This document shows positions 1-64,000 of a stretch of DNA of 64,000 nucleotides, one piece after another. How positions within the stretch are numbered: position 1 is the stretch's first letter; every line of letters starts with the position of its first letter. Source of the DNA: Chlorokybus atmophyticus (taxonomy: Eukaryota > Plantae > Mesostigma and Chlorokybus algae); contig RHPI01003369.1 of NCBI GenBank assembly GCA_009103225.1, positions 751,500 through 815,499 of the forward strand, given 5' to 3'. A program made the position numbers and the translations under genes. The notes below the pieces were generated by a model that was given only the letters and a program-made list of their open reading frames with translations, searched no databases and was not told where the DNA came from.

Positions 1-510
1 AGAGGAAAAGAAAAACCCCTACCGTCAGGCCACAATCAGCCTGGTAGAGAGCGCCACCGGGCCAGGCCGAACCAGGCCAAGCCCAGTGGACAGTCACACA
101 GTCAAGTCACGTGATCCTGCGCACCTCGGTTAGCGTCGGGAGGGATCCGAGCGTTCGTTTTACCGAGAACCGAGATCTGCCCTTCTGGCAGAAGGCTGCT
201 TTCCGGGTTGCACTAACCGCGCCACTCACCGAGGTGGTCAACGCCGCACAACGATTTCTGTCCGCGCGCGCTTGTGCGCTTGTGCGCTCACGGTGGATCG
301 ATATCGCGGTCACAGAACGATATAGTATTTGGAATCGATCTCGAGGATATCAATCGCCCCTCAGGCGATTTGAAGTAATACATACAGCGGCAGCACAATT
401 TTCTTGCTTAGGCCCATGCACGCATGCTCAGCCTTTTGCCCGGCTAGTTTGCTTGACCGTCTTTGCTGCTTGGTGGCTTGAATTAGCGCCGTCTTGTGTG
501 CTTCGCCCTC

Positions 511-3109
511 ATGGCGGCGGGGGGTCAGCTGGCTGCCAGCATCAGGCATGTGCAGGTTGGTGGATGCAACTCTTCACCTGAGCTGGGATGGTCGTTGGTG
601 ATGACTGTTTCTGCAACCGTGTAAAAGTCTTCGTACCTGGCTTTCATATCCATTTTGCGCATAAAAGTTGGATAGCGCATTTTGCTGCTTCGGATGGTCT
701 CAAAGACAACTCAGTCAACTCAGTTTGGCTGCCTTGCAAGCCGTAGCTACTGCAGCTTGGTGCAGTCCGTCCACCCCATGCAAGCAGCACAGGACTCGTG
801 ACTATTTCAATACAAACATAGAGAGAACAATGCTCATAAAGACACGTGTAGACACATGCCTGCACAGAGGCGTAAATCTGCGTACACGCGCGAGCACCAA
901 CTTGCGCACAGAGCGCACGCACCCACCATGTGCCCTTGCACCGATGCACTGTTGGCAACACGAGATTGTGTGCGTGTGTGTCTACGTACATGAGCAGCCA
1001 ATTTCTCATCTACACACGACCTATCCTCTTGCGCGCACACACACAACTTGCTCATCCCAACCCGAAAACAGTCTCCAAACCACGCTCACCCTCACCCTCA
1101 CACCCTCGCTTCCAGACTCTGATGCGCGAGGTGTACGGCGACTACACCCCATCAACAGCATGGCGTCCTCGCCCCTTCCACGCTCGCGCCGGCGGTCGCT
1201 ACCTCTGGTCGGACGCGTTCGGCGTGTGCGACTACCTGTCGCTGCACGGGGCCACGAGGGATGAAGCGTACGTCGCGCAGGCCGACGCGGTCGTGAGGGA
1301 CGTGCATGATGTACTAGGGAAGAGGAGGGATGGGAGAGGGAGGATTGATGGGGCGAGCGAGGAGAAGCCGACCGCGGGGGGACTGCGTATTGGGAAGGTG
1401 GGGTGATGCATGTTGGGTGCAGTATCAACAACACCAAGAGCATTGTCGCAAGCACGGCAGTGAGTCTGAGTCGTACACCCAACGAAGTGTGAGTCATACT
1501 CAACCCAACATCATCTGCTTTAGTCATGTTGAAGGTTGACTTGCATCACTCTGCTATGAACCCTACATCGCCCCATGTACTCTCTCGGAATGGTACCGCA
1601 TGTACACGCAGAGAGTGGGGTGCAGGAGGACGACGAGAGCGAGCCGGACGGCGACGGGCAGTACTTCCACTACCTCACCAAGTGGATGTTCGCGCTGAGC
1701 CGCATGAGCACTGCCACTCGAGATGATAAGTACCAGCGCTGGGCGGTGGAGCTCGCAAAGGCCGCGCACCACAACTTTGTCCGGAGGTAGTGCGTAATGC
1801 CATGATCCTATTGTCTTACACTTACACTCACAGGTCACACACTTCTTTTGGTGTGTGCTTTAGCACACAGAGCATGCAGTACTGGCATCCAGTAGCTGTA
1901 CGTGTACTGCCAATCAATGCAATTTGCATTTGCTTGCTTGCACAACACTACTTACCGGTTTTATCTGTCAACAGGGAAAGGGGCTTCCAACGCATGTACT
2001 GGAAAGTCAGCATCGATGGTACGCGGCCACTTGTCAACAGCGAGGGGAACCTCGACCCGTACGACGGTCTCGTCGCGTACAGACTTCTGATGGAAACGTA
2101 AGGCAGGCATGTTTGTCCTTCAGTGTATGGTTCATTTATGTGGCTTCGTTGGGAAGCTCGCTAAGGCTTCCTGGAGCAAGAGCTGTTGTGTACACTCACT
2201 GTACGTAGCGTGTAGTCAAAGCCAGCAGCTTTTGCAACAGTTGTCAAGGCACGCACTTGCATGGAACCACCCATGGACATGCATGCGTGCGCACGTGCGC
2301 AGTCATGGGTGCACCCATGCACACACGCACCCATGCGCAAACACGCATACCAACATACGCCCCCACAATCACGCATTAAGCATTCGGTATTTCAAAACGC
2401 TTGAACCGGAAGTTCTGATGTCTGCAAAGGCAGAGACTTACGCGCTCTCATACAGTAACCCCGACCCGCACGAGCTGGACGCCGAGATATCAGACTTCCA
2501 GTCAATGGTGGAGGCTCGCTACCCATCATTCCGGACGTCGGACCCGCTGGACCTGGGAGAGGCGCTGTGGCTGGCATCGTGGTACCCGGGCGAGGCGTGG
2601 GCCCGCCACGTCGTGCGCGAGGGACTCTCCAGCGCAGATCGCCTGTGGCGACTCGGATACTTTGAACAGCCGCTGGGACACAGACTAATGTTCAGGGAGA
2701 TGGGCACGACGATGGGGATTCAGGTGACATTTTGTTGATGTTGTTGTTGTTGTTGTTGTTGTTGTTGTGTGTTTGGTTGTTGATTGCTGCATGTTGTGAG
2801 ATGCAACAACCGATGGGATTGGGAGTTGTTGTTTTTGTCCATTGATGCTAGTGTAAACAGCTGTCAAACTCAGATTGGCAGCAGCAGCAATTGTTGTTGT
2901 TACGGAATGCGCGTGCGCTTGTACTAATCACACCTGTTTCCTTGCAGGCGGTGTTGGCGGCGCCAGAAAACGCCATCTGGTCGCAGCGTGTGGATGCACT
3001 GCACGCATTCTGGCGCGACAAGGTGTTCGAGCGCGACCGCGACATATCGCCCCTGATGTATGCCGCGAGCGCGCTGATGTGGCCGGGAGTGTGGAAGCGA
3101 GCGGAGTGA
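511..3109 (+). CDS. Conserved hypothetical protein of the RYLWxDAF family (six-hairpin-glycosidase-like fold suspected), 6 exons
   Basis: Exons joined by GT-AG in continuous frame: 511-555 (MAAGGQLAASIRHVQ), 1116-1397 (TLMREVYGD...GGRYLWSDAFGVCDYL...VHDVLGK...GGLRIGK), 1626-1786 (EDDESEPDGDGQYFHYLTKWMFALSR), 1975-2097 (RMYWKVSIDG...GNLDPYDG), 2456-2723 (DPLDLGEALW...GHRLMFREMG), 2948-3109 (stop). Motifs RYLWxDAF, GGLRIGK, DGQYFHYLTKWMFAL and RLxFRE are recalled from a family of bacterial, archaeal and fungal hypothetical proteins. Confidence 0.85.
2740..2768 (+). repeat. (GTT)n microsatellite in intron 5 of the RYLWxDAF gene
   Basis: Direct read: about 9-10 tandem GTT units. Confidence 0.9.
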
Positions 3110-3624
3110 GGGGAGGCTTGCGCAGTATGAACTAGCTTGTTGTGCGCTGAGGATGTCTCACTTTCTAGAGAGCGGGCAAGTTGGTTGGTGCACATGTACC
3201 GAGTTGTGTTGACTAATAAATTGACTGCAAGTCTGTCAAGAAGTTTAAGGATTGGCCACCAACTACACGAGAGGTTGTGCCACACGTGATGTGCTGAGCA
3301 GTTGGATGCAAGTGATGCTTGCCAGAAACCGCATGCGAGTGGCCTCAAACTAGAACAACACCACGCAGCTATCCCTGTATTTTATTCTTAAGCTCTCACA
3401 CACATTTTCATCACACACGTCCTACACAGACAACACCTCAAGTACAACTACAACGACGCCAGCTATTGTCTACTATTTGCACTGGTTGACACTACTTGTG
3501 CAGGGCTAACCAAACATGACGTGCGCCACATGCGGCGTCCTGTACACAGAACACACTACAACCAATGCTGAAAGAGTGCCATTTCCGTCTTCTGTTGCAT
3601 CTGGCTGCTGTTTCGCAAAGAACA

Positions 3625-6600
3625 TTAAGGTACCTCAGGGAGAGTCATTGGGACCTCCTCAATTGGGTCACCAGTGTGCAAGCGTGGTTCCGAGGCGCGT
3701 GTGTTCTCGTAGTAGAGGAGGACATCAAACTGCTTCGTCAATTGACTTCTCCCATAGTAGCGGCGCTGACGGTCACGCTCCCAGGTGTACACGACCCCGA
3801 TGTAGCGCAAGCAGAGGTCTTCCTTGTCCAACACCCGCGTTGCTTCATTATCATCTCTGAAGCTGTGCCAAAACGCTGGCAACCCCGACTGCATAAAATA
3901 CACACAACAAAAGAACATTGAGATACAAGCCAGGGTGTCCTCTCCAGTAACACACAGAGTAGCCAATGCACATGGAGCCACCTGGTGAAGTAAGTGTTCG
4001 TAAGTGTCTTCGTTGGCCGGGACGATGGCCAATCGCTCAGGAGGTTCGCCCCACTCCGCAGCCGCAGTCACGGTGCCGGTGTAGTTAACCTGCAATGTTT
4101 TCACCAGTAAGCGCAGCCGTAGCAGCTTCATTGGGTTGGACCAGATGAGCGCTGCTACCTGTGCTATGAGGTATGTCTTCTCGCGCCGTGCTTTTCGCGC
4201 ACTAATTGGCCGAGACTGATCTCAAATCTGTTTGGACACCTCTTTCTCCTCGATGAGTTAATAATTGCTCACTAGCAAGCAGACGCAGTCATGCAGCGTT
4301 AGCGCAAAGCAAATTGGCAACGGTAACAGAACGTTGGCACTTGTGCCGACACCCAACTTCACGGCTGCACAGTCGCATCGTTGTATAACATGCAGTCACT
4401 GCAATTATGGCATTGTTTGGATGGTGTGTTCAAGAGCTTGCTCACTATGAACATAAATAGTCATGTGTGCATGACTACAACACGAAACAACTAGCGCGTG
4501 ATTGATGGTAAGGTGCATGCACTGCTTGGCCAGCACACCTTGCCAACAAATGCACATGCTTGGGCAAACTGTTTAAGACTGTGCATCATACGCACAGTCA
4601 AGTGCATATGGCAGCATATCAAAACAGCATAGTGAGCGACTTAGCACCATCAGAGCTTACCTGGGACATGTTGCCCATGTCGTCGCGCGTGCGTCACCTG
4701 CCTGCGAGTTGTGCGCCCACACTACAATCTTGGTACCCGTTCCGAAACACTTCTGGTCCAGGTACGCAATCAGTGCCTGCACATGCTCACGTAAGGATAC
4801 ACGCACTGTGAGCGGAGAGCGTGTCAGCACAGTTTTGCATAGGTGCCCCCCTTGCATGCGCACATCAAGAATCTTTATCATGTGCTGTTCCCGAACATTC
4901 CGAGATTCATCCAGCGCCAAGAACATAGACTTGTTGTATTGCTCTGAATCTGTGAATACAGCGCGACAAACAATTGATGCTGGTCACACTTTGATTACTT
5001 ATACGCAGACAATCACAATCAAGCTGAAGGCGCAGTACAAAGCCAGATGGCAACAAGGACGCAAGCGTACCAACGACTATCAGCGCACTCTGCTCTGCGT
5101 AGAAGAAGTCGTCTGCGAGTTCATTCTGGTTGCGGGTGCCCTTATTTAGCAACTCGTGTTTCCTCTTCAGCATGTCGTTGAGCATGTTCCAGACGTGCTG
5201 CTGGCAATCCGCACAGCCAAGGCTACCTGCAGCCAGTAAGAGCAAAGGCTCAGATATACCATAGTCAGGCCTTGTGTTTGCGTGTTTCAAAACATCTGGC
5301 TGAAAGGTTGCGTCGTATCTGCAAGCCCATACCTGTGGAAGCAACAGCAGTTGCAGTCACAAAGTTACAATGCAGCTTGACACTGCCTGCTCGTTCAAGT
5401 TGGAAAAGCATACCACTGCTCGGAGCGGAATGCATCAAAGCACGCATACCGCTCCCTGACCAGCTCAAACAGTTCATGGTCTTCTGTTCCCCGGAAGCGA
5501 AGCACAGCCTGCATGGCCTCGCGCATGCAGTACAGGTCCAGGCCTGCACTAGTTCAGCACATAATTCCAGTACCAATGCTTAGGTGCGTTTGCAAGCTCA
5601 GTACAATAGCAATAGTGTCCCGGTCAGCAACGAGTGCTCACCATAAACGCCTATCAGACCAGGGCCATACGGGTCTGCATGCCACAGAGTATAGGCCCGG
5701 TCGGGTTGATAGCAATGTATCCAGCATTGCACTACAGTCGTCAGTACTAAACCGGACAAGTGTTATGACCGCCACCCGTACTTTGGGCTTCAGCCTGCGA
5801 GCACATCTGCTTGTTACTGGCATCTTTGCACAACAGCCTCGCATTGCCAATCAGAGCTACCAATGCACTGGAAAGGGACTTACGATTCCTAATTGTGAAC
5901 GCAGCCACCTGTTGTACTCTCGAAGCCAGCCAACAAAGTCCAAAACGTCAGCGTTTCGCCACATCCAAGGTGGAAACCTCCTGTGCATATGTTTCGTGCA
6001 ATCATGATCACATTGCGTCCAATCAGAAGTAATTGTCACACTGTGGAACATGACAACTCACGGCTTCAAGTTGTTGCGTTGCATGAAGGATGCTTGACAA
6101 ATGCACCTTAGCACTGTACTCTCACCGACTTTGCAATTCTTACGCTTGCTAACCTGAGTGTAGACAAGGCTTCAGCCGCCACTGTTATGCTGTTGTCCAC
6201 GCCGCGCACAAAGCGGTTGACTCGGTAAGCGTCCGGCCAGTCGGCTTCTAGCGCAACTGCTCTGAAACCGTGCTCCTCTATCAGCCTCCTGTGCGCCACG
6301 CATCATACAATGGACATCACTCAGCGTTTAATCAACTTGTGGCCCAACGGCAAACAGAACAGAACAATCGCAGAAAGCAGGCTCTGCCGCTCACCAGCCC
6401 TGTGCTGACACTAACGTAGTGTGACACTACGTTAGTGTCAGCACAGGGCAAGAAAAGAGCAGCGCTGCTCTTTTCTGCATCTTTTTCTTTGTTTCTTTGT
6501 TGTTGCTGATGCCTCGCCCGCAGGGGAGGGGGGGGACCGGGGGGGGAAGGGGGCATGCCCCTGACCAGTTACGCACCTGGTCATGATTGCATGTTGGTTG

Positions 6601-7126
6601 GAAAAAGTCCTGCGTGTCGTGCGATCCCTCGCCAATCAGCACAGATTGTGCTTTGCCGGCCTCTTCAACTAGTTTATCGTAGGACGTAGCAAGCCCGTGA
6701 GCTACACAGCAGGCAACGAGTGCAGGTAACCGTATTAGAGCTTGTTTTGCTGAAAATAATAAGCAGCAAAGATTGAAAACACGTGTTGCGTAACAGCTTT
6801 GCTTTATCTAACAGCTGGATGCAGTCGCTGACAAAAGAATAGAAGCCTCAGCCAAGCGTGAGGCTGAAGCTCAAGTTGAAGCTGCAATTCCATTGACAAG
6901 CAATAGTGCAAGCTCCCCGCAACTTGCATAAACACTGCTGCAACGCCAAATTTGCCACGGGCTATCCACGCTTAGCATAAGTGCCCACTTTGATGGCATG
7001 CTGACGAATGCAGTCCCCCTGGCTGGAAGCAGCATGGGGCCTTTCCAAGCCCCAAACCAACCAAGGGTTGGCTTCTCCTGCTGCTGCTGGCGGAAGCGGC
7101 ACATGCAGGCCGGCTCCCTCAGCCAT
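3625..7126 (-). pseudogene. Erythromycin esterase family gene, copy A (full length, disrupted)
   Basis: Exons encode MAEGAG...CIRQHAIK | LTGLATSYDKLVEEAGKAQSVLIGEGSHDTQDF | [27 protein letters not shown] | RFPPWMWRNADVLDFVGWLREYN | WAHNSQAGDARAT | ...RYIGVVY...KQFDVLLYYENTRA. Lesions relative to copies B and C: one extra base in exon 2 (A-run 6602-6606; 30 nt versus 29 nt from the Asp codon to the donor), micro-exon donor GT mutated to AT (5317-5318), and a 1-nt deletion near 4183-4185. Confidence 0.85.
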
Positions 7127-7189
7127 CGCCTTCAAGATGACGCCACCACCACCGCCTGCAGCTTAGCCAGCGCAGGCGAGACGCTGCGG

Positions 7190-7563
7190 CTAGCTAGCGT
7201 GTGTAGAACAGGCTTGCTTGTGCTGAACACGCGTGTGTGCATGCAAACAACCACTGAAAAGCTCCCCTCCACAGTGTAGTATTCCAGAAGCAGGTGCCAA
7301 AAGCTGCCAACAGCAAACCGCGTGGCCGTAGCCTTTGACGATGAAGTGTTGAGCTGTGGACAGCTGATGGACACGCTTGAGCGCAATGCTGCCAAACTCA
7401 TCCGCGTTGGTGCAAGTGAAAAGCACCCACCGCTGACTTGTGACGTGTGAGTTGATGGCAAAGCCATCAACTGATGTGCTTGCGTCGATGTTGCTGCCAA
7501 CGCCATCATCATCATCCAGCAAAACTAGTGCAACGCTAGACATCATGGCCATCATCGTCTGCT

Positions 7564-7596
<33 letters not shown>

Positions 7597-8750
7597 GGCG
7601 GCGGTGCTTCTGCCCGAAGGCACTGCCGCAGCAAGGCTTGCCAGTTCAGTATCGCTCAGAGCTTGAACTAGCGCTACAGAGTGTCTGGCTAGCGTTGGGT
7701 CTTGCGTGTTGAACGTATGAAGTGGCGGGTTCATGCATGCACAAGGCGTTGCTGTGCCTCGCTGAAGCAAGCTGAAGGAAGCGACTCCGTGCGAAACCGC
7801 TTACCCAGCATCAGCGTGGCTGGCTCTATCGCTGTGCAAAAATGAGCTGTAAGCAACAGTTATTGCTTGTGTTTGGTTTTTCAACATCTGCTATGACGAT
7901 ACCTGTGCATTGCCGCAATGCACAGGTATCGCTGACAGCTTAAGTCAGCTGTCAGCAACAGCGTTCGCAGGAGATTGGCACGTTGCATGGCACAGCGTCA
8001 TGTGGCAGTTTGTGATGGTGCAAAGATGAGATGTGATTGAACGGACTTGCAGCACTGCCAGTGATGTGTCGTCACCTCCTGTGACGACATGTGTATGTCG
8101 TGCACAGATATGTGTCTCAAGTTCATGAAAGCTTCAAGCACATCAGATTGACGTACTTGCGGATAGCAGAAGCCAGCGCTGCCATGCCAGCCTGAGGCCC
8201 CCCCGCCGCCGCCGTCATCGCTGCTGCTGTGCTTTGGCCGGAAGGCGGCATTAACGTCAGGGGCTTGCTGACTGTGCTCTTGGGTGGCGGCGACTTCTTT
8301 GTGGTGGACTGCTTCTGCGCAAAGTCTGTCTGCCGCAGCAGCCTGCATGTGCTCCACAAGCATCGCCGAGTTGAAGCTGCACGAGGCTGGCCCGTGTGTA
8401 CTGACTGTGTAAAGTGGCGGCGACACGTGCACACGCAAAGACTGAGACAGCAGAAGGCTGCCTACTCGGCCTACTGCTCGCTCTGGCAGCGACAGCTCAG
8501 CGGCTGGCTGGCTCTGATGCTGTGCAAAGGCACCGGTAGGCTATACAGCCAGCACCTAGGCAACAATGCTTGCTTTCCGCTCCGCATGTGTTATGCTGGT
8601 ACCATTACCTTGACGCTGGAAGATGGGAGAGGAGTGCTTGTCCTATCTTTGTTGTGCACTTGCAAGCGTTGGCATACACAACGATTCCTCCACAGTACAA
8701 GGGTGGCTATTCTACTGTTGGGCTCTGGGCTGTCAATTAGCTTGTAGGCC
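7190..8750 (-). CDS. Possible multi-exon hypothetical or degenerate gene
   Basis: Several open stretches bounded by splice-like signals, e.g. ccag|AYKLIDSPEPNSRIATLVLWRNRCVCQR...|gtaatg (about 8609-8748) and ctag|LLDDDDG...WVLFTCTNADEFGSIALKR (7190-7525). I could not join them into one consistent frame and recognise no domain. Confidence 0.25.
7566..7604 (+). repeat. (GCC)n trinucleotide repeat
   Basis: Direct read of about 10 tandem GCC units followed by GCG units. Confidence 0.9.
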
Positions 8751-11700
8751 TGGAGTGTGAAAGAGAGCGGGTGAGAGAGGCTTGAGCGTGTTGCGCTGGC
8801 ACACTTTGGTAAGCTTGTGCTACAGGTGTCCCACTTGCTGGCGTGCATAACAAAGTCAGAATGGTAGTGAGTCCGGAGAGACGGCGCAATGGTTTGATGG
8901 AGCTAGCGTTGGGTCTTCTGTGTTGCAGTAGACTGTGTGAGGTGACTGCCGACACATGTAGGCTGGATGACTCTGTTTCTGTCACAGCGGCAAGTATTGG
9001 TTGTTGTATCTTGTTACACGGGCAGCATGCAATCTGGTACAAGTCAGTTCTTTACTATGTTCTACTCCCAAAGGGAAGTGCGTGCCGGTACCAGTATATT
9101 ACAACACTGCGACTGAATCGATGCACTGGCCAATTGGTAGGTAAGTGCTGCTTGAGCGCTCGTAGGGAGGCATGCAGGTTATCATATTTTGCTCAAAATC
9201 GTGCAAGATGCAGGTAGGCACAGCCTTCAAAGCTGTTCCCACCACTCAGTGACCAACTTCTATCACAGACAAAGTTGATCACTTGGTCAAACACTGCTTA
9301 TAGCATATAGGATGCAGGGATTTTGGCATGCAAGAAAGTGTGAGGCATGCATCGCAAGTCACATACTACAGCACTCAGCACTTGCATTCGTCACCGTGCG
9401 TTCCACCTACTCATTACCTACGCTTTACTACTGCCCAACCTTGTTAGACATGCAGGCAGGCAGGCAGGCAAGCGCCATTACTCCAATGACATTGGCAGTT
9501 GTCATTGCTCCCCATGTACTCAGACTTTGGTTTTAATCTTTGATGTTTAGCACTGCCATGCATGCCAACAGGGCGGGCTCTAATTACCGAACACTACCTA
9601 TGCATGCAGGGTGCTCCCGGTCAAGCACCCACCTTACCACACCACCACCACATAGCATCACGCATCGCAACATGCCCGCCTTATGCCTTAACATAGGGTA
9701 GCCAGCCGCTCACCAAGACCGCATGGACTGGCCCCTGGCACGGGAACGGCTACGCCTGTGTATTTAAAAGCACGTGCATGCACAACCTTAATACCACATA
9801 GCTTAGTATGTACTACCAGTACGTATTAAGCGTAGTACATTGACACGTAATACGTTGCGTAAATTGATAAGGTGTCAGCATGGAGTGACCATATTGCTCA
9901 TATTCGGCGAGCTTGTGATGCTCGGCCGCATGCTCTTCACGGAACACGGAATGTGATTACTCGATGCTGTCTACGTCATTGGTAGGTGTGTACCACGACA
10001 TAGGTGTCTTTATAGCCATGTGTACATTATGCGATCATGACAATAGTCATTGATCAGCTGTGCATACAATAGTTTTTTAACGTTGTACTACTATTACTAT
10101 GCAGGGAATACATGTATAAATGTACACATAACTCATGAGTGGATTGGCTTGACCGAGACAGTTGTAACATAGCTTTTGTAATATATAGGCTCATTATTAC
10201 GCACTTAGTGTTGCCTTGCGGCAGCGTGTAATCATGACATGCATGTCTGCATCGCGTAGCGTATGCCATGTGCAAATAAGGAGTCCTCAAAGGTCAGCAA
10301 ACAATGTCATACAACCACTGGATTATTTGCATGCTTTAAGCTCATCCATCATATGGATTATAGTAGTGAACAAAGTTATTGTTGCATCCAATGCATGCCA
10401 ACACCATGTGTTGCTTACAATTTTTAATATACACACATATGATTGCTAATGTTAAAAGGATACTAGCGGGTCACTTATTAGTTGATAAGATGATAAGGTA
10501 ACAGTCCAAGGTGGCTGCTAAGTTCAATAGCACATGTCCATGCCTGTGCCTGACAGCACTTCACATATCATATACACATGTTGCCTTTGCCAAGTATTGA
10601 CGCTTTCGGCCCGCCGGCGGCTGCGTATGAACATACAATCCTTCAACCAAACTTGTGGATGCTACGATAAAATACAACAGATTGCAGTATGTAATCTTTC
10701 ACATATATTATACTATATATGTTGTGAAATGTTTATCACCAAACATGTAGGGAGGTACTCCTCAACCTTATAAACAGCAACCAAAGGTGACATCAATGAT
10801 AATGAGTATGTATTCATCGCTTAGAAATCCAAGAGTTTTACAAATGGGTACAACAGATAGTATGCTGCATGCCATGCATGCATGGGTGTCATTCACAACA
10901 AGCACATGCACAACATGCAACTCCGTATCATACATAACTCACCACCGTACTACGCTACCTACGCTATTACTACCCTACACGCTGTTTGCCGTGTGTGTGC
11001 ATTTGCTTTTGTAAACATGAAAACTTAACTGCTCGTTAATTTAACAATTTGGGCAATATACTTCGGTTATCATGTCAAATTTTGTCTTGTAACTTAAGGT
11101 AGGAGAAGTATAATAGATGACATGTGAAGAGGAATAAATGGGATGTGCACAAAATTGCATATGCCAACATATGTGCATACGTGCAGCGGCTTCACATAGG
11201 TGCTGTCTCAAACCTCAGGCAAGGCATGTCGCATGTGATCCATACTTGCACTGGCTCGTGTTCACATGGGAGCCAAGGGCTGGCCACTGGTAATGGTTAC
11301 CTCGAGGACAGTACAAAAATACAGCTTGCTGTCGCACACATGTGAAGTAGTGCATGATGCACATTCCACGTGCCTCACATTTCAACACATGCTGGCACAG
11401 CAGCACACCCTTTCGTACACAATCAAATCACACACAACGCCCCAACACATATGCAACCACTTAGCTAAGCCACCTCGTTTCTTTCTCTACCATTGACTCT
11501 ACGGCTCTACTTAGTAGTAGTCTCAGTTAGTACCGCCAGCCCTGATTGGTAACAAATTCGTGATTGCCTGCACAAAATACCGTGTGCGGACGCCCGCCAT
11601 CCCCCAACTGTCCAAACATCTGAACTCTCACCATTGTTGCTCAGTTGTTTGTGATGGTGAGCTGTTCAACAACAACAAATTGCGACTGACGTTGTTTGCA

Positions 11701-11924
11701 TGCAGATGTGAAAGTGAAGGTCGCTGTGGTTGAGTCAGGGTAGGTAGCTGTGCAGCTGTGGTCAAGTCAACTATACTTGAAGGTGCACAGCGCTTGACAT
11801 GTGGTAGCGCATAAAGCAGAAACAGCAACTACACTGCAGCTCTTTGATTAATAGCAACTGTGGAACGTAGACGTGCTCACCACTGTGCACATGCTGAATA
11901 AGCGCCCATGACGCAGTTCACAAC

Positions 11925-12503
11925 AGAGTTCAATCCGGTATAACCTGCGCGACCTCCTCAATGGGCACCGGCATCGTTCTCGAGGGGCTCCAAAGCACAC
12001 ATTTGTTCATAGTACTGGAGGGCGTCAAACTGCTTGGTCAGGTTTCCTTTCCCATAGTAATGGTGCCGTCGGTCTTGCTCGGTGTTGTACATCACCCCAA
12101 TGTAACGCATGAAGTGGTTCTCTTTGTCCAACATCTGTGTCGCCTTTTAATGTCCCTGAAGCAAAGCCAAAAAGCCGGCAATCCCGACTGCACACCGGTA
12201 AGGGACAATCAGTGAGCGTACATCGTTTGTATTACATTCAATTGTGCACCGGGTGGCAATGCAACCAACATTGAGCACCTGATGCAGCAAGTTCTCGCAC
12301 GAATCCTCTTGGCCTGGGCACGAGCGACATGCGTTCAGGACGCTCACCCCATGCCGGAGCGGCAATAACGTTCCCAGCAAACGCTGTCTGGTTACATCCC
12401 CAAGTTGGACAACCAGTTGTATACCTTCAATGAGCGACAGAGGCTGGGATAGCATTGCAACATACTTGCCCTATGAGGAACGACTTGTCAGTGCCATATA
12501 CGG
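11925..12503 (-). pseudogene. Erythromycin esterase family 3' fragment, copy D (remnants of last three exons)
   Basis: Remnants YGTDKSFLIGQ|gt (12466-12500), FAGNVIAAPAWGERPERM / CPGQEDSCENLLHQ|gt (frameshifted) and SGLPAFWL / QMLDKENHFMRYIGVMYNTEQDRRHHYYGKGNLTKQFDALQYYE (frameshifted). No upstream exons found. Confidence 0.85.
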
Positions 12504-13179
12504 ATGGTGTTGTCTGCTCACCTCAGCAACCACATTTTGAGGGGTTTAGATATGATTACACCTCTGCGGCCTATGCCAACCGCGTGTGCCTATAACAGAC
12601 GCTCGGTTCAACACTAGTAAGTTGTAGACATAGGGTGATGGTAAAGTGGAGTTGCTAGGAAAGCTAACAACTGGTTTGTGCAATATGTTTGAACGTGTGT
12701 CATTGGCACTGGGTCACCAACTATTATCAATATGTGGCGACACAATTGTACACATGAACACATAATTTGTTACATGAGGTGGTAGTACATGAAGCATTCA
12801 AAATGTGCTGGAGTGTTGAATGTGTTGGCCAACATAATCTGCACCACAAAATTGATTACATCAGTAGCGTTTGCATAAGCAATTATGCTGGTGAAGTTGT
12901 ACACATGTTGCAGCACTAAAAGGACACACAGCCGAGGGCGGTATGGAGTGTAAGCATATACGATGGCGGCGTGCTGTATGGAGGCTGACATGCGCCCGCG
13001 TGGGGTGTGTGTTGGGTGTGCGTAAGGTCCGTGTGACATGGGTCAGAGGTGTGACGTGTGTGTGTCTCGTGTGTGGAATGTGCGATCGAGCTTGTTTACG
13101 ATAAAAAATATATGCCTTGGAAGAAGTTGTGACATGCAACGCACCAACGACACAGCACACCACCAAGTACTCACATGAA

Positions 13180-14420
13180 CCACCGGGCTGTCCACCTACT
13201 CACTACCTACCTTAAGTACTAACCCAACCACGTTAGACATACATGCATGCATGCACGTGTGACTACCTGCACGCAACAGCGCTGAGCGTGGTCAACGTCT
13301 ACAGTCAGCAATCAGCGGGTGCAATGAAAGGCAGCAGCAGGCACAGCGCCCCCACTCCTTCTCCTCCCTCTGCCCTTTCCTCCTCCCTCCCTCTCCCGCT
13401 CTCTCCCGCGCCTCTTCACCCTCCTCAGCCCGGTCCCCTCGCTGTGTCACAGGCCGTTTGGTCGAGGGTTTGCCCACCCTCAGGGGCTCAGTCGAGGGTC
13501 TCTCCATCTGGCAGACCCACTCGCTCAATGCCCCTCTCGCCATGCTCTCGCAGCATGTTGTGCCAGTCGTGTGGCGCGCATGCGCATGCATGCTGTAGTG
13601 CTGGTACGGGTTAGCGGTGGAGGTGTGGGGTAGGGGTTGTACAGAAGATTTTATGCTGGATTAGTCACATGCAAAGTGTGACACAGCAACAACACAGCAA
13701 CACAACATGCAGCAGTGGGCACATACCATGCTTACACTCTACACCAGCAATCCACCACCGGGCTATCTACTCTACATACCACGCTAAGCCCTTGCCCATT
13801 AGTCCAACATGCATGGTGTCTAGACACCATTTACCTGCACCGCGATGGTTAGCGACCAGCCTTCTTTATGTGCTAGTGTAGCGTGTGGGATAGTCACACA
13901 ACATGTACAAATGTATATATGTAGGTTCCAGTGTGGGCCTGGTGTATATAAGGGGTATGGTACGGTGGCAGCATGCATGGTGTGGACAATGCGAATGGCA
14001 TGCATCAGCACAAGCATACACACGCTTTACACATCAAATTTAACCACCGGGCTAGTTCTATGGCTGCTTGCTACACTACACCAATGCTAGCCCGCCCCGT
14101 TAGACATACAAGCATGCATTCAGTTAGTACCTGCTCACATGGGCGCTGGTCAGTCCGTTGTCAACCACGGCCACAGCTGCAACAGCATCAACATGCAGGA
14201 CAACTCCCCCCTCTCCCTCCGCTCCCTCTGCCTCCGCCCTCCTCTCAGCCACTACTGCGCGGGCTGCTGCGTGCCGCAGTTGTCAACAACCCTTGCCGCG
14301 CAGTGCTCACGTCAGCACTGCGCTGGGCAGGGACCTTTAGGTCGTACGCTGGGGCTGTGCTGCTGTGCTGGTCAGGTGCAGCTGGTAGGGTTGGGTGGTG
14401 GGGTTGGTGTGTACTGGGTA
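13180..14420. repeat. Diverged direct repeat units in intergenic DNA
   Basis: CCACCGGGCT at 13180, 13755 and 14044; CGTTAGACATAC at 13231 and 14098. Units 1 and 3 are each followed by a polypyrimidine tract and then a G-rich tract. Confidence 0.5.
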
Positions 14421-14962
14421 GAGCAGCTGCGCATGCTAGCAACTCGCTCGCGCTGCACGGGAGGGAGTGGAGCAAGCTGTGCGCACCGGTATACATATGT
14501 ATATAACCTTGTATACGCGATAGGCAGGCGTTTCAAAATGTTCGTGATCCACGTGACATGTCCACCTCGAAAACCAAGAAATGGCATGCTGCATGAGCGC
14601 CATAACAGATCGGGCTGGTTGACAACGTGGCGATGTTCTACATAGACTGGACTAACACATCTTCCGGACATGATACACTACAACAAGTTCACCTTCCTTA
14701 CGCCGTCACTGCATATTTCGCACCACCACCGCAGGATAATCCAGGGGGGTGCGCCGTGCCACTTGTCTAGCATTCCCTTTATACACTTTACACCAACTGT
14801 AGTTCAACACCTACCATAAAGATACTGGCGGATGACTTCACGCTGCCTGGAGACATGTACAACACCCTCACAACCACAACTACGCATTCTCATCCTTGTC
14901 TATGTTGCGCTACACACACAACTGCGCTGTGTTTCGTCTCACTCAAAACCAATAAGCGAGAC

Positions 14963-17900
14963 TCAACGTCCTTCAGGAGTAGTCTGCAAGACCTCCTCAA
15001 TGGCTTCACCGGCGTCGTGATCGAGCGGTTCAACAGCACGCGTGCTCTCGTAGTACACGAGCGCGTCAAACTGCTTCGTCACCTGTCCTCTGCCGTAGTA
15101 GTGGTGTAGACGGTCCCTCTCCGTGCTGTACACCACACCGATGTAACGCATGAAGCGATACTCCTCGTCCAACATCTCCTTGGCTTCGTTTTCGTCTTTG
15201 AAGTTGAGCCAAAAGGCTGGCAGGCCAGACTGCATGCGTTGAGGGGCTTAGTAGTTAACCAGATAGTTTTCAGGTTGATATGAGACTTGCAGAGATAATC
15301 AGTGAGCCTTCGGCATCACCTGGTAGAAAAGATGCTCATAGGAGTCTTCCCGGCATGGCATCACTTGAACGCGCTCAGGCGGGTCACCCCATTCCAATGC
15401 TGCAGTCACGGTGCCAGTGAATGTGATCTGCATGTGGAACACTTAGCAAGCAGACACAAGCATGATATGTAGAGTGAGACCAATGTATACCTGCCCTACG
15501 AGGTAAGCCTTGTCACTGCCATGCTTCTCGCGCACCAACTGGTCAAGACTGAACTCGCACCTGCTGCAAGTGTCAAAGTAGCGTTATCTGAGTAACTTGT
15601 GACAGGATGGCATCCTGTTACATGTTGGCCAGTATGCATGCGACTGCAGTCATGCGCACTTGCGCGCAGTATTATACACAGGGGAGCTTTCCTGTGACTA
15701 TCGAAGTGTAACTTACCCGGGGGCTCTCATCCAGTCTGTTGCCCGTGCGTCACCTGCATGCGAGTTGTGCGTCCACACAACAACCTTTGTTCCCTCTTCA
15801 GAGCGCTTTTGGTTGAGATACTCAATAAGAGCCTGCACAATTAGCAACAATCCGTTGACACTTGCTACGTCTGTGTGGACGTCGAGTTCGCTGTTGATTT
15901 GTTCACACTAAACTTACATCAAGTATCTTCATCATGTGCGACTCTCGCACATTCCAGGAATCATCCTGTGCCAAAAACATGGCTCTGTAGTACTTCTCAG
16001 AGTCTGCGTGCAAGTGAGTTGGCAAGAGGAACCTAAAAACCTAACAGTATGCACAGGTAGAACATGCAATCTTGGTAGCTTTCAATAAAGCAAGCAACTG
16101 CACTGCTTCAATACAGATACACTACTGAGCCTCTAGGAGGCCCCAGCAGGCGTACCTGCAACAACCAGTGCGCTTTGCTCTGCATAGAAATAGTCATCGG
16201 CAAGCTCGTTCTGGTCGCGATGCGCTTTGCTCACAATCTCACATTTCTTCTTCAGCATGTCGTTGAGCATGTCCCAGACATGCTGTTCGCAATTGGCACA
16301 GCCAAGGCTAGCTGCATGGCAATCACTTTATGAACACAAACCCGTAACGAATGCAAGGGGTCTGAACCAATGGCCTCTCTACTGCAGCAAAGGCGGTTGT
16401 TGGAGCATAGCAGTTCACATCGTTGGGATACCTGCCAGCCCATACCTGCATATTGTGCCAAATAGCCTGGTTGATCTGGTGGTGAAACTAAGTGCACATG
16501 CCGTGATCACTTCACACAAGCTACATCTCATACCATTGCTCGGAGCGGAAGGTGTCAAAGCATGTGTACCGCTGCCTTGCCTGCTCAAATAGTTCGTGGT
16601 CTTCTTTCGCCAGGAACCGAAGCACGTCTTGCATGGCTTCGCGCATGCAGTATAGATCCAGACCTGCAAAGTTGTTCAGAAGGCATCAAGTTTGAGACAC
16701 GCACCAGTAAACATACCCTATTGTATCTTCTGTACACACGTCTGTGCGAGTGCTTACCATACACGCCTACGAGGTCAGGGCCATACCGGCCTCCAGCATG
16801 GCCTGCAGCAAAGCCTTCAAGTGTTAACTCCATGGCTGATGTAAGCCAGATTTAGCAAAATTCAGCACTGAGCAGAGAAACAAAAACCAATGTGGCCTTC
16901 ATGGCTGGCTGATGGCAGGGCTTGCGCTGGCGCATTCTTCTCTGACTAGCATGCATGCACGGTAACAGTCAGCTGGTCACAAGACTGTTGTTTTGTACAC
17001 CGCAATGGGTTTACACCTCTCCACCAAAGCAAATGGCATTGCATCGCATGCAGCTTGCTTATACAAGCTTGGTGAGCGTACTGACCGTTCCAGATTTTGC
17101 CATAAGCCACATATTGTATTAGCGCAACCACCCAACGAAATCCAACATGTTGGCGTGGCGCCACATCCAGGCTGGAAATCTCCTGCGCATGTTCCAGTGC
17201 CGCAGAGTAGCTGTGTGTGTGTGTGTGCGTGCGCGCGTCCGCGCGTCCTACCAGCATTCAAGCCACGCGCAAAAAGGCACAATGGCGAGAGTGTGTTTTG
17301 CATATGGCATGCATGCGCTTTGCAAGCTAACAGCCGAGAGAAGTGATTGGCTCATGTGCACCTGAGCGAAGAAAGAGCCTCAGCCGCCACCGTCATGCTG
17401 TTGTCCACGCCGCGCACGAAGCGGTTGATGGCGTATGCATCCGGCCAGTCGGCCTCCAGCGCAATGGCTCTGAAACCATGCTCTTCTATCAACCGTCTGC
17501 AGAGCATTGAGGGTTAGCATTCTTCACATGACCCCCCCCCCCCCAAAAAAAACAACCAACTATGCGTTAGGCTGAAGCTTGCCACAGCTGTACTACAGCT
17601 GCGGCAAGCTGGGTTAGTAATCCCAGCTTGTAACATGAACTGCTGTCTTTTTAACGGTGACTTCAACCACATCAACATGAACAACATGCGTTGCTGGCGC
17701 TATGATACGTGCAAGCATTCAGTTACTAGAAAGGCTTGTGAGTAACCAGTGCATAATGGCGATGGCGATGTGTGTAAGAGACGCAAGCGTTTCACATGCC
17801 AACAAGATGAGAATGGGAGGTACCTGGTGATGATGTTGCGCTCGCTGTAGAAGTCATGTGTACCGTGTGAGCCCCTGCCTATCAGCACGAATTGTGCTTT

Positions 17901-18441
17901 GCCAGCCTCTTTGAGCAGCTCGTTGTAGGAAGTAGCGGCGCCCGTGAGCTACAGCAAGCATGCACAGCAATGGTCAGCATACAAACAGGAACAGGAAGTC
18001 GGTCAAACGACTTCTTCTTCGTGAGTTATACCATATTGTCAATGCACCCTTGAGGCCAAAGCAACTGAGCGACTTTACGAGCGGCTTGTAAAATGCTTCC
18101 GCCCGTAACCGTTACCAAGCGCAAGCACAGATTGTTTGTGCAATCAAAGCAATACTCACACAAGCTATGCTGCAAAACTATGGCTCCTACAGCTTTTGCT
18201 CTGGTACCCACTGCATGCTGCCCCATGTAAGACCACTGGTGGGCCTCTAGTAGGGCTTAAAAGGTCTCTGCTACATTCTGCAAAGCTTACATGAAGTGCA
18301 AGCTGCAAAAGCAATGCAGCTTGCACTTGCCTGGATGGCATGCTTCCGTATCTTCTGTCCCTGGGCGGAAGCCGCCTGAGGCCTCTTGATGCCCCAGATC
18401 ACATGGTCGCCAGCCTCTGGGGGCGTCGGCGTCTCCATCAT
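14963..18441 (-). pseudogene. Erythromycin esterase family gene, copy B (full length, premature stop)
   Basis: MMETPTPP...IRKHAIQ | LTGAATSYNELLKEAGKAQFVLIGRGSHGTHDFY | [15 protein letters not shown] | RFPAWMWRH...GWLR*YN | GLDLYC | WTHNSHAGDARAT | ...KQFDALVYYESTRA...TPEGR*. In-frame TAA at 17119-17121 where copies A and C encode Glu (WLREYN). First intron has a GC donor. Confidence 0.85.
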
Positions 18442-20243
18442 GCTGCTTGCTGTTGCAATGCTTGCAATTGCGCAAGACCTCACCCGTGAATGGCACTGTG
18501 AGCGTCACCACACTGTTTCCTCTTCCTGCTTCACCTCCTGCTTAATCCCGCCCTCCCTCTGCTGCTCCCCAGCGAGGCTGTGCGCTCGCTTGATTTGCCA
18601 TGCATGCTTCTTCAAGCTGAATCTGACGAAAAGGCATGCTTGGCTTGCAGCCATCCAAGCTACTGCTGATGTGTCCACACCCCGCTTGCGTCCTACCACG
18701 CAAACATAGTAGGTATGTTGAGAGCAGCAGTCCCACTGCAGATAGCGATAAGCCTCGCAGCTTTGACAGCTTGCACACATACAACCGTCACATATTTCGT
18801 GGGGCTGCTACCACATCTCGTTGTGGATGGATACGGCCACTGTGAGGCCATGCCACGCACCGTGTGAACTACGCAGCTTTCATGGCTGGAGAGCAACCTT
18901 TCACAGCCTTAAGCACACATGTCAAACGCTCCTGTCATCCTACTGTGGTCTTGAACGCAGCTAAAGAGGTTGGCGGAGGCGAGCTCCTCTCCTCTAAGCA
19001 CCTCATGCATGACTGTCTTGACTACGCATAATGCTTGTCGCAGTCACACTGTGCGTTGCGCAGCACGAAGCACAAGGCGGCGGAGAGCTTCACCAGCTAC
19101 TGCAACTAGGTGGGCTCCTATCATAGGCGAAGGCACTGCTGCTCTGGGTGATAAACGTCAATGGCTTGATTAAATCGCTTGATAGAGTCTTATTGAGCAG
19201 CACCAAGTCTTCACCCGAGGCGGTGTACACCGCTAGGCGTGATGATGAGGTGGATGGACAGGTAGCAGGCCTCCTGGCATGATGGTGATTACTCATAGGA
19301 GAAAATAGCCACACTTTGGCATGATGTAAATCACGTTTGGTCGGCAATAAGCCAAGTTGGTTTTGAGATGAAATGCTTATTTGCAGCTCTACTAGCAGCT
19401 CCCTTCGACTGGGCTATGCATGCATGCTAGCTGCATGTATAGGCCAGGTTTTCGTGCACACATGATGGTGATCTGTAATGTAGCGATTGTTGTGTTCGTT
19501 CAGTGCATTGTAGCGGAGCCTGTGGCGCAGCCTTGCAACCATCCCAACGACTGCATTTTCCCTTCTCTCATACACCCGTGTACAAATGTGCTATGGTACT
19601 AGCTATAGTACAGGCAGCACATCGCACACCGCATGTACCTATGTAATGAGGTTGTAGCTATAGGAAAAAGCAATTTTCCGTATTTTATGGTCTCCAACAA
19701 AACATGCTGACAGAGATGCGCACCACTGTGGCGCCCGCGTGAGCACCAGGGTCTTCATTAACACATGCTGGCAAGCTGTAGCTGCAGCTCCGGCAACCAA
19801 TTGCCTGATGCGGTCCTATGGCGAGAAGTGGCTACTAGTACAGATAGCACATAGCCAACTGGGTGACCTCTTTGTGTGTGTGCGCGCGTGCAGCATGCGC
19901 TTCATGTTGTTGCACACGGCGAGTTATAGTATGCACACGTCATGCACGCACACAGCGGCAGCGGATTCATGGTGAGAGTGCGAGTTTACCGCTAGCCGCG
20001 TGGTGACATGGCTTGCGCACAAGGCACACACATGGTTCACACGTACTCAGTGTCATTACCTAAATTGATGACTGACATCCAAGTGCACCTCTGTTGCGGA
20101 TGCAACGCAAGAGGGTGAGTGTACGCCAATGCTTGTCGGACAAGCTGTTTACGCTAACCATAGCACCGTCCTCAGCAGTTGAGCTGTCACAAGTGACCAC
20201 ATCCAACACTGAGACAATGACACAGATACCATGCGACTTGCAG

Positions 20244-20848
20244 TAGGTGTGAGTTCAGTCTTGGCCAGCTGGCGCGCGGGAGAAGCACGGCAGTGACAGG
20301 GCTTATATACGCAGGGCAGGTATGCATTGGTGTCAATCTGTAGGTAGACCTGATCGTGTTCGTTTGCTGCAGTGGTTTATGTGAATAGATCACATTCGCT
20401 GGCACGGTGACTGCAGCACCGGAATGCGGCGAACCACCTGAGCACGTGCGAGTGCTGCCATGTCAGGAAGAATCTTATGATAAACTCCTCTAACAGGTGA
20501 TGCTTGAATCTCTCTGTGTATCCCTGCCATCTACACTATAGCCTGCAAACATGTACTCAACTGTTGGTGTTGTCTGATGTATGCAGTCTGGCCTACCAGC
20601 CTTCTGGCTCAACTTCAGAGACACCAATGAAGCCAAGGAGATGTTGGACAAGGAGTATCTCTTCATGCGTTACAGTCCGTGTGGTGTACAGCACAGAGAG
20701 GGACCGTCTACATCACTACTATGGCAGAGGACAGGTGACGAAGCAGTTTGATGCCCTTGTCTACTATGAGGACACGCGTGCTGTGGAACCACTCGATCAT
20801 GACCCCGGCGAATCCATTGAAGAGGTCCCGCCAGACTGTTCCGGATAG
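20244..20848 (+). pseudogene. Erythromycin esterase family 3' fragment, copy E (inverted, last three exons)
   Basis: Exon remnants CEFSLGQL.. (indels), ITFAGTVTAAPECGEPPE...SYDKLL*Q (in-frame TAA) and SGLPAFWLNFRDTNEAKEMLDKEYLFMRY / VVYSTERDRLHHYYGRGQVTKQFDALVYYEDTRAVEPLDHD (frameshift). Homology to copy B continues about 150-170 nt into the 3' flank. Confidence 0.88.
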
Positions 20849-21885
20849 ATGTTGAGTGTCGGTATTGGTTTTATGTGACACAAAGCACATCGCAGTCGCA
20901 GCATAGAACAGCACACAACAAGAATAAGAATGCGTAGCCCGTAATTGTGAATTTGTACAGTTCTCCAGGCAGCGCTTTAGTCATCCCTCAGTAATGTAGT
21001 GGTCGTAGGTGCAAAGGCCTTGAAAGAGATGGTTAGACAAGTCTGCATTCTTTCTTCATGCTGCGGGCGTGGTGGGAAATGCGCAATGGACAGCATAAGA
21101 AAGGTGAACATGCGTGCAGCTCGCGTCGGGAAGTAGCTGAAAATTGCCAGTTCACGTAGAGAGAAACAAGTACTTTGTCACGGAAATGTACATGTGCTTG
21201 CTATATGCAGTCCCGGCGCTCCCTACGCCTCCGCATATCCGCACACAGATGATGCTACTGACTGGTCATCAGCACGCGCATGGGAGCCGTCTCATCGTTG
21301 TTGTCATTGTCCTGATGCCGTGTTGACGGTGCAGATGGCATGGCAGGTATTATGACTGCCGAGGGGCAGTGCACGTGAGGGTAGACAGGCTAGGTGCAGC
21401 ACATAGCCTGGCGGTTACGAACGTGATGTTTGGGTGAGTGCATCACGGGCGCAACACGCATGTGTGGGTGTGTCATGGTGCCGGGCACGAAGTAATAGAA
21501 TTCATGCAAGTATGTGTTAGCATGTGTTGCTGAGTACGCATGCACACACACAAATGGTCGCAGACCGGCCCACCTCAGCACTGATGTTATATACACAATG
21601 CATGCACCGACAGTCACACCCGCCGCCTTCATGGTGTGCATCGATATTCGTTTCATGCAATCGATGGTGTAGACTATCTTGATCTACAAACTCAAAACTC
21701 CCATCACAATCTCAAGTAACAAGGTATATGTACGTGCGTGTAACTGTGTCGCACATAAAGCAGTGGTTGGTGAGCCAGTGCCAGTACTATTCAACCTATC
21801 TTTTGCAACTGCATAAACCAGCTGATAGCATGGTGCGTAGTGCCAACGGCATCCCACCCAACCAGCACCACACATGTACCCTGCA

Positions 21886-24010
21886 TCACTCCACATCTAC
21901 AACTACAAGGCATGAACTGTTCGGGAGCTGCATGCACACGCGGTTGGCATACACCGCAGATCTGCACCTGGCTATGTCCCACTCCGCACCATAGAGTGGG
22001 TGAGGGGAGCAGACAACAACACCATCCTGTGTACAATTCAAGCAGCGCACTTTACCTGTGGCGCCATTGCACAGCAGCCACGTGTGTACCGACACCCACT
22101 CACCATCCTTCCACATCTGCATTTGATCGCTAAGTACATACGACACCATATGTCCACTAACTCTGCAATCAACACGTTTGCAGCAAGTTACATCGAGTTT
22201 CGTGATGCAAGTGGCATTATTCTCTCCAGAAAGTGAAGTGGACCTGGACCATAACTGGAACTGGCTGCGTATCTGAGAGTGGGTATAGGGTAACTGCACC
22301 GTGCGCAGTGATGTGACAATCACCGCCAAAGCCATGGGGAGCAATGCCAACTGGTTCAGCTCGTGTTCAAGACATATCAAATCCTTCACCTCGAGGAAGC
22401 ACTCTTGGGTGGTGGTACTCAGCACGCTTATGATATTGTGATTTGTGTCATCGTTGCAGGCTGTGGCCACCTCAACAACAGCGGCGTTTATCATGCCAGA
22501 TGGCACGGGATGGCCCCTGGAATCCAAATGTACACTGAGTGGTAGAAAGTCACCAACATCAACTGCCAACTCCTTGTATTCGTTCAGATCCATCCTCCAA
22601 AGCCCGAGTTTATGATGGACTTGATGGAAAAGCAACACTGTGTCGCCATGCACAGCCAACACAATAGACGAAGGAGTCTCATAGATCTGTAAACGTGCAG
22701 CACGTTGGATGTCCCACACCTCCACATGGTTGACCTCTGAACAGCTGAGCACAGCGACCAGGAGCAGCTCCCCATTCCAATAAAGGCGGACAATTGGTTT
22801 TGACCTGCCAACATCCTCACGGAGTCGCCCACACGCTATGCTTGAACAGCTGTCATCCAACAAGTTCCACACATGCAGCTCCAACTCCCCACCCCCACCC
22901 CAGCAGGCTGAAACCACGCAATCAGCGCCACAGAAACACACGTCCAAGACTCTTTTGTCTGCGTCCGACCGTGGTAGCAAAGTGCAACTTTCTGTTGGAT
23001 GATGCTTGCGGTGCTGCTGCACATTGTCACCAGGGGATGAGTGCGCGGCGATGAAGACCGTGCGCCAATCAGTGAGCCAGCCAGGGTCTTGTCTGTGTCG
23101 CTCGGCGTAATCAGGGTAATCTCTCTCACAATACTTGCGCCAGAGGTTGTCTTGCTTGGATGTCGCCCTCCAGTGCCTGGAACGTAGTCAGGTATAAGAT
23201 AGATGAACAATTGAGTAAATGAGTGAAAACACACCAGTATGAGACTGCGCTTGCGAACGCATGCAGTGTGAAGTCTGCACGCACAGAAAGAAAATTGGTT
23301 TGCTGCTGGAAAGCTCCTTTATAAGGGCAAACTGACAGTATCGCATAGCATGAAAGGTATAACCCGACCAATTTCTTCATTTTACACAATGACAGAACCA
23401 GAGAGGGCAGTTACATCCAACACGTTTGCGGTTGGATAAGTTTATGCATGGCCTGCAGGAGTCTGAAGATGCTGCCAGCACAGGAACCTCGGGCCGTTAC
23501 CAACCTCATGCAATAGCAATGCTTGCTGTAAACTTACTTGCTTGGCAGTCGTCGACTTCCTCAACACACAAATGAGCTGGAAAGGCAATACACAAGACTA
23601 GAGCTGGAGAGGCGAAGACACAAGACACAATACACAACATGGATAAGCCAAGCACCGAACCAGACAATTGTTTACATGCATATAATACAAATCCATCAGC
23701 AGTCACGTCACCAATTCAAGCTGAGCGACTGTTAATTATTGTACGAAGAACTTTGACAGCAACCGACTCTGCATGCAACAGCAGACGCGCCGTTTCACTC
23801 TCAGCCGCCACAGCAAGTCAGCAAGAACAGGCTGCCTGCTGCCTGCTGCCTGTTTGCTGCTGCTATCGCTTACCAGCAAACAGCGGACGCCGCCACAGCT
23901 TCCTGCCACCCCGCACGCTCCAGCACCAACTCCAGGAAGTCGGCGTGCAGCTGACCCCAGTCGACGCCGCCCACGCCGTCGCCATCACCGCCGCCGTCGC
24001 CGCCCTCCAT
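21886..24010 (-). CDS. F-box protein with predicted WD40-like/beta-propeller C-terminal region (2 exons, 475 aa)
   Basis: Exon 1, 24010-23874: MEGGDGGG...VDWGQLHADFLELVLERAGWQEAVAASAVCW|gtaagc. Exon 2, 23176-21886: HWRATSKQDNLWRKYCERDYP..., continuing into the 378-aa ORF. The phase-2 join gives 1428 nt. DWxxL..LxLVL...ASAVCxxWR...DxLW matches the F-box pattern. LHVWNL, VEVWDI and LGLWRM suggest propeller blades (inference). Confidence 0.8.
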
Positions 24011-24260
24011 CGCCGCCCGCTACAAAACACAGCTATAGCACACTGCGTCTGTCACAGCTGCTTGGCTTTGCTTGGCTTCCTTATCGCTACTAGTAAACAG
24101 ATGAGTAATCTGCTTGGTTGCATAGCTTGTATGCAGGCAACCACGAGCCTATCGAATGAATACATTACACGGTTGCCAATTGGCGGTTGTGTAGTGTCCA
24201 ACGCTACATTACTCAAACACAATCATACGGTGGGCTATACACGAGCAATGTCCTCAAGCG

Positions 24261-24302
24261 CTCCTTACGTGTACATGCTATCTATCATGTACACGTAAGG
24301 AG
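24261..24302. other. Perfect inverted repeat (17-bp stem, 8-nt loop)
   Basis: CTCCTTACGTGTACATG (24261-24277), loop CTATCTAT, CATGTACACGTAAGGAG (24286-24302); the arms are exact reverse complements. Confidence 0.95.
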
Positions 24303-24850
24303 GGGGCTGCATGCACTGCAGCTGTAGCCAGAGCCGTAATGGATGTGGCCTGCGCGCGCTGGAACGTGACAGATATGCGCTGGTGGAAGGCAGTCATAAA
24401 GCGTGATAGATACCGCATCTCCAACTCACGAGCATCCAATGCTCGGCGCACACAAGTGGCCAACAAGTCCATCAACGGGCGACCCATCCAACCATGCGAC
24501 TCGATCGCCAACGGGATCAGTATGTCTGTCGGGACATGGTTCGAGTACTTGGAGCGCTTCTCTCGCTCCGCACTTTGTGCAGCTGAGCCTGCTAGGTAGT
24601 GGCTGCCGGTGATGGTGACATCGAGCAGCATGCGCGAGTCTCGACCCCGCTCCGAGGCAACGATGTCGATACAACGTCCCTGACGCTCACCCTCTCGGAC
24701 AAGTAGTACCCCTGTTTGCTCGCAACGCACGGTGTAGCTCGCCTTCGCCTCCGCATAATGCCAGCAACAGCGTTGCGCACAACATCGTGTGTCACAATGC
24801 GATGGTTGTGGCGCATACAAGATGCATATCACTAGTTGTTTCAATATCAC
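24278..24850 (-). mobile_element. 5'-truncated, frameshifted non-LTR retrotransposon relic (restriction-like endonuclease domain plus end of the CCHC finger)
   Basis: Across frameshifts: DMHLVC / HRIVTHDVVRNAVA / RCIDIV...LLDVTI...AEREKRSKY...LIPLAIESHGWMG...QRISVTFQRAQA. This matches the H-x3-C, RHD, (P)D..D, E-x2-K-x2-KY and PLxxExxG motifs of RLE-bearing LINEs (CRE/R2/NeSL/RandI-type). No RT domain in the window. Confidence 0.85.
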
Positions 24851-26166
24851 AACAACTGCAAACCACTCAATTGCACTTCAGCAGCACGAGAACGCCCTTA
24901 CATCAAGGTTCAAGTTGTTACATCATGTCTGATTTTGTGCACTCACAGCTGAGATGATGATGATGCCCCAGTGTGCTTCATAACGCAGCACAAGGGTGTC
25001 GTTGTTGTTGTGGTTGTTGTCGTCGCTTGCTATAGCGGGCACATCTGGTTGGACAGCCTTCGAACGACCGCGAGCAACATACATGCACATGTTGTGTACA
25101 CAATCTGTCACAGTGTGGCACATGCAGTGTGCATTGTGTGAGGAAGTTACCAGGTGCCTTGTAACACTTAGAGTGCCATCATGCAGCTTCAAAGGTCGTC
25201 CAAGGGTGCAACCAGATCTGCCTTCTTGTGGCTTGTGAATGCTAGTCTCAGCAGCAACGCCAACCTCATACATGCAAGCCCCTCTTGGTATTGACTAACA
25301 ACATGAGGTTGTGCGCATGTCTGCGTCGCATACAACCATACTATCTCATACATGCATGCTCAAGTCCCCTGCACGCATTCGGGTGTTGCACACAGATTTG
25401 GCTTGGCTTCACAGAGGCCTACGACGCACACCAGCAGCCAGTGCATCTCACACTTGTCACTGCTGCCTGCTGTGTTGCTTCCAAAAGACCCTCCCAATGC
25501 TATCCTGGTAACGTACATCATGCAAGTAGGCTTACTTGTCTGCCTGCGGCGCATCACATGAAGAGAAGAAGCCTGCTTTGCAATTGATTGCCGCTGAGCA
25601 AGCTTCCTCCTACCAACATGAAGGTCTGAAAAGTCTGTCTTGAACTGACACTGACAGACGCCCTGAGAAGCTGTATGCCGCTGTGTATGTGGTTGGTAAT
25701 GTGGTTGGTAACGTGGATAGGAAAGGCATAACAGAGACGCTGACCCCGGAAGGAAGGGAGCGTGCATTTGAGATGCGGAGTCAAGAGGCTCAGCGCGGCT
25801 TCCAGCCAGGGGGAGTGCATTCGCAAGCACGCTGTTCAGGTAGCACTTCGTTGCTGACCACTGCAACACTAGTGCAAGGTCAAGGGCTTGACAACCGTTT
25901 TTGTCAGCAAGTATAATGTGTTTGTTGACAAACACATGTATAATGGAGCACCCCGTAAACACGGTGTGTTGGCACAAGGAATCGCAAAGAGCAGCGCAGT
26001 GAGTGACTTATGGGGTGGGGCTTTGCTGCTGCAATCCATTATCTCAAGTAGCTGGCAGTTGGAGAACCGGGCCTCTCAGGTGCTGTTGGCAACAAACCTG
26101 ACTGCTGTCCGTGCTGTTGCGTTTGTAGCTCACGGGCGCTGATTCAACCTGAAGTTCATATTACAG

Positions 26167-26603
26167 CGACCTCGTCATGGAGGTCGGCAAAGCGCAGTTG
26201 TACACAAAATGTGTCGATTGGTTGCAACTCGCACGGCACTTCTACAGCCAGCTTGCTCTTATCACCAGGTGCATAGTCAGCAAAGCTGCCTGCAGCACTG
26301 CACAGCAGCGGCTGTGTGCTGCCTGTCACATACTGTAGTACGCATGTACGACAAGCGCTAGCAGTCAACCAACATGTATGCAAGCAGTGGCATGCCCGTT
26401 TGCATCACCTTGCGGTAGGACTCACCACTTATGCGACCAAAGAGAGGCATGCCAGCCTGGCTGAGCTTTTGCATGCGCACAATTTGCTTGAAGTCTGCCT
26501 TGCGTGTAGCACTACCCAGGCGGCGTACAGAGGAGCATGGCTTCAGCTGTCAGTATTAGAAGTCGATGAACAAACTGCAGAGACGATGGTCATGCCAGTT
26601 TGA
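26167..26603 (+). CDS. Possible hypothetical gene (last two exons), weak F-box-like segment
   Basis: Exon 26167-26268 (DLVMEVGKAQLYTKCVDWLQLARHFYSQLALITS) joins in phase to 26339-26603 (THVRQALAVNQHVCKQWHARL...stop). Start not resolved. Confidence 0.3.
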
Positions 26604-26871
26604 CCAACAAACTGAGGCATTCATTACAGCACGCACAACATGCCCCTTTACAAGGCTGTACAGCGGTTGCCCCACCTGCATCCCGCAGCTACAAACCCTC
26701 AACAAACCCTGCAAAGGCTGAGAGCATCACTTCTCCAACATCGCAGCTGTGTTGCCTATCATACAGTTGCTGCTACCATCAGTGACGTTGTAATGTTCAT
26801 CCCAAAAGGCAGGAACATGAGACTTTCGTCCAACATCTGGACAGTCCTGCATTAATCTGAAGCTGCGCTGC

Positions 26872-29800
26872 TCACAGCCCAGCAGGAAACGTTTGCGGCA
26901 CTTCTGCTTCCGGCATGTCGGACTCGCGCTCCATGGGTTCAACTGCACGAGTGTGCTCGTAGTAGATGAGGGCGTCAAACTGCTTGGTCACGTGCCCGCG
27001 ATAGTAGTGGCTCTGGCGTTCAGTCTTGGCCGCGTAGATGACACCGATGTAACGCATCAGCCGGTTCTCCTTCTTCAACATCTTTGTCGCATCATTCTCG
27101 CTCCTCAAGTTCAGCCAGTAGGCCGGCAACCCAGCCTGCATGTCAATCACATCACCATAAGTGCATGACACTCTGCTGTATGACAGTGCTCAAAGACTAC
27201 AAACTGAGCTGTCCTGATCTTTTTGGCATGGTACCAAGACAACATCCTCAGCATTCTTACCTGGTGGAGTAAATCTTCATAGGAACCCTTCATTCCCAGG
27301 CGCACTTGCATGCGCTCTGGTGGGTCCCCCCACTCATGGGCTGCGGTCACTGTGCCAGTGTATGTGATCTGGAAGCATACCCTCAGGTCAATGAATGCTA
27401 CACGAATGCACAGTATGCATTTGTCGAGTTCTGCCTTGAGGAAGCAGCAAGGATATAGCGTGAGACATACCTGGCCAATGAGGTACGACTTGTTGGTACC
27501 AAGTTTTTCCCTCACTAGCTGGCCCAAGTTCAGCTCATTCCTAAAATGCATGAATGATCAAAGGGACCAATTGCACAAGCGGGAAACCTTATGCTGTTGT
27601 ACAACTGATACGGTGTTCTTGAGGTGCTATGAAGCGGCTTGCATGTGCAGCAAAAAACAACAGCCAGCTAAGGACCTAAAGCATGCGCATACTGTATCCC
27701 AGGCAAGGGATACGTGCAGGTTGGACATGCATCATATCAATAATGATTACCTTGGAAATTTAGACATGTCTGTCGCGCGTGCATCACCAAGGTGTGACTT
27801 GTGCGCCCACACCACAACCTTTGTAGGATCCCGTCCAGCGCGCTTGCTATTCAAGTACTTGATCAAAGCCTGCACATGTATCAGTGTTTCAGCTGTCTTG
27901 CTGCCTACAAAGTGGGCGTAGCTGGCCCATGCATGCTGTTGACGCTAACTTACACCGAGTATCGTCATCATGTGCGTGTCTCGCACATTCCAGGATTGAT
28001 CTTGCCCCAAGAACATTGACTTGTAGTACTTTTCTGCGTCTGCAGCGGCACAGGATTGACCACAAGGTTGATGCATGCAAGGCAGGCAGTGAAGCTATGT
28101 TCGCGTACCTGCCACAACTTGTGCATTCTGCACGGTGTAGAAGTAGTCGTCAGCAAGCTCATTCTTGTCGCTCGTTGATGCATTCAGTAATTTGTCCTTG
28201 TTCTTCAGCAAGTCATTCAGTATTTTCCACACTTGCTTCTCGCAATTCGCATCACCTAGGCTTGCTGTCAAAACGAAACACAATACATGTCAGTACAGTT
28301 ATGTAGCATTCGCGGCACGTCATACTTGAATTTGTAACTTGCAGCATTGTAATCAGCATTGTAATCCTCAGTTGTAGCAGCAGTGCTCTTCATGACTCCG
28401 TACCTGCAAGGCCATACCTGCAGACCATCATGAGGCTCAGCACATTGCTGTGTACCGCAAGAAAAGTCTGCTACAACCAAGACTGTACCACTGCTCCGAG
28501 CGGAAGTTGTCAAAGCACTTGTAGCGTTCCCGGGCTTCCTCGTACAGGGCATGGTCCGTTTTGTGCAGAAAACGCAGGACCTCTTGCATGGCTTCACGCA
28601 TGCAGTACAGGTCCAGGCCTACATGCAATAATTGGGTGGAAGTCAGCGTACGCATCCCAGCATGGAGGTCGGCTTGGGCAGAAGTCCAGGCACGTGAATA
28701 AGTAGTGTATCCTCAGCAAGAGAAACTTACCGTACACACCCACTAGGTCATGACCATATGCGCCGCCACCATGCACTGTCAGCACAACAACACGTCAGGT
28801 TGACTTCAATGCAAAGCTACAAGACTCTAGTGATGAGTTGTTTCGAGCAACGGACGGTAACAGGGGGCTTAGTGCGCTACTCATTCATGCCGACTTGCGA
28901 TACATTGCACCACTATAAAACACACTGCAGTAAAGCTCTCATACTGCTTTGACAATAAGCACGGTCCAGCCAAACAAATGCTGGGCACTCATTCCAATAA
29001 TGATAATTGATTGTGATATGGACACATATGAAAGCACTGCACCACTACTCTAATGCTCGCCTTCACCACTTTGGGGCGTGCCCTCTGGTCCCGCAGGAGC
29101 GTCCTTCATGACCATGTTTCATGCATCATCAGCTTATATGCACACCAACATCACTCCAAGGTACGTAGCTACATGTGATGTGCAGCTCGTTTTTTAGGCA
29201 AAAATCACTATCAGTTTGTGAAGTGTTGCATGCGGCATTATATACAAGATTCATAGGACATTTCTGTGCGCCTACATGATACGCAGCATCGTTACCGTTC
29301 TCTGTTCTCCTTGTGCGCTCCGTTGGACCTCTCCAGCGGCTTCATTCTGTAGAATATCAACAGCACAATCACCAACACGACAGTCTGGGACAACACCAGC
29401 AGCAGGCAAGTGGTGACCAGCCAAGCGCAACACCACACTGACCATCAACTTGAGTAAATCAGGTGTCACGGCACTGTGCAGTCTGTGCTTACCGTGCTGC
29501 TACGCTTTGCTGCCTCCTTCAAGAAAGTGTTGTACTCTCGCAGCCAGCCCGCAAAGTCCAAGACATCAGCATTGCGCCACATCCATGTTGGAAACCGCCT
29601 GCTATGGGCAGTGCGCAGAATGCGCAACCGAATATGATGATGCAGTACAACTTGACAATGCGTACAGCTCCGTGTAGGCGGTGCATGCAGCACCTAATGC
29701 GATTTTGGTGCTGCATGCACATACTGAGACGAGCAGCACAACTGGATGCTGCTGGCAGCATATCACTGAGACACAGTTATCAAAACAACTCTTCGACAAT

Positions 29801-30464
29801 GTTGCACTCACTTGAACCCAGCCAAAGATTCTGTTGCCGTTTGAATCTCGTCGTCAACGCGGCGCACGAACCGGTTGATCTGGTAAGCATCCGGCCAGTC
29901 TGCTTCCCAGGCAACTGCTCTGAAGCCATGCTCCTCAATCAAACGCCTGCATAAAGATTATTAGCTTGCACAGTACAGAACAGCAAGTGCAGAGAGGCAA
30001 GGCACAGTACTGCATGTCATCTCGCACAGTGCTGGAACTAACTGTTGTCAAACTGTGTGAGCCAGTAATTCTCCAACAACCAACCAACCTTGTGATGAGT
30101 GCACGCTGGCGGTAGAAGTCATGTGTGCCGTGTGATCCATCCCCAATGAGCACCACTTGAGCGGTGGCAGCTTCTTTGATCAGCTCGTCGTAGGCAGAGG
30201 CAGCACCGTCAAGCTGCGAGCCCTCTCAGGTTAACAGTTTGGCATGCCGGTTTCATTCAAATGATGTGTAGGTTGCACGTGCATGACCTTCAGGCATGTG
30301 CCAACATAAGGAAAACAAGTCACCTGTACAGCGTGCTTGCGGATGGTGTCTCCCTCACTGGAAGAAGCAGCTCTCTCTATGCCCCAGGAGACGGGCCTGG
30401 TCGGCGTTGGTGCTGGTGGCGCCGTCGGCGTGGCCGTCGTAGCCCTCCTCTCCGACATCGCCAT
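26872..30464 (-). CDS. Erythromycin esterase family protein (EreA/EreB-like hydrolase), copy C, apparently intact, about 14 exons
   Basis: MAMSERR...IRKHAVQ (30464-30324) | LDGAASAYDELIKEAATAQVVLIGDGSHGTHDFYRQRALITR (30213-30089) | [27 protein letters not shown] (29946-29812) | RFPTWMWRNADVLDFAGWLREYN | GVYG | LDLYC | EKYYKSMF..SWNVRDTHM | WAHKSHLGDARAT | NELNLGQLVRE | YTGTVTAAHEWGDP | RYIGVIY...QFDALIYYEHTRAVEP...QTFPAGL*. No stop or frameshift found in the exons I checked. The motif series is that of bacterial erythromycin-esterase family proteins. Confidence 0.9.
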
Positions 30465-30928
30465 CTTGGCAGGAGCAACAGGCACTCTGCAAGCAGCAGG
30501 AGAAAACAGTCTAGCTTGCAGCAGCTGCTCCCTCAAGCTTTGTGGTTTGAGCCTGGTAACCCTTGCGCTCAAGCTCACAGCCCTCAGCATCGCACGCACA
30601 AATCACATGCACCATGCTGTTCTTGTGCATTTCAATATACAGCATGCACAAGTGAGGGACCTCACCCCGTCAAGTCACAGGTTTGAGGCTTGGGCTTTAA
30701 AGCTTACCTCAGCTGTGCTGCATGCAGGGCAACTGGCAGTCTGACAACAGCTGCTCAGCTGGTGCTCAGCAGCCCTGCCGCCATGCCTCCCGTTGTCGCC
30801 GCTGACAACATATCTATACCTGCCCTGCTTGCTGCTTGACAGCTGTCAGTGGTCCGTTATAGATGTGCACAATTTTGTATTCAAACGTGAGCACCGTGAT
30901 TTTACACCTGTGTGAAACACCGGGGGGG

Positions 30929-31076
30929 NNNNNNNNNNNNNNNNNNNNNNNNNNNNNNNNNNNNNNNNNNNNNNNNNNNNNNNNNNNNNNNNNNNNNNNN
31001 NNNNNNNNNNNNNNNNNNNNNNNNNNNNNNNNNNNNNNNNNNNNNNNNNNNNNNNNNNNNNNNNNNNNNNNNNNNN
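30929..31076. other. Assembly gap (148 N) flanked by G runs
   Basis: N run with G7 on the left and G6 on the right, probably an unresolved poly-G tract. Confidence 0.95.
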
Positions 31077-33026
31077 GGGGGGACACGAGCAACAAAAATG
31101 CCATAAGACCTTTATGTTGCCAACATCATGTTGATTATGGCAAACTGATTGTTTGTCAGTTGTTCAATATCAAGCAAGATTAACATATTTTGTTACTTGT
31201 ATGGGCATTGACATTGAACAAACTATACAAATGGCACACAGTATTCGACATCATTGCAATGTATGGCTAAGATTTATACATATCTAAATAATGGATTGAT
31301 GGCATGTGCATAACTTGGTGAATTGTACAGTTATGCTACATATAAGAAGATGTTGTCATGATATTCAGTTGTTTGCGTCTTGTGTGAAATAAGAGGCTTA
31401 TGTGAATCGTCTAAATATGGCCATTGCATATGCAACAACTGGTGGAACTCTTGCATATATAAATGTCACACACCAATAGAGCCGCGCCGCCTGTGGTGCA
31501 AACATCATTGTTCTAGCTGTTGTTGAATTCATGCGATGCGTTATCATAACTCAAGTTGTAACAATTGGGGCCCAACCACTAGGCTATGGTAGTAAAAGAC
31601 ACTACCATGAGTGAGGTCTGTCACAATTTATCCCAATTCGTATGCAAATACAACAACGGTGACCATGCAAGGTGTAGATGCTTAGGTAGACTCCCTACAT
31701 CCTCGGGGGGGTGCCAATGGAAAGCGGCTATACGTAACAGCAGAAGCTGCGTACAATGCATGACTGCATTATGTTAACCCTAGCTTTTAGCCATCTATAG
31801 AAGAATCTGAAGCGTATAATAATAATAGTGTTATTGTACTCGCATTCAAGGTCACATACGGTATCTTTGTGAGTACACCTGCACATATTGTGCATGGCAC
31901 TGCATGAGCTCGAGGGTTGAGATATTTCGTGGGGTTGGGCATTCGTCGTGGTCATAGACATCGTCCTTGCCGTGCCTACCTCGTGGTCTCTCACCTTAAC
32001 CTCTTTCTGTCCCTCCTCCTCCTCCTCTTCTTGCGCCTGCAGGTACTACCGATGCTGGACGCTGTCGCAGCCGTCATGCCTCAGCACTGTGCACATAGCC
32101 CAGCCCCCTTAGCTTAATAGGTTGCTGTCTTATAACAAACAAATGTGCTTGCTTGGTTGGCTGTCTGCAACAGTGAATTGGTTGAATGTATTTAAGCTGT
32201 TATACCCTACGAGCTTTGCTCCCTTTTGCATATGTTATGCACTTAAGGCACACTTCCTCATGTTATTGAGGTTTTCAACAATAAGTTGTTCGGCTGTTGA
32301 CCATGTTTGATGACGCAGTAACTATAGCGTGTAATCAATTAGCGTTACATGGTAGAGTGGATTAGTTAGAACGAGGGTGAGTAGTGGCGGCATGTCTTGG
32401 GGTATGGGGCCTGCCCCGACCTCGTACCGCAAAAAAACGCGACCAATCTAACCACTAACTGTGCTGTAATTGCACCGAATCTCTAGCGATTTTGGGTTGC
32501 CGTTGGTAAGCAGCTGCCGCTGAGATAGTTTTCAGCATCTTTTACGCATCTTTGCAATGATTGGCCGTTTCGCTGCCTTTTTCAGCAACGGCTGTTGTCA
32601 CCGTTGCGATCTCATTTGATCAATCTCATGCGTGACCATATGGTGGCCTAACAATGAAGATTTTCGTTTAGTTGAATCTTAGCGTTAAGGTGGTTTAGGT
32701 TAGCATTATTTTAATGGTTGTAACCTAGGCATTACTTATTGAATAACTTAGCACGTACCATGGCATAAACGTTACGTTGCATATTAAGTAATCTAAAGCT
32801 TAACTGCATGTTGCTAGCCATATTGCACCATATTGCACCATATTGCAGCATATGTGCTTGATTCTGCAACACATCAGAGATATCAACATGTATCAATGTA
32901 TCTCCATATTTGTAAATATTGCTTCTGTAACACATAAAAATGATCAACATGCAGCCATAAGCGGCCACGTATGCAGAACTGTGCTTAATTTTATATGTAT
33001 TGGCATGCATTTGATCAATTAGATGT

Positions 33027-33189
33027 GCTTTGGACGGCCACGATCGTTTAAGCAGATTTAACGGTGTAAAGCTTGTACTCGCCGCCTAGCCAATAAGAAG
33101 TCGGGCCGCACATATTGCCGCGCAGCCCGGTAGTCGCGGGTGCCGTGTGATGGCCCGACCAAAGCCGCACCACTACTTATCGTATCTCC
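33027..33189 (+). repeat. GC-rich direct repeat, copy 1
   Basis: Shares the ordered blocks GCTTTGGACGGCC, CAGAT..AACGG, GCCGCCTAGCCAAT, CCGCGCAGCCCGGnAGTCGCGGGTGCCGT and AGCCGCACC..GTATCTC with 33789-34023. Confidence 0.85.
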
Positions 33190-33319
33190 GCACGTAACGT
33201 GGCAGCAACGTTAGTACTTATTGTATTATCTTAATACATGTGAGACATGTTCAGATCATATAAGCCATGTGAAACCATACGCCGCCAACTGTGCACCATG
33301 TTGTCCTCATTTTTGGCAA

Positions 33320-33459
33320 TTATTATATACATAATTAGATATATCTATATTATATATAGATATTGTATATATATATACATATTATATATATATATTATGT
33401 ATTTGATACATATATATATGATGTAAAGATGACATAAATTATAGATATAATGCATGTAA

Positions 33460-33490
<31 letters not shown>

Positions 33491-33770
33491 CGTATTTACC
33501 ATAATATAATATTATATGCATATAATATGCATAAAGCTATGTATCATAATATACTATATATATATATCTCTCATGCATATATAACGTAATATATGAATGA
33601 TATAAGATTACTCATATATATGTGCGCATATATTATATATAATTGCACTTATGATACATGTACACATGTTTATTCCTATTAATGGCATTAAATCATATGT
33701 AGGCATAATTGCATATAGTTATCAAGATCATCAAATGAAATATATGTCGTTCGCATATATTTTGAGCAGT
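33320..33770. repeat. Extremely AT-rich, (TA)n-rich low-complexity tract
   Basis: Degenerate TA dinucleotide runs, in sharp contrast with the surrounding sequence of roughly 50% GC. Confidence 0.9.
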
Positions 33771-33788
33771 TGCATGGCATGGGGATGA

Positions 33789-34023
33789 GCTTTGGACGGC
33801 CCAAATTTGTTTTGACAGATCGAACGGATAGTTAATTATTGCCGCCTAGCCAATGAGAGGCAGGCGGGCCGCGCTTACCGCGCAGCCCGGCAGTCGCGGG
33901 TGCCGTATGTCACGGGGCCGTGGTGCGTGGTGCGCGTGTAATGTGTCTTGTGCCCTAATGCCGGCCGGCCGGCCGGCCGGCCCAATCACACGCCTAATCA
34001 GCCGCACCGCTAGTTTGTATCTC
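33789..34023 (+). repeat. GC-rich direct repeat, copy 2
   Basis: Same ordered blocks as 33027-33189, plus an inserted GGCC tandem run. Confidence 0.85.
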
Positions 34024-34419
34024 GATTATGTCTTGTCCAAACTCCGGCTTGCTGTACATGTCATCCCTCAATTGACACTTGCTGAAGTCTACACATAATC
34101 ATATACAAGCTCCTCATTAACAAGCATGGCTTTGCAGTAGGTAGTAGCAATTGTCATGATAATTAGCATGACTAGGATTTTCACCTTCACTTTGCTTAAA
34201 ATACGCGCACTAGCAATGCCGACATCAACAAGACATGGTGACCCAATTGGCACAGCTACACAGACATGCAACACCGGAAACAGGGGATTCATACACCTTC
34301 GCAACATCGGCGCTACCACTCCTGCCTCCCAACTGTGCTTCGTATGCTCTCACCAACATAATTTACAGGCCGCTTTACTATACATGCATGGCGCCTCTCA
34401 CCAAACCAGTTGGGTGCTG

Positions 34420-36019
34420 TCAAAGGTACCCTCCCCACGACCGCAGAAAGGGGAACAGCCATGTCAAGAGCTTCAGGAACAACGAACTCGGTTGCCTGCG
34501 CACAAGAGGCGCGGGTTCGTTCTCTTCCCTCCTCCGCATGTAACCAACATCATGCATGTCCTCGTACTCCTCTTCTCCTCCCTCATCCTCATAACCAACA
34601 TCATCATAACCCATTGCACCTCTTCCACGCGGTGGTGGCAACAGCCCGCGCACGCGCTGCCTTTGCCTACCAGGCCTCTCAGCCCTGCCAACGCCTCGTC
34701 TCGAACCTTCTTGCTGTTGTTGGCGTGTTGTTTGTCCGCCCCACGCACGCTGCAGCCGGCGTGTGAACACTTTCCACATGCGGCGTGCAATGGGGTTGAG
34801 CGCCTTGCGCACTCCCGGGATGGCCAGCGCGCCCGCCACCCATAGCGCCGTTGAAGGGTTGTCGAGCACGTATGGGACTGACATAAACAGCAGCGGGATC
34901 GAAATTGTCACCAGCACCTGTTGTTGATAGTGTCTACTTTGCACACAAGCAGGCGCATATTGCTGCATTCACATGTAAGCTGATTACAGAGCAGTACAAA
35001 ATCTGGCTAGCAACTTTTACGGCAGGCAGGGTGGGCTTGTCAGCTCATTAGTGACAATTTTCGGTTTGGCATCAAAGTGAGTGCTGCTACTCTTGGGGTG
35101 AACACATATGAAGCTACTCGAGCTACGGACAATATGCAGCATGCCACGTCACAACGTTTGCAGCACATAATGGTACACACGACAAGACGCAACAACTTCT
35201 CACCTGTGCTGTGTGGTCCTCCGCGAGCTTCTCCGACATCCTTGGCTCCTCTGCGTCATAGTACTCCTCCCGCCGAACACGCTGCCGCCTCGCACCCGCA
35301 TCGCGGCGTGCATACTGTGGGTCGCGTCCATCATCCGGCCCGCGCCAAGCATGCGCTTGAAGACATGGCCGCTTGCGAGGCGGGCATGACTTTGCCTGTG
35401 GTTGTCTGCTGCAAACATCTGGACACAGGCGTGGCGGATGCTTGGTTGGAAAGACACTTTGCGCTTTGGGATGCCGCATAAACGAGAAAATTGCCACCGG
35501 TGTTGCAATCTGTTCACACGCTAAGTTGATAACGACTGCAGTTTGACAATGAAAGCATTGTGCTCAACGAGTAATTGAACTATGCTGGTTTCGTGGTACT
35601 TATCTTGTCAATTGCAAACACATGTGCAACTTGCATGCATGCTGCTAGGGTGAGCAGGTGGTTATGCAGCACCGTACTGCAGGAGAACTTTGCACCTTTA
35701 GCCATAATGGCAAAAACCTTTACATGTAACAACAAAAACAGCTGCTACAGTTACAGCCACCCACACGACGACCACAGCGATGTACAGAGTAAACGTGGCA
35801 CAGTGTTGAAGGTTTGGTTGCATGCTTCGCAACTGGAAGACAACCACTTTGGTAATCACACCAATGCATAGCAACAACTCGGAGGGTAGCGGAGCTGGGA
35901 ATCCACCCCAGCGTGTCATCACATAACACCTATACCTTGAACGCAACGCATGTGCCGCTTCTCTGATTGACACGTTCTGTAGAGTTCTGAACTTAGTTTG
36001 CGCTCACCTGCAGCTGCAT
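34420..36019 (-). CDS. Hypothetical membrane protein, possibly plastid-targeted (5' end uncertain)
   Basis: Last exon (about 34922-34420): hydrophobic VLVTISIPLLFMSVPYVLDNPSTALWVAGALAIPG, an acidic stretch, and C-terminal LFLKLLTWLFPFLRSWGGYL*. It joins in frame to the exon ending ...EKLAEDHTAQ|gtgaga. Candidate start MQLQ|gtgagc at 36019. Confidence 0.6.
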
Positions 36020-36576
36020 GCTTCTTCACGCTCTTTGTCCCCCGCAAGTTGCGTTGTGCGCGGCCTGAGCAAGAACGCCAGGGGCAACAACCGCCTCCGC
36101 CTCCAATCCCCTCGCCTTGCCTGCCTGCGCCTGCGCTCAGGCTTGCTTCGGCCGTCTGCTGGTCTAGTACGCTGAGAGAAGCCTGCTACTTTGGTCCCGC
36201 CGAGCCCAGGCTGCTGCGCACAGCCTCAAGCCGCCTGGCCTGCGCTAGGCCAGGACGGGCCGGGACAGGGCGGCGGACGGGGCGGCGGAGGTGTGTGGCC
36301 TGGCCTGCGCTTGAGACGGACGAGACACACACAAGCGAGTCGAGCCGTGTGGGTTGAGCAGCTAGCAGGCTGCGGAGGTGGCGTGCCTGAGTCGACGCCT
36401 GCCTTGTGGCATTGCCCTTCAACCTTGAGGTCGTTGCCGTCGCTGTCGGCCGGGCCTTGGCCAGAGCAGGCCCAAAAAAGCCGTCACACAAGTTTCAAGC
36501 ACATCTCACCTCCGGTTGCGGATTGTGGCCTGGCGAATTGTGGCTCGGCCGGCCCTGCCCCCCTCGCCTCTTCCGC

Positions 36577-38588
36577 ATGGCAGAAAACGGCGGCGTGCCT
36601 GGAGAAAGCAGAGCCAGCGGCAGTGGCAGCAGCAACCGGGGCAAGAGCAGCAATCACAGGTGGGGCCATCAGCCACACACTTGACTAGCTGTGGTCAACT
36701 ACGCCGCTTTGTACAACATTGCTGTCGTCGTTGTTGAGTCGGTGACTACACAAGATGATGATAATCATGCTTGTCTTGTTTGCTTACCTGCATGCACATG
36801 CTTATAGCGACAGCTCCGCTTCCTCTGAACATGTTGTCATGAAGTGTTACTGGTCACCCCCCCCCCCCCCACTAATCCTCATCGCTTTCGCAATAACAAC
36901 TGCGTGCATTGCCAGCATATCCGCGGTACATGGCTTGCCCTTGCCGCAGTGTTGAAATGTGCGCACCTACTTGCGTTGCGTCATAGGCTCACAGCAGCAA
37001 CTGATCACAGACGACAAGAACTTGCAACAAGGCCTGTTTCAAATAACCTTTGCATGTACACATTGCATATGTTGCCTGTGTGCTTGCCTGCAGCAGGCCG
37101 ACGCTATTGAGTGCCGCCTACGCTATCGGCGGAATCTTCATTGCACGCAACATATTGGACCGGTGTTGGCCAGGCAGCCATGTCCGAACATTGGCAAAGG
37201 CCATGTGCGGAGAGAAGGTGTGCCTCTTATTGGTTAATGCTGCACAGTCACACAGTCAACCGTCATCGGCATGGCTCCACTGCAAGTTGATGACGACTAC
37301 ACGCACACGCATACATACAATATGTGACATTGCGTGACAGTTGACTTCAGAGCAAGCGCTAAGGGATCCCGCGCACTACTTCAATGTGCGGTGGGTACGC
37401 ATCTACTTGCTTCCAAATGATGGCCGTTTGCAACCTCAAGTGCACAAGACTTCTAACTCATGATATGTGTAGTGCGTCAGCTTGTGAAGCAGCACACATG
37501 GCCAATGGCGCACGCCTCTTATATGTGGAACAGGTGGGCTTGTGTTCGGATCATCACTGGTTCACCACATGAGCGTGCTTGGCCCTTACATGGCACACAG
37601 TGACCCTGTTTGCAGGCGAATGTGGGCACACCTGAGAGGCCATTCAGGCAGGTATGTGCTCTGTACATCGTCCAGTCATTGTGCACTTTATATCTGCTGC
37701 ATGCGTTGAAAGTGACTGTGCAGTCTCTGTGCAGCGTTTCCTTGTGGTGAGACCGTCCAAGCGAAAAGAGAGCGATGTTGAGGTTGCAACAAGCGACTGT
37801 TGCTAAGTGCCAAATGCCATGTTTGGTGATGCCATGTAACGTGATTACAATTGCAGGTTGCTTCTCATGCTGTGTCTGACCCTGCGGCTTACTCCAACTA
37901 CTGCGACCGACCAGTCAATGCGAGGCCTTCAAGTGCAGAAGCGGCTTCAGTAAGCACGTATTTGACAATAAAGCAGACAGTTGTGTGCTCCTAAGAACAG
38001 TTGGCTAATGTGTTGTTCACGTTACGAGGAGTGTTAGGTCTCAACTTCCTTACATGCAGGATATTGGAGAGCACTTGACAACGGTCTACCTCTCGCGCTG
38101 TAAACCCGGCCAGGGTTGCTTGTATCAAGGGAGCACACCGCCGGAAGGGTACCCCAGCAGCTGGGTAAGTGTGTGTGCGTGCTGCTGTGAGGGTGCCAAG
38201 CAGCATGTATACCAAGAACAATTTCTTCATTGACTTGAAACATTTGGGTAGCTTCCGTTACCTCACACACTCTTTGGGTTTGCTTGCAGGGTGGAGCAGT
38301 GCGTTGCACATCGGATGTCACTGTGTACAAGCATGCATACAACTCCTGGGACAGAGGCTACGATGCTCGTGGCCAACAGGTATGCCTGTCATGTTCTATG
38401 CTTGAGGTGTGTCTATGAGTGTCTGTGAGGCTGTATGTACATCCGTATGCACACGTTGTCTTGTGTTAAATTCCAACAGAGTACAGCACACTCCACTCCA
38501 GCACTCTTGGGACTTGTTACTTCTTTGTGCTTTGCAGGTCTGGGGTCCAAGGGAAGGGCCTTTGGAGTTCAGGCCTAAGGCAAGATAG
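36577..38588 (+). CDS. CRL: CpcT/CpeT family chromophore-lyase-like protein, CRUMPLED LEAF homologue
   Basis: Ten in-frame exons: MAENGG...; RPTLLSAAYAIGGIFIA...HVRTLAKAMCGEK; LTSEQALRDPAHYFNVR; ASACEAAHMANGARLLYVEQ; ANVGTPERPFRQ; RFLVVRP...DVE; VASHAV...NYCDRP; DIGEHLTTVYLSRC..GCLYQGSTPPEGYPSSW; GGAVRCTSDV...SWDRGYDARGQQ; VWGPREGPLEFRP*. Collinear with plant CRL, including the N-terminal TM segment, GEK-x-T-x-EQA, KPFRQ and WDRGxD...QVWG...GPxEF. Confidence 0.93.
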
Positions 38589-38933
38589 AGTTGGCCTGTA
38601 GTGCACTACATACACGCAGGCAATGGAGTTGCATGTTGCAATAAGATCGCACTGCAGTGAAATGGTCAACGGTTGTGGTGAGGTGCGGCGGCTGAGTAAT
38701 ACCTCTACATCAAGAGATTCACTCACTCGTGCTATATCTAATATGTCAATATGCAACGATTCTGCAACGCGTGCATTGCAACATGTCATCAAGCCAGACA
38801 CTGACTGTAAACACCAGCAATCAAACAACATTTTTCGGTAAGGGTAATGTTACACGGGAATGTGCACGGAAAATATTACACTGCACAGTTCCGAGGCATG
38901 AACAGAGCAGCTACAGTCTACGAGTCTGCACCG

Positions 38934-41900
38934 CTATTCTTGCTGGTATGGTGGGTGCATGAGTTGGAGGCTCATGCGTCCGGCACGGGGTTTCGGCACC
39001 GGGGGAGGCTGCTGCAGGTCTTGCGGGCGCGCGTTCTCGTTGCTGCTGCCTGAACTCGACTGCGATGCCGCCAGCTGCTGAGCCTTTATCAAGCGAGCAA
39101 TGTCATCCGCAAGCTTCGTCATCTGCATAGTGATGGGCCACTGTCAGCTGTAGCATGAGGTAAGGAAGATGAGAGCGATGGTGATGCGTGGTATGTACCT
39201 CTGGCTGTTGTGGGAACATTGAGCAGCAGCGCTTGAATACTGCATTTGTTCTGCAAAGAACCTCAACAATGGTGTTGTTCTCACCACAGAGTGCCTCGAC
39301 CTGCACATGAATTATGTACCAGATTCAGTTAAGTGCATGACCAATCAAAGTGGTTATGTGGAGAGATACGGGCACACACGCGCAGACAGATGCACGCACG
39401 CACGCACGCACATGCATATACATATGCTCGCACGTGCACACATATGCACCTCGCTTTCAGCTTTGCGCAAGTTGGCGATCAGGATTTCCTGCCTGGTGAC
39501 TACGGCATTGCTTTTGCGCCGCTGGTGCTTCACCTCCGCTTGCAGCGCCGCATGCGCAGCCTGAAGCTCCTCTAGCCTGTTGTTTGTATGTACAACGTCA
39601 GCCACAGAAAAGGTAAAGCGCAAGCTCACAACACATTGCATCATGTACACTTCGTGGCAACAGTCACCTCTTTGCAGCGTCTGCCAACTGGTCCTCCAAT
39701 GCAGCTTGCTCTCTTGCTGCCATGGCAGCGGCCTCTTCCTTAGCTGCCAACACTTCTTCCATGGCTGCACCCTTCTCGGCCAACTCTTCCTCCAAAGCCT
39801 GACAGAGGTGCCAACTCTAAGGATACGTTGCACACAATCGAGTTGTGCGTGCGGGCGCGTGCATGTGCCCGCATGTGTTGCTGTTTATAGTTGGGTGGCT
39901 GCGCATTTGCGTGTGCATGCGTGCGTGTGCGAGGGCTGCATATGCGAGCATATTACAGAATGGTTACCCAACTCAAGTGTTCCCTCTCTCACCTGTGTGC
40001 TGGACTCCATGGCTTCAATCTTCCCCTCATACCACCCCTGCATCTTTTCCTTCTCCGTTCGTACCTTCTCCGCTCTCTCCTCCTGCTCCCCGACTCGCTC
40101 TCGCCACTCCTCCAGCTCGCCTTGCAACGACGCGGCGAAGTCCTCGAGCCGAGACGCGTCGTCCTTGTAGGAGGCCGACGCGGTGCGCACGGACAAAAGG
40201 TCGGACTGGAGGCAGAAGTGAGGTCAGGCACACGCATTGGTGTTTGAGTTCGAGGCAAGTGTGTGTGTGTGTGTGTGTGTGTCTGTGTATGTGTGCAGGC
40301 GTGTGTGTGCGCGTGTTTAGATTGACGCAACATCTGTGTGTATGCGTGCAAGTGCGCGCGTATGCATGTGCGCGTGCGTGTGCGTATATATGTGTGTGCA
40401 TCTTGCTTGTATGTGTGACTATATGGGTGCGTGTGCCTGTTGGTTATGTGTGTGTGCGTGTGTACCTCCTTGGCTTCCAGCACTTTGAGCAATGCTTCTT
40501 TATCAGCTATTGCAGCCCCGAGGCCTTCTTCAGCCATGTCGCGCTCGGCTGTCACAACCGCCAGCTTCTCGCTCTCGGTCTGCAGGTCGGCTTCAATGGC
40601 AGTGAGGCGGTCTCGCATGACCTGCTAGAGAGATAGGAAGCGATATGGTGAGTGTTACTCTCTGATGCCTGGTTCATGATCGAATGCACGAGTGCATACC
40701 GTTAGCTTGGTCTCGGCCTCTGCTGCCGCTGCCTGCGCTCGCTCATCCGCCACAACCCTGGCCTCGAGGTCTTTGAACTCCGCAAGCTCCGCGTACTGTT
40801 TGTTAGCTCTGTCGAATATAGATGACATGATTTCATGAGTACATGAGCTGTGTATACGTGTGCTTGCGAACATGCGCACGCGCGCCCATGCATGCGCACG
40901 CACGCGTGTGTGTGCGTGTGTTTGCAGCCGCATGTGTGCTTGTCCATTGATGTGACTCATAGTACACTAAGTACCTGCCAAGCTCAGACTGAAGCTGCTC
41001 AACCACGTGCTCCAACTGTGCCACGCGCTCTCTCGTCTTCTGGTGATCCCGACTCACCATGCTCAGCTCCCTGGCAACCCTCCTCGAACGCACAATAAGT
41101 CTACTCAGTTCCTCTTCCCGCTCTGTCAGCCGCGTGATGACGTCAGCCATCTGCGCCGCAGACCTGGCCAGCAGCTCCGCCCGTGACGCTTGGGCTTCAT
41201 TCTTCTCAACATTAGCAAAACCCAACTCAGTCCTGAGTTTGCTGATGAGAGTGGCTTTCTCATCAAGTTCAGATTCTTTTAGGGTCAGTGTCGCAGTTAG
41301 ACGCTTTGACTCGGCTTCCTTTGAATCAAGCTGGGCTTCCTTGTGCTTGAGCTCGGCATCCTTCCTATTGATAATGTATGCAAGTGAAGCCACTTCTTGC
41401 TCCTTTGCGCTCAGCTGCAACAGAGCGTCCTTTGACTTGGCTTCCTTTGCGCTGAGCTGTTGGCGGGCAGACTCGAGCTCTGAATTGCAAGTGCTGAGAG
41501 CGTCATTGAGCTCGCTGAGCTGGGCTTCCTTCTGCGTGAGCTCAGCACACTTTTTATCCAGGGCAGATGCGAGTGAGGCTAATCCTTCACGCTTGGCACT
41601 TAGCTGCAAGCAAGCATCCTCCCTTTCAAGCTGCACTTCTCTCAGCCTCTCACCAACTTCACTCAACTGCGCATCCTTTGCGCTCAGCTGTTCCTCCAAT
41701 GAAGCTACACAAGCAACCTTCTGCTCGATCACACATGCAAGCGAAGCCACTGACTTGTCCTTTGCGCTCAGCTGCATACAAGCATCCTCCCGCTCAAGCT
41801 GAACTTCTCTCAATCTCTCACCAACTTCACTCAGCTGTTCTTCCAACGAGATCGCACGCTTCTCCCTGTCCCCAACCTTCTCATTCAAAGCCGCCACGTC

Positions 41901-44900
41901 TTCACTCTTTTTCAACAGCATCACTTCAACAGCTTTAACCTTTTCCTCAGCAGCAGCCAATGCAGTATTTGTTGCACTCAATTGATCACCGAGTGCCGCC
42001 AGCTGGCAGGTTGCTTGATGCAAATTCTGCTGAGAGGAAGCCAGTTGGGCGGTTTTGTTGTTGAGCTCCTCTGTGAGACCTGACAGATGCGATTCGGTGT
42101 GGGTGAGAGTGTCATTGATGGTGGTCAAGTTGCATGTCATGTTGGCCAGCTGTCCCTCCAGAGCCAGTTTCTCGGCTTGTTGGAGAGTAAGCTCCCCACG
42201 CAGAGCTGCTGTATCTGCCTCTTGTTGAGTGAGTTGTGTCTGCAGCAGAGTGACTCGTTCTTGATTGCGAGAAAGCGCCTCGTGCAGAGTTGCTGTTTGT
42301 GTCTCATGTTGGGTGACTTGTGTCTGCAGTGCATTCACTCGCGCACGCTCCGCATCCAGCCGGGTACACAAGTCGGCGGACGTCTTGGACAGCTGTCCCT
42401 CCAGAGCCAGCCTCTCAGCTTCTTTGTGTGTCAGCTCCTCGTGCAAAGCGGATGTTTCTGCCTCTCGCTGACTAAATTGTGTCTGCAGTGCGTTGACTTG
42501 CGCATGCTTCTCGTCCAGTTGGCTACACAGAGCTGCTGATTCTGCCTCATGTTGGGTGAGTTGTGTCTGCAGCGCAGTGACTCGCGCATGCTCCTCGTCT
42601 AGTTGGGTACACATTGCTGACACCTCCTCTTCTTTAAGCCTCAACACCTCTTGCATTGCATCCATCTCAACGGCCTTCTCCCTCGCAACATCGCTGAGTT
42701 GTGTCTTCAGATCATGTGTTGTGACTTCGTGTTCAGGCACCGATGCACACATTGCAGACAACTCTTCTTCCTTGTGCTGGAGCGTGTCGCTGAGTGCATG
42801 GAGTTCAGCTTCTCTCTGGCGGAGATTGGCTTCAGCAGCTACGCGTCTGGCTTCCTCCTGGGTAACTTGCTCGGTAAGGGAAGCCACTTGCGTGTGCATC
42901 TCTTCAAGTTGCCGGCTAATAGCCTCAAAGTTGGCTTCTCCAGGGCTGCACCGTTCGGGTGACGAAGGAAGGGACTCCGTTTCGGCTTCGCTGATGTCGC
43001 TGAAGCTCTGTGCATACGCGTCCATCTCGGCTTCCTTCTCGCTGAGCAGCTTCTGGAGCGCTGCCACGCCGGCCTGCACGAACGCGAGCTCCTCCTTCTT
43101 CACACTCACCCTCTCAACTAACATATCTACCTGAGCCTCCTTCTCCCTTAGCCTCTCGCCGCAAGAAGCCAACTCATCCTCTTTCTGGCTAAGTGCTTCC
43201 CGCAGGGACTGCAAGTCTCCGTTCTGCCTCGCTACCACCCCCGCTTCCTCTGTACACGACAACTCAGCATCGTGCAGCCTCTCCTGCAACATGAACATCA
43301 TCTCTTTAAGCCCGTTCACGCGTGTCTCGCATGCCAACTCAATGTCTTGCATCTGTGCTCTGAGGTGGGTTGTATCAGCCTCAGCAGCCAACTGGCGCAC
43401 ATGCCAGTCGGATATCAACAACATCGCCTGCTGCCTCTGCCGGCTCCAAGCGCACTCTCGTGCGTGGAACTCTGACTTTGCACACGCCAAAGCAGCTTCC
43501 AGCTCCTTGGCTCTTTGTTGCTCATCCTGATGCACATCGTCATGTTGGTTTGTGACCAAGCAGAGGTTCTGAACCTGTAATTGGTAAAAGCAACATGTGC
43601 CTCTCACCCACCTGTAGACTTGTCGCTTGTCGTGTCAGCTCGTGCTGTAACTGCAAGAGGGCACAGAATAATGTCACGTACCGTACAACCGAGCAAGCTG
43701 TGACAACCACTTCTCGGCACAACATCTTGTAACAAGCAAAGCCTACCCGCGCAAACTCTCCGCTCTTTTCTGCCAGCTGTGCTTTAAACACTTCGGCCTT
43801 GGTGGCAGCCTTTACCTCCAATTCACTCACCTCGGTCTCCATCTCCTGCTGGCGTGCGAGCCACTCAGCTATTAACACCATGGCCTGCCAACGCTGGGAG
43901 TACAGTACACAGCATCAGCATGAGACCAACACCACGAGCACAAACAGTTGTGTGTGTTGCATCACCACGAGACTAACCAGTATCGCAGCATGAGCGGCTT
44001 CCTTGTGCAGCGTACTGATTTGTATCTGAAGCTCCGCTTGCAGCTGAGCGTTGTTGTCAATGATGTTGTTCAGCTCCTTGCGGTGCGCAGCTTGTTTGTA
44101 GGATTGAGTTGCTTCCAACTCGCTTACGCGCATGCGCGCATTCTCCAGCTCCTTCAACTTGCACCTGCAATCAACTCATAAGACGACACACACATACCCA
44201 CATAACCCTATCACAACAAGCAAACCCACAACAGAAACTTGTACAAAAACCGTGTTGACTCACTTGTTGTCTTGCTGAAAGCGTGCGATGTCATCTCGAT
44301 CAGCCTCTCTCGCACTCGTGAGCTCCTTCACGAGCGCTTCTGCCTCGGCAAGCTTGCCAGTTACAATAGCCATATCATTGCTGATGTGCTTCTTCTCCGC
44401 AATTTGCGCGTTGAGCTCTTGGATGGTCTCAGCGCGTGCAGTGCACTCAAGCTGGAGCTTAGCAAGCTGGCGCTGAGACCTACAAGGGGAGTGTACATTG
44501 TTAGAGAGTGATGATAGAAACGCACACGCGCATGCACACACAACCGTGTAAGCCCAAGCTGCTTACTCTTCTTCGAGAGCAGTGATGATCTCCTCTTGCT
44601 CCCTGGCGCACTCGCTTCTAACACGCTTTATGGCCAGCACCAAGCCCTTTTGCACATGCGTCTGAAGGCACACACACATACACATATACCACACCATACT
44701 CCATGTGTACCCACTACATCCGACCAACACTCACCTCGTCTGTTTGTGTTGAGCTGCTGCTAGTTGACTTCACTTCAGCAGCGTGCTTTGCTAGCTCGAG
44801 CTCCAACTTGTTACAGCGATCACATGATTGTGTGAGTTGAGACTGGAGGGCGGCTTCGCTGTCGTGCTTCTCCGCCTCGAGCATGGTTACGCGGCATTCA

Positions 44901-47900
44901 AGCCCCTGCACCTCCATCAACGCCTCGTCCTGTGTGGGACATTGACTGAATACACACATTGCACACGCACACTCACACGTATGCCAGGAGTGTTGTGTAT
45001 CACCTTCTCTGCTTTGATGCGATCGATGGCGCCCTTGGCATCATCTAGCTGCGCGTACACATCCGCGCGGCTAGTCTCTAGCAGATGCACCTGTGGTATA
45101 TAAACTCAAGGACATGTTGCAACGACTGTTATGAATTGTTAATGCACACGCACTTGTTGTGTCATGTCTGCGATCTGTTTCTCGATCAACTCCTGCCCGC
45201 TCAGAGCACGCTTCAGGTCTGTTGCAAGGCGGGTGCACTCCGCATCGTCAACGCTCTTCACCTGTTGAAAACAGTTGTCAAGCAAGACGACATGCAACAT
45301 GCATGCGTGCGCGTGCATGTGCATGTGTGTATCTGTGGGTGTGAGAGATATGCGTGTGTATGTTTGTGCAATAGACTCACGCACCTCTTCCAGCTCGCGC
45401 ACGCGTGCAACCATCCGTTCCAACTCCTCCTTCTGCACCCCCCTCTCCTCGAACACCATTCTCAGGTCCTCCCTCACACTCTCCTCCCTCTTCATTGCCG
45501 TCTCCTTCTCCTTGCGCCAAGTGTCAGCCCTCTCAGTTAACTCAGTCGCCTCGGCTTCATGACGCGCACGCCAACACTCCCACTCGTCGCGCGAAGCGGA
45601 CCATGCAGCGCGTTCATGCTCCAGAGCCTCAAGCTTGTCGGAGAGAATTTCAACCTCTGCGAGGAATGGGTTCTAGAGACTGAGACAATGATGCACGACA
45701 TGTGTGTGCGTTGTTTGTGCACCTGTCACGAGCATGCGAGTCATTCTGCAAAGCGCATACACGTATGCACTTTAGCTACAACTGTGTGCATGCCCGCATG
45801 TGCGTGGCCACGCGTGTGCAGGTGTGTATGCATGCGCAAATGTGGATGCATGCCTGTACATGCATGTGCGTAAGTGCGTGCGGTCACGTGTACGTGTGCG
45901 TGCGTGCCCACATACACGTGTGCATGCTATATAGGTGTGTTACCAAAGCGCAAGTGTTTGGGTATGCACACGCCCCACACCGCACTCACCAGACTCGAGC
46001 ACATTCCTCTCCTTCCTCGCCTCCCTTAGCTCCTCGGTGACACGCGCCACCTCGCCCTCGAGCCTTGCTGCATCTCTCCCCTCGCGATGCAGCCTTCTCT
46101 CCTGCGTGCGGCACTGCGCGTTGAGGGCGTCCATCGAGACACGCATCGCCGACACCAGGGGGAGGACGTCGTTGTTGTTGGGTATGTTGTTGTTGGGGTG
46201 GGTTGTGTTGGTGGTGGTGGGGAAGGGTGAGGAAGGTGGAGGGGTGAGGGGGTGGAGTAGTGGAGAGGCGAGGAAGTGCTTCCAGGAGGAGGGAGGGGTT
46301 GGGATTGACTGCGTGAGATACGGCGTGAAGGGTGAATATGCATGAGTATGAGGTGAAGAGACACGATGACATCCAGCACTGTGATCGTGGCCATACCTGT
46401 AGGAACTGGTTGAACGGGTCGTCTTCGTGGTCAAGGTGCCCGTGAACAATGTTCTGAAAAGCAGACACCATGACTATACTATCATTATGCATAGTAACGT
46501 GGCAACAGTATAGTGATGTTACCAATGATGCCATGCTATATAAACTTTAAACACAGCTGTTTCAAACCTGTGAAGGAGTCCTTGGGCCTTGCATGCTATG
46601 CTGTTGATGTTGATACAGCTCCTCGTACCCCAGCGACCAGCTCGTCTCATGCTGCTCGAAGACCTGAGCCAAGCAGACTGATCTCAACACCTCTCACCAC
46701 CCCACGCACACAACCAACTCAACCAACATGTTCAATGAACAAGTCTCTCACCCTGCTGCTTGTGGCGCATAGGTCCGAAGCCATCGCGCAAGCCGACGCG
46801 ACGGACGCGATGCTTTCACACTGCGATTGTGTCACATTAGCATTGCTATTGTTGTTGTTGTGTCCTCCTCCTTCTCCTCCCCCTCTTTTTCTCGCTCCTC
46901 CGCCAGAAGACCGCCGCTTGCCAAGCCTGGAGGGCTTAGGCTTGCCACCGCCCGGCCGCGCGTGACAGCGTGTTGCGGTTGTTGTGTTGTTTGTTGTTGT
47001 GTTTGTGGTTGATTGGTGTGGGTGTGGGTGTGCAATGTTGCGGCGGTTGGGTGACACCCACTCGGGCCTCGGGACTGCTGTCCTGCGCTTTGCTGCTGCT
47101 TTTGCTGCCGCCTCCTGTGAGAGTGTAACAACATGATGATGGTGATGTGGTGGTGGTGGTGGTGGTAATAATTGTGAGGTGTGTTATGTTGCTACCTGGC
47201 GGTTTTTGTGTGCGAGGTCGGCGAGATATTGCAACCGGCGGTCTCGGAGGGCTTTGGCCTCATCCTCGACACGCGTCTGCATGCAGGAAGAATGCTGTCA
47301 TGCATGCTTGTGCACGTAGTTGAGACAACAAGACAATGGTGCACACGCACACTCCCACCTGCATCGTCTCTTCAGGCACTGCGTACAGGCACATGGACTT
47401 GCGTGAGCCCTTCAGCGGCTGCCTCTGCAAGGCAGACGACCGGGTGGCCCCGCAGTCGGACGCACGCACCTTCTTCTTGCTACCTCGACCTTACGAAGAA
47501 AAAGGCAACAACAACACACAAAGAGTTAACCTCAAAGGTGTTCACTGTTGGGATGCAAGACTTGGTCGATGTTGTTGTTGTTGCTGTTACTGTTGCTGTT
47601 GTTGTTGTTGCTTGCGTTCAAGTCAAAGGCAGTACCTGGTAAAGGGCCGAGAGTGTCCTCATTTGAGTTTGTTGGCTCTGATGGTGAAAGCACCGCTCCA
47701 TGAGGAAGAGCCTGCAGGTACTAAGTAAATAGTGGGTACATTGAGCACAAGGCATGAAGCAATGATCAATACCAACATCACCAACACACAGGTTCAGAAT
47801 ATAACGGCATGCCTGCACGCACCTGATCCTCCTGCTTGTCATGCACGTGGTTGGCGCTCTTCGTTGCCTGAAACAGCTGGCGTGCGGCGCCGCCCATAGA

Positions 47901-48492
47901 GTGCCGGGCCGCCAGCGCGTTGGTGTTGAGAGGTGAAAGGGCGGAAGAGTTGTCGTTGTTCTTGTTGTTGTTGGTGGTGGTGGTAGTGGTGTTGTTGGCT
48001 GCTTGCCGCTGATATTGGACACCAGTGTTAGATGCCCCCCCCTCAACCAAATGGAAGGAGTGTACAGCGTTTCTGATTGAGGTAATTGAATACTGTTAGC
48101 GGAGAGTTGCATCAATTAAAAAAAAATATACTACAGCAATGCCATTGGAAGAGCAATCAACTGTATAAATAGTTTTGGCCTCGTGGGAGTTTGCAAGTAG
48201 CAACTTGTCGCCATTGCAACCCGACTGAGCACTGAGCATCTGTCATCTGTTACCCTTCTACGAAGGTATAAATGGACGCTCGCAGAAACTATCGTCATCA
48301 AGTAGATAGCTGCCTTGTTCAGGAGGTACCGGAAACTGCTATACCAATTACTGCAACGGCATCAAGCAGACCAACCTTGCTAGTGCTTCCAGGCGCGTTC
48401 TCGTTCTCCTTGCACGCCGCATGCCGCTTCGGCGTCGCACCCCCTCCCCCCACAGCAGCCGCCATCCCGTCGACCCTGTACACGAGGGCCAT
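38934..48492 (-). CDS. Very large multi-exon coiled-coil protein of unknown function
   Basis: First exon MALVYRVDG...ATPKRHAACKENENAPGSTSK|gt (48492-48376), then low-complexity exons and many E/K/Q/L/A-rich heptad exons, including one of about 2.5 kb (about 41000-43560). Last exon ...KLADDIARLIKAQQ...PYQQE* ends at 38934. No motor or other globular domain recognised. Not all internal exon borders were verified. Confidence 0.75.
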
Positions 48493-49035
48493 GGCCTGCG
48501 GCGGCGCCTCACTTGCGCCAGCAACGGCAACCCCTCGGCCGACGCCGCCGACGCCGCCGGCGACGTTGCACTGCACTGCACTGGATATTTGAATCTCTCA
48601 ACACAGGCTAACGGCTAAGTGAGTGCTGATCGGGGTCGGAAGCCTCTCTGATTGTGAGACAGATCGTTAGAGCTCGATCGCGTTTGAATCTGGACTGACC
48701 TCACGTGACGCCAGAAGTGGCGGCGCTGTGAGTGGCCTGCTAGCATTGTGTGCGGCCACGTCAGTCGCCAGGCCCTCTGCCGCCGCCGCTGGCATTCCAG
48801 ATGGCAGTAATGATGTAGACTCGTACCCAAGGTTGTCTTGAGCAGTTAAAGTGAAGCTACAAATGTGTATACACACTACCATCTGGCACTGGACCGGGTT
48901 GCACGTGATGGGTGCCATAACAACGTGGTGTTGAGGGGCAACACTTTGACTATGACGGCATTGTGTATGAACAGAGTGTTCAGTGGTATGTAGTTGTGGT
49001 GCTTTTGTAACTAGAGTGGACACTTGTGGGGCAAC

Positions 49036-50278
49036 ATGGTGTCAGCTCGCAAGGTGGGCAGGGCGGGCTCACCACTGAACTACCGTTTGACGGACAATGT
49101 GCTCGTCCCAGCACCCAAGGTTGGTCTGAAGAAGTCGATCAAGTCCTTCCAACACACCATTGCCAAACCAAACTAATCAACAACTTCACTAATGAGAAAC
49201 GGTTTCACACACTTGGTTTCATTGGGCTGCATGTTGAAGCAGAGTACAACTTCACGTCAAGATAGCCAACCATCACCATCATCATGTCAAACGACCAAAT
49301 CCTGTTGAATATTGCGTAGGCCAACAATGCAGAACACTCTTGGACAGATCCCCGCATCCCAATCCACCCGTTAACATCCAGCAGCAAGTGGAACGCGTCG
49401 ATAGAGCTGCCACGCTCGATGCGCGCTCTCTACGGGCGAGCATCGTCCGATCGACGCCTCACAAACACCGATGGCATCCATGAACACTTTGTAAGCATGA
49501 TGGTGTTGTAGTAATAGGGAGTATGCCAGTGTTGATGGTGATGTTTGTTGGGTGTTGCAGCCGACGCACCCGATGGTGTTGAACCAAGTCTTCTGCACTA
49601 GGCTCAGCACGCCCGGCAACTGGGCGGCAACAACAAAGTTACCAGCAAGGAGCCCACGGTGCGCTAGTAGTTGTCGGTGTTGTTGTTGGTGGTGTTGGTG
49701 GTGTTGTTGTAGTTGATGTTGAGAAAGTTTTGCCTTACTGTAGGGATATAGCCACAGTCGACACAGCGTGGCAAAGCAGGAGGCAAAGCATCGCAAAGCA
49801 CTTGCCAACAGACTACCTACCTCCACAAGAAAGAGAGGTAAGCAACTAGTTACGTGACTGCAGCACCAAACATGTGTGTCTCAACATCAGCAACCCAACA
49901 TGTGTCGTCGTGCAGGTGAAGTGGGAGAGGAGCGTGCGTGAGTGGAAGCGTCATGCACGCGCTGAGGCAGCGGCGGGGGTGCCCGAGTCCAGGCGGCAGC
50001 GATCCCCGCTCAAGCGAGACCAGCTGCATCTGGTTCCCGTGTCGCCCACGCGGCCTCGCCACCGCAGGTATGCACCAGAACTCATGCGATGCTGCGCAGT
50101 AGTAAAAGGGTGGACTGACTTGCAATTCGTCGTGTGCTTGCGCAGGCCGAGGAAACCCAAGACAGCTGATGTCGCAGTGGTGGCTTCCCTTGACAGCTGG
50201 CGACCAACTAGGGTGCTTGTCAGTATGCAGGAGCCTTCAGAAGCCAGCCAGCCAGCAGTAAATGTGCTGCGGCTATGA
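49036..50278 (+). CDS. Hypothetical protein (multi-exon; start uncertain)
   Basis: Phase-consistent exons: ANNAEHSWTDPRIP...GIHEHF | PTHPMVLNQVFC...SPR | DIATVDTAWQ...PPQERE | VKWERSVREWKRH...PRHRR | PRKPK...NVLRL*. Candidate first exon MVSARK|gtgggc at 49036. Confidence 0.55.
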
Positions 50279-50757
50279 TGTTTCAGCTGTTGGTGCACGC
50301 AGCGGAACTTGTTGAATGTCGTGACAGCCTTGCTCCCAGCACAAAGCGCCTTCAGTCTGCTCCAAGCAGTAGTGCCATCCCAGAGTTGACTGCTCAACAG
50401 CATTGAAGTAATCTGTGGTGCCGTGGAAGCAGTCAAGCAGGCAGGTTTTACACAGCATGACACATGGGTAGATCATTGGCAGGTGAACAGACAATGCAAT
50501 CATGATGCAGCAACAAGCGCACAAATGTAAAACAGGGCATGCTGCGGTCAGCGGCTGGTGTAAGACAATAGACGTAGTATTAGCGAGCGGGTAGTAATTG
50601 AGCAAGTTCAATGGTTTGGCCCGCCAAGCAGGATTGCTGCCAGACGTAAAGAAACAGCCATGTATAGAGGTGTCTTGTACTGACTACAGGTAAGTATATA
50701 CCGGTAAGTATATACAATATGCTATTTGCAAAATTGCATGACTCCGAACAAGTAGTT

Positions 50758-51756
50758 TCAGCTCATCAAACCGCTGCTTGCTACCACTACTCTCGAAAAC
50801 GGGCGGCCGAAACCTGCCTGTGCAACAGTGGCACGTACATCACCCATCATCTTTGCAGTCCTGCAAACAGGCGTCGACACGTGAACAACTATACGGCAGA
50901 AAGTACAGCGAGGTGCATAGTAGGCACTGTCACATGGACAGGGTGTGCATTGCAGCATTGATCCCTGACAACCATACTTGAAGAATGGATTGTCAGTTTT
51001 GTCTTGTGCAGCCGGAAGTTGCGACAGCTTTTGCACAATGTCTTGGCCCTCCAGCACCCTGCGCATTAGATCATGAGCTCTGTACTTGTAGGGATATCAA
51101 TAACAATCACTGGCTGTGGTGAGGACTGGCGGTTGCGCATGCATCATTCTTGATGCATGCCTGCAGACCTGCCAGGCAGAAACTCTTGCTGTAACTGCAT
51201 GCACATACCTGCCGACAACCAGGTTTACAGAGTCCAGCTCCGGGCAAGGCCTAGTTGTAATGATGAAACTGCTACCATTTGGTCGCGGTGGCCCTGTGCT
51301 TTCCTGCGCAAGTGAGAACAGCTGGGTACAGAATATGGACCTCAGCAACTGCCGCTGTGTTTGAAGATAACTCACCTCCACGTTGATGAATTTGCCATCA
51401 CGTGCGATCAGCTTTGCACTGACGCCTTCACTGCAAGTGGGCGAACAACCTCATCAACCCTCAAGTACCGAAGTCATGACCTTACACACACATTCTGGTG
51501 TGCACGGCAACTAACCTGCCAAGTGGATTGTTTACAATCAAGGACACAGTCCAGGGTTTAGTGTGCAAAGGCCTGCCTGGGGCTTGCAACTCCGGCAATA
51601 ACTGGCCAGATGTTGGGCCTCCGGTGATGCCCACCTTCATAACCACATTGAAAAGGAGGTGAACTGTAAGCATGTGTAAGATGAAACACTGCATTGGTTC
51701 AGTGTCAGGTAAGCACACTGCCAAAACAAACAGTCTCTTATGTTGAGCAGCGATAA

Positions 51757-51850
<94 letters not shown>

Positions 51851-53209
51851 NCCCCCCCCCCCCCCCCCCCCCTCCCAGGCGACACGCGCGCACACACACA
51901 CTAGTGACGCATGTGTCCATATTCGGAGAACATGCTAAGCAAATCGGACTCACATCTGCGGCTGTATCCCCATATGAAAATGAGCGCACGCCAACATCTT
52001 GGATGAAGGCCTGCGACAAGCCATGTAGCACTCAAACATAAGTCGCACGGATGTATCAACCTTACACCTCTCACAGGACCCTCTCACAGGATTACAGCAT
52101 AATGTCAAAACTGGAGGTGTTTGTACAGGCACTGACATCTTCCTTACCGGGTCAACTTTGGTGAAAAGGGTCCTCCTATAGCCAACTCCTTGCTTGCCCA
52201 CCGCTGTTAGCATACATCGCAGTATGGAGGAAAGCGGTCAACCGACAGACGGTAATAAGGCTGTCACTTACACTACACATGCCTAGACTTCCATCACAAT
52301 GCGCATTAGCACCCAATTGCAGCAGAGTGCAATACCACGCAAGTGAGACTCAACTAACTGTCACGGACTGATGTGGCTTGTTGGCAAATCCGTTGCAACG
52401 GCAAATGCATCGCCGGGGGTCAACTTACCAAGGTCAACAAACCGTTGAGCTCCAATGGGAGCGGCTTGGCCGTAAACACCTACGACAATCCGGCCAGCAG
52501 GCTTGCCATCAACTGTTATAGTGAAGAAGACCTGCGAGCACAGCAACTCAGCGTCGGGTGACATGGACTCTCAACGCTGCAAAACTCTTCTAAACCGTGT
52601 TGTCATAAAGGTGACAGCATACCTTGTCTGTAACAACTGGTTCGGAAATATCTATTGAAGCGAGTGCCCTGCCTGCTTTACATTCACGTCAATGCATGTG
52701 CCATCCTTTGCGACGTTGGCGGCACAGCCAGCAGCATTGATGAATTGCTCATTCCACTGCACCTGAAGGCAGCTGAGCCAGCAAGGCTGTTGCTACCAGC
52801 GAAGTCAACGCCTCGCGCCGGGACGTCGTTTCAGCTGCTGAGCACTCACTACTGCTGGCCTCTGTGCTTCGGTTCAACGAGCTGCATGTTTGCTGACACC
52901 TTACAGGCCTGCAAACACCCATGCTCTGGTCCTCTCAAACATGGCTCGAGAAACAAGAATACAGCAGACGCAGGAAGGATGCCACAGTGTGTGCTGCTTC
53001 TGGGAAGAAAATGTAGTCGCTTTGTGGTCTCAAATGCAACGCAGCTTTGGTGCTTGCCGTCATTGCTGCATGCATTACCTGCATGCATTACGAGCGGCAG
53101 AGCAACGCCGTGTACGTAATTGCCGGACCCCATCACCAGCACGCGCAGAACTTAAGCGCAACACCTCAGACACCACGCTCACCCCCGCCGCCGCCGCCGC
53201 CGTCGCCAT
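50758..53209 (-). CDS. CYP26-2: Plastid cyclophilin-type PPIase family protein, CYP26-2-like
   Basis: Exons VFFTITVDGKPAGRIVVGVYGQAAPIGAQRFVDL | VGKQGVGYRRTLFTKVDP | AFIQDVGVRSFSYG | ...AKLIARDGKF | PNGSSFIITTRPCPELDSVNLVVGR | VLEGQDIVQKL...DNPFFK | AKMMGDVRATVAQAGFGRPFSRVVVASSGL*. The GITYRR-like and AKxxGDxRAxVAxxGFxRPxSxVVV C-terminal signatures match Arabidopsis CYP26-2 as I recall it. N-terminal targeting exons unresolved; candidate ATG at 53209. Confidence 0.88.
51758..51872. repeat. 115-nt poly-C tract (one N) in a CYP26-2 intron
   Basis: Direct read; length probably unreliable. Confidence 0.85.
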
Positions 53210-53822
53210 TGCCACGAACAACGACACCAACCTGGTTCAGCTGCTTCAGCGTCCTCAGCAAGGCACTGCTTGAGACTCAGCATGTTCACTGAACCACTGA
53301 AAACCCTCTATCGCACTATCTGTGCGTAGAGGCACAAGTAGTTGTGTGCGGTAAGCACAGGTAGTGCGTCCTTGTGCGATGCCTCCGGCTTGCTCTAGTT
53401 CCAAGGGGCGGCGGCGGAAAGCACTTACACGAGCAGATCAGCTCATCTCAGCTCAAACAAAGGGCAAGCTGTGAACACCACTGGCTCGCGTAGAAGTGCG
53501 GGAGTCGTGGATGCGATGGCGGCGGCGGCGGCGGCGGTGGTGGTGTTGGCGTGTTGTTGAGAACATGTGTGTTTACGTGATGGACGTGTAGGGTGCTTGT
53601 GGATTGGGCAGTGAGGCAGGAGTGTGCTGCTGGAGTGGTGGAGTTGGTTGGGGAGTTGCAAGCTGCTGCAGTGTTGAGGCAGTGGGAGTGAGTGCCTGGT
53701 AGTTGGTTGCGGGCGGTTTAACCACTGTGAAGCGGAGGAAGCAGCCTCCGCCGCCCGGGGGGGAGCTGGCGCAGCTCCCACCCCTTGCGGCGGCGGAGGC
53801 TGGGGCTTTGTAGGGTGCCGTC

Positions 53823-56800
53823 ATGGCCACCAATGTGAGATCTGCACGCACGCTTCACACCCCTTTGCTGCCAGACCCTCTTACGGGCAAGTTTCCTCCT
53901 GGAAATGAGCTCCGGAACGTAATCATCCTGTAAGTATGGGGTTATCTGCTGTTGGCTGCGGTGTAAGAGTGCATGATGAAAGACTGTATGCCACGGGTGC
54001 CAAACGATGTGTAAGAATATCGTTCTCTTTCATAATATTGACAAGCCAATTTTGATCAGACATCCACCAGCTGTGATTGCTGCAGCCGCAAGAACAACCG
54101 ATGCTTGTCGCAATGTTTGAGTTCTTGAGAACATGAGTGGTTGATCGCATTGAAGTCTACGCATGGACACGTGGACATGCTCTGTGCACGTTGGGATGTT
54201 ACCATGTACCTTAACTTATACCATATACCACCTGACATGACTATGACACACCAGTGACACAAGGCGCAATGTCACAGAAGTGGCGCACGCTTATGAGTAG
54301 CGATTGTAGCACTGGCATGCAGATGGGTAGCATGAACTCGAACTGCCAGGAGCTATGTCGAGCTGCCATCAATCTTTCAGGCTACAGTGCCACTCCAGAT
54401 CCCTACCCGTCGAAATACTAAGCTTTGCTGCTTGACTGACTTCGTGTTTGTCTGCATGGTCTTCGTTGCTGAGGTCTGGTCCGTAAGAATATTTGTCTAC
54501 CAAACTTACTGCCTGTCTCATTCATCAAGTGAGAATGTACAGGATGCCTTGCGTCTGGCTGCACAGCTTATATACTTGGGTGGCTGCAATCTGTGAGTCT
54601 GCGATAGTACGAGCTGCAACTGTCGTTAGAGACAATCAAGCATTGTCGTCTTTCTTGCATACGACTAATACTATGTCACGTTTGCAGATCCTTAGCGTTC
54701 TTCACGCTGTTCTGTGCGTACAATGCGTTACAGGTAGGCTGAGTTGCAAGCACACATGTCCTTCTGCTAGGCATCACAATCAACGCTGATTTTGTTTTTG
54801 TTGGCAGAATTACATTACTTCTGTGTTGCCTGGCCATCTTGGAGATGAGTCGTTGCTGGTTGTTTACTGTAGCTTGTCAGTTACCGTATTTGCTGCACCA
54901 TCATTGGTTGCAAGGCTTGGGGAGACGAGAGCCATGGTTTTAGGGGGTAAGCACTATCATTGCACTTTGGCATCTGCAAGATGGATTCGTTGTGGGCGCA
55001 TGGTTGCAACTACCAGACAAAAAGCGTGACCTCATGTTCTCGCTCAGGTGTCACCTATGTAATATACACGCTTACGCTCATGCAACCAAACAATGCGATT
55101 GTTTTGGCTGCAAGTGGTGTAGTTGGAGCTGGCGCTGCACTTCTCTGGGTGGCACAGGTCTGCAGTCACCTTGTGGGGCAGTGTTCCGCTGCAGGTTTTA
55201 TGCATCTCATCCTGGTCTTACTGGACATGTCTTGGGCAGGGCATTTATCTAACCAAGTGCTCGCCTGCGGATCGTCGCGGCGAGTATGCTGGGATGTTTT
55301 GGGGTATATTCTATTGTTGCAATATTGTTGGCAATATGGCAGCATATTTATTGCTTCAGAGGTGGGTGCCCCCTTATGTGGCTCTGCTCAACAAGAGCAG
55401 TATATACAGCTGTGTGACCACCGTACCAACAGTTGGCTTATCTCATGCTGCCAGATGATTGCGCACTTACTTGATGTCTGCATGCGCAGGTTGCCAGATA
55501 GCAATCTTTTCACAATGTTTGCTGTTTTCTCTGCGGCTGGTGTTGCGTTGTTGCTGCAGTTGACACCAGTCACCTCCTATGCAAAACCAATGCCTCGCCT
55601 ATCTTCAGCTGCCAGCCTAGCAAGTGCAAGAAGTAGATCCGCATCACAATCGAGGATACAAGTTACAACAGCCTCTCCACCCCCTGTGCGCACTGGCGGT
55701 GGTCGTGGTGACCTTTTTGTACATGTAGGTAGTGCCAACGATCTTAGCCCGTGTTCTTCCAGTGGGTCCTCCTCGTGCAGCTCATACAGTGATGATGAGC
55801 TCAGTAGCGAAGACTTCAGTAAGCACGGGCGCGACACGCTCATCCTCTATGGCTTGCTGGCGCCCATGAGTTTTCTCATTGGCTTTGAGGTGCGTCATCA
55901 TATGTGTGGCATGTCGTCTAGTGACATACACAGCACTCACCTCATATGTCAGATTATAGGTTGTTAACAATATGAGCTTGCAGGTCGCTTTTTGGACGGG
56001 AGAATTTACCAAGCTGTTGCCTGAGGATACAATTGGGCTTGTGCTTGTTTTCGCTGGCATTGGGGAAGTCCTCGGAGCAATGGGCTTGAGCTGGTTATCT
56101 GATCGCGTGGGCAAAAGGACGCCTACCTTTGTGGTTGGAAGCATTGCTTATGGCATTGGTTTATACTTTTGCAGTGTCATGTACCATGCGCGGTTGCAGG
56201 TAAAGTGCTTTGGTCACCTTTTCCCGTTGGTGCAGCTCACTTGCAAACAAGTACACAATGGCTGTGGCTCACTTGTGTACTTGTACTGATGCGCAATATT
56301 GTTGGTGCAGCATCGCACGCCCGGCGCCAAGTTGTGGGGGGCTCCAGTAGTTGCCTACCTGGCAGGTTTAGGTTTTGGTGTTGGAGACGGTGTTTTCAAC
56401 AGCCATATGTGAGTTTGCGCCCAACTTGTGCTGCTTTGTTGACTAGACTATTTCTTGTGCCTTGTCCTGCTGGCATGCTGATTGTAGCTTACCTCGCAAC
56501 AGGTACACCATGATCGGAAAGGTGTTTGATGCGGATGACATGGAAGCATGGACCTTGTACAACTTGCTGCAGGTGACACAGGCAGTGCTTAGTTTGTGCT
56601 GAGTTGACAACATCCTGCTTGCACTCGATACACGCAAGTCAAAGACACAGATAGCTGACATTTATATGTGTGCAGAATGGCGGCTGTGCAGTTGGTTACG
56701 CTTATGCTCTGCTCATGCCAATGGTAGCTGCGGCCGGCGAAAGCACATCCTTAGTTCAGGTCAGTGTCACTCATCTGTACAACCATGTTTTTTGGCACAT

Positions 56801-57209
56801 GTGCAACCCTTGGCAGCTTATGCACATGCATAGCAAGTGCTGCTGAAGCATTGCATATTGACTGAAACAACGTTGTGCTTCTCAGGTCTACACCCAGACT
56901 GTATTGCTGGTGACGGGCACAATTGCGTATGGCGTTGCAGACATAGTGTATGACTCGACGCCCGCAATGCACGAAAGCCCGTCACAACCAGATCTCGCAC
57001 AGTGCCCCGTTTCCTACGTGCCTCCTGTACATATACCAACACCCAGTGCCCGCATGCCACCACTGCCATCTTCACCCCGCCTACCTCCTAAGCCTGCACA
57101 CTCAGTACAAGTTGTGGTTGACCCTATTCGTGAACAACATCAGCGCACACCCAGGACACCTACCACACCTGACACTCCTAGCCACAGACCTATTGTATGT
57201 TGTGCATAG
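53823..57209 (+). CDS. UNC-93-like / MFSD11-type major facilitator superfamily membrane protein
   Basis: MATNVRS...TPLLP...ELRNVIIL | SLAFFTLFCAYNALQ | NYITSVLPGHLGDESLLVVY...FAAPSLVARLGETRAMVLG | ...ASGVVGAGAALLWVAQ | GIYLTKCS...GEYAGMFWGIF...GN | ...GLVLVFAGIGEVLG...LSDRVG | ...FGVGDGVFNS. G(A/F)GAALLWxAQGxYLT and GxFWGIF are UNC-93 hallmarks. Last exon end is tentative. Confidence 0.88.
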
Positions 57210-57596
57210 ATCAGTTGTTGTCATTAGAGTTTTGCTTAGACAGGTTCAGCGATTTGTCGATGTGCGTGCTACCAGAATCTATGTGGCAAGCGATGTACAT
57301 CAGTAGTCGTGGTAATTATTGCAGGTGGTTACAAATGCTGGGTCCACATGAGACTTTGCAGCTGCAAAGCTGCCTAGTCACGAAATAGAACAACAGAAAA
57401 TTGCAAATCCATTGAACTGTAAGATTGGTCAATAAAGCGCTGCACAGAGCTGACAATGTCAACATGTCTTTGGACCACGTTCACTGTGTCATTTCATATC
57501 TCTAGAGGGAAAGCAAGAAGTGGCTCAAAAATGCACTTCGATGCCCTATGTGTGCTGCTATCGCTGCTGCACCTTTATGCAAAGCTCCTCACTCAA

Positions 57597-59081
57597 TTAG
57601 TCTATATCTAAAAAGTCCATTCGTTTTCCCATTGATCCTTTCAGTTCGGTAGCCTCTTTCTCAGCTTTTTGAGCCTGTTAACAACATATCAGTCAGTGCA
57701 GAATGCACCATACTATAAACAGTTACAAGGTTACAAGACACTACAGGAATACAAACGCCTTGCATAGCACAGCTTTCGTGCGATGTGCTGTGGTTGGTCG
57801 ACTTGAAACCTCTATGCATGTCAATTCACACCCAACTGCAAAGGCAGTGATTTCCCGACAAGCACGACTGCAAGGAGTCAAGCCCAATGCTATTGGTGGA
57901 AAACTTGCATGCATGGGAAGCCTCAAAGCTGTTGTGCACGTCTGCAGACAACGAACTATGTGACTGATAGGCATGCAAGCCCACCCACTCACCTGTCTTA
58001 TCGCCTCCAAAGTAACGGCCCGAATATGGGGCGGCGGCAACTCCCGTAGCGGGTCCTGCGCAGATTATAGTGATTCAAACAGTACGTGGTGCATGCACAC
58101 GCTTCTGCATGCAGACGACTTCAATGGTTGTGACTGAGTTCACACGCACACATCCAGCATGATAGTGAGACTGCATGCTCTCAAACATGGATGCGCAGCA
58201 ACACTGCAACAACATGCATGGTCATGGCACTTACTATTTGCCCTAAAAGAACAACGTTCTCCCCCCGGATCACGTGCAGTCCTATAGGATCGTCGCAGTA
58301 CTGGTCTCCAACAATAATCCGCTCAAATGCATCCGTAAGCACAACATTTGCTGCGGTTGTAAACAACACAATCAGCATGAACCTTGCAGTCAAGTCACAC
58401 TTATGGCACAGTACAAAAGAGTTCAAAAGCAACCACCTACCAAACTGATCGAATGACCGCAAGATCCCAATCAGTTTTCTTCCGTCTCGAAGCAACACAA
58501 GAAGCTTCTCTGTAAAAATACAACAAGTCTTTTTAACAGCAGCTTATTGCAGACACGTTTGTATGCAATCCCAGGCAGTAGTAAGCAGCGTGCACGTTGC
58601 CGTGTGCCACTTGCATCATGTTTGCTAAACAACACGAGCTTTGGACCAACCAACACAGATCATGCTTAAGCTCGAGGTTACGACAAACAGAGGGAAACAG
58701 TTGCCAGACTCAACAGCATGCTATCCTGGACTGGATCCTGTATTCAGGTTCAGTACGCCTCACGCCAGCATGTGCGATTCACCTTGGCTGAAGCCCTTTC
58801 TTTTCTGTTACTAATGCTTTTACTATAGGCGGCAGAGAAATACCGAACAAACTTCAGCAAGACGCTTCTGCCTCTGTGTGCGTGCGTGTGTGTGAGTGTG
58901 TCTGTGCGGGCGTGTGACACAAACCACTAGACGTACTGTCAAGGTCCTCAGCAAGGCTGGTGGTGCCGGCGTACGTCACAGCAGGAGGAGGAGGAGGAGG
59001 GGGAGGGGGAGGAGGGGGAGCGTGGCTATGGTGGTGATGATGGTGAAGCGGGCCGCCAGCAGGCCCGCCAGGCCAAGACAT
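57597..59081 (-). CDS. LSM1: Sm-like protein LSM1 (mRNA decapping activator complex subunit)
   Basis: Exons 59081-58937 (MSWPGG...HHHHHH...PPPP...[12 protein letters not shown]), 58509-58441 ([23 protein letters not shown]), 58350-58235 ([39 protein letters not shown]), 58055-57995, and last exon [25 protein letters not shown]. Canonical Sm1/Sm2 motifs and the LSM1-type C-terminus. Confidence 0.95.
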
Positions 59082-59338
59082 CTGCCGCCTCCGCCTCCGG
59101 CTTCGCCGCCGCCAGCGCCAGCGCCTCAATCTCACACCTCTCTAACCCACTAGCCCCACCACCCATGCAGAGCTCCAAGCCACACCCTTCGCCTCCCGCC
59201 TCACTACTAACCACACCACACCAACCCCATCAACCATAAGGCTGATGACAAGGACAAAGACAGGGACAAGGACAAGGATATGTCCGACTGTGTGGACGCA
59301 ACGACCGGCACCGGTCGGCGAGGTTGTTAGGGAAGAAC

Positions 59339-59370
59339 ATGAAGAAATTGCCGCTGCTTTGGCTTCCACT

Positions 59371-59401
<31 letters not shown>

Positions 59402-61646
59402 GGTGGTGGCGGCGAGGTGGTCGAGGGTGTGGGGATGGCTGGGGCTGGGAAAGCTTGTCATGGGTGCGGGGAGGTGGGCCACCTCCGTAGGGCTTGTCCT
59501 TACGACGGCGCCCCTGGGCTGACGGGCGTTGACGGCCTGGTCGGCACGTTCGTCGGCGGAGGCGGGGCTGGAGCTGGAGGCGGCAGGAGCTACTACGACA
59601 ACTCACTCAAGCAATGCCGTAATTGCAACACCATGGGTAGGCTTGGCCAGGTCGAATGTGGGTGATGGAGCAGTCAGTTACAGCTGCAAGGTTGGCGCAG
59701 CAGAAGCAGTGCTGTCGCTGGCAGTTTGTTCTTCCGCATTATCCCTGCTGTTGCCCAAGACTTGGCATTTGCTTCATCCTTTCTTGCATTAGCTAGTGGC
59801 TGCTCATTTTTGCACGCTGTCAGCCTGGCCCTCATGAATGCTATTGTTATGGTTGGAACGCTTGTGCAACCCAACCAGCAGCTGCGGGTAGCTGTCTTTG
59901 TTGTTGCTTAGGCTCTTGGTGCTGCTTCTGGTGACAATGCCAGCTAGCAACGACGCTCAAAAGCATAGTGAAGCTCGCACCAAGCTTGGCTGCAACTGCG
60001 AGTATGCTTTATGAGGCAATCTGCACATGGATAACCGTTTCTGCATGCAAACTGGACACGCCAGACTTGTGACGTGCGACACGTGTGTGTTCAGTCTGCT
60101 GTGCAGCTTGTGACGAGTGCAGATTAAAGCAAAGCCAGAGGTAGTTTATTGTTGACTGAGTTCTGCTTGCCTGTTGTGCAGCATTACGTGAGTAGCGCAG
60201 TCATCGCTACTTCTAGCCAACCCGTCGCTTTTTATTGCTGTTTTCTACTCAGTTCAGAACATCTATGTCCCAGTTGCCAGTGGCGCACGTCGATGTTTGG
60301 GATGTTACTACGGACGTAGTGTTGCGGCTGTTTATGTTGTTTGCTGCTGTTCTTGGCCTCAACGCACCAACGCGGCTTGAAGTGGTCAATGCTGAGATAC
60401 AAAATTGTTGTCACGGTGACAAGACTATTATATTGTGTTCAGCTTTTCAACCTGTTGGCAGGCCATATTGCCAAGGACTGTCCATATGAGCAGACGTGCC
60501 ACAACTGCCGCAAGCCGGGTCACATTCGCACCGAGTGCACCGAGCCGGTATGATTTCACAAAGAGGCTTCCATCCGCAAGCAGAAGAGCAGTACTCACAT
60601 CTTGAAACAATGACTAGCAGGCTTCCTGCCGTAACTGCGGTACATCTGGTCACATTGCTGCGCACTGTCCGTATGACCCGGCATGCCAAAACTGCCATGG
60701 CACTGACCATCTGCGCGCTGAGGTGCGCAGCTTTTACACATGCAATCACACCTGGTCTTCAGCGTTAGCAGTCTGTTGCAAGTGGTGTTGAGTGTGGTGG
60801 TCGCTTGTGCAGTGCCCGCAAACGCAAGCGATCCGGAGGTTGCGGGCGTCAGATGCAACATGCCATCATTGCGGTCAGGTGCGTTATGCCACTGCATCTT
60901 GCTGTCGTTGATTGTATCTGTCAGTGCTGCATGTGCGCAGTTGAGCTGTTTGCCACGCTGAGTTTGAGATTCTGCTTGACAGGAAGGGCACTTCAGACGA
61001 GAGTGTCCTGAAGCCCCACTGCCAGATGGCGACCTGCATGCCCAAGCGTGCCATGCCTGCGGTAAGCATTATCACTGTGTGTCAGTGCACAATGTCTATA
61101 GCACTATCACAAGCTAAGCAGTGCTCTTCGGTCTTCAATCTGGCCAACGGACTGTCCTGTTGTTCAGGCCAACCTGGTCACTTCAGGCGCGATTGCCCCA
61201 TGAACAGTCAAGGCCTGCATGAAAGTCGCTCTTGCCATCTATGCGGCCTTGTCGGCCACCTCCAGAGGGACTGCCCTACTGGTCAGAGCATATACGGTAA
61301 AGTGGACGACCGCACCTGCCATGCCTGTGGGCAGGTTGGGCACTTGAAGCGCGACTGCGCGCTTGCCGACCGCTCCAAGGTATTATCGTTGCTGTTGCTT
61401 GTGTCTTGCCACCATGCTCCACTACCATTGTCTGCTTTTTTTGTGTACTGTTGGTGCAGTGATGGCGATTAGCTCTGCAATGCCAATGCGTAGTGTATTG
61501 ATGTGTGTACGCAAGTTGCAAGATATCCAGCAGCCGTCAAAGTTGGCTTCAACGCCAGGCTGAAGGGTGCTTGTTTGCAGACTTGCCATGCTTGCGGGGA
61601 GATGGGACATCTCAAGCGCGAGTGTCCACAGATAGTGGCCATGTAG
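59339..61646 (+). CDS. Gly-rich multi-CCHC zinc-knuckle nucleic-acid-binding protein (CNBP/Gis2-like), 10 knuckles
   Basis: Ten C-x2-C-x4-H-x4-C motifs across 7 exons (CHGCGEVGHLRRAC, CRNCNTMGHIAKDC, CHNCRKPGHIRTEC, CRNCGTSGHIAAHC, CQNCHGTDHLRAEC, CHHCGQEGHFRREC, CHACGQPGHFRRDC, CHLCGLVGHLQRDC, CHACGQVGHLKRDC, CHACGEMGHLKREC). Stop at 61644-61646. Start codon uncertain (59339 or 59435). Confidence 0.88.
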
Positions 61647-62047
61647 AGTGAGCTCACAATACTACTGGCAGATCTGAGTGATAGCGTGCTTTAAGACTGG
61701 ATGATGGTGCCTCGGGAGCTTCCATACACATAATGAGTTAGTGTAGCTAATGATTTCTACAGCTGCGGAGCCTGCTTTGGGCTCTGTGTATCATAAGATC
61801 TTCACCAGGACATGTGTGATGTGCAGTTCAACTTTCCAGCTACGCTGCAGTATAGCTGTTCTGCGAGTGCTGCCATAGTGGTGCAGAGGGGTGTGTCAAC
61901 TGCAGCAAAGGTTGTGACCAGTATGGAGTGCATGGTTGTTGGTGTTTGTGCCTCTGTGCTGTGCAAGAGGACAGACCCGGCAGGTCTGTCTTCTTGTGTG
62001 ATGTCAGGGGCAAAAGGGCCACCAGATGATACGACTGCGTCTCCATA

Positions 62048-62780
62048 CTAGCGATGATTCACATCATCAGTACTGTAGAGTGCAGGCATAGTTTCATCAC
62101 TCTCTATGCTCCAAGCAGGCATGCAACACACTATCATAACAGATGTGGGCGGCATACAGCTGTTGTCATGCGGTGCGAGGCGTGAGATGCACGTCACCTG
62201 GTGGTACTTACTACTTGCTGGCAGAAACATGCGGCACGCTGCGTGCGCAGGTCCGCCAGCCACGGAGGCGGACGCGGCGCTGGCAACAGCCATGGAGTCG
62301 GCGGTGGACAGGGGCGTCTGGGATGGCAGGGCGTGAGCGAGGGTTGGCATTGTGGTGTGCGCCCGTATGCGATCTGTGACATGTGTGAGAGCAGGACGCG
62401 TTGAGTTCGCACCCATGCATATGTCCAGTATCCTTGGTGGAAGCGCTTTCAACAAATCCTGTACCTGTGCGCATGGTGCATGGTGGCGGCTGGAGACAAA
62501 CGCTGCGGCAGCCGGAGGGCTTTGTGCAACTGTGACAGCAGCGTGTTGCCTGCAACAGGTGCAAGCGCTGGCTGTCAGGGAGTGATGAGCGGTGACGGTG
62601 CCAGGCTGGGTGTCCATCGCGCCGGGCCCCCCAAGCGCTGAGCCCAGCGCCGGGCGCTGCGCTAGCAGCGACGTGAGTGCCAGGAGCAATGCCATGCACA
62701 CGCAGAGGAGCTGGTGGAGTCAGGGCAAGCGATGGCGAGGATGAGGACAGCGGCGACGGCACTGGCTGTGAGGTGTGCAT
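62048..62780 (-). CDS. Possible hypothetical coding exons (unresolved)
   Basis: Overlapping 217-aa and 189-aa GC-rich ORFs with splice-like signals; no recognisable domain. Confidence 0.25.
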
Positions 62781-63392
62781 GTGTGTGTTGTGCTATCAAC
62801 AATCTGTGCGTGGTTAGTGGGGTAAGAGCGTGATGAGCGTGATAAGTGGTGTACTGGCCTGTTACAAGCAACGGGTGCTGTGCGGGAACGGGTCCTGGTC
62901 TGTGTGCAGATGTATGCATCACTGTGAGCAACCTAGCACAAGAAATGGGCGTACACATCAGCCCCATTTGTATAACAGGTAACAACACGCTAGCTGAAGA
63001 ACCTATTCAGAATAGTACGGTGTTGGGTTCACTGTTCACCACGGGATGCAACCTGGTTTATGACATTATACTCCTCTGTAAAGTGTGCTTTGCGCAAAGG
63101 CCAGCACTGCTTGCCGGCAGCTTCACCGAGGCAGGATTTATGGGGACCCAGGTAGTCGCCTGAATTGTGATGTCTGTAAGCAGGATGGCTTGCAAGGGAT
63201 GGTTTAAATGAAAGCAAGTGGAGTAACGCGGAGAAGCTGATGCAAATATGTACACAAGCCAGATCGAGCACTTTATCTGCAACCAGAGCCACGTGGCAAA
63301 AGTGAGTTGCGTTGGCAGTAAGTAAGTAACAGCACCGACATGACGCTCAGCTAGCATGACCTGCATACCTGGCGCAGTCAAGTCGGGGGCAG

Positions 63393-64000
63393 TCACATTA
63401 TGCCGTTTCGCAACACCTCGTTCATTACCGCGTACAACTTCACTTGATCCTTCCCAAGCCTGGAGCATTTAGCCTGGAGGGCGCTGATGGTTTCCGCCTG
63501 GGTGCTGATTGTTCCCTCCATGTTGTCCATGCGGGTTCGCAGTGCAGGTACGCCTGCTGTACTGATGGCAACCTGCTGCAGCATGTCGGCTAAGTGCTGC
63601 AGCTGCGGCTGCGGCTCGGGCTGGGGCTGGGGCTGGGGCGGTGTCTGCTCGGGCGCGGGCGCGGGCTCAGGTGCGGGATGCCCTGGCTCGGCCAGCACAT
63701 CGTGTATGTCACGGCCATTGATACGCCAGCAGCTGCTGCCATGGCGCTGCTTGTAGTTGCCGTGGCGTCCAGGAGTCGCCACGCAGGTGTTCTGTATGAG
63801 GTTGGTAAAAGACTGATACAGAGGGGGGCGCTGGCAGTGACGGCAGCGTACGCCAACCAGCAGGCGCCTGCCGACCACTTCACGAACGATGACGTACTCG
63901 CCACGGCAGGCTCTTACTGGACGGCCATTAACCACGCAGCGCCTGGGCTTGCGGTTGCTGAGGACGGCGCCTTCAAACTTCAGGAGGACCTTGCTGCGCA
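63393..64000 (-). CDS. Hypothetical protein (5' end beyond window): Cys/His-containing domain, Pro/Gln linker, coiled coil
   Basis: Frame open from the window edge: RSKVLLKFEG...VGVRCRHCQRPPLYQSFTNL...GSSCWRINGRDIHDVL, then PAPEPAPAPEQTPPQPQPQP, then heptad LRTRMDNMEGTISTQAETISALQAKCSRL. High GC3. Confidence 0.6.
   Translation of the reverse strand, partial: RSKVLLKFEGAVLSNRKPRRCVVNGRPVRACRGEYVIVREVVGRRLLVGVRCRHCQRPPLYQSFTNLIQNTCVATPGRHGNYKQRHGSSCWRINGRDIHDVLAEPGHPAPEPAPAPEQTPPQPQPQPEPQPQLQHLADMLQQVAISTAGVPALRTRMDNMEGTISTQAETISALQAKCSRLGKDQVKLYAVMNEVLRNGIM

Follow-up and report, generated by a model that had tools for sequence, protein, structure and literature searches.

The stretch of DNA analyzed here (the window) comprises 64,000 nucleotides of the Chlorokybus atmophyticus genome (JGI Chlat1), in which we identified a cluster of PF05139-type genes consisting of three full-length copies, A, B, and C, and two 3' fragments, D and E, located as follows.

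3625 to 7126, minus strand: copy A, a 13-exon Ere-like pseudogene, transcribed
11940 to 12495, minus strand: fragment D, comprising the 3' half of exon 11 together with exons 12 and 13
14963 to 18441, minus strand: copy B, 13 exons, 494 codons
20245 to 20860, plus strand: fragment E, exons 11 to 13, inverted
26872 to 30464, minus strand: copy C, 13 exons, 508 codons, transcribed

All five match Pfam PF05139, and E alone is inverted with respect to the other four, which lie on the minus strand. An earlier note on this DNA had described the same arrangement, three full-length copies with identical intron positions and two 3' fragments, and all five were found within the interval that the note had given. 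Each full-length copy has 13 exons and 12 introns, with identical positions and phases and near-equal lengths, and the 12 introns are GT-AG or GC-AG at sites common to A, B, and C. The GC content of the region, about 51%, is similar to that of its flanks. Ten long open reading frames (ORFs) between the copies gave no Pfam matches; an ORF between the copies has eukaryote-type look-alikes.

The assignment to the family was checked by the search against the Pfam Erythro_esteras profile that the earlier note had proposed. Single exons reached PF05139 scores of 30 to 61 bits, above the gathering score of 26.4, and the exon matches are colinear in the profile (1-35, 38-71, 77-124, 135-181, 212-237, and 264-358); precomputed PF05139 assignments also exist for the public protein models of copies A (P0001) and B (P0002). 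A profile search retrieved the Bacillus proteins BcR135/136 at E 1e-31 and EreC at 5e-8, while a search of the PDB with a single exon gave no matches. For P0002, AlphaFold gave a weak model (pLDDT 58.6, pTM 0.61), and a fold search with this weak model returned only 2RAD/3B55, 2QGM, and 6XCS/6XCQ at E below 1e-7, with TM scores of 0.43 to 0.56. When the catalytic residues are numbered according to the EreC structure paper (PMC7979712), H50, E78, and R261 are retained in A, B, and C, while H289 is present in B and C and replaced by Gln in A. The helper position E47 holds Glu in A, Arg in B, and Asp in C, and in copy A an Asp replaces the invariant Gly beside H50. Against the NCBIfam EreB model, P0002 scores 19 bits and a cyanobacterial homologue (P0151) 58 bits, the cut-off being 750 for EreB and 750 to 800 bits across EreA to EreD. 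Judged from these scores, the Chlorokybus copies are not macrolide esterases of the EreA-D type.

Copy A carries at least five lesions, including the following.

6577 to 6701, minus strand: exon 2 of A, one nucleotide short at 6693/6692 (-1) and one too long in the T-run 6606-6602 (+1)
5317 to 5318, minus strand: donor of the 14-nt micro-exon 7 of A, changed from GT to AT (dead)
4159 to 4227, minus strand: exon 11 of A, with a -1 frameshift near 4185, then a TAG

The two indels of exon 2 jointly shift the GEGSHDT motif out of frame, and translation of the copy from its own ATG meets a TAG after 56 codons; a 5-nt gap and the loss of the exon 5 acceptor are further lesions. The public annotation of A, JGI Chrsp4S06252, is partial. 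Its transcription is seen in the loose ends of an RNA contig (X1), which consist of exon 5 and exon 6 letters of A.

In copy B, instead, the splice sites are canonical apart from a GC donor at intron 1, and the sole lesion, seen in the reference assembly only, is one premature stop.

17119 to 17121, minus strand: nonsense codon of B, TAA in exon 4 (GAG in A and C)

This TAA sits inside the conserved WLR(E)YN stretch, and the JGI model of copy B, Chrsp4S00499, reads exon 4 out of frame. Fragment D is old, being 62 to 72% identical to B, and contains +1, -1, and -2 indels. Fragment E derives from a B-like gene (74 to 87% identical to B) with a breakpoint within intron 10; its exon 12 contains a TAA, and the fragment has four small insertions as well.

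The state of copy C depends on how exon 4 is joined to exon 5, and four features bear on it.

28731 to 28803, minus strand: long form of exon 5 of C (AG acceptor, 28805-28804; phase 0 in, phase 1 out)
28795 to 28797, minus strand: in-frame TGA of C at codon 172 (aligned codon in A, CGA; reference assembly only)
28404 to 28417, minus strand: 14-nt micro-exon 7 of C (conserved among all three copies and contained in the RNA contig)
27797 to 27799, minus strand: Lys codon (AAG) of C within the AH(N)SH motif (AAT, Asn, in the RNA contig, via 27798 C>A)

An RNA contig of 1167 nt that matches C at about 100% identity shows eight splice junctions of this copy (introns 5 to 12), includes the micro-exon, and extends 14 nt upstream of the acceptor of the short exon 5, to 28789. 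The exon 4 donors, GTAAGT, GTCAGT, and GTAAGC, leave a phase 0 end in A, B, and C, respectively. The long exon 5 of C (28803-28731) follows from these phase 0 donors, since it is the only form that keeps the frame, and from the extension of the RNA contig past the short acceptor. Phase logic, together with only 14 nt of RNA, thus implies that C has the long exon 5 with its in-frame TGA. The short exon 5 (acceptor 28776) was rejected on two grounds: with exon 4 donors of phase 0 in A, B, and C, it breaks the frame, and the RNA contig passes that acceptor. Use of the short acceptor in C leads to a frameshift and a TAG. A donor 4 nt downstream of exon 4 would mend the phase but was likewise rejected, since its GT corresponds to positions +5/+6 of the GTAAGT/GTCAGT consensus, where C has GC. 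A weak phase 1 donor, AAGC/GTAGCA, combined with the short acceptor would open the frame of C. Finally, a contig from run X2 that ends at 28803 was not taken to prove the long acceptor, since it is collinear with the C intron in its upstream letters and so represents unspliced RNA or the DNA of a relative.

The reference allele of C is not the only one, since the RNA contig differs from it at the motif codon, where it encodes Asn instead of Lys; the Asn at this position (N296) is an invariant residue of the family. The JGI model of C, Chrsp4S06253 (P0003), covers just the last three exons, and a transcript look-up for P0002 and P0003 found no encoding contig on record.

Taken copy by copy, these results agree with most of what the earlier note had reported. 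The two frameshifts and the dead donor of A were seen, in addition to the exon 11 frameshift, the 5-nt gap, and the lost acceptor; the nonsense codon of B is the single TAA at 17121-17119; D and E are truncated and frameshifted, E with a TAA as well. RNA mapping, one of the checks it had suggested, was carried out on copy C and finds both A and C transcribed. The note had also considered C the only copy without visible lesions, and this does not hold, given the TGA of the long exon 5 and the frameshift and TAG that follow the short acceptor. A disrupted C was what the note itself had named as evidence against its reading, and since C is disrupted on the reference sequence, the part of that reading that supposed an intact C fails.

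The comparison of substitution rates between the copies, also among the proposed checks, gave dN/dS values of about 0.14 (0.13 to 0.15 among the pairs of A, B, and C) with dS of 1.2 to 1.8, and the copies thus appear to be old and to have evolved under purifying selection. Paralogues that share intron positions carry independent disabling lesions, as is expected under birth-and-death evolution. One may ask whether at least C, and possibly also B, still codes for an active enzyme in living Chlorokybus, the stops of the reference being strain specific, assembly errors, or dodged through an alternative exon 4-5 junction; the cluster would in that case be a gene family in use and under selection. 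The low dN/dS found in all pairs speaks for it, as do the four residues H50, E78, R261, and H289 kept by B and C, which have one stop each and canonical splice signals, the C mRNA spliced over eight introns, and the canonical Asn of its RNA allele, which means that better alleles exist; moreover, contigs of run X2, 91 to 95% identical and with exons 3 and 4 spliced, show that a related strain or species has the gene. We nonetheless deem a working enzyme unlikely, since each canonical splice choice in C ends in a premature stop, the RNA contig includes letters upstream of the short acceptor, and the TAA of B lies in a conserved helix where no splice choice can skip it. In addition, MAKER built no full model of A or C and forced the B model out of frame at exon 4, and real decay is in line with a reference copy that combines a stop with a Lys in place of an invariant Asn. 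A slightly more doubtful extension is that intact alleles survive in some strains as a lineage-specific algal enzyme set acting on a microbial ester or lactone, with the loss in the culture strain reflecting release from pressure.

When we searched for relatives in two databases that both take in the EukProt proteomes, the best 120 word-search matches were all bacterial, 41 to 44% identical over the full length. An exhaustive phmmer search placed Chlorokybus at E 1e-29 or better and the next match at 1e-11, and the next-best 17 matches whose source was looked up were all metagenomic or bacterial. No eukaryote other than Chlorokybus is present in the best 120 word-search matches or in the best 20 phmmer matches. 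In a quick tree of 47 rows, where bacteria are the only non-Chlorokybus rows and the backbone is unresolved, A, B, and C form one clade (SH-aLRT 100/99). The top-hit lists and this bacteria-only tree suggest a horizontal origin of the gene. An old, vertically inherited eukaryotic gene that underwent many losses and no transfer would account for the patchy occurrence of PF05139 in eukaryotes (fungi, haptophyte, and dinoflagellate), for the long stem branch, and for the 12 introns, but it is very unlikely in view of best matches that, with EukProt included, contain no other eukaryote. The bacterial-type similarity of the protein, taken alone, could also be expected from bacterial contamination or mis-assembly. 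That reading is refuted by the twelve spliceosomal introns of each copy and by the spliced RNA, and its probability is next to nil considering also the GC content like that of the flanks and the presence, on one contig, of three diverged paralogues and fragments together with the ORF that has eukaryote-type look-alikes.

As for the donor, the best named matches are cyanobacterial (Mastigocladus, Trichocoleus, Nostoc, and Lyngbya), and a tree in which Chlorokybus was constrained to group with 10 cyanobacterial rows lies 21.5 log-likelihood units above the quick free tree, with an AU p value of 0.69. Both observations would fit a cyanobacterial source, either the plastid ancestor, with loss in almost all other plants, or a later transfer, rather than soil bacteria of other phyla. 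However, the AU test signifies non-rejection only, the free trees set Chlorokybus on a long stem outside the unresolved bacterial backbone with the cyanobacteria in a clade of their own, and sequences from Acidobacteriota, Armatimonadota, and Gemmatimonadota are equally similar (42 to 44%), so that we regard a cyanobacterial source as tentative and somewhat unlikely. We found no paper linking Ere genes to Chlorokybus or to streptophyte algae, and the genome paper contains no discussion of gene transfer.

The following scenario is, in our judgment, probable. In the distant past, the Chlorokybus lineage would have acquired a bacterial-type PF05139 hydrolase gene in its nuclear genome; the gene would then have picked up 12 spliceosomal introns along with a short N-terminal extension and, by duplication, given rise to at least three tandem paralogues with the branching order (C,(A,B)). 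Through most of their history the paralogues would have been under purifying selection, the implication being that the enzyme worked; homology suggests a metal-independent hydrolase with a water-activating His, assisted by a Glu, an Arg, and a second His. The 3' pieces D and E may stem from later, partial duplications. The family would now be decaying in the sequenced strain, A through its lesions, B and C through one premature stop each, and D and E as scraps, with A and C still transcribed and spliced. The picture drawn by the earlier note, of a bacterial-type gene that was anciently acquired, intronised, duplicated, and discarded, is in keeping with the bacterial nearest relatives, the single clade, and dS above 1.2, while the intact and working C that it included is contradicted by the disruption in the reference. 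Its proposal of a system of defence against macrolides or lactones finds no backing in an EreB score of 19 bits against a cut-off of 750 and in a likeness to EreC that emerges only through profile search. The locus is a family, probably of horizontal origin, that expanded and is dying out; a defence system is not demonstrated by it, and it reveals no new kind of system. What it offers, on this reading, is a clean and datable case, in the earliest-diverging streptophyte lineage, of a bacterial gene turned into an ordinary intron-rich plant-lineage gene, expanded, and then being lost. Of the public protein models for the locus, that of B is wrong, running out of frame over exon 4, and those of A and C are partial, being truncated. 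Any screen of proteomes for transferred genes or for resistance genes will thus judge it wrongly. For the Chlorokybus copies, the name erythromycin esterase is no reliable guide to substrate.

Among known systems, EreA, EreB, EreC, and EreD (EreC structures 6XCQ and 6XCS; PMC7979712) have the superfamily, and probably the fold, in common with the algal copies, and their four catalytic residues are alignable and present in B and C. They are, however, very distant, EreC not being reached by phmmer, and at this distance likeness to EreA-D does not permit macrolide activity to be inferred for the algal copies. The closest solved structures are the Bacillus cereus proteins BcR135/BcR136, annotated as succinoglycan biosynthesis protein (2RAD, 3B55, and 2QGM), found by profile (E 1e-29 to 1e-31) and also by fold with the weak P0002 model, at about 15% identity in the fold alignment. 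Ere-type genes have been reported as bacterial acquisitions in the haptophyte Chrysochromulina tobin (Ctob_004084; PMC4580454) and in the dinoflagellate Fugacium kawagutii (PMC11453091). Compared by description only, these are likewise bacterial-type PF05139 genes expressed from an algal nuclear genome, but they are single genes, whereas the early-diverging streptophyte Chlorokybus has a five-copy cluster with dated decay.

Full-length alignment at 41 to 44% identity is possible with a bacterial subfamily of about 450 aa, annotated as erythromycin esterase family protein, from cyanobacteria, Acidobacteriota, Gemmatimonadota, Verrucomicrobiota, and others, which shares with the algal copies the motifs GE.SHGT, VEADWPD, RFP.WMWRN, YGLDLY, WAHNSHLGDARAT, and GTVTAA. 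The algal copies differ from it in their 12 introns, the N-terminal extension, and an insertion of about 25 residues around intron 4 (WLR.YN to VG.YGLDLY). In the bacterial subfamily, a phosphoribosyltransferase (PRTase; PF00156) is encoded by 17 of 30 selected upstream ORFs, and some Ere-PRTase fusions occur, whereas the algal window is without a PRTase: a tblastn search of the window with ten bacterial partner PRTases found no match below E 0.4. Mycobacterium tuberculosis Rv2030c (HspX operon; PMC4410610), compared by description only, joins Ere-superfamily and phosphoribosyltransferase domains like the bacterial fusions do, and it provides a lead towards a stress-linked role for the bacterial subfamily.

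According to our self-comparison of the window, common coding blocks occur at five sites, recovering the five-copy erythromycin esterase (Ere)-like array that the earlier note had described between position 3625, the stop codon of copy A, and position 30464, the ATG of copy C:

~3.6-7.1 kb, minus strand: copy A, full-length set
11.9-12.5 kb, minus strand: fragment D, last blocks only
15.0-18.4 kb, minus strand: copy B, full-length set
20.2-20.9 kb, plus strand: fragment E, last blocks only, inverted
26.9-30.5 kb, minus strand: copy C, full-length set

Taken one exon at a time, the stop-to-stop pieces of A and C hit Pfam PF05139 (Erythro_esteras) in profile order, scoring 30-61 bits (gathering score, 26.4). 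The gene model of C was built by hand from three-frame views and then projected onto A and B by exon-wise alignment. Database searches took individual exons or the annotated proteins as queries; joined exons, marked X at each break, entered only translation, dN/dS, and tree building. Each copy has 13 exons with identical phases and nearly identical lengths, including a 14-nt micro-exon 7 common to all three, so that the identical intron positions claimed for these copies are borne out. The 12 introns per copy have GT-AG ends, the sole exception being intron 1 of B, which has a good GC donor (CAG|GCAAGT). Between copies, the exons share 62-70% protein identity, and introns are unalignable. Intron 2 of A holds a near-perfect palindrome at 6406-6470 (TGACACTAACGTAGTGTCACACTACGTTAGTGTCA...) adjoining long C-runs; the palindrome shows up both in the alignment and as a tandem-repeat match and may be a small inserted element.

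The lesions of the copies other than C are as follows:

A exon 2, 6693/6692, minus strand: -1 deletion
A exon 2, T-run 6606-6602, minus strand: +1 insertion
A exon 5: TA replacing the AG of the long acceptor, plus a 5-nt gap
A micro-exon donor, 5318-5317, minus strand: GT changed to AT
A exon 11: -1 deletion
B exon 4, 17121-17119, minus strand: TAA in the conserved WLR(E)YN stretch
D: older fragment holding exons 12-13 and half of exon 11; three indels
E: from a B-like copy (74-87% identity with B), exons 11-13; breakpoint in intron 10

Between them, the two exon-2 indels of A throw the GEGSHDT motif into the wrong frame; 56 codons past the ATG, reading meets a TAG. In B, the TAA is the only lesion and the remainder is open over 494 codons. 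E has four small insertions and, in exon 12, a TAA. The frameshifts and dead donor of A, the nonsense codon of B, and the truncations and indels of D and E thus stand as first noted; the lesion-free state ascribed to C does not, as detailed below.

Sequencing run X1, labelled "RNA?", yielded a 1,167-nt contig with two mismatches to C. This contig is spliced at eight junctions, all exactly as the C model predicts, and at one joint the letters of the micro-exon stand between the two flanks. Hence X1 is RNA, and C undergoes transcription and splicing. In a second X1 contig, C exon 6 is matched at only 90-95% and the flanking letters are those of A exons 5 and 6, so that A, too, is transcribed and spliced at this junction. 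Contigs of run X2 are 91-95% identical to C, some unspliced and one spliced at the exon 3-4 junction, and probably derive from a related strain or species.

The state of C depends on two possible acceptors for exon 5. The exon-4 donors of A, B, and C are strong and homologous (ATC|GTAAGT, ACG|GTCAGT, and ACG|GTAAGC) and are in phase 0 in all three copies. The short acceptor (C 28776), just before the exon-5 His codon, is good-looking but in phase 1 in B and C, and thus breaks the frame when joined to these donors. The short exon 5 of our first C model was rejected on this ground and because the 1,167-nt contig extends past this acceptor, reaching 28789, 14 nt upstream of it. The long exon 5 (28803-28731, minus strand) uses a frame-keeping acceptor AG at 28805-28804, 28 nt upstream of the short one. 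At the aligned site, B reads GGAG|TTAAC with an open frame, and protein homology (H-A/G-G/D-G...YG) runs on upstream of the short acceptor of A. With the long exon 5, C contains an in-frame TGA at 28797-28795 (minus strand), codon 172 of 508, where the aligned codon of A is CGA; use of the short acceptor shifts the frame of C and leads to a TAG. An open C would require one particular pairing, that of the short acceptor with a poor phase-1 donor (AAGC|GTAGCA), with which the RNA contig disagrees. The TGA is read from the reference assembly, the RNA contig ending six bases short of it. On the reference, then, C cannot be called intact. Moreover, at 27798 (plus strand) the RNA contig has A and the reference C, changing AAG (Lys) in the reference to AAT (Asn) in the RNA. 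Since this Asn is the family-invariant residue of the AHNSH motif, the reference C bears a second derived, probably harmful change. Either better C alleles exist (allelic or strain variation) or the reference has assembly errors. Just upstream of C, a run of 148 N bases (30929-31076) marks an assembly gap.

By exhaustive search and cluster look-up, phmmer with the last open frame of A led to three near-identical Chlorokybus atmophyticus JGI Chlat1 proteins:

Chrsp4S06252: partial model of A, 304 aa
Chrsp4S00499 (annotated protein P0002): model of B, 14963-18441, 459 aa
Chrsp4S06253: model of C, last three exons only, 150 aa

The model of A begins within exon 6 in the wrong frame, runs on across intron 6, and lacks exons 7 and 11; that of B avoids the TAA by an acceptor 27 nt upstream and an out-of-frame exon 4; that of C begins within intron 10. 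The public protein models at this locus are unreliable. Between E and C lies a 433-aa stop-to-stop open frame (21889-23187, minus strand). It lacks a Pfam match and may correspond to the JGI gene whose number falls between those of B and C. A protein language model likens it to STERILE APETALA-like and F-box/WD40 clusters of Streptophyta (score 0.94, low recognition value), a resemblance that we treat as a lead only.

Nei-Gojobori estimates on 443 aligned codons (loop and N-terminus left out, X at breaks) gave dN/dS values of 0.15 for A-B (dS 1.2), 0.15 for A-C (dS 1.8), and 0.13 for B-C (dS 1.7). By these values the duplicates are old, and constraint acted on them through most of their history; the lesions would then be late. 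A word search with the annotated B protein returned 6,647 matches, the best 120 of which are bacterial or metagenomic, 41-44% identical over the full length, many of them cyanobacterial; no eukaryote besides Chlorokybus is among these 120. The best 20 of the exhaustive search include 17 non-Chlorokybus proteins, all metagenomic or bacterial. Scanning bacteria at one genome per species gave 593 confirmed loci, and the best 80 fall in Acidobacteriota, Cyanobacteriota, Gemmatimonadota, Verrucomicrobiota, Pseudomonadota, and others. In trees of A, B, and C with these 80 loci or 44 of them, bacteria being the only other taxa, the three copies group in a single clade (100), within which A is sister to B (99); the clade is joined by a long stem to an unresolved bacterial backbone. 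The terminal branch is longest in A (0.38-0.40 versus 0.15-0.24 for B and C). A tree forcing Chlorokybus and cyanobacteria together exceeded the quick free tree by 21.5 log-likelihood units and was not rejected (AU p = 0.69), so the donor may have been a cyanobacterium or another bacterium. A horizontal origin is the best-supported reading, though not proven. The history first proposed, in which a gene acquired from bacteria long ago gained introns, was duplicated, and then decayed, is supported. What the note observed is real and mostly accurate, apart from its key claim that C is intact.

Ere-type genes of bacterial origin have been reported in two other algae, the haptophyte Chrysochromulina tobin (PMC4580454) and the dinoflagellate Fugacium kawagutii (PMC11453091). 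Our literature search found no paper tying such genes to Chlorokybus or other streptophyte algae. Tandem gene families that include pseudogenes are commonplace in genomes.

Among solved structures, phmmer reached only the Bacillus cereus BcR135/136 proteins; a profile search placed these at E values of 1e-29 to 1e-31 and EreC at 5e-8. A weak AlphaFold model (pLDDT 58.6) significantly matched Ere-superfamily structures only. In EreC, H50 is the base and is helped by E47; E78 and H289 hold the water; and R261 is the stabiliser (PMC7979712). H50, E78, and R261, mapped via the profile search, are kept in all three copies; the H289 position is Gln in A and His in B and C, and that of E47 is Glu in A, Arg in B, and Asp in C. 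The B protein scored 19 bits on NCBIfam EreB (cut-off, 750). By these scores, the genes belong to the Ere superfamily and not to its macrolide-resistance families, and the defence system envisaged in the earlier note is not supported; to give them a part in countering macrolides or lactones is speculative.

Among the bacterial relatives (L001-L080; for example L001, 741-1406; L022, 749-1408; and L042, 812-1462), the Ere-like gene often follows immediately after one for a phosphoribosyltransferase (PRTase)-domain protein, as with 17 of the 30 upstream ORFs selected, or the two are fused. They look like a conserved gene pair in these sequences, and Rv2030c of M. tuberculosis was described as an Ere-like/phosphoribosyltransferase fusion (PMC4410610). 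No such partner was found within the window. Dienelactone hydrolases occur near the bacterial Ere-like genes in five cases. Finally, at 33.3 kb in the window, a low-GC stretch (33319-33567; 0.40-0.44) contains a long TA-rich microsatellite.
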